The notes beneath the pieces are model-generated. The model saw only the letters and a program-made list of their open reading frames with translations, searched no databases and was not told the DNA's origin. From assembly GCF_004010195.1 (NCBI RefSeq), contig NC_057759.1, positions 2,337,199 through 2,401,198 of the forward strand: a DNA stretch of 64,000 nucleotides, read 5' to 3'. A program made the position numbers and the translations under genes. Shown here piece by piece: positions 1 through 64,000 of the stretch (the first letter of the stretch is position 1; each line of letters opens with the position of its first letter). The DNA comes from Chiloscyllium plagiosum. Taxonomy: Eukaryota.

Positions 1-1874
1 AAAAAAAATGAGGTTTGGGCACTCAGTTGTGTGGAGCCTGTGTACTCAACAACTGAGTGCAAAATCAAATGCTGGATTCTTTCCCGTCTACACTTTGGGA
101 TAATGCAGTCCTTTTTTGAACTCTGAGAGACTGAATGGAACCTTGTGGCCGTAGAGATCCACCTTAGAGGCATATATTTAACAGACCAATCCACTCTGCA
201 AATGATCAGAGATTGTTCCCCTCGCATCTCTAAATGAAACTATTTCTGTAAATTGTATCTGCCTCCAGGCTTTTAGCCTGCTCTTGGATCCCTCAGGAGA
301 GATTAATCTCCAGCCGATTCTTACCCAGTGGGTTCCTCTTAAAGGGCTAACAACAGCAGGTAAGCTACTGAGACCTCTAGTGGTGACATGGAAGTCTTCC
401 CATCTCTCATCCAAGAGGTTTGGGTTTATATGACACATCCCCTCAGACCAAGGAAGCACAAAACCAACTTTAAAATGGCAGCAATGTTTTAATCAGAATT
501 AAGAATGTCTGTTGTTTGTTCAGGCCAACATTGGCATGGGGGAAAGGAGCGACAGTTTGAGTTTAAACCCAGTGCAATTCTGCAGAGAATCATGCATTTA
601 GATATTTTTAAAGAAGCTGGGAGATTATGCCTACACCACCGCTTCTCTTTTCCTCAACTGTTCTGCTGTGTCTTTCCTTTCCGTTTACATATCTACTTCC
701 AACATGGTAGGTAACAGTTAACCAGCCTTGAAAACAATTTTTCTCATTATTTAACTCAACGTTCTCCTAGTTTCCATCAGTGCACCTCTACCAGTGACTG
801 AGTCTACCCCACCTCAAACGTTTCTTGGAAGCAGACTTCGAGACTTACCCACAGTGCTCTGTCACCAATAAAAACCTTCGACCAGACCAGTCAATATTTT
901 GTTGTTTACTTTGGAATAGACTGTATGTGAATTCGCAGCCTTGTTAGTCCTGTTAAAACAGTGGCAGCATTCGTTAGTTATTACATGTCTGACTGATACT
1001 GAGACGTCTTGGCATCCTGGGAGATGTCATTTATTTATTTTGATTCTTTAATTGCTCTCTCTCTCTCTGAAACAATTCTCTTTCTCTTCAAATGTCCCCC
1101 TCCACATTCATCACAATCCTTCCTTTTATGTTTCTCAATTAGTTTCCCTGGCTCTAGCTTGTCCTATCCCCATATATCACCATCTGTAACCGTTTCACCA
1201 TGTAGCATCATTATATCACTGCTGTTGTGTCAATGTCAGCACTGAGCAGCTCAGTTATCAGGGTAGTTGGTTTGGAATGCAGAGTAATGCCAACAATGGG
1301 GGTTAACTTCCTGTACCAACCAAGGGAAATATCGTAAGTGAGAGGACGAGCAGCAGACCATTTACGCCCCCCGCCGCCTCCCCACCAAACCTGATCTGCT
1401 AATCAGCAGGATCATGGCTGCTTCAACAGTTTTCACATTCATTTTTCTGCCCTTTCTCTGTTACCCTTTTATTCTCTGACTGATGAAGAGCCCATCTCAG
1501 TCTTAAATACAGACAAAGATTATGATTAACTCAGTGCGCATCTTCATACTAACAGTTATATCATGTGTTGGGAGCACTGTAGATAGAACTTGAATCGCTG
1601 CCAAACGTTCCCCCTTTCCGTGCTTGAGCTACATCAGTGAGGGAGAGACGGTAAACAAAGCCAGAGACTTCCCAAGCTCTGCAGCACTCAGGGTTCTGTT
1701 GCAATCCACTGGGTCTGTCCGATTCGAGGTACAGGACCATTCCCAGGAAATGGAACATTCCAATCTGGGCCCTGAGGAAGCAACAGAGTCTTAATTGTAA
1801 AGTTGTAAAAGGAAGCTTTAGAGTGGTTTTCTGGAAGCATTGCATAATCCAGAAGGTAGGGTGCAATGGACAGG

Positions 1875-2560
1875 AAGGATTGGAACCCACAGCCTGGGAT
1901 GTGGGCACCACTGTCTGGCCACCACTTATTCCCCGTCCCTAGTTGCCTTTGAGAAGGTGTTTGTAGCCTACATTGCCTTCTGAGACCACTACAGCGCATG
2001 TGTTACAAGTTGAACCAGTATTTTAACACAGCAATTGTGAAGAAATTACATATTTCCAATATAGATTTTGGGTGGTTTGAGGGGGCACGTCCGGGGTTGG
2101 CGGTGATATTCCCATGTGTCTGCTACCTTTAAAATTCTAGATGACAGTCGCGGTGGGTTTGGAAGATTCTCCGAGGAACTTTGGTGAATGTTTTGTAGTA
2201 CGTCATGTAGGATGCTAAACTGCTTAACTAGGCATCGAGGATGGAAGCAATGGCTGTTTGTGGATGTGGTACTCATCAAGATTGTCTCTGGATGTTGTCC
2301 AACTTGAAGCAATATTGGTGCTGCACTAATTCAGGCAAGTGGGGAGTATTCCATCACAAACCTGACTTGCATCTGGTTGATGGTGTACAGGCTTTGGGGA
2401 GTCAGGTGAGTGACTCACCTCACATTCCTTGTTCATTTAGAGATTGTATTTATTTCCTGAGTGCAGGTGAATGTAGGTAGTGAAGGTTGGGTGTGAGGTT
2501 GGAGGATGGCTGGTTCAGTGACAAGGAAAAACAGTCAAATTGACACTTATTACTTGAGGT
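1875..2560 (-). mobile_element. Old non-LTR retroelement 3' fragment (CR1/L2 group)
   Basis: Its start resembles the tail of the SINE at 24470-24530; no intact frame. Family assignment is tentative. Confidence 0.4.
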
Positions 2561-3165
2561 CATTGTTCTAAAATGGAAAATTCGAACCCTCTGACTAGTA
2601 AACTTAGACGCAAGTCCAATCCTGCTATGGTGGGAGTAGAGGGACCACACAGGATGCGTCTTCCAGAATGCTGTTCGTCCCCACTGCTGATCCTGCATCA
2701 AGAACAGCTTTCTTCTACAGTTTTCAAGTCACAATCACATTTCTTTCACTGACTCTGCTGTCGGAAACGCTTCTTTTTGTCGAATTCCTCTGTGACAATT
2801 TTTAAAGAGAAGTGATGTGGTACTTTTCTGGATATATGGCGCTTTCCTAGAGATTCTAAAGATTTCTCTGAGAACACGATTTTTATTTTCCAATGGCGGG
2901 TTTGCCCTCACTTCAGATGGCAGGTAGCTCTCCTCAATTTTCCATACACCCGGATTTTATACACCTGATGATCTATTAATTTTGATACACTCGGGATAGT
3001 TCTAAGCTTTTGACATAATCAGATTTGAACGAACTGGTCCTTAGTCTCCAAGGGCCTTTTAAAATTAACTGGCTAAAGTTAAACTGTCGCTTTGTTAAAA
3101 GTGCTGCTTGGTTGTTTGATACAAAATGTTTGATACTAAATGTTTCAGTTCGGGCTCCTTCAAAC

Positions 3166-3476
3166 TGCATGGTGGTACAATGTTTAGCACTGCTGCCTCA
3201 TAGCGACAGAGACCCGGGTTTAATGCCCGCCTCAGGCACCTGACTGTGTGGAGTTTGCAGATTCTCCCCGTGTCTGCGTGGGTTTTCGCTGGGTGCTCCG
3301 GATTCCTCCTACAGTCCAAAAGCCTGCAGGTTAGGTGAATTGGCCATTCTAAATTGCCCGTAGTGTTCGGTGAAGGGGTAAGTGTAAGGGAATGGATCTG
3401 CGTGGGTTGCGCTTCGGCAGGTCGGTGTGGACTTGTTGGGCCGAAGGGCCTGTTTCCAAACTGTAAGTAATTTAAT
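3166..3476 (+). mobile_element. HE1-like tRNA-derived SINE
   Basis: tRNA-like head (...TTAGCACTGCTGCCTCA...GACCCGGGTT), core TGTGTGGAGTTTGCA.ATTCTCCCCGTGTCTGCGTGGG, and tail GGGCCGAAGGGCCTGTT shared with CR1 3' ends in this window. Confidence 0.88.
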
Positions 3477-5102
3477 GCTGTCCACAGATACGTTTTTTTG
3501 TATAAATCTCGGAGCTTAGAAAAGCACTTTACCTCTTAAAGGGATCACGCATTCTTTCCTCCTGCCATTTTGTTTCCAAACGAAATCTATTTTCTTGCTT
3601 TCTAATTCACGAGTGCTCTACACAAATTGTAACACGTCCCACCTGAAGAAAAAGGAATGAACCACTATTATTAAGAGATAATTTCGTTTTTTTTAATCAT
3701 ATTAACGCCATTATCACGAGACACATATGTCATTCATCTAAAGTTATACATTTCATACTAATTCTGTATATATATAATATTGGACAGTCCCTGTTCCATC
3801 TTAGCTGCATACTTTCTTTTATACCTGCGAAATCTCTTCTGCAATAATAATTTTATGTCCCTCAACTGAACAATCTGGAATTTAAAAGCCCGTAGCATAG
3901 TCCTTAAATCTTTACAAAAAACTGAAAGTGTTGTGGTCCGTGTACAAAAGTGTCTCTGATACATTTTTCCTAACATAAACATCAAAGTGTTGTCAGGCCA
4001 GTACCAAACTTGAAAAGTATTTTTCGATGGTGGGGTGTATTCCGTTTCTTTGAAAAGTAACAATTTTTCCTTTTAATTCTACCGTCATCCTCCTGCTGCT
4101 CAAGCTCCAAGCCCTAGATCATTGGTGTCAATCACAACTTTAAATGATTTCAAGAAATTTTGGTGGCTAAATCTGATGTGATGGTGAACTCAGTTTTTCA
4201 GATTCTCAATTGCCTCTTGGCAGTATTCTGTCCTTCGAAATTTTGTGCTCTTTCGGAAATCCATCAGCAGTACCACCGTGATAATAAGTTTGGTAAAAAA
4301 CCTCTGGTAGAATTTGTTCAATCGCAAAAATCGAATTGCCTGTTTCTTCCAGGATGGTCTTGGAAATGACTCTATTGCCTTCGTCTTCATATTCACGTGG
4401 GTCATTTTATTTTTCCATGTCAGATGTTGTCACCCAATAATGTCACTTCAGCCTTCACGAATTCCGTTTTTCTAGCTGCAGAACCAGTTTGCCTCTCGCA
4501 ATTTTTCAAGGAGCTCTGCCAAATGCAGCCTGTGGTCTTTCTATGAATGGCTAAAGATCTCTGTAGATGGCACGAATACTCAATCCTGCCACAACTCTAT
4601 TCACCAGTCTTTGAAAAGTGGCTGGGGCGCTATTCATTCCAAAGGGCATTACTAAAACCATTTGCGGTTAAAAATACAGAAACTTCTTTCCCACTCTTTG
4701 ACAAAATTCCTTGCCACTAACCACGCGGTAATCAAACTTCCTAATGTAAGTGCCTTGCCCAGCAATACCTTCACAGCCTCCAGTCGTGGAATTGGGCATG
4801 AGCTTGATTTAGCTGTGGCATTGACCTTCCAATAATCGACAGGAAATCATTAAGTACCATTAGGCTTGAAAACCAACACGATGGCCGAATAACACTCACA
4901 TGGACTCGGTCAATGATGTCTTCTTGAAGCATTGCGTCCAATTCCTTCTAAAACTGTGCAGCTTTGAAAGGATTAAGCCTATATGTTTGTTTGTTTTTTC
5001 TCCAAACAGCATTCACTACCTTTACCTCATGTACAACTGCATTAGTCCGCTCCATTCCATTTCTATATATTTCCTGATATATATCTTTCAACTCGCTTTT
5101 CT

Positions 5103-6130
5103 GTTAGAGTCATAGTCACAGAGTCGTGCAGCACGGAGGCAGGTCGTTTGACTCAAACTGATCCATGCTGACCAAACTGTCCACATATACTAAATCAATT
5201 TCCTTATACTTAGCCCATATCCTTCTAAACATCTTCGATCCATGTATTTGCCAAATGTATTTTAACTATTGTTAATGTACCCACCTCAACCACTTCAACT
5301 GGCAGCTCATAAATATGTGTAAAAATGTTTCCCCTCAGGTATCCATTTACTGATTTCCCTCTAAATTTAAACTGATGTCTTCTAATCTGTGACTCGCCTA
5401 CCCTGAAATAAAGACAACATGCATTCACCCTAACTATGCATCTCATGGTCATATATACTTGTAAAAGACCTCTCCGCAACATCAGTCTCGTATACTTTAC
5501 AAAAAAAGCTGAGCTTGTCTAACATCTCCTAGTAGCTCACACCATCGAGTCCTGGTCACATCCTTGTTAAATGCTTCTGCACTCTTCCTACAGCAAGGTG
5601 ATTCAAACTGAACATAATACTCCATGTGCAGCCTCAACAATATCCTCGCCCACCTTCTGCAGTCTACACATATATGTCCACTGTGATGCTTGTAGGGTTC
5701 TATTCTCCCTCGATTAATCATTTTCCCTTTAATATACTAAAAGAACATCTTTGGATTCACCCTAAACATCCCCGCCAAGGCTAAGCCACGCCCCCTTTTC
5801 CACCTCCTGATTTCCTTCCTGAATAAACGCCTGCATCCCCTGCATACCTCCTGGAACTCCCTTGATCTCAGCTGCCCGTTTCTGAGAAATGGCTCCTTCT
5901 TTTTCTCCAGTCAAAGTCTCAAAGTTTCTTATTATTCATCGTTCCATATTACTGCCAAACTTGCCCGTCACACTTATAGGAATGTTTAGATCTTAAACTC
6001 TCATTATCTCAAGTTTAATGACCTCCCACTTGCCAGCGATCATTTTGCCTGCAAACAAACTATTCCAATCAACCCCTGCAAGCTGCTGTCTAATTCTACC
6101 AAAATTTGCCTTGCCCCAATTTAGAGCTTG
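5103..6130 (-). mobile_element. CR1/HER1-like LINE fragment with internal deletions, inserted in the outer LTR element
   Basis: HMEYYVQFESP, QFKFRGK..GYLRGNIFT and VVEVGTLT..KIHL are CR1 ORF2 C-terminal motifs; short tandem tail near 5105. Confidence 0.8.
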
Positions 6131-7706
6131 AACCTGTGAAGACTGGAGGCTTGAGAATTTTGTTCCTGATACAGATAGCTTACTATCCTATCTAAATCCT
6201 TCAGGCTCTCCTCATTTGTGAATTTACTCTGAGAGTAATCAAAATTCAAATCTTCTGGACTTGATTCCTCACTCTGAGGTGAAGTAGCGTCGACCTGTTT
6301 CTCTGGTTCCCGGTCCAAAGTCGCTGGATTTATTACTAACTGTGGCTTTCCTACTATTTGATACATATGACATTTAAGGCAAAACTAAACCACATCCTTA
6401 TGCAATCCAAGCCAATAGAAGTGTTTTATATCTTATCCTGAGTCTTCTTCATTCCTAGATAACCCCCATTGATAATTCATGTGCTACGTGCAATTCTTCC
6501 TGTCTGTATGCTACCAATAGCATAATCTGCTGAACGTCCGCCATTTCTCCTCTGCGTTAACCTGTTGAGGTCTTCATTTTTGCCTTAAGATTCTATACAT
6601 GAGATGCTAACACTCAGGGATACTTTCTTATTCCTTTTCCGAATACGCTTTATTATATAAATCTTTTATTGTCTCATCCTTTTGCTATTACTCCAGTAAT
6701 CATTCAGAACTGAGCACCTCTGCTGATCCTTTACTTTCTCTGGATCTTCCTTTAACATTTCATCAAACAGGGCGTCAGCTAATTGGAACTCAACACTTTC
6801 ATCTGTCTCTCTCTTCCTTGATATAACTTATGAGTGTAATATCTTGCTAACACATATACTGGAAGAATTCTTGGGCATTTTTCTTTCTCTTAAGTTTTCT
6901 GGCTTTTCTTCGCCTTCCCCACTACAAGGGACATCGCTATCACCTTTGATCCTGTTAGGTCTTTTCCTAAAGTCAACTGTATTCCTGGAATAGACACTCT
7001 TTCAATCACTCCCACTGTTAGTTCTGCAGTCTTGAATGGACTTTTGAACCTGACCTCAAATATGGGAACGCTGAATCTCTCTCCATCTATTCCACAAATT
7101 ACAGTTTTCTCGGGTTGTATTTCAGAAAGTGTCCAAATGCTTTCCTCTCTTACTGTTCGAGGCTGATTAGCTCACCGGTTTCTCAATATTTTAACTTATT
7201 CATCTTATCCACCTGTTCTTCCGATCATTCTCCACAGAGGTGAAGTTTTTGTAGAGATCGAGCACCAACTGATTATTTCGACCATAATAGGCTGTGCATG
7301 CTCCTGCAACTCCTTGACTTATTTTTTTTTTCTTCAATTTCCTTCACTACTTGAACTAATCCCAATGGTTTAACCTCTTTTACCACATTCTTTTTCTTGG
7401 TGTTTTTCCTAAAATACGAGCACTGTGATTCTACGTGCCCCATGTTGTTCCAGTGAACGTACATGGTTCCCAATGTCTTTCTTAAAACACCGCCACTGTA
7501 ACTTTATGTATTCCAGTCCATTATTGTGAAAACACCTGGAGAGTTTCAACTACTTTTCCCTCCTTGGAATGTCTTTTTTTTCACAGATGGCGAACTATTG
7601 CCAGCATGATCGACGTTTTTGTATTTCATTTAATGATCTCACTTCTTTCCCCAATTTCTTAACCCTCACAGAATCATAATGTCTGAAACTAAGGTTCAAT
7701 TTATGC

Positions 7707-7948
7707 TGTGCCGATGGTACTCCTAAGAATGTTATGCGTTCTTCGCTTTTTTTTCCACAGACGTCATAAAGGCAAAAGTTTCAATGTGTCTTTTAAAACA
7801 CTTGTACAATGAAATTAGAGTGGCCATTTCTCCCAGTTCGGGGTGCTGATTGGTTTGCTTTGGTTTGATTTCAGCATGCTGTTAGTTTGCTTCTGATCAG
7901 TTTTCTTTAGCCTGCTGGTCCAAAATAAATATCTTCGCACAAATTCTT

Positions 7949-7989
<41 letters not shown>

Positions 7990-8289
7990 TCTGTGCTTTA
8001 AGAAGCTGTGTTTGAATGTACAGTTTTGCCAAGGGATGATTATGGGGATGTTGCAAGCATTAAGTCGTGATGGAGTTGATAGGGTTTTCAAATATTTATG
8101 CTATTCAAAATGCGGTTTTCTTTGGTTCCTGTATCAAAAAAAGTTTTGTTTTGTTTAAAACTGAGTGGTTGGGCTAGCTGCATCACTCCTGGAATATCCA
8201 CTAACACTTGGTGTCAAGGAATAGAAACGTTAGGGCCTGGGATACCTTTTTGAAATGTTTTGAGTGGATCTGGTGAAGTCCGTAATACA
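7707..8289 (+). repeat. 5' LTR of the nested Gmr1-like element
   Basis: Begins TGTG, ends TAATACA, followed by the PBS; shares blocks such as AGCTGCATCACTCCTGGAATATC with 12344-12946. Confidence 0.82.
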
Positions 8290-10262
8290 TTGGGGGCTCT
8301 CAGTGGTCTGTATTCGATGGTTTAAATAAAGACGTAGCTGAGAAGGAATTTTGTCAGAAAACGTGTTAGTAACGGAAATTCACGCTGATAAAAGACGTTC
8401 TCAGTAAGGTAGAGTGAGGTTAGAGTATCCAGTGAAGATTGGAGACGTCGTGGTAGGACTATTGCACAAATTTTCAGCTCCAGGAATAGAACTTGCCCTT
8501 GCTAACGATATACGTGGTTAACAGTTAGGAGTGATGCCTACTGTAATTGAAATGCCATTGGAAACACAGGCAACTGAAATATTCCAGGAAGCATGTACTG
8601 GGATTTGTTTCTGACTGTGTGGATATGATTTCACAAAACCATCAGTTGAAACGGGAGAGATCAAAGAGTACAGATAAGGAAGTTGAAGTGGAATTAGCAG
8701 AGAACCGTCTGATTAAATTTTTGATACAAAACAGATGCAAATGGCGGACAAAGTGGATATCTTTAGCTCAGATAAATTAAATGAGTTACAGCGGAAAATG
8801 AAAATTTAAAGCAATTATATAAGAAGGTATATATGGAGGATGAATCCGAATGTAATCCTGAATGCTGCCACATTAAAAAACGTTGTCTTAATGAGAAAAT
8901 GGTGGCCATCGTCTATTCACACAGTGAGAAATGGGCAGGTTTCGTAAAGTCGTATTGCCAGTGTTTTATAGAAAGTAGTTGTTGAGGTGGTGCATGAACA
9001 ACCAGTCCGAAATCGTTTAGTGGTAAGAAAACCTTAAGCTAAAGTACAACAAAAAAAACATTTTTACTGGCCTGGACTGCACAAGGATGTCGTTGAATAT
9101 TGCCAAACATGTCATACATGTCAAGTACTTGGAAAATCACAGGTAGGTAAAACCTGCATCTTTAAAGCCTATCCCTGCATGTGAGGTACCCTTTACAAGA
9201 GTTTTATTTGATTGTTTAGGATCCTTATCTAAATCACAAAGTGGGAATCAATACTGTTACTTTTAACAATAAGTAATGTGTTCACAAGAGTTCCAGAGAC
9301 GATTTCATTACGTAATTTCACAGTCAAAACGACTGTAGAGGAGTTACTCAAATATTTCATTAGATGTGGATTACCCACAGAAATACAATGATATCAAGGT
9401 TCAGATTTGCATCAAAATTATGCAAGGAATTTATGGACAGCTGAGGAAAAAAATAATTCCGATCTACTGCATACCATCCAGAATTGCAGGGAGGGCCACA
9501 AAGGTATCAGATATTAAAGAACATGATCGGCACCTAGTCAAAGTTATTCAGATGATTGGGTAAAATAATTCGGTTTGTATTTTTTTTTAATCAGAGATGC
9601 ACCAAATGATTTGAAAAAAATTCTGTCAATCTGAGTAAGTTTTTCAGCATGAAGTGAGATGTCCAGGAAAACTGATTAAGAAGAAATTGCTAAGTCAGAA
9701 TTCAAATACCCCACATTTGGACCATGTGTGGATTTTATGCAACGGTTACATAGAGCGGATAGCTGGCTAGATAGCATTTCAAGGTATCACAGCATAAAAT
9801 GAAACAGGAAACAGGCAAGAAAACAAACAATCCAATTTTGCTGCCTGAAACAGGTGTTATTGTTACTTCCAAGAATAGAGAAACATTTAAAAGCAAGGCT
9901 TAGTGGACTTTGTGAAATTGAAAGGAGGTGTACTGAAGTCAACCGTTTGATAAGGACCCCAGACAGAAAGAATCTGGCAGAGCGTATCATTTATCAGTTA
10001 TTTTGATAGTGAAGGAATGCAAAAGATGACTGTGTTATTGGATACAACGCAGTGAAAAACCAATTCAGAGGATTCTGAATTGGAAATTCCTCAAATTGAA
10101 TTGAACAATGTATAAGATATCAAAATTTAGGATGCATCATTGATTTATCTTTAAGAGGAAAATCGAAATGATCTGAAAGAATTATGGCTATTCCATGAGG
10201 AGGGATGTCAAAATAAGCTGCGACGTACTGCGATAATTATGCATTATTTAGATATAGGAAAT

Positions 10263-10938
10263 TGCTATGTAGATGTGGGAGTACTGTACCTTTAAGACAG
10301 AAAAAGCTAGCAGTGACAGCACCAAGTGTTCTCAATGAGACAAAATGTATCATGTAGTCCAGCTACATATACAAAGCAGATTCGAATTTGGCCAATCAGT
10401 TTAAATTATTGCCCGACAAAAAAAAACAAATTCCAATCAAGTTTGAATTAAGTGTATTGGCAATCTTAAAAGCCAATGGCACAGTCCGATACTTTGGAGT
10501 ATAAGACCAGAGAAAATCGAACAATTGGATGAGAACTGCCACAAAATGAACTGCTGAAGACAGCTTGTCAGAACTCTCTGATAACCTGTCCAGAAAAGGA
10601 GTTTTTACGGGGATAAACCTCAACACTGACCAGGAAAGCCAATCTAACGACGAAGATAAAGAAAAGATTTGACCGCTGGCTGGTTTTAAATTTTGAATTT
10701 TTTTTGTAAATCTTAATTGGGAGATTATTGGAATTTTATTATAGAAGGGAAGGTTGGAGAATGGACGAGTAAATTGTTGTGAGTTAATTATTTTCTGTCA
10801 TACTTTCAGAAATAAAGTAGCTGATTTTTACTTTAAATAGTTCTTGCCTCTCGAAATTTCACACGTTACTGCACGGGATAAATCTTTTCTGTGTTGCTGG
10901 TTTAAATGAAGGAGGCGGGTTTACCCCGTGTTGTAACA
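10263..10938 (+). mobile_element. Solo LTR inserted into the pol region of the nested element
   Basis: TG...TAACA termini, AAAT TSD at 10259-10262 and 10939-10942, internal AATAAA about 10810; removing it restores the reading DIGNAFMIKHHP. Confidence 0.82.
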
Positions 10939-12343
10939 AAATGCTTTTATGATTAAGCATCATCCTCATCAGCATAACCCTGAAAAGTTGTTACAGTTTC
11001 TTAACGAGATTGAACACATGATCCAATACGCTGTAGTCGAAGTGAGAATGAGTGATTGGAGCTCACCAACAGAAATCGTGCCAAAACCAGATGGTACCCA
11101 ATGTTTATGTACATGCAGTTCCAAAGACTGATGGATATCCAATTCCACATTTGGAAGACGGTGTTGAAAAATGGGACAAGTGTCTTATATTTCTAATTCA
11201 GACTTGCTCAGAGGGTACTGGCAGGTATATTTGCCGGAAAGAAAGAAGTAAATTTTGGCTTACACAACGTCGAATGGAGTTCAAAGTCACGCCATTTGGT
11301 GCGAAAAATACGACTGCCACATTTCAAAAACTAATAATAACCAAGAAGATTATTTCCAGTTTACACAATTACGTAGTTCATATTGATGGCCTGTGACATT
11401 TAGACACATCAGGACGAAACATTTCTACCAATTAATGAGAATTGTTCAATCGACTACGGGAGGCAGGCTTAGTGAGACACATAACTAAAAGCGAATTTGC
11501 CAAAGTGCAAGTCATCTTCCTGGGCCACATCATTGAGCGTGGACGAATTGCCCCACGGAATGCAAAAACATAGGTTAATAGTGAGGTTCACATACCATCG
11601 ACTAAAAGAGCAGTACTACGATTGTTTGGATTTTATCTGAAATTCGTACCAAATTTTAGCAGTGCGGATGCTTCACTTATTGAATTATTAAAGAAAGGAA
11701 AGATGTTTCAGTGGACAGCAGACTGTCAGAATGTATTGGACAGCCTGAAGAAGGTGTTAATCACATCCGAAGGCTTAGCTGCAGCTAATTTACTTAACGC
11801 CATTCAGGGTGGCTTGCAATACGAGTGATGTGGGTGTCGGTGCTGTACTCTTACCAGAAGGTGACGGGAACATAGAAAAATCTATCGAGTATTTCTTCAG
11901 GAAATTGAACATTCATCAGCAGAAATAATCGTCAGTTGAGAAGGATACCTTGAACTTGCTGATGGCGTTACAGAATTCCAAGTTTGTGTTACCAGCAATG
12001 CATCTGAGACAATCGCAAGCACTGACGGTAGTCCATTTGCCGAGAAATTAAAAGACAAAAAATCAAGTCTGTTTAGATGGAGCTTGTTGTTGTAGCCTCT
12101 AAATTTACAAATTGTGTATCTGTCACGACGAACGATTTCTGATGCATTGCCAAGACTTGGGTGAGAAACAGAGTCGTTCATGCCAGAGTAAACAGACTGA
12201 AACAGAATGTCGTAGTGCATGTCTGCATGTTTATAGTCAATGCAATGGATATGTGTGTTGTCATGTACTGACGGTGTAAGATGAAGGGAGTTTAAAATGA
12301 AGCTACATTTGGAAATTGATGGCTTTCTTTTAATGGGGGAGAG

Positions 12344-12946
12344 TGTGACGCGGCTGCTCCTTTAACATGGTTATGCTGTCCTTGTTTTTTTTCCCAGCGG
12401 GATTGTTAAGGTCGAAGTTCTGATATGTCTGTGTTTACCTACTTGAAGAAGTTTTAAAGTGTTTTTAATGTTTGCACGATGAAAAGTGAGTGGACAGCTC
12501 TTCCAGTTTAGAGTTTGGTATGGTTTCGTTTGGTTTCAGCAATCCGTCTTGTTTGCAATTGTTGGTCAGTTTCCTGAGGTTTCTGGACCCGAATAAAGAG
12601 CTCCATGTTGATCTTATCTCACTTTGCAATTTCTCTCCTGTAAGAACCTGTGTTTGAATTTACAGTTTCACCAAGGGCTGATTCTGGGGATGTTACAAGT
12701 GTTTGGAATAACACCATTCAGCAGCCATAGAGTCAATTGGGTTTTCAAATAGCCATGTTATTCAAATTTTGGTTTTGTTTTGTTCGTGTATACATAAATT
12801 CTGTTTTGCTTACAACTGACTGGTTGGGCCAGCTGCATCACTCCTGGAATATCTACTCTACACGTGCTTAAAAGAGCCAGAAAAAAACGTAGCGTCTGGA
12901 TAACCCACTTGAAATGTTTTGAGGCGGTTTGGCCTTTTCCAAAACA
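12344..12946 (+). repeat. 3' LTR of the nested Gmr1-like element
   Basis: Preceded by purine tract AATGGGGGAGAG, begins TGTGAC, ends AAAACA, followed by TSD ATGC. Confidence 0.85.
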
Positions 12947-14559
12947 ATGCTGTGATGCGGATTCGTCAACCATTTCTGCAGTGCTTCGGCTGTTTGAAGT
13001 TTCTGCTCCTCAATATGATTTCTTACCATTTCTGGAAGTGAGTTTTTAAATTCCTCCAGAAGAATAATTTATCTCAGGAACTTGTATGTCTTTTCTCTCT
13101 TTAACAGTCTCATCCATCTAGCAAAGTTACTATGTTTAAGTCGTTCAAACTTGACATAAATCTGACTGGGTCTTCTCTTATTTTTCTGAACAGTAGTCCA
13201 TATATTGAGTACCAATTGTACGCACTCAGCATAGGCTGTTTAACATGTTCATAATATATTGATAGTTTTTCTTATAGTAATGCAAACTCCTTATTAACCC
13301 TGCTCTCATTAGCATTACCCACACAGTCTCTGGCCAGTCCACCTCTATCGACGATATCTCAAAGGAAATGAACTCCCTGCTACATTTCTTTCATTTATTT
13401 TTTATGTTTGGACATGTTTGTATATGGTGGCTATGATAGATTTTCTTAATATCATCTCCATCTTAAAATTTTGCTTTTTCCTTCAAGTTTCAACTTCATA
13501 GTTTCCTACTCCAACATTCTTTCCCAGTCTTTATCTTCTGCCATGGATCTTCTATCCTTTTCTCCATCGACTAAATCCAACTGCTGAACTTGGAATTTAT
13601 GTCGTTCTAATTCCACTGTTCTCGACTGTTTCTCTGATATGTCTTACTGCTTGACTAACCCCGTTATACTTCTAGCTTTCCTATTATCCCTAGTTACACG
13701 TAATTTTAGTCTGTCTGTTAATTCTAAACGTTTCTCCTTTTTTTCTAACTTTCTAAACTTTATTGACAAATTTGGCTCTCCTCTCCAACACTCAGAATCT
13801 CTTCTGAGTTAAGAGCCATTTTTCCCTTTTTTTAAATTTAACCAACTGAAAACAACCGAAATTAAGCAGATTTTCCACTTTTCACTTCAGTTTTATTTAA
13901 TGATCTCGGACATTAATCCCAAGTCTGTTTAAATCTGCTGGGAACGTTTGTACCAAAAATATGTTCAAATTTATTCATATCCATTCGGATGAGTCCATAT
14001 CCCGGACATAAACTGTCCAAATCTATTCAGATCCAGGAGGCGAGCATTCAATCTGTTACAAAGGGGAGATCGACACCTTAATGATAATTAATGCCAAAAC
14101 AACCCGAGACGTTCAATTCGCCTTGTAATCTGTTAAAAGAAGAAAGAACAGTGCAACCTATCTCTTACCTCCAATCTGTTAATCAGGCATGGTTAAATGA
14201 ATTGGAATCTTTTCACCCAATCTATAGTTAACACGTAACAATTTATTTATCTAACTTCAATAGTGAACAAATTCACGAGTTTATTAATAAACAGAAAATC
14301 CCTTTCTAAATACCTATTGCAGAGAAAAAAATACAAGATTCTAATACCATGTGTTCCGACAACACACATCCCATTTATATAAATGCAAGTAAAAAAAGGA
14401 ACAAAACTTACTCTGTCAAAGTTCACACAGAAGGCATCCTCCTGAGCTTGCTGTATTTTTTTCCATTGATTTCTTGTCCGAAATGCCCTCTCCAATGTTT
14501 TCTCTGGAATGTCTGTCGTCTGGAGTATTATTGAAATGTGCTTGGTACATATTACAGAC

Positions 14560-14765
14560 AGGCAAAAGTGAGGACTACAGATGCTGAAAACTAGAGTTTA
14601 CATTAGAGTGGTGCTGGAAAAGCACAGCAGGTCAGGCAGCATCCGAGGGGCAAAATCGACGTTTTGGGCAAAGCCCTTCATCAGAAATGGAGGCAAGTAG
14701 CCTCCANNNNNNNNNNTAAGGTGGGGGGAGGGGAAATGAGGAAACTGGTGAAGTCCGTGTTGCAG
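14560..14765 (-). mobile_element. Penelope-like element terminal fragment containing a 10-N assembly gap (14707-14716)
   Basis: GTGGTGCTGGAAAAGCACAGCAGGTCAGGCAGCATCCGAG block followed by a hammerhead-like motif. Confidence 0.6.
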
Positions 14766-15064
14766 GTAGGTGGTGCTTTTTTTTTGAAAGCTTGGAGTTT
14801 TTTTTTGTGAGAGCCTTTTTTGTGTAAGATGGCGGATTTGTTGTCTCTTCAGATGACAGTTGTTTCTCCCTTCTCTGTCCAATTTCTCCCGTCTTTATAC
14901 CTATGCTGATAAATTAATTTCTTCACAACTGGATCGCTCCAAGGCTGTCAACACTATCAGATTTGAGTTTAATTGGTGTTCAGTCTCGAAGTGCTTGATT
15001 TAAATTATTTCGCTAAGTTTGGAAAGACTTGCTGTGGTAAAATTGTGCTCGGTTGTTTGATCAC

Positions 15065-15872
15065 AGAACAGAGAACACTGCAGCATAGTACTGGCTCCTT
15101 CGGCCCTTGATGTTGTGCCAACCTTTTATCCTACTCTAAGATCAAACTAGTTTCATACCCTGCATACTACTAACGTCCATGCGCCAATCCAACGCTCGTT
15201 CATATGTACATAATGTATCTGATCGTACTATAACTGTGGGCAGTGCACTCAATGCACCCAATACTCCCTGTGTAAACAAACTACCACTGAAATCTCCCCA
15301 AACCTTTCTCCAATCACCTTAAAATTATGCCCCCCTCGTGACAGCCGTTTACACCCTCGGAATACCTCTCTGGCTATCTGCTTTATCTATGCCTCTCATC
15401 ATCGTATATGCCTCTATCAAGTCAACTCTCAACCTTGGTCGCTCCAATGAGAAAATCCCTAGCTTCCTCAGACTTTCTTCATAAGACATGCCCTACAGTC
15501 CAGGCAGCATCCTGGTAAATCTCGTCTGCACTATTTTTAAAGCTTCCATATCATTCCATACCAGAACTGAAGACAATATTCCAAGTTTGGTCTAACTAGG
15601 ACTCTATAGAGCTGCAGCATAGCGTCGCGGCTCTTAAACTTAATCCGCTTACTAATGAAAGCCAACACACCATATGCTTTCTTAACAACCCTACTAACTT
15701 GGGTGGAAACTTGGAGGAATCCATGGCTGTGGACTGTAACGTCCATCTGTTCCTCTGCACTGCCAAGAAAATACCCTTAACCTTGTAATCTGAATTCAAA
15801 GTCTAACTTCCAAAATAAAGCACGTCATAATTTTCCGGTTAGAATTCGATCTGCTATTCTCAGTCCAGCTCT
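15065..15872 (-). mobile_element. CR1/HER1-like LINE 3' fragment
   Basis: TQVSRVVKKAYGVLAFISKRIKFKSRDAMLQLYRVLVRPNLEYCLQFW. Confidence 0.88.
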
Positions 15873-15899
15873 GTTTTTCCAGCACCCCACTCTCGACAT

Positions 15900-16815
15900 A
15901 TGTGAATCATATAATCATGAAATTTTCCAGTTAACAAGAAGGCCATTTATGTTTATATCAGCTCCTGAAATAGCCACCCAGATTGTTCCACACTCCAGAT
16001 TTTTCTTCATTAGCCTCTATCATCATTAATTTCAAGTAAATATTCAGCTCTCTTTTCATAACTCATATGGAATGCATCTCTAGCACTCTCCCAGGCAGCG
16101 CATTATAAGCTCTAACAACTATCAGGGATGAACATTCTCCCCATCCCATTACTAGCTCTCTTGCTGACAGTCATGAAATTGTGATTCCTAGTAGGTAAAA
16201 TACCAACTACTGGAAACAGAGCATGCGTCTTCACCTTGTCAGAAATCTGCACGATTTTGAAAACCTCTATACCATCACCTCTGAATCTTCTCTGCTCCAA
16301 AGAGAACCAGTACGATTTCACTAATATTTCGTTGTCTGTAAAATTATTCATTCCTCCTTTCATTCCAGTAAATTTTCCTGAAACTTTCTCCAGAGCTCGA
16401 AGACCTTTACTTAAATAAGTCGCCCAGAACTGAACGCAATACACAAATAAAAATGGTCTGGATAATGATTTATAGAGGTGAAGCATCACTTCCTTGCTTT
16501 TATACTCAATGCTTCTATTTGTAACCCAAGGAGCCTATAAACTTTCTGAGTAAAAGTTTCAACTTGTCTGGCCATCTTCAGAAATGGTATGCATGAACAC
16601 CGACTTCCTGCTGCTCCAGTACTCCTCTCAATGATACATTGAGGCTGCATTATTTCCCTGTGTTTTTGTTCGCAAAATGAAATGACGACTTGGCCAATTT
16701 GTCAATCTCCCTGTCAATGTACTCAACATCATCGTCACAATTCATTATTCCCCGGGGTTGTTTCAACTGAAACTTAGAGATTTTATCCTCAACACCCATC
16801 TGTAAATCGTTTAGA
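15900..16815 (-). mobile_element. CR1-like LINE 3' fragment, a different and older subfamily
   Basis: MLHLYKSLSRP...YCVQFWATYLSKGLRALEKV..KFT...FSLEQRRFRGDGIEVFKI. Confidence 0.85.
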
Positions 16816-16829
16816 TAACAAATGTAGTT

Positions 16830-18080
16830 ATCTAATACACTTTTACCTGAATGTATCTGTATTTCCTATGTGTCCCTGTTAGCTTCTGCTTTGTAGATTG
16901 AGTGTCAATATAAATCCGCACATGTCAGTTTCAGCTTTGTAAATGTGTGAGTGTAGTTATTTATCTATGCCTGCATGTTTCTGCTGTATGAACATATCAG
17001 CATGCTTATCAATCTGTACTTGTCAATTTCCACTTAGTGATTATGTTTGTGTAATGCTCAGTTTCTAGCTGCCAGTTTCTGCTATGTTAGTATGTTAATT
17101 TAGTGATCTGCTGTCCTTGTCAGTTTCAGCTATGGCAATGTGTGTAATTGCCATTTTTCCCTTTCAGCTTCTGCTATGTGAACATATGAACTTAGTTAAT
17201 TGATTTTTGTTATCTATATCTGTCAATTTCTGAGATGTGAACGTGTTAGTATCATAAAACTTTCCCTGTCAGTTATTGTAATTTGACAATGTGACTACAG
17301 TTATCAAACTGTATCGGTCAGTTCCTGCTCTGAGAATATGCCAGTATAGTTATCAATATCTGCCTGTCAGTTTCTGAAAATATCAATATGAGTTTAGTTA
17401 GCAATCTGTATCCATTAGTGTCACGTGAATGTGTGAATGTAAATGTCCGTCTCAGTTACTGCCATGTGAATGCATGAATGTATTCATCATCCTATACATC
17501 TTAGTTTTTCCTTTGTAAATGTATAAGTGTAGTTATCTATCATTTTCTAATCTGTATCTGACATTTTCTGCTTTGTGCGCATGTGAGAAAAGGCATCAAT
17601 CTCCACCTCTCAGTTTCTGCCTCTTCAGTATGTCAACATACTTATCCAGTTGTACCTGTCAGTTTCTGCTTGTTGAATGTGTGAATGCAGTTATTATTAC
17701 GTATCTATGAGATGCTTATCTGTTAAAATGAGCAGTGTTATCAGACTGTAACTTCAATGTATGCACAGTGAAACTGGGAGTGTACTTACCATTTTGCTCC
17801 TGTCAGTTTTAGCTTTGTGAATGAGTGTGTAGTTAGTTATCTGTCCCTGATAGTTACTGAAATACGAATGTGTGACTGAAGTTACCAGAAACTAACAGAC
17901 AGAGTCGAATAACTATAGTCATATATTTGCACCGCTGTAACTGTATTGCCAACATTTATTTATGTGCTTCTGCAATGTAAAATAGTGGGTGTAGTGATAA
18001 GTCTGTTCTCACCAATTTCTCCTTTTGTGCATCAAAATTGATTATTTCTCTGGAAGCCGTAACATTTTCTGTGACTGTGT
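16830..18080. repeat. Diverged minisatellite array, unit about 49 bp
   Basis: Motif TGTCAGTTTCTGCT..GTGAA...GTTATCAATCTGTAC recurs at roughly 45-50 bp spacing. Confidence 0.7.
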
Positions 18081-19934
18081 ACTTATTACTGGGATGTTGA
18101 TAATAAGTCTTAATCTCTTCTACGTTTCGTGATGTACAACCTGACTATGGGGTAAGTGGGTTGGGAGGCGGGGAGGACAGGATACAGAGTAATGACAGGC
18201 AGAGTCGTGGCAAACCTCTTCTCTACGCTCTCCGTCATCGTTCCTGGGATGAGGCGGAGGATCGGGAAGTGGAAGAGATGCGGTGGAGGGCATCGTCGAC
18301 CACGTCGGGGGGGAAATTGCGGTCCTTGAAGAAGGAAGTGGAGGGCTTTGAGTCCTTCGTGATGGGGATGGAGGTGTACAGGGACTGGCTGTCCATGGTG
18401 AAAATAAGGCGTTGGGGACCGGGGAAGCGAAAATCATGGAGCAGGTGGAGGGCATGCGTGCTGTCCCGAACGTAGGTGGTGAGTTCTTGGACTAAGGTGG
18501 ACAGGACCGTGTCGAGGTATGCAGAGATGAGTTCGGTGGGGCAGGAGCAGGCGGAGACAATGGGTCGGCCGGGGCAGTCAGGTTTGTGGATTTTGGGCAG
18601 GAGGTAGAAGCGGGAGGTGCGGGGTTGACGGACTATGAGGTTGGAGGCGGTGGATGGGAGATCACCCGAGGTGATCAGGTTATGGACGGTCAATCTGTAC
18701 TTGTCAATTTCCACTTAGTGATTATGTTTGTGTAATTATTAGTTTATAGCTGCCAGTTTCTGCTATGTTAGTATGTGAATTTAGTGATCTGCTGTCCCTG
18801 TCAGTTTCAGCTATGACAATGTGTGTAATTGCCATTTTTCCCTTTCAGCTTCTGCTATGTGAACATATGAACTTAGTTAATTGATTTTTGTTATCTATAT
18901 CTGTCAATTTCTGAGATGTGAACGTGTTAGTATCATAAAACTTTCCCTGTCAGTTATTGTAATTTGACAATGTGACTACAGTTATCAAACTGTATCGGTC
19001 AGTTCCTGCTCTGAGAATATGCCAGTATAGTTATCAATATCTGCCTGTCAGTTTCTGAAAATATCAATATGAGTTTAGTTAGCAATCTGTATCCATTAGT
19101 GTCACGTGAATGTGTGAATGTAAATGTCCGTCTCAGTTACTGCCATGTGAATGCATGAATGTATTCATCATCCTATACATCTTAGTTTTTCCTTTGTAAA
19201 TGTATAAGTGTAGTTATCTATCATTTTCTAATCTGTATCTGACATTTTCTGCTTTGTGCGCATGTGAGAAAAGGCATCAATCTCCACCTCTCAGTTTCTG
19301 CCTCTTCAGTATGTCAACATACTTATCCAGTTGTACCTGTCAGTTTCTGCTTGTTGAATGTGTGAATGCAGTTATTATTACGTATCTATGAGATGCTTAT
19401 CTGTTAAAATGAGCAGTGTTATCAGACTGTAACTTCAATGTATGCACGGTGAAACTGGGAGTGTACTTACCATTTTGCTCCTGTCAGTTTTAGCTTTGTG
19501 AATGAGTGTGTAGTTAGTTATCTGTCCCTGATAGTTACTGAAATACGAATGTGTGACTGAAGTTACCAGAAACTAACAGACAGAGTCGAATAACTATAGT
19601 CATATATTTGCACCGCTGTAACTGTATTGCCAACATTTATTTATGTGCTTCTGCAATGTAAAATAGTGGGTGTAGTGATAAGTCTGTTCTCACCAATTTC
19701 TCCTTTTGTGCATCAAAATTGATTATTTCTCTGGAAGCCGTAACATTTTCTGTGACTGTGTACTTATTACTGGGATGTTGATAATAAGTCTTAATCTCTT
19801 CTACGTTTCGTGATGTACAACCTGACTATGGGGTAAGTGGGTTGGGAGGCGGGGAGGACAGGATACAGAGTAATGACAGGCAGAGTCGTGGCAAACCTCT
19901 TCTCTACGCTCTCCGTCATCGTTCCTGGGATGAG
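17009..19934 (+). repeat. Near-identical 1245-bp direct duplication (17009-18253 and 18690-19934)
   Basis: Constant offset of 1681 bp; identical 63-aa spurious ORFs at 17519 and 19200; only a handful of substitutions seen. Confidence 0.95.
18254..18689 (-). mobile_element. Penelope-like retroelement RT fragment
   Basis: RFYLLPKIHKPDCPGRPIVSACSCPTE and FTMDSQSLYTSIP are PLE RT motifs; the sequence then jumps to the post-RT segment FFKDRNFP.DVVDDAL. Confidence 0.88.
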
Positions 19935-21900
19935 TTGAGGAGAATTGAACACAATACTCTATGTGGCCTAAACAAAGCATTTTAAAGGTGCAACGTGATA
20001 TCCTGACTCTTGTGCTCATTTCCCTTAAAAATAAGGGCAAGCATGCCATACGCCTTCATCACCAACTTTTGTACTTCTGTGACCACTTTCGGTGAGCTCT
20101 GGACTGGAACTCCAATGCTGTACATTTGTGCTATTCAGGGCCTTGTCTTATATTGTACATTTTCCTTTAACATTTGATCTCCAAAATTGCAGCACCACGC
20201 ATTTACCCGGATTAAACTCCATCTGCCCTTTCTCCGCCAGAATCTGCAAATGATCTCGGTCCCACTGTATGCTTTGACAAAATCTGCATGATTTACAAAT
20301 CCACCGAACTTTGTATTATCTGCAAACTTTCTAAACCAACAATCGACATTTTCATGCAAGTCATTCATATATATATCACAAATAGCAGATGTCCTTGTGG
20401 GATGCCATGGAATTCCAGTCTGAAAAACAACATTTCACCACTACTCTCTGCTTTCTATGTGCAAGCCAATCTGAATCCATGTGGCCAGATCACCCGTGGA
20501 TCCCATGCATCTTAATCTTCTGGATGAGTCTGTCATGACAGAACTTGTCGAAAGCCTTAACAAAATCCAAGTAGCCAACATCCACTGCTCTAGCCTCATC
20601 TATCACTTGTCATCTCCTAGAAAAAAATCAATCAAGTTAGTAATAACGTGCCATGATCACTGTCCTTAATTTGACCATGCTTTTCCAAATCCATGTAAAC
20701 CTTATTACTAAGAACTCTCTCCGTTACCTTCCCAAATGATAGTGTAAGACTCACCGATCTATAGTTTCCTGGATTATCCCTATTTCCGTACTTGAACAGA
20801 GGAACGTCATTAGCTACTCACCAGTACTCCAGGACCTCTCTAATAACTAAAGAGGATAATAATATCTTGGTCAATGGCCCAGCAGATTCCTTTCTTCCCT
20901 CTCTCATTAACGTGTAGTAGATACGTTGACTTAACCACCTTAATAGTCTTCAAGAGACCCAACACCACTTCTGTTTTGATCTCAAAATACCATAGCATAT
21001 CAACCTACCGCACACAAATCCTACTATCCTCTATATCCTTCTTCTGTGTGAATAATGGTACAAAGTACACATTTATGATACCACATACGTCCTCTGCCGT
21101 CAAGCATAAGATCCCTTCATTGTACTCGAATGTTCCTACCTTCTCGCTGGTTATCCTTTTTTATTATATATGTATAGAAAGTCTTGGCATTCTCTTTAAA
21201 CGTATTGCCAAGGTCATTTCATGGCTCCTTCTTGCTCTCTTATTCCCTGCTTGAGTTCTTTCCTACTTTCTTTATATTCCTCACAGGCCCTGTCGCATTA
21301 TGGTGTCCTAAACTTTAAATATGCTTCTTTTTTCCATTTGATGAAATTCATAACCTCCCTCTTTACCCAAGGGTCTCTTACCTTGCCATGTTTGTCCTTC
21401 TTCCTTACTAGAATATGCCAGTCCTGAACACTCATGAGCACGTCTGCAATCAATTCCCACATGTCAAATTTGAACTCGCCTGATAACACCAACTCCCAAT
21501 TATCGCTCCTTAGCTCCTGCCTAATGCTGACTTTATTTGCGCCCTCAATTTAACACCTTCTGTCAAGGTCATGACTTATGTTTTTCATAGCTAGCTTAAA
21601 ACGTTAGTTCAGTCTTTCCAAAATGCTGTCCCACTTCAATGTCAGTCACCTGGCCTGGTTCATTAGACAGTACAAGGTTCAGTCTGGCCCTTCTCCAGTT
21701 GGACTATCCACATATTGTTTCATGAAACCTACTTGGAGGCACTCAACAAGTGCTGAGCCATCGAAGATTATTACTCTAAGGGAAGTCGAGTCAAAGTAGG
21801 GGAAATTAAAGTCATCCAATATAACAACTCTTTTATTGCATCTTTCCATAATCTGCCTACATATTTGTTGTTCAATGCCCCACATGCTGTTTGGGGGTGG
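19870..21900 (-). mobile_element. CR1-like LINE ORF2 remnant (endonuclease to RT C-terminus), degraded
   Basis: VVILDDFNFP, QYVDSPT, KFADNTKFGG and HIEYCVQF motifs in order across several frames. Confidence 0.85.
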
Positions 21901-22055
21901 GGGGAGGAGGGGCGTGGCTATTGCATAATCCTATCAGAGTGATTGCACCCATCTCATGTCTTCACTGTGCCCATATTGCCTCGGTAGATTGCCCTCCAGT
22001 ATGGACTCTCTGGCATGCAGATATAGGATTCTCTCTGATTAATAATTAGCAACTG

Positions 22056-22097
22056 GGTGGCACGGTGGCACAGTGGTTAGCACTGCTGCCTCACAGC
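22056..22097 (+). mobile_element. HE1 SINE 5' head only, between two copies of a 144-bp duplication
   Basis: GGTGGCACGGTGGCACAGTGGTTAGCACTGCTGCCTCACAGC. Confidence 0.75.
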
Positions 22098-23024
22098 AGG
22101 GGTGTGTGCGTGGCTATTGCATAATCCTATCAGAGTGATTGCACCCATCTCATGTCTTCACTGTGCCCATATTGCCTCGGTATATTGCCCTACAGTATGG
22201 ACTCTCTGTCATGCAGATAAAGGATTCTCTCTGATTAATAATTAGCAACTGACTACTTTTTAACCAAGAAAATCTATATTCATGCCGTTTGTAAGCTGAT
22301 TCGCTGTGCATACGTCAACACCATTGTAGCCCCAATTTCCTTTAAGATCACCACTTAATAATCCCTTTCCCTGGTTATTCATGTCTCTTTCATTCTGTCC
22401 AAAGGAAATGTCCCTGCTTTTGTGGCCAACTTATCCTGAACAACGGACGATCATTGCACCCGTTTCTTGGAACTTTGCACATTTGTATTTTCTCTCTTTA
22501 TGATGTCTAAACGGAATGGATTATGTAGTCATATCGGTTTTGGGGTAGTGCATTGATTAGTGGAGAAGTGCCAGTTTATGTATGTATCCAATTTTTATTC
22601 TTTCATGGGGATCAACTGTCATTGGAAAGGCCAGCGTTACATGTTCCTTTTATTTCAGATAACCTCTTAACACGATATTACCAGTTGTCTAGAGTCACAC
22701 ATCATGTACAACAGATCAAAGTCACAAGGAATATTTCCAAACATTTCAGTGTCGGAACAGATTTTTTTCATCGTTTGCCATCTAACAGTTGGGTGATCTG
22801 TGCTAATTCGAAGGCATCATTATTCCAGGCGTCAGCAAAGTTTAAAGAGACTATGTTGGACATAGTTAATGCTGATTTCAGGTTTCAATTCAAGCCTCTG
22901 TAATTTGTTTTGAGTAGACGACATCTTTTTGAAAGATTATAATATGATTAGATACTTCATAATTTTGCCAGATTTTGCAATGTAAGAGAAGTATTGTTTA
23001 ATGTGACGTTGCAACATGGAGCAA

Positions 23025-23413
23025 CATTATGATGGGAGGGGATCTAATAGAAGTGACTAAGATCATGCGAGTCATGGATAGGTTGAATGCACTCTGTCTT
23101 TTCACCAGACTTGCAGAATCAAGGACTAGAGGACATCAGTTTAAGTTCAATGGTGAAAGAAGCACAGCGAAACTGAGGCCAAGTTTTTGAAAAGAGGGTG
23201 GTACACATATGGGATGAGCTGCTAGCAGAAGTGGTTTATGTGGGTACATTAACAACATTTGAAAGGTATTTAGACAAATACATGGGTTGAAAAGTTTAGA
23301 AGAATATGGTCCAAGTGCAGGGAAATTGAGTTAGCGTTGATGGACATTTTGATCGGCATGGAGCTGTTTTGCCGAAGGGCCTGTCTCTGTGCTGTTGGGC
23401 TCTATGACTCTAT
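23025..23413 (+). mobile_element. CR1/HER1-like LINE 3' end
   Basis: GDLIEV.KIM and TRGHQFK motifs; ends GCCGAAGGGCCTGTCTCTGTGCTGT...CTCTATGACTCTATG. Confidence 0.85.
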
Positions 23414-24469
23414 GGCTGATTCCCTGACATTTAGCAATCTGTATTAAGGCGCTCGGTTATATTCAGTGCACAATTATTTTCAAATTGTTGTATGAGTTTG
23501 AAATTCTCCAGCAATCTCTTTGGAAAAGTAACGTCAGATGATGTATTAGTTAAGTGTTGCAATGTATGTTAATTTAATCCACTTCACTTACTTAATGAGT
23601 ATCAAGATTTAAAAAGGAAAGGCACATCCCTGCGGACTACCATTTGTCACAGTGCACTCAAACAGCCTGACAGACCGTTGTCACATAAACAAATATAGTT
23701 CATGGCTTGTCAAAATAGATCGTGTTGATGGAGTAAATTACACTGGAAGTTTTAGTACAAGAACAAAGTAAGCCCCGCCGCTAACTACTGATGATGTTAT
23801 CATTTCAATATTTCAATTTTAAAATTTATTTTGCTTCACTTCATGAATGTTCGTTTCATGCTTTGATCTGTGCAAGCATAGTGTCTATGGTCACCATAAG
23901 AAGTTGGTGGTTTTACTGTCAGCTATATGCCGAAAGCAATCCAACAAAATTACGTAATAGTTTATATGGAGGCGACAGACTGCCCGGATAAAACAAGATT
24001 AGCTCTATTTCGCCACATCACCCTCGACTGATTGGAAAAGAAGTATATTTTAGCGAGGGTCTCGATTTCAAGAAGTGTAATGTAGAGAAACCACGATAGC
24101 CGACATGAAAGGCAACATCCAGCTGAGCAGCTTACACTTTTTAGAGTTATACAGTTTGAAACTGAAAGTAACTGGAGAATATACAAAAGGGGTTCTACTG
24201 AAACGGTTTTTTAGCAGTCGCAGGTTCAAAAAGGAGACATCACTGAAATCGAGTGTAACAAGCCCAAAGTCTTGGGCATCAGAAAGATGCCAGTAGCCAC
24301 GTGAGATGCCCTTCAGTAACCATGAATTCACTACTCCTGCATTCTTGCCTGGGATGTGATGGTCCGTCTACAACAAACCTTTCTTGCCCATCCCGAATTG
24401 ACTTCTGGAAATTTGTGTTGAGCGACATGATTGATTCACTGAATTCTGCCACATGTTCTTGTTACGTTC

Positions 24470-24815
24470 TTGGGATAAGGGCATCGTTGGACAAGCCAGC
24501 ATTTGTTGTCAATCCTTAATTGCTCAGAGGGCACTTATGAGTCAACCATATTTGTGTCGGCCTGGAGTCACATGTAGGCCAGACCAGGTAAGGATGGCAG
24601 ATTCCTTCCCTGAAGGATATAAGGTGACCAGATGATTTTCTTTTACTGAAAATCAGCAGTGGTCTCATGGTGGTCATTAGACTCTTACTTTCAAATTTAA
24701 CTGAGTTCAAATTAGACAATTTGTTATGACAGGATTTGAACCCGGGATTCCATAGTATTTGCAGAATCTCCGGATTAACAGTCTAAGCGATAATACCACT
24801 CGGCCATTGCCTCCC
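24470..24815 (-). mobile_element. tRNA-derived SINE of a second family
   Basis: Minus strand starts GGGAGGCAATGGCCGAGTGG (A box) with GGTTCAAATCC (B box); related pieces at about 36125-36275 and 60160-60235. Confidence 0.7.
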
Positions 24816-25807
24816 AACCGACCCACAAAAATCTTCATAGGAAGGTCTCAATTTTCCAAAAGATTGGAATGCCAAGTTGGTTACGTGAATGAAATGAAAT
24901 TCAGCAGATGTCATATATGGCTATCTGACTGTTGTTAATACATTGCTCCATCCCACCACCATCTCACCCCTCTCACCATCCACCTTCCGACCCATCTCCA
25001 CGACATCCAAGAAACACTGTGTGACAACACTTCCCCAGATGGTATCATTCCAATGTTGGTCTACAAAATTTAATTGCACTCCAAGTCTTATTTAGTTTCG
25101 AGAACTTACATAGAGGCTCATTTGAAAAACTGGTGTCTTATTCAAAACTGTATATTGATTTCGATCCTTCCCTTGTATCTCTTGTGAATCTTGATGCTAA
25201 AACAGAAAGGAATGCAATTGGTGTCTTAGTGAGGATATGTTTCCTCTTCTGGGCACTTCGTAAAAGGTTAATTCTGAATGTAATGTTTCAATTTGTTTTT
25301 AGTCCGAGGTTTTCCAAACTGAATCAAGCTATGGTTATACTTCATGATACACTTCTTTATTCAACATGTTTACTTCAACAGACTTTATGGAATCTGTGGA
25401 GCCATGACTGCATACAAATATCAGGTAAAACATGGTCCAGGGGCTTTATTTATCTTTTATAAGAACAGCTGTTACAGTGAATAAAAATAAGAACGGCATT
25501 GGATTTACAGAAGGTCTACATTTGCGCACTTTTCTGGCATTAATATGAACGTGTATGGATATCTGAGTGGCTTTGAGAATCTGAAAATGAAACCATTATA
25601 GTAAAGCAAAGCAGGAAACATAAGTTAACATTCCTATCATACGCTCTAAGGTGGTGAAGCGCCTTGTTGCTCCTCTGGCCCAGACTTTGTACACATTGCT
25701 AGCATTATGAAAATCGCAATAATTACCAGTATTACGCATTTAATAAACATTTGGAATTCAGAATGAAAATGCAGACTTCGGTTGTTGAATTATGTATTTG
25801 CTTGTTC

Positions 25808-26718
25808 TCAATATTTATATTTACTATATACTTGAATGATTAACAAAACTGGATATTGCATTGCGTTCTTGAGCTGCCGTCTAAACCTGGACTGGGTCAC
25901 CACGTAAATAAATGTGTTTGTGCAGCAATTTAAGTTCACCAACATATACCCAACTCGTTGAAATATATGTTCAGAAGCATTATAGTTCTCAATACTTTTA
26001 CCTGTAATGTTATAATACATGAACTCTATAACAGACAGCAACCAAAGCAATATGAACGTGCCAGAAATGGTGAAGAGTAAAATTACGGACTTGCGTCTGC
26101 TCTCCATCTCTGAGTCATTGTGTTTCTCTTCTTTGTTCTGACACTTCAGTACCTTACGGATGCGAGTAGCCACTAAAATGCGTTGAACTGTCATAGCATT
26201 GAGCAATAAGATGAAAGTGAATGGAAGCAATGGGGTGATAATCCTGTCAAACCAATCAAATACCATCCATCCAGGCTCAGTAAAATAGCTTGGCTTTACT
26301 AGACACAACCATGGTATATTATCAATTATTTCTCCAGGTTCCACTACAAAGTAGAAGGGAATGTTTTTCATACCCAGCAGAATGCAGGTCGTTGCTAAAA
26401 CTACTGCTGCAGTTTTGCCAGTGCAATATATTATCTTCAGCTTCTGGCAACAAATTGCCACAAATCGATCAAGGGAGAAAGTGATGGTGAACCAGACCGA
26501 GCAGTCTGTGGCGATACGACTCATGAGGAAGATGCTATTGCACACAGGGGTTATATTCAGGAAAGATTCTGGAAAATAATAATAATTGATCCGATACAGT
26601 ACGATATCAGTGATAATGAACAGTAGATCTGCAACAGCCATTGCTGTGAGGTACCGTGTGGTGCAGGTGGAAAGGCCACACTTTGCTTGAGCGAGTACTC
26701 CAATTCCCACGAAATTAA
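25808..26718 (-). CDS. GPR139-like: GPR139/GPR142-like class A GPCR, coding exon 2 (end of TM1 to stop)
   Basis: Open frame of 300 aa with rhodopsin-family hallmarks: TM2 AMAVADL, TM3 SLDRFVAICCQ, Cys in ECL2, TM6 FILLW, TM7 CCTNTFIY. Acceptor tttgtacAG at 26720-26719 precedes TT AAT TTC GTG, so the track's GTG start at 26710 is an internal Val. Confidence 0.92.
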
Positions 26719-29295
26719 CTGTACAAAGTGCAAAGAAGCGAATATGTTGGAAATTGTTTTCGGATTCAATTCCATGCCTGGCTCAGTTAGACATGATAGA
26801 ACTATAACATCAAAAATTACTAAATTGGGATAATGCCAGAGGTTATTACATAAAAAGTGCTCAACCCCCGTATAAACATGTCTGCTTCCATATATGACAA
26901 AAAAAAAAGACAATGATCTCTAGAATTGTGCTGCCCAGCTGCTTGTTCAAGGAACCTAAAAATAGTGAAATCTGCAGGTGTTGCAGAATCAGAGCGGATA
27001 TAGAGTGGACCGAGAAAGAAATGCAACATCAAAGAAGGAGAGTCGATGTTTCAGGTCAGAAACATTCCCTTGGAGCATATGGGTCAAACCCATGTTGGTG
27101 GGACTAGTTTAATTTGGGATTATGGTCGGCATAGACTGCTTGAACAGTTTCCTGTGCTGTGTAACTCTAGACTCTGTAAACTCAATACCAGCGATAAGAT
27201 AATATACACAAAGTGCTGTGAATCTTTTGAAATAAATAAACACGAAAGCCATAGATACTTAGGCAGTTTCTGTGGTGAGATAAACATTGATAATGATTCG
27301 AGCTGTGAGCCAGTTATAAAAAAAAACTTTAAGATAGTCGCGATTTAAACTCTTAAACCAATTATGCATTCATTAAAATTTGAAATGAGTAGAAGGAACA
27401 AATAGGAAAGGGCGTCATCGGTTAGATTCAAGAATTGAGTCAACAGCTGAAACTATGACGAAACTGGAGATTTGGAATAAGTAAAATGTCATCTGATCAA
27501 CTTACATTATTCGATCAGTAGGGCAGAGGATCAAAAGCACCATTATAGTGGAAGTGCCATTGACCTTGAAATTCGAAGTAGAGAAAACTGATAAATGCCA
27601 GGCTATGTCAAAGACTCTCAGCAGCACAATTCTTTAGATCCTCGCAATCAGAAATTAACCCAATATCCCATTAATCCCGTTCATTCCAATTTTGCCAAAT
27701 TCCATGATAAACACAAGTTATCAAATGAAGTGTGGTGACTGGATAAAATGCTAATTGTGTAATCACAATATTGTGTTCATTACACCAAGTGAACATCGAC
27801 AATAAGACGAAGCAGAAGAAAATGGAAACAATGTCTTCAAAATAGCTTTCTTCTAAAATTTGCTAAGTGGAAGAAGAATACAGGCGAAATTCCGAGGTGT
27901 CCTATGGAAACAAGTCTAACATGGAACCATAGAGGTCCCAATAGCAAGAACATTGGAGTGTTTAACCGGATTGTACAGAGATGTAATTTCCAAAAAAAAA
28001 TCTTAAACAGGATCAATGTCAGCAAACGGCAAGACTTTTCACTCCTGGACATGACCTCATGTACAAGCGGTGATTTGCAGTGGAAATGATGCCTGTCTGC
28101 CATTAGCAGTTACTTGAGGGAATTAATCAAAATTTCAGCCTGAGGCATATTGTCTATCAGTGGCGATTCTGTTCATTAAGATATTAAGGATACAAGTTAA
28201 CCTGAATATATTTGTAGAGTCCAAGGGCACATGTTCACAAATATAAGAAAAAAAAACAACTTTCTCCAATAGTTTCCAATCTCTGGAGGGAATTGTCACA
28301 CTTGTGGTGGGGATGTCGAAAAAGAAAATATGTTGAGCGTTCAAAAGCATGCAAATTGAAATGAACTGTCCGAGTAGAGAAGCAAGGCTGCCATGCAATG
28401 TTGAATAAGTATAAGATATTTAACGATGGACTTTCACCAGGTTTAACATCTGGAGGTTTAACAAAAGTAATATTTGACAACACGAGAATAACTCTTTCCC
28501 GTGAGTGGCTTATTCACACAAATATAAAAGGGAATAAGCAAAAGAAAGTGGTCATACATCTGTACTGTAATCATCGCCATAACATATAATAGTACTGGGA
28601 GGGTAGCAATCTTATTCTGAATCAATGCAGAACATAAAACAAGGACAGGGAGCTATGGATTAATTTGCACAATTCATTTGGTACTAAATATGATTTTACT
28701 CCAATTCAAATATGCCATAGACACAACTCGAAATAACGAAACAGAGTAAATTCAGTTAAATAAGAAAAGGCAAATTTGCCATTCCTAATATATTGAATGT
28801 AGTGAATAAATAAATTAAAGAATATAAAATCACATGGAAACAAGAGTGGGGAATTCAGCTACTGGACCTTGTTGAATAATTTAATGAAGTCATGGATAAT
28901 CTATATCCCCATATGCCTGTATTTAGCCCATTTCCCTTATTACCTTCAATTAATTAAAAAAACACTGTCTCGGATGTAAAAGTAGCAAGTGATCTAGCAG
29001 TTGCTCCCGTTTTGGGAAAAAAGTCCCAAGCCTCTATCATTTTTATGTATAAATGTGCTTCATAACTTTTCTCCTGAACAGTCTAGATCTGATACAGCAG
29101 ATATAGATCTAATTCCGGAGGTACTTCAGTAAGAATTGAGAATCACATCAGTACTTATCAAAGTTATACCATTGATAAGCTTTTTACTGAACAGTTTTCA
29201 CCTGCTGATTGAAATGGGCCATTCTCAAACTTATATTTAAAAAAAAAGTTCAACCTCATATTCACACAAGTGTAATGGTCATAAATCATGCTTAC

Positions 29296-29362
29296 CAGGA
29301 ACACCAATGAAAGCGAGTATTGGGTAATATATCTTCTCAGCGCTGTACAGTTTTTGGAGCAT
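29296..29362 (-). CDS. GPR139-like: GPR139/GPR142-like GPCR, coding exon 1 (MLQKLYSAEKIYYPILAFIGVP + G)
   Basis: ATG at 29362-29360, 22 codons plus 1 nt, then donor GTAAGC at 29295. The phase-1 join G|TT gives ...IGVP-V-NFVGI and restores TM1. 67+911 = 978 nt = 325 aa plus stop. Confidence 0.88.
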
Positions 29363-30489
29363 TCTTTGCGCGCAGTTTTAAGTCCTTGGGCGCTGTAGCT
29401 AAGCTCTCTGTCAAGAGACTGAGTTATTTCACCCGGAGAGCTTCTCAGTTATATCATTAAGGGAGTCAAGGGAATATTGAAATTGCATCATCATTCCATG
29501 TTCTTTTAATTTTGAACAAACAACTTACAAAACTGAATACATTTGTGATGTGATATAGCAGAGATTTTTCTAATGCTGAATTAAAAACATCTTATACCCC
29601 TTCACCTTCCTTCAATAATACAAAATGTGGATACATATTGTCCGATAAGTACTTTACGAAATTTATTAGCAAGTCAAATGGAGCATTGTTGTATAATAAG
29701 AAGCAATGGTTTTATTTTAAATTGCAGATCTACAGGCGTTGGTGAGACAATATTTGCTCTACCATATTTATTTTGAATCCCTATTTTGAAAAGAATACAA
29801 AGAAAGAAATTCAGACTTGGAGGTAGAGCATTTGTTGTGTGTAAAAAGACCAGAGGACACTATACACATACATAGTGGACATCAACAAATGCGATGCTTT
29901 GCAAGGGTGCATATCAGAACGATGGTTCATATTGTGGAGGAAACTAAAGTACAGTGACATTTAAAGTTTAAATGATGTATGTGAAGTACTTTGTTTTTCA
30001 GAAGACAATTAACATGTGGCAAACTCTTCTCAATGAAATGATGGAGAATGTGTCATTAGATTGATATAATGACAAATAAGATAGATTTTTGATAGTCAAT
30101 TTGGTGATGGGCTATTAGAGTGTGCCAAGGGAGTACGCAAACAAAATACAATTGAGAGCAGAACCAGACCTGTTCTATGGTGTTGCATAGATTTTATAAT
30201 TAATCCCTGTCTTAAAAACGAAGAAACGTTCCTGACTTTTGTTTCTTTTTTGAACAACCAAACTGTGGTTTAGCATTTCGAAAATCCAATTACATTACTA
30301 AGTTAGTCTGTAACAACTTGGCTGTTGAAATAAGATGGTCAAACAACAGCCTGCTTTTACATTGTCCCCTTTCCTCTCCGGTAAGACCATAATAATATAA
30401 AGATACAGCAACAGTATTAGGCTTTTCGTCCCATCGAGTCATCTCCATTATTCGATAATGGCCTAAGTATTTTCAAATGTCGCTATATG

Positions 30490-31279
30490 TATTTTAAAAT
30501 TGATTTGGTCTGTCCTGGTTTACTTGAAGAAAGGTTTTGTCAACATGATGTCGAGGTGCTACTCCATTGCTGCTAGATTCATTCTGTTAGTGTTCCTTCT
30601 CCTGGACTAGACCAGATAACAAGTGAGGAAATGTGGTTTCCTTGACTTTGCCTTTACCAAGGGTTCGGTCATTCGCTGCTATTATATTACAACAACTAAT
30701 GATTAGTAGTGTTCTTTTTTTTTGTTGGCAATTTCAATAGTCATGAAATTATTCCAAGTTTTCTTCTTTGTGTTTGTATTTTAGCTATGGTATACGAATA
30801 ACGTCTGTTTGCTTACAGTTGCCTCATACTAAGATAAATGTTAATGTGTAAATGATCACTTTGATATGTTTTGAAGGGGTTTAGTTTCGTCTGTAACAAA
30901 TTGGGAACTCTTGTTGGGATCAAAATCCCTCATATCGGGTTGGGTTTGGCCTTACTGGATTCAAATTTATTGAGTGATGGTGTCCTTTTTTCAGGTGTTG
31001 AACTCGACTGCTTCAAGTGGAGTGCAACGTGTATGATAGTCGATTTTTATTTTTGTTGTCTAAGAGTTTCCTGAGTGTTAACGAAGTCACTTGAAATGGT
31101 TTAAGGCGAAGTGTTCATAATTGGCAGATAAACTAATGTTGAGATTGCCTGTGCTCTTAAGGCAACATGAGATAATTGTAGCAAATGATAAATATATACA
31201 GTTACGAGAAATGCAATAATTGGAAATAACTAATATTCAACTGCAATTTAAACAGATCGAATTAAGGGTGAAAGCAAGA

Positions 31280-31333
<54 letters not shown>

Positions 31334-31420
31334 CGCAGTAGAACAAAGACAAAACAATTAAAACAGCCTGAATTTGAAAAGGAAAATAAACAGTTTGAGT
31401 TATGATTACAATCAGAAGAA
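30490..31420 (+). mobile_element. Truncated LTR retrotransposon: LTR remnant, degenerate PBS and gag N-terminus
   Basis: LTR-type end GTCTGTAACA about 30898 followed by TTGGGAACTC; coiled-coil gag-like EITNIQLQFKQIELR containing a (GA)n run. Confidence 0.6.
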
Positions 31421-31759
31421 AGAAATTGATAAAGGGAGAAAATTTCAATTTTTTTTGCAAAGCAGCAGCAGTAAAGAGAGAGCTATATCTAATAGATTCA
31501 ACTCTAAAAACCTAACTGAATTGATAGTTAAAACCCTGCATCTGTGTAAGACTGCCTCCACCAATTTATGGTTTTACTAATTAATTTTAAAAGCTATTTT
31601 CTGATTTCTATGCAGCAACCACCTCCACACCAGACTGGAAAACACCCCTCGTCAAGAGGACAGAACAATTCCTCATAAAGGGAGATGTCATCACACAACC
31701 ATATTCACCAGTCTTCTCTCAAAGATGATTTGCCTTTTAAGATTCAAGAACGTATTTTT

Positions 31760-32515
31760 CTCTGTCTGCCATTACTTGGCAACTACAATTTTCTGTGGTA
31801 ATTAGTTCCATAGATTCATCACCATCTAGCTGAAGAAATTCCTCCTCATTTCAAATCTAAAGTGTTGTCTACTCACTCATAGTGTCTGTGCTTGTGAAAT
31901 AATCTTTTTTCACGGACAGTCTCTCTAGGACACTCAGTGCTTTGTATGTTTCAATGAGAGCCCCTTCATCCTTCTAAACTCCACGGAGACTCCAAAGTTC
32001 TCAACTGCTCTACATATGACAAGCAATTCGTCCCCCGATTATTCTTGTAAAATTCCTCTGACCCCTTCCAATACCAGCACTTTGTTATTTAGATACGAGC
32101 CCAATGCTGCTCGCAACATTTCAAATGCAGTCTGACTAGAACCCTGCACAATAACTGCAGTACAACTCTGCTGTAGTATTCTTGTGCAATTGAAACGTAT
32201 GTGAACATTGCATTTGTATTCCTAACTGCCAACTGAACTGGCATCTTAACCTTAATGGAATCCTGAACCAGGTCTCTGAAATCCCTTTGTGTTTCAGAAT
32301 TCTGAAGCCTTTGCCAATTTAGAAAACAATCTACTTATCTATTCTTCCTAACATATAAATAATCTCGCACTTTTCCATATTGCATTGCGTAGACCACTTC
32401 TGTGCCGAAACTTCTAAATTGTCTGAGTCCTTCCACAGCCTCTTGGCTTCCTCAAAATTCACCTCCAGCAATGTTTGCAGCATCGGCAATAATGCCCTCA
32501 GTTCCTTCATCCAGT
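31760..32515 (-). mobile_element. CR1-like LINE 3' fragment, degraded
   Basis: Reverse strand reads VLVRLHLKCCEQHWARI*, GVRGILQE and GFRRMKGALIETYKAL, all CR1 C-terminal-like. Confidence 0.7.
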
Positions 32516-32612
32516 CTCAGGCTATTGGTTTCATCTCGAATGTGAAGAGTGTCTTCCTCCTTTCAACTGCTTTCTGCTTACAATTACAGGGATAACAATG
32601 AATCATCTTGAA

Positions 32613-32732
32613 TCGTCTTGTCTTCCACTTCCAACTAGATGTTTATGGTGCTATCTTGTTATTACAGGGATAACAATGAATCATAACTAGATAGCACCAT
32701 AAACATCTAGTTGGAAGTGGAAGACAAGACGA
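32613..32732. repeat. Inverted repeat: 50-bp arms with 1 mismatch and a 20-nt loop
   Basis: 32613-32662 is the reverse complement of 32683-32732; ATTACAGGGATAACAATGAATCAT occurs at both 32583-32606 and 32661-32684. Confidence 0.95.
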
Positions 32733-35079
32733 GAGACAAAGAGGCAAGAGGTGATTCATCGTAAACGCTGCAATACGCCCCATTATGCCAGGGATTGAAT
32801 TGAATTGAATTGAACAACTTGTTTTCACGTATTCTCAGTGATATACAGAGAAAAGTATACTATTGCAATAATCCTGCACCATGTTGAGATACTTAAATAG
32901 AGTTCATCTTCAGCAGCTGGTGTGCCAAGCACTGCTCCCGGAATTCTGCAAGCTGTTGGTGAAATTTCCATTCTAGGCAGACTCAGACAAGGTCCCCACT
33001 TGGGCCATCGCGCTGCGGCAGTTGACAACCGGACATCGCTGCCGAGAGTCCATGCTCTGCCATCTCTACAGCTGAAACTTCGCTTCCAACCCAGGAATCC
33101 ACTCTTTGGGCCGACAACACTTGGAGTACACACTCCACTATCGCTGAAAGCCATGAATACCCAGCCTCCAACTCTTTAATGGCAATGACAAAATCAGCTA
33201 CAGACGAGCAACTCACTTGCTCAAAATTCAACTAATGCTTCTGAACTAAGCAGAATGGGAACCATTTGTTCTGCACATCAGCTCCTTCTCCATATCCCGA
33301 CGTCACAATAGTAACTGTGGCACACAGAGACTTCCCACATTCCCATATATTGAATGGAAATATTTCCTTTGAACAAATAGATTTATCTTTGTAATGTTTG
33401 TACAAAGCATCGATTATCTTCAAACCTGTGGTGTTGCGAAATGTGTTCATCATCTCAAAACGAAAATGACACAGACTTACAAACTTGCCTGTGTTATCAC
33501 TGGTATGTTCTCGCTGATTTGACTAGAGTAGGGTTTAACACGAGAAATGAATCTTTCAGATTGCATGTCTTTAACCAGTTGTGATCTGGAAGCAATTAGT
33601 TGCAAAAGAAGAGGAGAGTGCCTGTATTCCTTCGTCAATATATCGATGATCCAGTACTGACACCACACATATTTGCTGCAGGAAGAGAATGATCTAAGGC
33701 TGAGTGCAGATTCAAAGACAGCTAATCTGTGACTGTCATCCCATTTCAGTCAATAATTTACCATAATTTGAAACAGAAATTACATTCCCTTCCAGTGCAG
33801 AAGAAGAATCATAGATTCATGGAATGGAATGGATGGAATGCACACGATGCTGTCTGGGTGCATTCAAACAACTTCATGTGACTGCTAAATTTCATGATTT
33901 GAACTCCTATTTTGACTGTGTATTAACCCATGCTGCTCTGCGAACAGCTGCTGAAGAGAAATAAGCGATGGCATTATTTTATACAGAGCGAAACCAGACA
34001 ATTTGTGGATTCATTTTCTCCAAAATACATTAAATACACGAACACTTATGATAAAGTGAATTAATGGACGCCCATAGACTTGGAACTCTCAGGTGGGATA
34101 GGTTTTTTTTCCTTCTTCACCTCGGTGTTCCCTGTCATTCATCACTCTAAGAATAAATTTTATCTCCCATAGGATTTAGGAATTCTATGTATGAATGTTA
34201 TTGTCAATTTGATGCAATTATGCAAGCTATAGTTGAAAATAATTGAGTGTGGCATTTTCAATTCATGTTCACGTTTGGAAGATAACAAACTGCTCCAAAA
34301 GCCCACTTCATCAAAGCAAAACTAAAATAAGATCAAAAATTGGATATGATCCTGGGATGGTGCATATCACATTCCTTACTGTGGTAGTAGGTATGCCACA
34401 ACCAAATGTATTGTGTCAAATTCAGAACATGGACTCTATGACTCTAATTACACTTGCTAACATTCAGCAACAGAGGCTGGGTCTTCGGTTACAGGAGGGT
34501 ACATTCGAATGATTTGGGAGGTTGGTGAGCCTTTGCTCTTTCTTTGCGTTCTTCATTGTATTGTGGGATCTCAAACATACCAATAATCCATGGAAAACTT
34601 ACTTTCATTACTTTTCTTGTTTCAATTTCAAGCAGCGGCAACACAGATTTTATGTCCTGGAGAATGTGACATAGACACCGTCCAGCAGTAGTGAAGGGGA
34701 AGGATTATCGGGGTTCGTCATACCAAGCAGTCACATCGCTTTGGGACAACACTCAAGAAAGTGTTGTTAATTCCATCTCAACTAATAAAAAAATGACCGA
34801 GTAGAACAACTTGGGTATATAAATAAATATGATCAGATCGCATTAACTGAGATATGGCTGCAGAATGATCTAATTTCGCACTTAAGTATTGAAGGGTGTA
34901 CATCATTTCGGAAGACCTAGAAAGTATAAAGGAGTGGCTCTGTTAATTAAAGACGATATGACCACAATAGCAAATGATTATGTAAATGAAGAAAGCCATC
35001 ATGAATATATCGTCTGTAGAAATGAGGAACATTAAATGGAAAATATCAATTGCGGGCATTGAATACAGGAGCAGGTTTA

Positions 35080-36600
35080 AAAAATGCAATTTTAAAGATA
35101 GAGGAGCATGTTGATGGTGAGAGCCGAGGAGATACGCAATTCAGAAGGACTATTGCCAGAAAAAGTGGTAATACATGGAATTCATGCTGTAACCCGTTCC
35201 ATAGTGTAAAATGAGGTTGCGGTGTCCGTTCAAACGTAATGAAGCGTTGGTGGGAGTAAGAGAGAAACTCCCGCTTCCAGAAATAGATATGTCGTTGGTG
35301 AAGATATGGTGGAATCACAGATGGGTGTGATGTGTACAGTGATTGAAAAGCCAGTGGAAAATCAGGAAACGAAAATATATCCTCGTATTTTTCCTGACTG
35401 TGAACTAACAAGTTCACAGGCAGGTTGAAGCAGGAGGATAAAACAAAGTACAAAGATAAGGACATTAAAGTTCCATTATCAAAACCATGTTGGATCAAAT
35501 GGTTGAGACAACAAAAAAAAATGCAGGTGGAGGAGAAAGTGATATTTTTCGTTCAGAGAAATTATTTGAAGTAAAATAGAAAGATGAAAAAACTAAAGCA
35601 GTTGTACCAAAAAGCGCCAGTTAAGAACTATCTCAGTGTTGCTCACAATGTTACTATCTTAAAATCGATGTCTTGATACGGAACTATTCAGGCCGATGAG
35701 AAATGGCAGAAGTTCATCAAACTGTATTACCAATGGGTTCTAAAAAGATGTTGCAGGTAGTACCTGTAGGAGATCTTTTGCGAGTAAGAAAAACTCAAGC
35801 CAGAGGCAAAAACATTTTATTGGACTGTACTGCAGAAATGTAGTTAAATTTCTCTGAACATGTCGTATACGTCAGACAATTGGAAAACCGCTACCAGCAC
35901 CCTTAATACTCATTCTCGTATTTGGGGAAACTTTTACAAGAGACTTAACTGATTGCATAGGAACCCCACCCAAAACCAAAGTGAGTGCGAATCAATAGCT
36001 GATCACCAGAATGCACTTGTCCAATTCAAATCCATAATCCCAGGGAGTAGGAAAACGATGGCATAAAATATTAAAAATTGTGTTCAGAGTTTACAGTCAG
36101 GACTATCCAGAGGATGTTTTCCTTTGTTCAGTGATAGGATGAGGCGCTACCAGTAAGTTTGGCACTTATTGCCCACCCCAAAGAACAGTTAAGATTCAGC
36201 CACATTGCTGGAAATGTGGAGTGACACATAGTCTAGATCAGGTGACGATGGCAGTTTCCTTCCCAAAAGGATGCTGTTACGGGGATAAGGCATTCCATTA
36301 ATACGTTTTGCATTTGTAGATGCACGAAATGAATACACCAAATTCAGTCCATTTGAATTAATTTTGGGGCATGAGCTAAGAGGACCAATTAATTTACTTG
36401 AGAAATTGATTCGTCAGTTTTCAGAGAGCACATATTTGGTGTATGTCTCTAATTTTAGGGAAAGGTTAAATGGAACAGTGATTTGATTAAACAACATTTA
36501 AAATTAGCACAACATGTTTTGAAATAGAAGGCGACCAAGAATTTCTTTTTTTAAAACTCACCATGTTAGTGGTGGAGATAATGTTTCATTTTTAAGAGGT
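35080..36600 (+). mobile_element. Gmr1-like pol remnant (protease region then integrase)
   Basis: KTQA...KHFYW-like and C.TCQTIGKP-like segments about 35790-35890 and SPFELILGHELRGP about 36345-36390, homologous to 9000-9750. Confidence 0.7.
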
Positions 36601-37999
36601 AAAATGGCAATTTCCATTTCTTGAAAATGAAACGGATATTAAAGGAAGGGCTGCTCACTACAGCTATATAGTGCTGCTTATATTGGGTTTGTTATTTAGA
36701 GCTTTGTTGTCATATTTTGAAGAAAAAATGGTTAATTGCAGAGAAGTTTCAGACGATTCATTTTTTCCCTCATAAATGGTTGAAGATATATAACTGACTT
36801 ATTCAAAGTTGTAATAGATTTATTGTTATGTGATATGTAGAAAATTGAAAAGGGGCAAACAACAGATTTATTTCAAGCCCCATTAACCGATACACCATGA
36901 TTTTATGAAAGAACTGGTTCACCAGTGCTGCTTTTTAAAACTATCCAACATTTATTCCTATGTCTTGCGTGATTCTTTTGATCTTCCAGACATAAATTCG
37001 ACAAAACCAAATGCCTGATACAGATTGACCCAAGACTCAATTGTACTGCTGTAATGTCTGATTTAACCTTCTCCCACTCAAACTGCAGACTGAAAACTAA
37101 CAGATTAAGGCCACTGCCTTCAATATTATTTTAAGTTTCTAATCATGTCTGCTTCATTGTACATTACGGAAAACCGAATTGCCTGTTTACTCGTGGGGTC
37201 CACTAGTAAACAAATCCATACACATTCTATTAATTGTTTTTTTTTTTACTTGGTTATTGCAATGGTATCGTTCGTACACGCCTTTTCTAACTCCGGATTT
37301 ACTCCCAGTTCATGACGACGGACTAGTTGATACCTAACTCCCATTATGGTTCATTTTCCTTTGTGAATCCTTAGCTCTACCCACACAGATTCTGTGACTC
37401 CTGGCTCTATTTCACTTCCTGCCATAGATTTAATTTTAATTTTTATTGAAAATGGAACACAGCAACACTCCTTTTCGCCTTTCTCTCTCGTTCTCTCTGA
37501 TTTTCTCTCTCTACCTATCTACCCATAGTCAGACATGTCACGAGTTTCCTTTTCGGAAGCAAGTCCCAACTTTCCCATTGTTTTAACATCAGTCTCGTGT
37601 TGCACATAAAATGTGTCAATTTGGTAAGGCGAACTGTGGAGTAAAAAAGCATTGAAGTTGAAATTTCCAGTTTAGCAAAAATCAATCCATGGAACAAGAA
37701 AATCACTTAATTCTGGCATTGAAGTTTTCAGCGATTCCAAAATCAGTCGTTTTTCAATTAATACTCAGTCTTTTGCCAGCATGCCTTACTGAATATCTGT
37801 GTGGCTGCATCAGAAAATAACAGGATCCCTTGCTGTTTCAATGCTCCTAATTGTGTAATTCTAGCTGGTGTAGTGAAATCAACGATTAAAGATATTTAAA
37901 TACAATACTAAACCCAAATCATTCTATTACTACAGTTAGATTTATAGTTACGCTTTTACTCATAATCAATGGAAGATATCAATGGATTTGAAGCTAAAT

Positions 38000-38392
38000 T
38001 ACATCTCCCCTTTGCTCGTCTATCTCTCAGAATTTCCTCTTGAATTTTAAAAGAATTTTCTCCTGTACCGGATACTTGGCTGTGAGAAAATCTATTTTAG
38101 TGAATTTGCCTCTGCCAAGTCTGTGTTTATGGGATTTTGGTAGACTCACAAGTTGGTGTTTAATGATTAAATGATCTGTTATTGTGTTAAGTTTTGCAAT
38201 AGAGCTAAGTTATTCCAATTTTTTCTTTGTTTTGTTGAATTTTAAATACTGTGTTTGAATAAAGACTTTTTTTTAAAAGTTGTTAGTTTGACCAATCAAA
38301 TTGCCTGTGATTTGCCTCCTAAATGAAGGTACGTTACGGTCTAGGCTATTTCCTTTATATATTTTGAGGAGGTTTGGTCTGGTCTATAATAC
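38000..38392 (+). repeat. LTR remnant related to the Gmr1-like LTRs
   Basis: Ends TTTTGAGGAGGTTTGGTCTGGTCTATAATACA, like the LTR ends at 8289 and 12946; similar remnant at about 54150-54610. Confidence 0.55.
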
Positions 38393-38549
38393 AAGGCTAC
38401 ATGCACTGGTCCTGCTGCTTTCTCACAGTCGTTATTAAATGTTGGCAGAACGCACAACATCACTTCAAACATTGTTACAGCTCCATTGACTAGCTCGAGA
38501 TTTGCAATAAAATGCAGCATTACAAAATTTCTTATAGCTGTGCATATTA

Positions 38550-38960
38550 TGTTTTAATGATCCAAAGAACTGAATTAAACAGACAAATAAACATTTTTTC
38601 AGCTGTTTATTGGATTTGCTCTGGGTCATAGCGTAAATAAATGTATTTGTGCAGCAGCTCATCAACAAATTATGCAGAAAAATCTTTACTTTTTCCAAAG
38701 TATAACATTCTTCTCCATATCGAATATACCACTAATAGTAACCATAAAAGAATGAAATTTGCGGAGAGTGTAAACATTAAAATAATAGATTTCCTACAAT
38801 GTGCTACGTGGACGTTATGAGACAAAATGTTATGATGTTCGACAAAATATATTGATCTGTAAACATAAAATATCGGATAATGTTCTTTATGCAAGTCATG
38901 ACAGTCACTATTCCCAGCATCACAGCTACAGTTTTCTCAGTGCAATATTTATGTTTCATC
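38550..38960 (-). pseudogene. GPR139-like pseudogene, 3' part of exon 2 (ICL2/TM4, TM6, TM7)
   Basis: MKHKYCTEKTVAVMLGIVTVMTCIKNI, RKSIILMFTLSANFILLW and SCCTNTFIYAMTQSK match the intact paralog in different frames; TM5/ICL3 is deleted. The 3' boundary is approximate. Confidence 0.88.
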
Positions 38961-41900
38961 TATATAAGTCAGTGTCTTCTCAACCCGAGATCCTACTTTT
39001 GTAGGGCCTCCCACCCAACCACCTCCTGTAACCTTAAAGACCGGGAACACGTCAGGCAAGCAACTCGTTTTTACTTTGTGACCAAGGGACGAGCAAGGAT
39101 GGCAGTGCAGGAAGAGCAATGTTCCTCCTGCATGATGTTTGAGGTCAGGGACGCCGATAGTGTCCCATCCAAGAACATCTGCAGGAAGTACACCCAACTC
39201 TCGCCTCCTCCTAGACCGTGTTAGGGAACTGGAGCGTGAGCTGGATGAACTTCGGATCATTCGGGAGGCAGAGACAGTAATAGAGGGGGTTACAAAGAGG
39301 TAGTTACTTCGAGGCATGAAGAACGCTGGGTGACTGTTCAAAAGGGGAAAAAGCAGTCAGTGCAGGGATCCCCTGTGGTCGTTACCCTGAAAAACATGTA
39401 TACCGTTTTGGATACTGTTGAGGGGGCGACTTACTAGGGACAAGCAGTGGGGACGGGTCTCTGGCACAGAACCTGTCTGTGTTGCACAGAAGGGAAGGAG
39501 GGAAAAGAGGAGAATGTTAGTCATTGGGGACTCTATACTTAGAGGCTCAGATCGAAGGTTTGTAGGGAACGACCGAGACTTGCGGTTGGTGTGTTGCCTC
39601 CCGGGTGCCAGGGTCTGTGATGTCTCGGATTGTATCTTTGGGGTCCTGAGGGGAGAGGGAGCCCAGCCTCAAGTCTTTGTCCATATAGATACCAATGAAA
39701 TAGGTAGAAAGAGGAATAGGTATGTAAGGCAGGATTTCAGGGAGCTAGGGAGGAAGCTGAGAGCTAGAACAAACAGAGTTGTTATCTCTGGACTTTTGCC
39801 CATGCCACGTGATAAGGAGGCAAGGAATAGGGAGAGATATCAGATAAACGCGTCGCTGCAAGGATGGTGCAGGAGGGAGGGTTTTAGGTTTTTGATAATT
39901 GGGGCTCGTTCTCGGGAAGGTGGGACTTGTACAAACTGGACGCTCTTCACTTGAACCAGAGGGGTACTAATATCCTGGGTGGGAAATTTGCTGGTGCTAT
40001 TCGGATGGGTTTAAACTAGCTCAGCAGGGGAATGGGAACCGCAGGTGTAACTGCAGTGCACAGGAGGATGAGAGTAAGAAGGACAGGGACAGGATTGCAG
40101 GGTCACAGGAATGTGCTGGCAGACTGCAAAGTGGTTTGAAGTGTGTCTACTTCAACACCAGAAGTATCCGAAATAAGGTAGGTGATCTTGCAGCATGGAT
40201 AGGTACTTGGGACTTCGATGTTGTGGCCATTTCGGAGACATGGATAGAGAAGGGTGAGGAATGGATGTTGCAGGTTCCAGTTTTTAGATCTTTCATTAAA
40301 AACAGGCAAAGTGGTAAAAGAGGGGGAGGCGTGGCCTTGTTAGTCAAAGATAGTATAACTGAGGTAGTGTGGGCTGAGGTTATAAACAAGAAAGGAAAGG
40401 TCATATTTCTTGGAGTTTTTCATAGGCCTCCGCAGCGTTCCAGGGAGGTGGAAGTGAGGATTAGCAACATTATTCTGCGTAAGAGTGAAAGGAACAGGGT
40501 GGTCATTATGGGGGATTTTAACTTTCCTTACATTAATTGAAACTGTTATAGCTCTAGTACGTCAGTTGGATCAGTTTTTCTCCAATGTATACAGGAGGGT
40601 TTCTTGACACAGTATGTCGAAGGGCCGACACGAGGGGAGGCCGCACTGGATCTGGTGCTTGGTAATGAACCAGGCCAGGTGTTCGATTTAGTTGCAGGTG
40701 TGCACTTTGGAGAGAGTGACCATAATTCAGTTACTTTTAGTTTAGCGTTGGAAAGGGATAGGTACATGCCACAGGGTCGGAGTTATCGATGGGGCAAGGG
40801 CAATTATAATGCGATTAGGCAAGAATTAGTATACATAGAATGGGGTAGCAAAATGCAGGGGATGAAGACAATCGAAATGTGGAGCTGGTTTAAAGAACAG
40901 ATAGTGTGTGTCCTTCATAGATATGTCCCTGTCAGGCAGGGAGGAAGTGATAAGGTAAGGGAACTGTGGTTTACTACAGAAATTGCATCTGGGGTTAAGA
41001 AGAAGAAAGAGGCTTATGTGTTAATGAGGCAAGATAGTACAGATGAGGCGATGGAGAGTTCAGATCAGCTAGGAAGGATTTAAAGAGAGAGTTAAGAAGA
41101 GCAAAGAGAGGTCACGAGCAGTCTCCAGCAAATATGATAAAGGAGAACCCTAATGCTTTCTAAAGGTATGTGAGGAATAAAAGGATGATTAGGGTAGGAA
41201 TAGGACCAGTTAAAGACAGAATCGGTGTTCATTCAGGAAAAGGATAATATTGTAGAGGAGAAGAATGAGGTACGAGGTATTAGACTAGAAAGGATGGAGG
41301 TTAGTTACGCACAGGTGTTATCAATTTTAGAAGGAGTGAAAGTAGACAAGTCCCTTGGGCCGGATGGGATTTATCCGAGGATTCTCTGGGAAGCTATGGA
41401 GGAGATAGCAGAGCGTTTGGCTTTGATATTTGAGTCGTCATAATCTACATGTTTATTACCTGAGGACTGGAGGACTGAAGGGCAGCAGAGATGACCCAGT
41501 TAATTATGAACCAGTGAGCCTTACTTCTATTCTAGGAAAGGTTTCGGAAAGGATAATGAGAGATAAGATTTATAATCATCTAGCAAGCAACAATTTGATT
41601 TCAGATATTCAACATGGTTTCGTCAAGGGCAGGTCGTGTCTCACAAACGTCATTGAGTTTTTGAAGAAGGTAACCCAGCATGTAGATGAGGGTAGGGCAG
41701 TTGATGTGGTATACTTGTACTTCAGTAAAGCCTTTGATAAGGTTCCACATGATAGGCGAATGGAGAAAACGCAGATGCATGGAATTGAGGGTGATTTAGC
41801 AGTTTGGATTAGAAACTGGAATTCTGGAAGAAGGCAGCGAGTGGTGGTTGATGGAAAATATTCAATCTGGAGTCCAGTTACTAGTGGTGTGTAACAAGGA

Positions 41901-42850
41901 TCTGTTTTGGAACCACTGCTGTTTGTCATTTTTATAAGTGACTTAGACGCAGGCACAGGTAGATGGATTAGTAAATTTGCCGATGACACTAAAGTCGGTG
42001 AAGTAGTGGACAGTTTGGAAGAATATTATAGATTGCAGGGGGACTTGGACAAATTGCAGAATTGGGCTAACAGGTGGCAAATTGAGTTCAATCCAACTAA
42101 ATGTGAGGTGATGCACTTGGGAAGAATAACAGGATGACAGAGTACTTCGTCAATGGAAAGATTCATGGTAGTGTGGATGTGCAGAGGGATATTGGAGTCC
42201 ATGGACATAGATCACTGAAAGTTGCCACCCAGGTTGATAGTGCTGTTTAGAAGGCATACGTTGTGTTAGGTTTCATTGGTAGAGGGATTGAGTTCTGGAA
42301 CCGCAATATCATGCTGAAACTATACAAAATGTTGGTGTGGCCACACTTGTACAGTTCTGCTCGCTCCATTACAGAAAGGATGTGGAAGCATTGGAAAAGG
42401 TGCAGAGGAGATTTACCAGTCGCCTGGTCTGGAGGGAAGGTCTTATGAGGAAAGGCTGAGAGATTTGGATATGTTCTCATTGGATAGAAGAAACCTAAGG
42501 GGGGATTTGATAGAGACATACAAGATGATCAGAGGATTAGATAGAGTAGACAGAGAAAGACTTTTTTCTAGGATGATGACGTCAGCTTGTACGAGAGGGC
42601 AAATTGAGGGGTGATGGATTTAAGACAGATGTTAGAGGTAAGTTCTTTACGCAGAGAGTGGTAAGGGCGTGGAATGCCCTACTTGCTAGGGTAGTCAACT
42701 CAGTCACATTAGGGAGATTTAAACAATCCATAGATAAGCACATAGATGATCTTGGGATAGTGCGGGGGACGAGCTGAGAACAGTTCACAGATCAGCGCAA
42801 CATCGAGGGCCGAAGGGCCTGTTCTGCGCTGTATTATTCTATGTTCTATG
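38961..42850 (+). mobile_element. Near full-length CR1/HER1-like LINE (ORF1 Zn finger plus SGNH esterase; ORF2 APE endonuclease plus RT), disabled
   Basis: CSSCMMFE...C, LVIGDSILRG, YFNTRSIRNK, AISETW, MGDFNFP, QHGFVKGRSCLTN, FSKAFDKVPH, KFADDTK; 3' tail (TTCTATG)n. The flanks rejoin into the GPCR pseudogene. Confidence 0.95.
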
Positions 42851-43131
42851 TTCTGGCAACAAATTGTCACATTGCGACCAAAAGTAAGCCGCAGTAAATC
42901 AGACAGAACAATCAGTGGCTCCATAACTTAGGACTGCATGAATATTGCACACACAAATCGAATATCGCAGCTAATAAAATTCTTCATGCAAAATGCATGG
43001 AATATGCCTCAGTATCACATCCAGGCTAATAAGCGGAAGTTCTGCCACTGCCGTGGCCACCAGCCATCTAGAAACACATTTGGAGAGACCACATTTTCCC
43101 CATGATAGTATTCTAGTTACTATAACGTTAA
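42851..43131 (-). pseudogene. GPR139-like pseudogene, 5' part of exon 2 (TM1 end to TM3)
   Basis: Translates VNVIVTRILSWGKCGLSKCVSRWLVATAVAEL...VCNIHAVLSYGATDCSV*FTAA/TFGRNVTICCQ, collinear with the intact paralog. Stops at 42973-42971 and 42901-42899, a frameshift in TM3, and the acceptor position reads TG instead of AG. Confidence 0.88.
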
Positions 43132-44300
43132 CAGTGTGCAACGGATATAATCAGGGAAATTAGGCTGCGAGCAAAACTACCATATTGTTCGTACAGACAC
43201 ACACTTACAAATGTACTATTGTATTAAAATAATTGTATCATTTAAAGTATATAACAGTATTGATTTATAGTCATGCCCAGTCATTCATTTAAATCCAGAT
43301 TTCAATAAAATGAATATCGGTGATGAAAACTAGCATATGAACCTGGATATAAATCCCTCTACTTCAGATATTTGGGCTTTTCCGAGATCAGCAGAGTCAT
43401 CCAAATTATGCAATGTACAGTTATCTAAGCAAGACAGATAGAGTTGGGTTTAGGTAGTCCAACGGTGATGTGACATGTGTCATTCAGAAATATGTTCAAT
43501 TATGTTTCTCTTGTAGATGAGTATCGTTACAATGTTGCAAATATTGTCTTCTGCGACAGGAAGTTGGTAAATAGCTTGGGTTCACCCTGGATATTTTGAT
43601 TTTGATTGAGTGGGGCAGATTTACACAACTGAAAAGCATTTTGGTTTTGCATTCAGTTAGATGGTTGCTGGAGATAAAAACTTTGTGTTCTCTGCTCCCA
43701 GAATGAAGAGACAGCACATGAGAATTATAACTATTTCTCTGAATTGCATTTTTGCCAAAGAGTGTGCTCACGGGGGCATGCTGTTAGCATTGGAGTGTTT
43801 GATGAGACGTGGTTAAGGAATGTATTACCTTGTTAAGTTTTCCTATAGAATAATATTATGTCAATTGTTGTTGTAATTACACTTCAACCGAATTGTAAGA
43901 ATAAATTGAGTTTTGATTAAAGCTCAGTGGTGGACAAATCGAATCATATCGGGTAGTCAATACCTTACACTTTCCTTTTGAAAATAAAGAAGCGACTGTC
44001 CAGGCAATCTCCAAGATATACTCTTTTGAATAGGTGGGGTGTCCGGTGTCTGGTCCAATTAGTGATGCAGAGTATAACATGCCTGGAATTTATTTAAACA
44101 TAATCAAGAACGCATCCTGGACTCGAGAGAGGAAGTGCATCAAGACTGCAAAACAGTTAAATGAGGCATTAGAGAAAGTCCAAAACCAGTGACAATGTCT
44201 TGAGAAGCAAAGAGTATGTCAGCTGTAAATTAAGCATAAACAAATCAGATGCACATTCCACAGCTTCCGCCAGAACTGAGTAAGAGATTTGTGAGACTCT

Positions 44301-44536
44301 GAACGGTACCAAACCCAGAAGTGAGAGGAAGAGATTTAGGATATTAGCGTTGAAATAAGGAGCTCTGCATTTTTTTTTTCTTGAAATGGTGTATTTATTC
44401 ATTACTGTCACATTTAACCGAACGGTACCAAACCCAGAAGTGAGAGGAAGAGATTTAGGATATTAGCGTTGAAATAAGGAGCTCTGCATTTTTTTTTTTG
44501 AAATGGTGTATTTATTCATTACTGTCACATTTAACC
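44301..44536 (+). repeat. Tandem duplication, 119 bp + 117 bp
   Basis: 44301-44419 and 44420-44536 differ only in the poly-T tract. Confidence 0.95.
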
Positions 44537-44709
44537 AGACAGAGTGTACCGTGTTGTCTTGCTTGCCAGACAGACAAAACGTACCGTACAAGGTGCATCA
44601 GGGGAACAGAACAGAGTGCAGAGTACAGTGCTACAGCACAGAGACGGTGCAGAAGGAGATTAGAATTAACATTTTCGGAAACTGGGTGAATTGCAGAACA
44701 CACAAATAA

Positions 44710-45730
44710 TTCATGAAAATAAGCAGCGGATAATACCGAAGAGACTATATGAAAAGGGCAGTGAGTGCAATTGACAGAGTGCAGGGCTATCAGTTACAGG
44801 ATAAACAAGCAGTGATGGAAATGTGAGAATCAGTGAGCTAAAGGTCTTATTAAAAGTTAGGGTAAATGTTGAGAAGCAGATCAGGAGATATAAAGCACAG
44901 AGAGTGAGTCTCTGATGAGTGACCAAGAAGAACATTGACAAAACCAGTGAGTGTAGAATCAGATATCAACACGATTATCAACAGTGTATTAACAAAGACA
45001 CTAATAGGAATGTAAGGTAGAGAGAGAACATGTAGAATATGTCGACAAGAGTATCATCAACTGAAAGAGTAAATAATCTGTAGTGAAAATAATACATCAG
45101 TTTAGAAAGTTGCTGCAAAGTCAGACCAAACGAACGTAAACAGACCAAGTGTGCCGAGAGTGAAGAAACACGAGGTAGCCAACAGAGAGATTGAGTGTCG
45201 AGCCAGGGATCAGTATAACTATCAGCAAGTGAGATTGACAGTAAAATGGGGGCCAAAATAGGACAATCAGCAGACATAGAGAGATACAAAAAGAGAGAGC
45301 AATCTTGAACCTCATGAAAGCGTTTGGGGAATCAGTGAGAGATCTGGAGGAACATCATTAGAGATCTTAACTGCAAAATGAGAACCAACAAATAAATTAG
45401 CAGAACAAGTCAGCGCAGAATGTCAGACCAAGAGGAAGATCAGCAGAGAGTGAGTGCAAAATAAGAGACAAAATACATCAGCAGTAAGAATGCGAATAGT
45501 GAGAGACAAAAAAAAATACACTGTACCACCGAAAATTAGTGCACGTTAAGACCAAGAAGAAAATCAACAGAATGTTAGTGTACAGTGAGAAACGAAGAGA
45601 AATATCAGTGAGATTGTCTGTAGAAGGTGAAGTAAATGGACGGTCGGCGGAGACAATAAATGTAGAGTGAGAGATTAAGAGGAAACATTAGCAGAGAGAT
45701 AATGCCGAGAGAGAATTATGCAAAGAGACT
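44710..45730. repeat. Diverged purine-rich tandem array, unit about 40 bp
   Basis: Recurring CAGAGAGTGAGTG...GAGACCAAGAG.AA.ATCAG motif. Confidence 0.55.
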
Positions 45731-45939
45731 GATGATAAACTGGAGAAAAGTAAACCTTATAATGGGGCCAATACGCAGCTGAAAATTGGTTGACTGAGCT
45801 GAATGAAGCCCGTCTCATGACAGGTTTTGAATATAAGGTGGGTAAAGGACATGGAATGTAGTATTAAGGTAATAAAAAATATTGAATTCGATATCGAATC
45901 CTGAAAACTGCACAGTGCCTAAGCGGTAAATAAGATGTT

Positions 45940-46239
45940 GTGGTTCTGTTCGCCGAGCTGGAAGTTTTTGTTGCAAACGTTTCGTCCCCTGGCTAGGCGA
46001 CATCATCAGTGCTTGGGAGCCTCCTGCGAAGCGCTTCTTTGATGTTTCCTCCAGTGTTTATAGTGGTCTGTCCCTGCCGCTTCCGGTTGTCAGTTTCAGC
46101 TGTCCGCTGTAGTGGTTGGTATATTGGGTCCAGGTCGATGTGTTTGTTGATGGAGTTTGTGGATGAATGCCATGCCTCTAGGAATTCCCTGGCTGTTCCC
46201 TGTCTGGCTTGCCCTATGATAGTAGTGTTGTTCGACTGG
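45940..46239 (-). mobile_element. Younger Penelope-like 3' fragment (GIY-YIG C-terminus plus hammerhead motif)
   Basis: TTIIGQARQGTAREFLEAWHSSTNSINKHIDLDPIYQPL followed by CTGATGA...GAAAC. Confidence 0.82.
45972..46012 (-). ncRNA. Minimal type I hammerhead ribozyme-like motif
   Basis: GCA-CUGAUGA-U-GUCGCCUAGCCAGGGGAC-GAAA-CGUU-UGC: conserved core boxes, stem II, palindromic stem III, 3-bp stem I. Confidence 0.65.
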
Positions 46240-47233
46240 GATGCTATTCTTCCAGTTTGCACTGAACCTCGCTGCAGCAGTGTGACATGCTCGAGACAGC
46301 AATGTTGGCCGGGGAGCACACTGATAATTTTGAAGAGGCAGGCATCAGGAAACCGGATGTTGTTTTATGAACAGAACATATATGTTCCACAAAGCAGTCA
46401 CCCAATCTGTGTTCTTCTACCTACTATAGAATGGATCACACTGCGAGCAATGAATACAGTAGTCGATACTGAGTGTTCTTAAATCACTGTTTCACAATAG
46501 TGTGTCTAGAGCCTTGAACAGTGAGAGAGGACAAATCAGATGGGAAACTTGCTCACATCAAAAACAGAAATTGTTGGCAAAAAGCAATAGGTGTGGCATT
46601 GCCTGGGGAGAAAATCAGGGTTAAAAGAAATTTTAATTTTTTTGTGTGAAATGTTGCACACTCTGCATTTGCATTGGAAGGTGATGTACAAATGTAGGGA
46701 GGTATAAGGAGTAAAGTAAGAGTGGACGTGGGTACCCTCGGCAGACCAGGCCCAGTGATATGCTGACAAGAGAGGAAATGAGGAGATGAGTCTGCAGGTG
46801 ACATCCCACTGGATGTGATGCAAATGGTAGCACAGGAGCCATTGGATGTGGATGTTGGAGGGGTGAAAAGCAAGGACTTGCAGAACCTAGCAATGCTTCC
46901 AGAGAGGAGATAACAATATCTAAAGTATATAAAATGGGTCATACATGGGTAAGGATCCTCTCAAACATAGTGGCGCTCAGTCTTTACTTGAGGAAAGATA
47001 TTTCTGAGCTCCACCGCTCCCTTCTCCAACTTTGGAAGGTTACATTTTCAGATTAGATGAGGTGGAGACAGAGAAAGTGGAAGAATTCAACCTAGTCCTT
47101 ACAGGAAGCTGCGTGAGAGGCTGTATTGGTCAAGACGTCTCTGGTAGCTAATGGTTTGTCGTGGATACACGTAGCTAGCCTATCTCCAGCAACTGATAAG
47201 GAGATGTTGATGAAGGTAAGAGAGAAGTCAAAG

Positions 47234-47588
47234 ATAGAATAGAATCATGGAATCCCTACTGTGTGGAAGCAGACCCTTTGGCCCAACAAGTATACACTGA
47301 CCTCCGAAGAGCTACTCACTCAGACCTATTCCCCTACACTGTTATCCTATACTTTTTCCCTTGACTAATGCATCTAACCTACATATCCCTAAGCAAAATG
47401 GGCAATTTAGCATGGCCAATTATCCTAACCTGCACAATTTTGGATTGTGAGAAGAAACTTGAGCATTCGGAGAAATCTCGCGCAGACACAGGGAGAATGT
47501 GAAAACTTGACACATCAATCGCCTGAGGCGAGAATCGAACCCGGGTCTCTGGCGCTATGAGGCAGCAGTGCCACTGAGTCACTGTGCC
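47234..47588 (-). mobile_element. HE1-like SINE
   Basis: Reverse strand has the head GGCACAGTGACTCAGTGG...GACCCGGGTTCGATTC, the HE1 core and a CR1-type tail. Confidence 0.85.
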
Positions 47589-49267
47589 TGATGAAACATG
47601 TGAAGGTGAGAACTGGTTGCGCATTGATGTTATTTTTGAATTCCAAACAAGCGAAGGCAGTAGCGCTAATGATGGTATTTATATACCTGAGAAATAGTTG
47701 ATACCAGAAGTGTTGGCAGAGGAATTAAGAAGGAATGTTCCACATAACCGACAAAGAGGCAGATGTGAGTGGAGCCCATGCTATTATCCATGGTCACACC
47801 TTTGAAGTGAGAAACTGAGAGTTGTTAAAAGAGTGGTTCAAACTTTGATGAGCTTGTCCAGGTGGTGGATAATGGTTTTGGATTGGAACAGCTCAGGCTT
47901 TCCTTCCGGAAAAAAAAAGATCTCCTCAAAATAATCCTCCTGATGTAAGATGGATATGCAGAGGGGGTGAAATTCTATGATAAAGTGGAGGCGGCTGGTA
48001 CATGTGAACTACAATTATTGAAACTGAATTAAAACATTAGAGGAACTGCAAACGTAAGTGGGAGGCGATTGGTTTTAGCAAAGAGAATCATGTCAAACCA
48101 GTCAAAAACAAAACTTAGTGGGGCAGGAAATGGCAGAGCCAATATTTGTGTATTTGGCCAAAAAGATACAAGTGGGCTGTCTGTGGTTGAGTGAATGTGA
48201 CTTTGGAGGCTGTGCAAGGTAGGGATGGGAGCGATCTCTAAATGAAATGAAAATAGTGGCATTCATGGACACAGCAACTGATGTTAGATAGTGCGGCCAT
48301 GTTTTGGGGGAAAATAAAAGAGGTGGCAGAGTGCAGTCACTCTGCTCTAACAATGTAGACATCAGTATATCAGACAACAACCGCACCACCTTTGTTGGAA
48401 GGAATAATTACAATTTCGGAATTGGGTCTAGGAGCTTGGTGTGCAATCAGTTCAGAGGGAGATAGACTAAATGGTGAGGCAAGGTGCATTCAATGGGGGG
48501 TGTTCTCATAGAAAAGTCAGGTCGCGTGCAGTTAAAATTCCAGATGGAGTGAACCAATTGAAATGAAAATATTGGAGTTTGTTTGGGAAGAGCAATCTGT
48601 TCTGAAGTTATGGAATAGAGAAGAAGGTGATGGATGAACAATTCAACATCGTGTCATGCCCGAAATAAATTCCTTGATGGGTTTTGATTTGAGTGATTAG
48701 GAATAAAACTAAGGTACTTACTGAGTACAGAATGTTCAGCATCAGAGAGTTGTTTTAATGTTTTTTTGACATGTGTTCATGGACGCCACGCGTTGGCATT
48801 GAGAGGATCAATTAATTGCTACTCGCATGGGGAGTAAAGAATGGGCATACTGCAGTGACAGTATTGATGGTCTAGCCCCGGTGTAAGCATGAGAGCAGAG
48901 CAGACTGGAAATGACAGTGAGAGAACGTAAGAATATATGAAATTCAAGAGCAGCAATAAAAGAACTTGCCAAGATAGAAATGGCAATGAGCGTGAAGTGA
49001 ACTCGGCCAAAATGCGGACAAAGAAGGCAAGCAATCAACAATGATTCATGTTAGCAGATCAATGGGTGAATTTCTATAATTAGCAGTTACACCAAAAACA
49101 GAAAGAAAAATGAGGCCAAAGCACAATGATTATAATTAATGATATTTAATCAGTGAATATTCAGGAAAAGATAATGTAAACAAACAGTCACGTGACCAAG
49201 AAGGGTACCGCAAATCACAAGTACAGTCATACTGGCTTACAGAATTTATTGTGAGAAACAGACTTAC

Positions 49268-49403
49268 CAGGGACTCCAACACTCCCAAGGAAGGGATAGA
49301 AAATGTAAGCAAAACCCTGATGTGATGCCTGGATTGTTAATGTTGAATTTATACAAACACAGTAAAGATAGTAAAGCCAGGCAGAAATGCAACTACACAT
49401 CAT
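49268..49403 (-). pseudogene. Probable exon 1 of the GPR139-like pseudogene
   Basis: ATG at 49403, 45 codons ending FAYIFYPFLGSVGVP + G, then donor GTAAGT at 49267. Same motif and same phase as exon 1 of the intact gene. Pairing with exon 2 at 43131 is inferred from order and strand. Confidence 0.72.
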
Positions 49404-52400
49404 TGGATAACGCAAATCATTTTCCCTCTGATTTTAGTTATATTCCACTCTATTGCTCGCCGGTGCTGATCTAATATCTCCATTGTTATGTTTCTGCTGA
49501 TCTCTGACTGTTGCAGAGATATTGCTCCACCTGTCATTTAGTGACAAACACTGGAAGGGAATGCCTTACTGAATAAAACATAGAATATACAAAAGTGCAG
49601 TACAGAACAGGCCCTTTAGCCCACGAGGTTGTGCAGGATACTACTCCAAGTGTAAAATAAAATAACTTCACCTACGCACTCCTCAATTCACTGCTATCAA
49701 TGTGCATGTCCAGCAGTCACTTTAATGTCCCTAATGACTCTGCTTCCATCATGACCACTGGCAATGCATTCACAACTCTTAAGAACCTTCCTCTGACGTC
49801 CCCTCTATATCTTTCTCCTAATATCTTAAAACGATGACTCCTCGTGCCCGTTAATCTTGCCCTTAGGAAAAGTCTCTGGCTATTGCATCTATCCATGCCT
49901 GTCATTACCTTGTATACCTCGATTAGGTCACCTCTCTTCCTCCTTCTCTCCAGAGGGAAAAGTCCGAACTTAATCAACCTCTCTTCATAAGGCAAACTCT
50001 CCAGTCCAGGCAGCATCCTGGTAAACCTTCTTTGCACCCTCTCCAAAGCCTCTTTCTCTTTTCTATAGTAGGGCGACCAGAACTGGACACAATATAACAA
50101 GGGTGGACTCAACAGGGTCTTGTGGAGCAATAGCAAAATCTTGCGGCTCTTAAACGTGATCCCCCTGTTAATGAAAGCCAAACACCATATGCTTTCTTAA
50201 CAATCCCATCCACCTGGGTGGCAACTTTGAGGGCTATATGTACTTGAACACTAACATTCCTCTGTTCTTCCACACTGCCAAGAATCCTGTCTTGAATTCT
50301 ATATTCAGCATTCGAGTTCGACCTTCCAAAATACACAGCTTCACATTTATCCAAGTTGAACTACATTTTCCATTTCTCAACCCAGGTCTGCATCCTGTCT
50401 ATGTCGTGCAGCAGCCTGCAATAGCCCTTGATACTATTAACTGTTTCTCCAAACTTTGTGCCAACTTGAAATTTACTAACACATCCTCAACCTCCTCATC
50501 CAATTCATTATTAAAAACCACAAAGAGCAGAGGCCCAAGAACAGAGCCCTGCGGGACCCCACTTAACACTGACCTCCAGACAGCATGCTTTCTATCCACA
50601 ACCACACTCTGCCTTTTGTCAGCCAACCAATTCTGAACCCATTGAGCCAAATCTCCCTGTATCCCATATTTCATGACTTTATCAATGAGCTTACATGGGG
50701 AAACTTATCAAGTGCCTTGCTGAAGTCCATACATAGCACATGCATTGCTTGACCTTTGTCAACATGTCTTGTCACCTCCTTAATTAACTCAATACGATTG
50801 TAAGGATGATCTGCTGACTGCCTTTAATCACGTTATGCTTTTCCAAATACTCATAAATCCTATCCGTCAGAATTCTTTCCAAAAACTTTGCTGACCGCAA
50901 ACGTAAGACTGGCTTGTCTGTAATTACTAGTGATTTCTCTATTAGCCTTCTTGAAAAACAGAACACCGTTCGCCTCCTTCCAATTCTCCAGTAAAACTCC
51001 CGTGGAGAGTGAGGCGGCAAAGATCTTCACCTGTGGCTTAGCAGTCTGCTTTCTCGCCTCCTGGACCAGCCCAGGATAAATCTGGTCTACCTGTGAAAAC
51101 TAACCAATCTTAATGTTTACCAAAATTTCCAGGACATCAACTTCATCGATCTTGATTTTGTAAAGCCTGTATCCTAGCTCATCAATGTACTCATTCACAA
51201 CTAGGCCCATTTCCTTAGTGAAAACCGAAGCAAGAAATTCATTTAGGGCTTCCCCTATCTGCTCAAACTCCATGCACAAGTTCCCTACTCTGTCCCTGAC
51301 CGGCCCCAACTTCTCCCAGATCATTCTCCTATTCCTCACGTACGTGTAAAATGCCTTTGGGTTCTCCCTAATCCTTCCCGCCAATCATTTTTCATGTCCC
51401 CTGCTGGCTGTTCTTAGTCCATTTCTGAGCTCCTTTCTAGCAAGCCTATAATCCTCTAAAGCTGTGGTCGATCCTTGTTTCCTCCACCCGACATAAGCTG
51501 CCTTCTTCCTTTTGACGAGAAGCTCCTCTGTTCTCATTATCCAAGGTTTCTTAATCTTACCCCTTCTTACCTGCCTCAGAGGAACAGAATCGTGCATCAC
51601 TTGCAACAACTGCTCCTTAAACAGTCTCCACATTCTGCTGTGCCGTTTCTTTGGGACAATTGCTCCCAGTCTGTACTTCCCAACTCCTGTCTGATAGCAT
51701 CATCATTTTCTTTTTTACCCAAATTAAATATCTTCCCTCGGTAACTACTACTTTCCCTCTGCAAGGCTATGGTAAATGTGAGGCAGTTGTGATCACTGTC
51801 GCCAAAGTGTTCTCTCACCTCGAGATCTGACACGTTCGTGGCTCATTGCCGAACACCAAATCCAAAGTGGCCCCTCCCCTCGTCGGTCTGTCTACCTGCT
51901 GAGTAAGGAAACCCTTCTGAACAAACCTGACGAACACAGCTCCATCCAAACCATCTGCACTAAGGTGGTTCCAATCGATATTGGGAAAGTTGAAATCACC
52001 CATAACAACAATCCTGCTACATCTGCATTTTTCCAAAATTTCCCGGCCTATCGGTTCTTCAATATGTCTACTGCTATTAGGGGGTCTGTAGAAAACTCTC
52101 TTGCTGTTCCTAACTTTCATCCATACTGACTCTTTAGACAAACCTTCCTCAACAACCTTCGTTTCTGTAGCTGTGATGCACTCTCTGATTAACAATGCTA
52201 CACCCCCTCCTCTTCTTCCACCCTCCCTGTTCTTTTTAAACGTTCTAAACACTGGAAAATCAAGCATCCATTCCAGCCCCTGTGAAACCCACGTCTCCCT
52301 TACGGGCGCAACATCATTGTCCCAAGTACTGATCCATGCTCTAAGTTCATCACTCTTATTTCTGACACTTCTTGCGTTTAAGCTGACACACTTTTACCGA

Positions 52401-52641
52401 TCGTATGGTTTCATTGCGTGAGAAACCTTTCTGATAGATTAACTACATCCTGTCACTGCCCTATCTTCAACTGCCCTCCTCCCAGATATGTGGTTCTGAT
52501 TCCCACACCCCTGTGAAACTAATTTAAACCATCCTGAACCACACGAGCAAATCTCTCACCCAGGATATTTGACCCCCTCCAGTTCAAGTGCAACCCGTTC
52601 TTTATATACAGGTCCCACATTCCCCAGAAGGCATCTTCTTC

Positions 52642-52876
52642 GTGGGCACAGTGGTTAGCACTGCTGCTTCATAGCGCCATAGACCCAGGTTCAATTCCCG
52701 CCTCAGGCGACTGACTGTGTGGAGTTTGCACATTCGCCCTGTGTCTGCATGGGTTTTCTCCGGGTGCTCCGGTTTCCTCCCACAGTCCAAAAATGTGCAG
52801 TCTGGGGAATTGGCCATGCTAAATTGCCCATAGTGTTAGGGGAATGGGTCTGGGTGGGTTGTGCTTCGGCAGGTCA
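52642..52876 (+). mobile_element. HE1-like SINE, 3'-truncated, inside the CR1 ORF1 C-terminus
   Basis: CACAGTGGTTAGCACTGCTGC...GGTTCAATTCCCGCCTCAGGCGACTGACTGTGTGGAGTTTGCACATT. Confidence 0.88.
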
Positions 52877-52904
52877 GTACCTGACTGTTGCTTCCCTCAC
52901 TATT

Positions 52905-53630
52905 TCATGGCACTAGTAGCAAACCCGGGATTACGACTCTACTCGTCCTGCTCTTCAGCTTCCAACCTAACTCTCTGTAGTCAATTTTCAGATCCTCAAT
53001 CCCTTTCCTGGCTATACCATTGGTGCCAATATGTACCACGGTTTCTGGCTGCTCACCCACCCCCTTCAGAATTTTGTAAACCTGATCGGCGACATCCTGG
53101 ACCCTGGCACCGGGGAGGCAGCATACCTGCCGGGAGTCCTGTTCCTGACCACAAACTCTCCTGTCAATCCGTCTAACTATTGAGTCCCCTACCAATAGCG
53201 CTTTTCTATTCTCCCAACTTCCTTTCTGAGCCATAGTGCCAGGCTCAGTGTCAGAGACCTGACAGCTATGGCTTTCCCCTGGTAGGCCATCCCCACCAGC
53301 AATATCCAAAACCGTGTACTTATTGCTGAGGGGAACAACCACAGGGGATCCATGCTCTGACCGCAGGTTCCCTCTCTTACACCTGACCGTAACCCAGCTG
53401 TCCTTATCCTGTATCTGAGGAGTCACTATCTCCGGGTATATGCTCTCAATTTCTCCCTCAGCATCCCGGATGATCTGTAGTTCATCCAGCTCCAGCTCCA
53501 GTTCCATAATTTGGTTTTCGAGGAGCTGGAGTTGGATGCATGTCCCGCAGATGTAGTAGGCAGAGACATGTGAAGTGTCTCTCACCTGCCACATTCTGTC
53601 GGTGGAGTATGCAACTGCCCTAACATCCAC
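52905..53630 (-). CDS. CR1 LINE ORF1 remnant: Zn-finger/leucine-zipper plus SGNH-type esterase (241 aa, truncated)
   Basis: CGTC, heptad LLENQIMELELELDEL, LLVGDSIVR (block I), CCLPGARV, VVHIGTN (block III). Confidence 0.75.
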   Translation of the reverse strand: MDVRAVAYSTDRMWQVRDTSHVSAYYICGTCIQLQLLENQIMELELELDELQIIRDAEGEIESIYPEIVTPQIQDKDSWVTVRCKRGNLRSEHGSPVVVPLSNKYTVLDIAGGDGLPGESHSCQVSDTEPGTMAQKGSWENRKALLVGDSIVRRIDRRVCGQEQDSRQVCCLPGARVQDVADQVYKILKGVGEQPETVVHIGTNGIARKGIEDLKIDYRELGWKLKSRTSRVVIPGLLLVP

Positions 53631-54830
53631 ATCCCGCTACTCTGAAAGCCTGCACAGGACTAAACAAAGGAAGAGAAGAGATCACACCCACTTAAACAAC
53701 ACCAGACAACCCTCGTTTCTCTCCGCCCTCTGTCTGCACCACTCCGTTCAAAAAGAAAAATGTATGTTACTCATCTTCCCAGCAGGAATTTGCTCCTTCC
53801 TCGCACCTCTCGGCAAATGGAGGCCCCGACGCCTGAGATAAGTTTTTTTTAAAACTGTCATACTCACCTTCCTAGCCGTCCTTCACTCCTCACTCGCCTC
53901 GCTTGGAGAAATGAACAATTAGTTGCAGTGTTGATGGTGATTGCTGGGAATAGGTAGCTTACCGACCGACAGAGAGGGTTTATAGATGCACCCTAGAAAG
54001 TATTGAATTTGGAGACATGACAACTACTCTTCCCAAGATGTCAAGAAACCACAGAGAGACATGAACACAGCCCAGTCCATCATGAAAACTAGGCTTCCGT
54101 CCAAAGATTCTATCTTGGTCATGATGCTGTAGTTTGAAGAGGGGTATTTTGTCCTTTTATAAAGATAGGTAAATGCAAAGGTGTGACCAGTCCACCAGAA
54201 CAAGGAGAGTAACCGTTTGTGAGGCCTTAAATGGATGGAGCCAGCTCTCAAACTAGGATTTCTACAATGATTTTCGTTTAGCTTTGATCAGATGCTGCTT
54301 TGGGCTTGAAGAAGTGTAATTGTAATTTTTTTCCCTCTCTCTTTGCTGTCAAATGCTGGGACTTATTTTTTTAGACGGTGAGATTGCATATGAGACATCT
54401 ATTTTTCTGAATTTGTCTTTTTTGTCAAAGGTATGTTTATGGTTTTTTTCCAAATTGGAACAGGTTATTAGTAATCCTTAGTGTATCTATTATTCTGTTA
54501 AAATTTCCAACAGAGATAAATTATTCCAAATTACTCCTTCTTTAATTGCATTTTAATTATAATGTATAAATAAGTCGCGTTTTGCTTAATGCTGAGTAGC
54601 TTGAACTATCAAGGCAAGAACGGGGTCACGCTCTTTGGGACCTGGGATAATTAATCTCACATCCTCTCACCTCTGGTCAGATTACTCGCAGGTGCTGGAA
54701 ATATGGCTCATGGGGGTCGGAGTGTGCTCATAAATCCGAGAGAAGGACATTGCCAATTTAAGACAGGAACTGGGCATTTGAGACAACGGCTCCCCCTCCA
54801 ATGCAGGTCACCTTGGTCATTATTTGTAGG

Positions 54831-54865
<35 letters not shown>

Positions 54866-55472
54866 CTTTAGGCGGCGCATTACTGGCCCATTCCCTGAAC
54901 CTGTGCTATTACAATCACACGAGCCCTCTTCCATTTTTTTCTGGTGGTCAAGATTGGACCATGTCAGTAGGGACACAATGTACAAACCTCTGGATTAGGG
55001 AGGGAAAAACGTAACAAATTCATCCCTCATCCTGATGGTCACCTGTTTGTGCGGGTCCGTTAAGCTATACAGCCAGGTGTCATTATGTACGTAGGTCCTA
55101 CATGTGATGAAGCATGGGATCGTTCTGTATTACCCCACATCTGTTAATAACTTCGCCAAGAAATCGAAAACATAACTTTGACCTGAAGTCCATATGGAAG
55201 AGGTCAGCGTGTAGCGTTCTTCAGATCATACAGAAAAACGAAAGGGTGGATCCTGATGAGTTGTTCCCTGAGCCAATTGTCAAAGTCATTTGCAGAATGC
55301 CACAGTGCCTGAACCTTCCAACAAGCATCAAATCATAATGTGGCTGGTAGGGAGAAAGGCATGACACGTCAGACGTGGAATCTGAGGGCCACAGCATGCA
55401 GTCAACGAAGTAGATGGAGGTGGGGTGTTTGAGACTGCCATATATCTTCTGCTGGAATCAGACTATGCAAAG

Positions 55473-57283
55473 TAATTTAAAAATCACACACCAGGGTATA
55501 GTCCAACAGGTTCATAATTGGAAGCACATTAGCTTTCAGAGCATCGCTCCTTCATCAGATGATAGTGGAGGACTCAATCCTAAAACACAGGATTTACAGC
55601 AAAAATTTACAGTGTGATGTAACTGAAATTATACATTCAAAAATATTTTGATTGTATGTTGAGTCTTTCATCTGTTTGAATACCATGATAGTTTCACATT
55701 TTTGATGTGTAAATCACAAAACCTTTTCTTTTAAAATTGCATTCTCAGGTTAGCTGTAACAATGGGTGATAGCTAGACAATATGTTGTAGGTGTTAGCCC
55801 CATGTACTCTCTCTCTATGTCATGATGTTTAGATGGATTCTAATCTAAAAAGTGAGATTACAGGGTTTTACATGAATTCAGGTAGTTTTGAGCAAAGTAC
55901 AATATAATTCTGCAAGTACAAATTCACCTCACAAAATATATGTGTGCAAGTGGGTCTTTGTGTGTGTGCGTCTGTCTGGGTTGGGGGTTGTGAGTGTAAT
56001 GGTGGTATCTATGTCCACGCTCTGACACCATTACACGTGGGGACACCTCCCACCTTGTTCTTGGCAGGTACTCATGTGACTCCGCCAACGTTGTCTATCT
56101 TATACGTTGTAGCCAAGAATGCCCATGGGCATGGTGCATTGAGGAAACCGAGCAAAAGCTACGACAACGGATGAATGGGCTCCACAGAACTGAAGTGGGT
56201 AACACTTCAGTGGTCCAGGACATTCGACCTCGGACCTTCGGGTGACCATCCTCCAAGGCGGATTTCGGGAGAGGCAGCAGCGAAAAGTGATCGAGCAGAG
56301 GCTGATAGCTAAGTTCAGTACCCTTAGGGAGGGCCTCAACCGGGACCTTGGATTCATGTCACATTTCAGGTGACCACCATTGCACTATACACACCTACAG
56401 ACACTCCTACATACACTCCCACACACACACATACACACACACAGGCACTCCTATCCACACATACACATGGACACACATATACACAGACACACACACACAC
56501 CCTTACAGACACACACACTCCCACACTCACACATACATCCTCTCAGAGACTTAGACGACTCTACACTCAAGCACGCACACATACATTCTCTCTTACAGAC
56601 ACTCATAAACCCCCACCCCAGACATGCACACACACACTCCCACACTCACACATGCACCCCCTCACAGACTTAAGACACTCTACACTCACTACACACACAC
56701 ATACACTCTCTCACACACTCACAACCCCTAACCCAGACAGACACACACACACATAGACAAAGACCCACATGCACACATAGATTTTGTGGGGTGAATTTGT
56801 ACTTGCAGAGTTGCATTGTGCTTTGCTGAAAAACTGCATGAATTCATGTAAAACTCTGTTATCTCACTTTTTAGATTTGAATCAATTTAAACATCATGAC
56901 ATAGACAGAGAACACGAGGGGCTAACACCTTCAACATATTGTCCAGCTATCACACAGTGTTACTGTTAACCTGAGAATGAAACTTTTTTAAAAAGAAGGT
57001 TTTGTGATTTACACATGAAAGAAGTGAAACTATCATGATATTCAAAGAGATGAAAGACTCAACAGACAATCAAGGTATTTTTCAATGTATAATTTCAGTT
57101 ACATCACACTGTAAATTTTTGCTATAACTTCTGTGTTTTAGGATTGAGTCCTCCACTATCACCTGATGAAGGAGCGACGCTCCGAAAGCTAATGTGCGTC
57201 CAATTAAACCTGTTGGACTATAACCTGGTGTTGTCTGATTTCTAACTGTGTGCACCCCAGTCCAACACCGGCATCTCCAAAAT
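55473..57283 (+). mobile_element. Penelope-like insertion: inverted terminal copy, GIY-YIG fragment, (CA)-rich tract and terminal repeat
   Basis: 9-bp flanking duplication TATGCAAAG (55464-55472, 57284-57292); about 55478-55990 is an inverted copy of about 56720-57243; GIY-YIG-like segment about 56030-56370 (LRQRMNG, HFSGPGH, EQRLIAKF...GLNRD). Confidence 0.85.
57158..57196 (+). ncRNA. Hammerhead ribozyme-like motif in a Penelope terminal repeat (inverted copy at about 55524-55562)
   Basis: CAC-CUGAUGA-A-GGAGC-GAC-GCUCC-GAAA-GCUA: both core boxes, 5-bp stem II, palindromic AGCU; stem I is imperfect. Confidence 0.55.
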
Positions 57284-58094
57284 TATGCAAAGGAAGTTTG
57301 AAGAGACGCAGTGTTTTTCGTGAAGGTCCATCCTAAGCAGCTCCTAGACGCAGGACTCTGCTCTGTAGTAATTTCCCTTGCGATATGTACTGATACAAAC
57401 ATTTACTTTGTCTAGAGGACTATCAACTCCGTGAGACACTCTCTTTACTCTGCCTGAAACCGTTCGTACTCCAAAACAAGGAGGTGACCTTGATCGAACT
57501 CGATATGCAGACTGCCATATTCTAAGTTCCTGGATTACATGCAGAGGCACTGAAGGTTGGAGCATTTGCAACCAAGGTGCATGGGCAAATACACTCTCTA
57601 AGGTCTTTCGGCCAAATCAAATGGAGGTCCATGGAGTTTTGCGCTCTCACGGTGCCTCCAATATATGTAAAGTTTATTGTGCAGAAATTAGAGCTGCATT
57701 GAGTTTGTTAGTTGGCACTATTGGGAAAGTTGAATTCAATGTTTATTTGTCTCAATATACTAAGATTGTGCAAGTGATTCTGCATGTATATAAGGATTAT
57801 CTTATGCATGAAATATATTACTGCAATGAAGAAAATTGAGCCTCTGACATTGCAGCTCACTGCTGACATTCTTGCCTATTCCTGTTCCTATTTCTATGAT
57901 TTTATGGAAATTAGAAGGCATGGTGCTTGTAGGTTCTGAGGAAGCACAGGAAAGATAAAACAAACTGATCCCTCGTGCACTCACTACAAAAGACCATTTC
58001 ATCCAGGATAAAGCTCTCTTATCCCACTGTAATTACTCAAGCATTCATAAAATAGATACAATCTCGATGAAACAGAGTCCAATGAAATGATATC

Positions 58095-59035
58095 ACTTTC
58101 AATTCATATAAATGATTGGATGTGAATACAAGAGGTGTGGTTAATACATTTGCAGATTACATTAAAATTATTATTGTAGTGGACAGTGAAAATTACCTCA
58201 GAGTAGAAGGGGACCTTGACCAGACGATCGTTTAGGCCGGGGAGTGGCAGATAGAGTTCAATTTAGATAGATATGAGGTGTTGAATTTTCATAGGGTAAA
58301 TCAGTGTAGGGTTTACTCATTTAGTGGAAAGGTCCTGTCGAGTGTAGCCATACAAGTGACTTTAGAGTGCAGATTCATTTTCCCTTGAATGTGAAGTTGC
58401 AGTTGAATGGGGCAGTGCAGAACACATTTGGTATGCTTGCCATCATTTGTCAGTGTATAAAGTACACGGGTTGCGAGGTCATGTTGTGCCTATAGTGGAC
58501 TTGGTTTAGCCACGTAATGAATACTGCGTTCAGTTCCACTCTCCCTGCTACAGAAAGGATAATGTGAAACCTGAATGGGTTCATAAAAACTTAACAAGGA
58601 TGCTGCGAGGATTGGAGCACGAAGAAGAGACTGAATAGGCTGTGGTTACTTTCCATGGATACTCCAAGGCTATAGAAGTTTATAAAGTTATCAAGAGGAT
58701 GGATAGTCTGAATAGCCAAGGTCTTTTCCCCAGGGTAATTAAGACAAAAACTACAAGATATTGGTTCAAGGACAAAGGATAAAGTTTTTGAAAAAGGACC
58801 TAAGGTCCAACCTTTTCACAGATGGTGGTGCCAGAAACAACTACCAGATAAGGAAGAGGAGGTTGGAACAATTACAACAGTTAAAAATGCACCTGGCTGG
58901 GTTTATGGGGTGGTAGGGTTTTAGGGGTATATTGCCCGAATACTGCCAAATGAGATTAGATTAATATAGAATATCTGTCAGCATGGAGAAGTTGTATGAA
59001 GAGTTTGTTTCTGCACTGCGTTATTTGTATGTTTC
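58095..59035 (+). mobile_element. CR1-like LINE 3' fragment, degraded
   Basis: VNTFADYIKI, EYCVQFHSPCYRKD and LTRML motifs. Confidence 0.8.
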
Positions 59036-59199
59036 CAAAGCCATCCCTTGTTGGTGTTATGTATATTTGAACAGAGGAGAAGTAACATTTTCTTGACTTT
59101 TCAACTTAGCCAGAATGTGCTAGCCATTCCCCAAGGTGTTGTGTGGAATTTTGGGATGAGCTGTGACTGCAGTTCTTGATTGGCCCACTATGCTGTCAG

Positions 59200-59410
59200 A
59201 TAGTGAGAGAAAGAGAGGTAGAGAGACAGATCGTCAGAAAAGAGAGATAGAGAGAGAGAGAGAAAGATAGAGAGAAAGAGAGAGAGAAAGAAAAAAATAA
59301 ACAGAAAAGAGAGAGAGAAAGAAATAAAGAGAAGAGAGAGAGAAAGCGAGAGAAAAAGAGAGGTAGAGAGAAAAAGCGAGCGAGGGAAAAACAGAGAGAG
59401 AGCGAGAGCT
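59200..59410. repeat. (GA)-rich simple repeat
   Basis: Direct inspection; other (GA/CT)n tracts at 7948-7983, 31285-31330, 54834-54862 and 61323-61362. Confidence 0.9.
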
Positions 59411-59699
59411 AGATTGCTTGATTGAGAATTTATTACTGAAGTGTAAATGAGCAACGTAGTGGGATTTCAATGTCCTGATGTTGTTTTTGTTGAAAGTTGA
59501 CAAGTAGGTTTCTGATACTGGAAGATATTGTATTTCCAGGAGGGAGTGCAAGGGAGAACACCTACAGAATGCAGACACTTAACTATTCACAAAGATCCAT
59601 ATTAATTTAACGTTAAGATGGTTAAGAAGTAGCAGCTCAGATCTAACGCTGTAGTTAATCAGACAGGAAACATTTCTAAGACATGATAGTCAAGGATGT

Positions 59700-60032
59700 T
59701 CGTAGAATCCCTACAGTATGGAAAGACGCCATTCAGCTCAACAAGTCCACACCGAACCTCCAAAGAATAACCCTTTCAGACCCATTCCCCTCAGCTATTA
59801 TCCTATATTTACCACTGACTAATGCACCTAACCTGCACATCCCTGAGACTATGGGCAATTTAGCACAGCGAATTCACCCAACCTGCACATCTTTGATGTG
59901 TGGGAGGTAACCAATGCAGACACATGAATAACAGGCAAGCTCTAAAGAGACCGTCGACGGAGGCTGAAATAGAACGCGGGTCTCTGGCGTTGTGAGGCAT
60001 TAGTATTTACCTCTGAGCCACTGTGTCACCCA
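59700..60032 (-). mobile_element. HE1-like SINE, diverged
   Basis: Reverse strand has the head GGTGACACAGTGGCTCAGAGG...GACCCGCGTTC, the core GTGCAGGTTGGGTGAATT and a CR1-type tail. Confidence 0.8.
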
Positions 60033-60584
60033 TGTGCTGGCATTAGAGAGGAATCTAGCATCCGAGATTGTGGAAGCATAGCCCTGCTTCTTACTCCATT
60101 TTAAATAACCATTCAAGAAAGTAAACAATCCTCAGTGATAAAAAGCTAATGTCATAAATGGGAAGGTGATAGCGTTATTATCACTGTACTATTAATCCAT
60201 TAAGCAAACCATGCTCTGGAGACCTGGGTTCCATGTGGAGTCTATTTGGGGGAGGGGGCTATGACAATCTGAAGGTATTTTGGGCTGAAAACATTTTCAG
60301 GGGGTGGGGGAGGGGAGATGGGGTGCTTTCTGAGGTGCCAGGGGTGTGAGCAATCTGAGGAGGAATGAGTGGCACTGTCTGGGGTGTTCAGTGTGGGGAA
60401 GGTAGAAAGGGACAGGTGTACTTCCATGAACATTTCTTCTGAGCTTCAAAGACACAAAGTCTCAATTATTTGAGTTGGATGTCAATCCCTATTTGAGAAT
60501 ATCTATACATTTGAAAGTAAGTAATAAAAATAAACGCATCGAAGAAATATTTAGATGAGCATTTTGCGATGCCAAGGCTTATAA

Positions 60585-61307
60585 AGTTAAAAGTCACAAC
60601 ACCAGATTATAGTCCAACAGTTTTACTTGAACGCACTTGCTTTCAGAACCTTGCTGCTTCATAAGATGGCTATGGGACAAGATCATAACAAACGGAATAT
60701 ACAGTATAAACCATTGTGTCATGCAACTGATATGATATATTGAACAAACTTAGATAGGTGCAAAATCGTTCATCTTTTAGAATGGATTGCAGGTTTCGAT
60801 TAATTAACAAGGAAATCCCAGAACTGCTTTTAAGTCACATTCCCGAGATAACTTAAGATTTTATTTTTTTAAAAAGATGCATTAAAGGTGTGAGGTTAGA
60901 GTCTGTCTATATTCCAATCATGAGACAGACTGGTTCTATTTCCAAGATAGGAGTTATAAGTGGCACATGTTTTGACTGCCTACATTGACTATACGGAGAT
61001 TGCGTGCTTATTGAGTAAAATGCAATGTATCTCAAATGCAATTATGCTATTGCAAATTATCTTTCTCTCCCTCACATCATGCACAGAGACTTTTCTGTGT
61101 GTAGGTGTAGGAGAGATTGCGAGTGTGAGGGTGTGCATGTGAATGTGTGTGTGTGAGTGTGGCAGAATACAAGCTTTTGTGAATGTGTAGGTGTGAGCGT
61201 GGTGGTGTATTTATCTGTCTGAGAGAGAGTGTGTGTATGAGAGAGGGTCTGCCTGAGTGTGTTCGTATGTAAAGCTTTGTGTGTGTGTGCGTGCGTGTGT
61301 GTATGTA

Positions 61308-61367
<60 letters not shown>

Positions 61368-61470
61368 GGTCACCTGTAGTGTGACTTGAACCCAAGGTCC
61401 TGGTTGATGCCATCCTCATGGGTAACAAACTTGGCTATCAGCGTCTGCTCAGTCACTCTGCATTGATATT
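60585..61470 (-). mobile_element. Penelope-like terminal fragment related to the 55473-57283 family
   Basis: ACAACACCAGATTATAGTCCAACAG start, (GT)/(GA) tract and the reverse of the QRLIAKF..HE.G.N.DLG segment. Confidence 0.7.
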
Positions 61471-62804
61471 TCAAAGGCAGTTCGAGATGGAAAATACATT
61501 ATGGTCCAGCTAGAGGTGGCAGCAACTCAGGAACCAAATTATTAAAAAGGTAACATGGATGGGGTCATGCAGGGATCCACTGCCGTGAACTTCTCAGCAT
61601 TTAAACACAGTGTCGTATAGGAGATTCATTCAGCAGTAACTGTCAGCTGAGAAATAGACAACCACATCCTACCCAGTTCAACAAAGAGAGCTTTGCATTT
61701 GAATTGATTATGCATCCTTATTAATTCATCACTATTAGATTTTGCTGAAAATTTAGGGAAAGTAACCAGTTCCATAGGAAGAACAGGAGGTTATTCTGCC
61801 TGATTCTCCACACAATGAGATCGCGGCTGATTTGGGGCTTCACTCCATTTGCCACCTTTGAGCCCATACCCCTTCATATCCTTTAATTGATAAGAAAAAT
61901 TATGTATCTCAGATATAAAAAGAACAATTAAATTGGAACAGAACGCCATTTGAGGAAGAGAATCGCAAAGGCTACCATTCTACTCTTTTCCACTTTTTCT
62001 TCCTTTCCTCAGCCATCGGCGATCCTCCCAGTGTGGAGCAGCTCCAGCATGATAAAATAATGCCGTCCTTGTCTTCGCAGTTGTCAGCCATCCGTATCCC
62101 TTCACCAGCCGCCCGCCACCTCGCAACATTCTCCACTTTAGACACACCCTCTGGCTTGGTGTGGGAGGGGAACATTAAAAAGTTCGCAGTTGACCAGCCC
62201 GTTGACTAGCAAGATGCCTCACTGGGAGGGAGCATCTCTCCTGTCCCCCTCCATTCCCCAAAAAACACCATTCTGACTCTCGGCAATGGAGCATGTTGAC
62301 ATAGTCCACACTCCCTCAGTGTTTTTTTCTTTCCGTGAGTCCCTATGCCATTTTAACTTCAGGTTCTGCCCCCTCATGTCCCGTACTAGATGGCAGTTAT
62401 TGGCTCCCTCGTGCCCCATGTCACTGTTTGCAGCTGCATCAGGGTAAAAACTCTTTAAGAGGGAGGAACGAAAGGGCCGACTCCGGATCTGGCCAAACGA
62501 AATAATTATAATATTAATATAAAATACACACAGATTCAGAGAGGTGGAAGTGAACGAGAAAGTATTCAGAAGCACATCAAGACCAAAGGCCACTCTCCCG
62601 AAGGACCTTTGTCCCAGACACAAACTGTTGACTCCTGTTTTTCTCTCTCTCTCTCTCTCCAACCCCTCGCTCTCTCTCTCTCTTCTTCTCTCTGTGTCAG
62701 CCCTCCATCCCCCCACCCTCCACTCCCGCACAGATGCTGACAGGCGTGAAGCAGAATATGGTCCTTGGGGGTGCGTCCTAGTTCTGGATCTTATTAAGGT
62801 TCGG

Positions 62805-63530
62805 TTGGCAGATGAATGACAGCGTGGGCAAGTGTGGGAGGTTATGCAATTGGGTGAGAAGAATAGAGGCTTAGCTTGTTTTCTAAATGGAGAAAGGTTT
62901 CGGAAATCCGAAGTACAAAGGGACTTCGGAGTCCAAGTTCAGAATTCAGGAAAATGACAATGTTTTCAAGGCGAATACTGAGATAAAGGCTATTAGACAC
63001 GATGGGTTTGAGAATAATAAAGAGGAGGAGTTAGCAGTTCTGGAAAGTGTAAACATAGATAAGTGTCCTCGGCCAGATGGGATTTGTTCTAGGATTCTCT
63101 GAGAAGCAAGGGAAGTAATTGCAGAGACTTTGGGTTTAAGATTTATGTCGTCATTGTCAACAGGAATAGTGCCAAAAGACTGGTGGATTACAAATGTTAT
63201 CTCCTTATTCAAGGAGGGGAGTTGAGACAACTCTGAGCTGAAAAGTGTGAGGTGATTCACTTTTGAAAGAGTAACAGCAATGCAAAGTAATGACCTAATG
63301 GTAAGACTCTTGGTAGTGTAGAAAAGCTGAGAGATCTCAGTGTCCATTTACATAGATCCCTGAAAGTTGTGACTCATTTTGTTAGGATTGTTAAGAAGGC
63401 GTATGGTGTGTTAGCTTTTATTTGTAGAAAGATTGAGTTTATATTACAGCTTTATAAAACTCTGGTGCTACCGCACTTGGATTATTGTGTATAGTTCTGG
63501 TCGCTGCAATGTGGGAAGAATGTGGCGAAT
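62805..63530 (+). mobile_element. Mosaic of CR1-like fragments
   Basis: DKCPRPDGICSRIL and VKKAYGVLAFI...LYKTLVLPHLDYCV*FW motifs. Confidence 0.75.
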
Positions 63531-63589
63531 GTACCCAGCATCTCCTGTTGTTTGGCCAAGTTAGGAATCTATCTGTGTTTCAGCAGGCA

Positions 63590-63850
63590 GGATGCTGCTG
63601 CAAAACACACTCAGGGCAGGCACATCACGGGGTTACATGCAGAGGATGTGCCCCTTGACATCTTCTGTTGGTGTTAGATACAGAGGAGAGATCTGTACCA
63701 TCAAACAGTCCGAGGTCAGTGACAACTGTGGTTAGATAGAGAGTAAAGCTCCTCTACACTGAACCCAGCAAACACTCTCAGGATAGGTAAAACATTTCTG
63801 AGACAGAGTAAAGCTGCTTCGATGATGTGCCAATCAGAAATGTAAAGGGA
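63590..63850 (+). repeat. Degenerate copies of a roughly 66-bp tandem repeat (GGTTAGATACAGAGTAAAGCTCCCTCTACACTG type)
   Basis: GTTAGATA.AGAG(TAAAGCT) and AAACAC.C.CAGG motifs recur at about 63600-63820. Confidence 0.5.
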
Positions 63851-64000
63851 AGGTATAATCTCACTGTAAAGCATCTCCTTCTGACACCACTATTCCGACA
63901 CGCAGACACATTCGAACTGGACTGTTTTAAACATTATCACAAAGGACAGATCTACTCCACAAATTCAAAAAGAGGTTCTTTGCTGTATTCTCTTCGTTCT

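Follow-up and report, generated by a model that had tools for sequence, protein, structure and literature searches.

The amino-acid-responsive receptor GPR139 is reported to be 70% identical between human and zebrafish (PMC7318219), and the wider clade to which it belongs reportedly includes the invertebrate MIP, FMRFamide, and myosuppressin peptide receptors (PMC8514136). Its closer relatives, the GPR139/142 group, have been described to contain the fish and coelacanth orphan receptors GPR210A and GPR210B, in a paper whose available text makes no mention of sharks or other cartilaginous fish (PMC6504862). The described chemoreceptor repertoires of sharks are very small (~50 genes in the catshark, according to the available part of PMC11979771), which is at odds with the reliance of these animals on chemical cues. 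The catshark olfactory set was given in that report as 2 OR, 6 OR-like, 3 ORA, 3 TAAR, 2 TARL, 32 V2R, and 3 V2R-like genes; the top 50 genes by specificity in its library from brain and olfactory epithelium, as far as the available text extends, included no GPCR, and V2Rs were absent too.

An intact receptor gene and a dead paralog

We analyzed a 64-kb stretch of DNA (the window) that holds two genes of one class A GPCR family, both on the minus strand. Gene A (29362-25808) is an intact two-exon gene encoding 325 aa. Its exon 1 (29296..29362), which comprises 22 codons and one G, specifies a short N terminus and the first half of TM1 and ends in a phase-1 donor (G/GTAAG). The 2,577-nt GT...AG intron (26719..29295) contains a repeat fragment near 27100, as judged from repeat depth, and exon 2 (25808..26718) supplies the remainder of TM1 through TM7, helix 8, and a TGA stop codon. 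Conceptual splicing yields a 325-aa protein with a single, terminal stop, and no gap in exon 2 was listed in DNA run X1. Several horn-shark relatives share the length of 325 aa, the start, and the junction, and exon 1 matches their N termini. A candidate TATA-like box (TATAAG; 29590..29596, minus strand) lies ~230 nt upstream of the ATG, and two AATAAA motifs on the same strand (at 25450 and 25361, within 25356..25450) are candidate poly(A) signals for the gene.

The predicted protein matched PF00001 (7tm_1) with 61.6 bits (cutoff, 30.5), and its AlphaFold model (pLDDT, 85.8; pTM, 0.82) has a predicted 7-helix fold that Foldseek superimposes on class A receptors with a TM of ~0.7. D2.50, C3.25, D-R-x, P5.50, W6.48, and N7.49/Y7.53 are all present, and P6.50 and P7.50 are absent.

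Gene B (49483-38567) is a dead paralog of gene A. Its exon 1 (49268..49483, minus strand) carries a frameshift near 49426 but retains an intact donor at 49268, and the exon 1/intron junction is that of gene A (YP...GVP+G/GTAAG). Although the initial annotation described a short exon 1 starting at 49403, this position is an internal ATG; an ATG lies at 49483, and the exon is of the long-N-terminus type, aligning to the longer N terminus of another subfamily. The 5' part of exon 2 (42853..43131, minus strand; TM1 to TM3) has TG rather than AG at its lost splice acceptor, stops at 42973 and 42901, and a frameshift near 42886. The 3' part (38567..38962, minus strand) encodes TM4 and ECL2 and, after a gap, TM6 and TM7 in different frames; ~65 to 70 codons (TM5 and ICL3) are gone from exon 2, the HMM positions covered being 93-143, 204-243, and 243-293. 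A decayed, near-full-length LINE of 3.9 kb (38963..42853, plus strand; ends approximate) is inserted antisense within ICL2. It comprises an esterase-like ORF1, endonuclease and RT pieces, and a short-repeat 3' tail (Pfam matches PF13472, below the cutoff, PF03372, and PF00078), and from this layout we take it to be of the CR1/L2 type. A second LINE of the same type (49577..53636, minus strand) lies upstream of gene B, its near end ~90 nt from the ATG, in the place where the promoter of gene B would be expected. Both genes are densely surrounded by LINEs.

A family HMM run over the window matched only genes A and B (i-E values of 3e-18 to 7e-9 for the gene B pieces; best value elsewhere, 0.9), and given the large gap to the next match, this result is far beyond chance. 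The proposal of two same-strand paralogs with a shared junction, one of them dead, was thus borne out by the splicing to 325 aa, the family HMM, and the lesions of gene B. The HMM found no third family copy within the 64 kb, no gene besides A and B was found in the window, and Rfam gave 0 matches over it. Stray tblastn matches in the window were rejected as the product of repeat-derived N termini in mis-modeled database proteins. Since A and B fall into two separate, well-supported subfamilies in the tree, they form a mixed cluster rather than a recent tandem pair, and their divergence is old rather than rapid following a local duplication. The tandem array of the initial annotation therefore holds insofar as the genes are clustered on one strand, but not as a recent pair, and the fast divergence ascribed to them does not hold. 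The upstream regions of the two genes showed no similarity above chance (best E value, 0.49), and neither TRF nor an ungapped lag scan revealed a 26-bp satellite in them.

Relation to GPR139 and to an amphibian and sturgeon gene

In Pfam searches, gene A matched only 7tm_1 and no OR family, and we found no sign of OR, TAAR, or V1R membership. Its best match by sequence among solved structures was human GPR139 (E values of 1.6e-8 with the single sequence and 6.7e-34 with profile A1, which includes 7 non-shark rows; next receptor, 5.6e-26 with the profile). On sequence grounds, GPR139 is, among receptors with solved structures, the characterized one closest to gene A, which probably falls within a broad GPR139/142-related clade. 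Foldseek ranked GPR139 fifth among the neighbors of the gene A model and did not single it out; these neighbors were mostly peptide receptors, all at 15 to 21% identity with near-equal scores, and are thus non-discriminating.

The sequence comparisons nevertheless indicate that gene A is not the true GPR139 ortholog, as had been surmised at the outset. That gene A is the shark ortholog of GPR139 or GPR142, or an amino-acid sensor working likewise, would fit the top solved-structure match, the two exons found in both genes (by exon number), and the NCBI label of its relatives ("probable GPR139"). We consider it very improbable, given that gene A and human GPR139 agree at only ~63 of 242 aligned pairs (~26% by hand count; 20 to 21% by structure), against the 70% human-zebrafish benchmark. 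The GPR139 residues for Trp and Phe, F109 (3x33), H187 (5x43), W241 (6x48), and N271 (7x38), correspond to R, D, W, and Y in gene A, so that F3.33, H5.42, and N7.39 are replaced and W6.48 is the sole agonist residue retained (1/4). All four were kept in 0 of the 297 family rows (three in 7, two in 63, one in 224, none in 3), which leaves the suggested amino-acid sensing unsupported. Whereas a GPR139 ortholog should be single copy, the family of gene A is multi-copy.

In the family trees, which contain no GPR139 or GPR142 sequence, the sister of the shark family was a gene of amphibians and sturgeon (the P0231 clade; support, 100/98), and the family branch itself had a support of 94/85 under LG+G4 (not starred). 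The nearest bony-vertebrate relative of the family is this gene and not GPR139 or GPR142; the amphibian gene scored 114.6 bits against gene A, compared to 37.4 bits for human GPR139. It shares the ICL3 DPE motif and FDR, is 24 to 29% identical to gene A, and is likewise annotated "probable GPR139." Unlike the multi-copy shark family, it is apparently single copy (one cluster per named species; 20 amphibian rows). Its pocket is nearly invariant and retains three of the four GPR139 residues (F3.33, W6.48, and N7.39), with K6.51 basic like R244 of GPR139. For the ancestral ligand, this single-copy sister gene is a natural point of comparison.

Family size and pocket diversity

Gene A has 1,701 relatives at 90% clustering, and a further family search at the same clustering gave 1,704 matches. 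Among the 120 relatives listed of the 1,701, all 120 were from sharks and 78 from the horn shark; two chromosome-length contigs carry 26 and 12 of the latter, and collapsing copies >85% identical left 63 of the 78. Rays are also represented, and since one Callorhinchus (chimaera) protein nests within the family, it is chondrichthyan and not just elasmobranch. The initial idea of a lineage-specific elasmobranch expansion thus stands with regard to copy number and birth-and-death but was too narrow in range. In the tree, subfamilies are common to sharks and rays, and some subclades are low copy and conserved across both. DNA run X1, which carries the window's own species label, contained 22 to 101 divergent contigs at coding positions versus 1 to 2 at the listed intron and UTR positions, although contigs do not equal copies, summed depth was not taken as copy number, and the peak at 26456 may hold repeat-like matches. 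Taken together, these data support a large, multi-copy chondrichthyan family of class A GPCRs under birth-and-death evolution, with many paralogs in arrays on several chromosomes and with pseudogenization. The initial annotation held that one or two copies genome-wide, or 1:1 GPR139 ortholog behavior, would speak against it; we found many copies and, in the sequence comparisons, no 1:1 behavior. A literature search in which subscription journals were thinly covered found no description of the family. Many database models of its members carry junk N termini.

RNA was compared at 80% likeness. Run X17 (~2% sampled; tissue label absent) gave 402 partly fitting reads, mostly on repeats, and its few exon 2 reads differed from gene A (16/17 at 26473) and lay on both strands. 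Run X18 (~6% sampled) gave 0 reads and X19 only traces; no read matching gene A was seen in the sampled ~2% of X17 or ~6% of X18.

Using a pocket position list that was numbered from motifs rather than read from a liganded structure, we compared horn-shark paralogs with amphibian orthologs matched on mean identity (76% versus 77%). Diversity in the paralogs (n = 78) was 0.41 at 32 pocket positions versus 0.19 at 128 other TM positions (P = 8e-5), whereas in the orthologs (n = 21) it was 0.04 at the 32 pocket positions versus 0.19 at the 128 others (P = 4e-5); outside the pocket, TM diversity was the same (0.189 versus 0.188). Relative to non-pocket sites of the outer TM halves, the excess in the paralogs was borderline (0.41 versus 0.29, P = 0.077), and a low-copy subclade (19 rows) had none (0.20 versus 0.24, P = 0.42). 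C3.25, D3.49, W6.48, N7.49, and Y7.53 were fixed in 78/78 paralogs and R3.50 in 77/78. Diversity in ICL1 to ICL3 was 0.09 to 0.17 in paralogs and 0.14 to 0.41 in amphibians, and that of ECL3 was 0.48 and 0.12, respectively. A variable pocket combined with fixed signaling motifs fits the pattern expected of a receptor repertoire. The same pocket pattern is also seen in immune receptor families. Distinct pocket combinations numbered 74 of 78, at sites chosen post hoc, so this count is not evidence.

Position 5.42 is D or E in 63/78 horn-shark paralogs and in 189/297 family rows, and the pocket is net acidic in 60/78 paralogs; that of gene A itself is charge balanced (4 acids, 4 bases). In teleost clade III TAARs, the amine counter-ion is reported to be Asp5.42 (PMC4695389). 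The conserved acids at 2.57, 3.37, 5.39, and 5.42 suggest that many family members may bind cationic ligands.

A putative sensing repertoire and its described counterparts

The explanation that we favor, at somewhat better than even confidence, is that gene A works, that gene B is a dead copy, and that the chondrichthyan family to which both belong serves as a repertoire of diversified sensors. The ancestor would have been one receptor with a GPR139-like pocket, which apparently remains single copy in amphibians and sturgeon; it would have begun to duplicate prior to the chimaera/elasmobranch split, and the copies would have altered their pockets such that each binds different ligands while sharing one signaling pathway. 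The receptors would most likely detect external chemicals from a place in sensory cells, either chemosensory ones (olfactory, taste, gill, skin, or gut) or somatosensory afferents. For many members, the ligands may be cationic (amines or basic peptides) rather than free Trp or Phe; of all steps in this argument, that on the ligand class is the least secure. In a more specific form, which we hold only tentatively and regard as possible but doubtful, this would be a fifth vertebrate chemoreceptor family, hidden as "probable GPR139," larger than all known cartilaginous-fish olfactory receptor genes combined, and derived from the GPR139/FMRFamide-receptor lineage, whose members would be expressed in olfactory or other surface chemosensory cells and rely on Asp5.42 and the acids neighboring it to detect waterborne amines or basic peptides. 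One subfamily alone has at least 63 distinct horn-shark members with a repertoire-type pocket signature, masked by a misleading database name.

Birth-and-death and a variable pocket are equally predicted by an innate-immune sensing repertoire, in which the receptors would sit on granulocytes, mast-like cells, or barrier epithelia and, like mammalian FPRs and MRGPRs, recognize peptides of microbes, parasites, or host defense. The model of gene A has a predicted beta-hairpin ECL2 like that of peptide receptors, and the mostly peptide-receptor Foldseek neighbors, the net acidic pockets of most paralogs, and the MIP/FMRFamide/myosuppressin receptors of the wider clade (PMC8514136) point the same way. 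Given that those structural neighbors do not discriminate, we consider this reading unlikely, though far from negligible; if correct, a new repertoire of innate receptors would have come to light in the oldest lineage of jawed vertebrates.

A role in sensing the animal's own diversified peptides or metabolites (endocrine, reproductive, or pheromonal), spread over many organs, would agree with the reported responses of GPR139 to Trp, Phe, and melanocortin peptides (PMC7318219), with the low-copy subclades conserved across sharks and rays, and with the frequent expression of catshark OR, TAAR, and V2R genes outside the nose described in PMC11979771. However, endogenous ligands normally fix pockets, as in the amphibian orthologs (0.04), and dozens of variants would be unneeded, making this role improbable. 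We give still less credence to a mostly neutral expansion through repeat-mediated duplication, with most copies redundant and decaying. The dense LINEs, the destruction of gene B, and the junk N termini would be expected from it, but relaxation would erode signaling motifs that are instead fixed in 77 to 78 of 78 paralogs, TM diversity outside the pocket is the same as in orthologs, and subfamilies are common to sharks and rays.

The putative sensing family resembles GPR139/GPR142 in its two-exon gene, W6.48, and a TM7 motif without P7.50 but differs in being multi-copy, in having C3.25 in 289/297 rows, and in having P6.50 in only 22/297. Its next relatives, P0247, P0242, and P0264, lie outside the shark and amphibian clade and are probably the GPR210A/B genes of the GPR139/142 group, as far as PMC6504862 describes them. 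Invertebrate FMRFamide/MIP/Srw expansions share a deep clade with GPR139/142, and there are Atlas neighbors with PF10324 (Srw), a domain precomputed on 2 of 120 rows from the search that gave 1,704 matches; gene A, however, has no Pfam match to Srw up to an E value of 0.1, and the shark expansion would be an independent, vertebrate one. Like the OR, clade III TAAR, V1R, and MRGPR/FPR expansions, the shark family combines clusters, pseudogenes, a short N terminus, and a variable pocket with a fixed signaling core, and it shares Asp5.42 with the teleost clade III TAARs. It differs from these expansions in its ancestry (no OR family match in Pfam; best human match, GPR139) and in the intron within TM1, and its sensory expression is putative.

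Gene A, gene B, and their surroundings

The window (GC content, 40.6%) is rich in repeats, and its sole long nonrepeat ORF is a minus-strand exon encoding a seven-transmembrane receptor. This is exon 2 (26718-25808, minus strand) of gene A, which is joined to exon 1 (29362-29296, minus strand) across a GT-AG intron. The spliced gene encodes 325 aa with a single stop, a model backed by relatives with the same length and the same junction. Exon 2 matches PF00001 at 61.6 bits (Pfam), and its predicted structure has a class A receptor fold with a beta-hairpin ECL2 (pLDDT, 85.8). DNA run X1, which carries the window's own species label, differs from the window by ~1%, with no gap listed in exon 2 of gene A. 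A near-perfect palindrome of 120 bp (32613-32732, 88.5% self-complementary) lies ~3.3 kb upstream of gene A and is possibly the remnant of a small DNA transposon.

Gene B is encoded on the same strand as gene A, 9 kb upstream of it. Its exon 1, which starts at 49483 (minus strand), carries a frameshift, and its splice acceptor is TG. Stops at 42973 and 42901 and a frameshift near 42886 interrupt the remainder, a LINE of ~3.9 kb sits in ICL2, TM5 and ICL3 are gone, and TM6 and TM7 are in different frames; a second LINE ends ~90 nt above the ATG. The initial annotation of one intact and one dead receptor paralog thus holds, and a family HMM found no third copy in the 64-kb window.

Several other features were observed in the window. 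A direct duplication of 1,245 bp with 99.4% identity (17009-18253 and 18690-19934), located ~2 kb from an assembly gap (14707-14716), is either a recent duplication or an assembly artifact; the RT fragment encoded by its spacer and ends resembles those of retroelements, probably Penelope-like ones, but has no Pfam match. A decayed ORF at 11052-11393 (plus strand), also without a Pfam match, resembles an LTR-retrotransposon RT fragment. An inverted pair of ~530 bp (55477-55997 and 56715-57245, 87.8% identity) surrounds a CA-rich tract, and short head-to-tail duplications occur at 21912-22251 (144 bp, 97%) and 44301-44536 (119 bp, 98%).

Extent and relationships of the family

Gene A has 1,701 relatives at 90% clustering. 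The best 120 of these, 54 to 69% identical to gene A, are all from sharks: Heterodontus (78), Pristiophorus (16), Mustelus (7), Scyliorhinus torazame (6), Heptranchias (5), Cetorhinus (4), Stegostoma (2), Chiloscyllium (1), and S. canicula (1). Two chromosome-length contigs carry 26 and 12 of the 78 Heterodontus (horn shark) members, and 63 of the 78 remain after collapse at 85% identity. A divergent skate member used as the query returned 1,704 matches, adding Mobula, Narcine, Hypanus, Leucoraja, and Rhinoraja. All 21 family-clade proteins with assigned names are chondrichthyan, one being from Callorhinchus. X1 yielded 22, 39, 68, 95, and 101 divergent contigs at coding positions 25883, 26093, 26435, 26473, and 26456, respectively, and 1 to 2 at the listed nonrepeat intron and UTR positions; these counts show many paralogs under the window's species label but do not give their number. 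The proposal of a lineage-specific, multicopy receptor family is supported, and, judged from sequence, the expanded class A repertoire is real. Members also appear as capa receptor-like, vasopressin V2 receptor-like, CysLT1-like, GPR15-like, and CCR3-like, and many protein models have repeat-derived N termini, so name-based counts will be incorrect.

Exhaustively searching the 50% representatives produced 106 matches down to an E value of 1e-30, the top one named as nonchondrichthyan being a salamander protein (114.6 bits). As the query, this protein retrieved 25 proteins, comprising 20 amphibian rows from 20 different named species, 1 sturgeon row, and 4 chondrichthyan rows, in a word-index search that does not show absence in other groups. 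The amphibian-sturgeon gene (proteins P0231 and P0280 to P0299) is a conserved orphan GPCR named "probable GPR139," although it matches human GPR139 at only 53 bits. In a 46-row IQ-TREE phylogeny (LG+G4) built from proteins other than GPR139 and GPR142, the shark family and this gene formed one clade (100/98), and the family on its own was supported at 94/85. Coelacanth and teleost proteins, probably the "GPR210" orphans described in PMC6504862, fell outside. A FastTree phylogeny of 119 rows, likewise from other proteins, had the same outline. Genes A and B fall into two different subfamilies, a shark-plus-ray one for gene A (100/99) and another for gene B (100/99), and are therefore not recent duplicates of each other; the birth-and-death family of many copies envisaged initially stands, but the fast divergence suggested for the tandem pair does not.

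Among solved structures, human GPR139 matches gene A best, though at only 37.4 bits and ~26% pairwise identity. GPR139 is described as highly conserved (PMC12208981), and the human and zebrafish orthologs are reported to be 70% identical (PMC7318219). The earlier doubt that gene A is a true GPR139 ortholog was thus well placed, and orthology is extremely improbable. Invertebrate MIP, FMRFamide, and myosuppressin receptors have been placed within the wider clade (PMC8514136, PMC11004728). Srw-labelled clusters are among the Atlas neighbors. Invertebrate chemoreceptor expansions probably originated from this wider clade.

NCBI has already annotated the family genes, but the label in use masks the expansion. 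We found no description of the family in the open-access literature, nor a mention of GPR139 in the main text of the catshark sensory-genome paper (PMC11979771). New here are the identification of the amphibian-sturgeon gene as the sister lineage, the difference in pocket diversity between orthologs and paralogs, and the finding that the Trp/Phe residues have been lost.

The binding pocket and possible ligands

GPR139 activation reportedly requires F109, H187, W241, and N271, a site common to Trp and Phe (PMC5430874). Motif-anchored numbering places these residues at 3.33, 5.42, 6.48, and 7.39, where gene A carries R, D, W, and Y. None of 297 full-length family rows, which include gene A and near-duplicates, keeps all four residues, and 224 have exactly one; the amino-acid sensing suggested at the outset is accordingly not borne out. 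All 21 amphibian rows have three of the four plus a lysine at the R244 position, so the ancestor probably had a GPR139-like pocket, which the shark copies would have abandoned.

Per-site diversity was compared between 78 horn-shark paralogs and 21 amphibian orthologs (22 supplied, 1 removed by the length filter), whose mean identities happen to match (76% and 77%, respectively). Diversity at 32 positions taken to line the class A pocket was 0.41 in paralogs and 0.04 in orthologs, and both groups had a value of 0.19 across 128 other TM positions. The pocket result stands in the 63-row horn-shark subset (P = 1e-4). When the reference is restricted to outer-half nonpocket positions, the excess in paralogs becomes borderline (0.41 versus 0.29, P = 0.077), and the ortholog deficit persists (P = 3e-4). 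A low-copy subclade of 19 rows lacked the pocket excess.

Gene A is an intact member of a large family with birth and death and pocket diversification. Compared with the orthologs, the paralogs show equal or stronger fixation of activation motifs and intracellular loops, together with higher variability in ECL3. This combination speaks against simple decay and favors a system in which many ligands feed into a single pathway; a neutral expansion is accordingly very unlikely. Endogenous ligands are an unlikely explanation as well, if slightly less so, and innate immune sensing is a possible, though doubtful, role. From the sequence patterns, we lean toward family receptors that would sit in sensory cells and read outside chemicals.

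Acids at 2.57, 3.37, 5.39, and 5.42 are common (63 to 73 of the 78 paralogs), and 60 of the 78 have a net acidic pocket, whereas that of gene A is balanced. In teleost clade III TAARs, the amine counter-ion is reported to be Asp5.42 (PMC4695389). The acid common at 5.42 in the shark paralogs resembles this residue, a parallel that may serve only as a lead.
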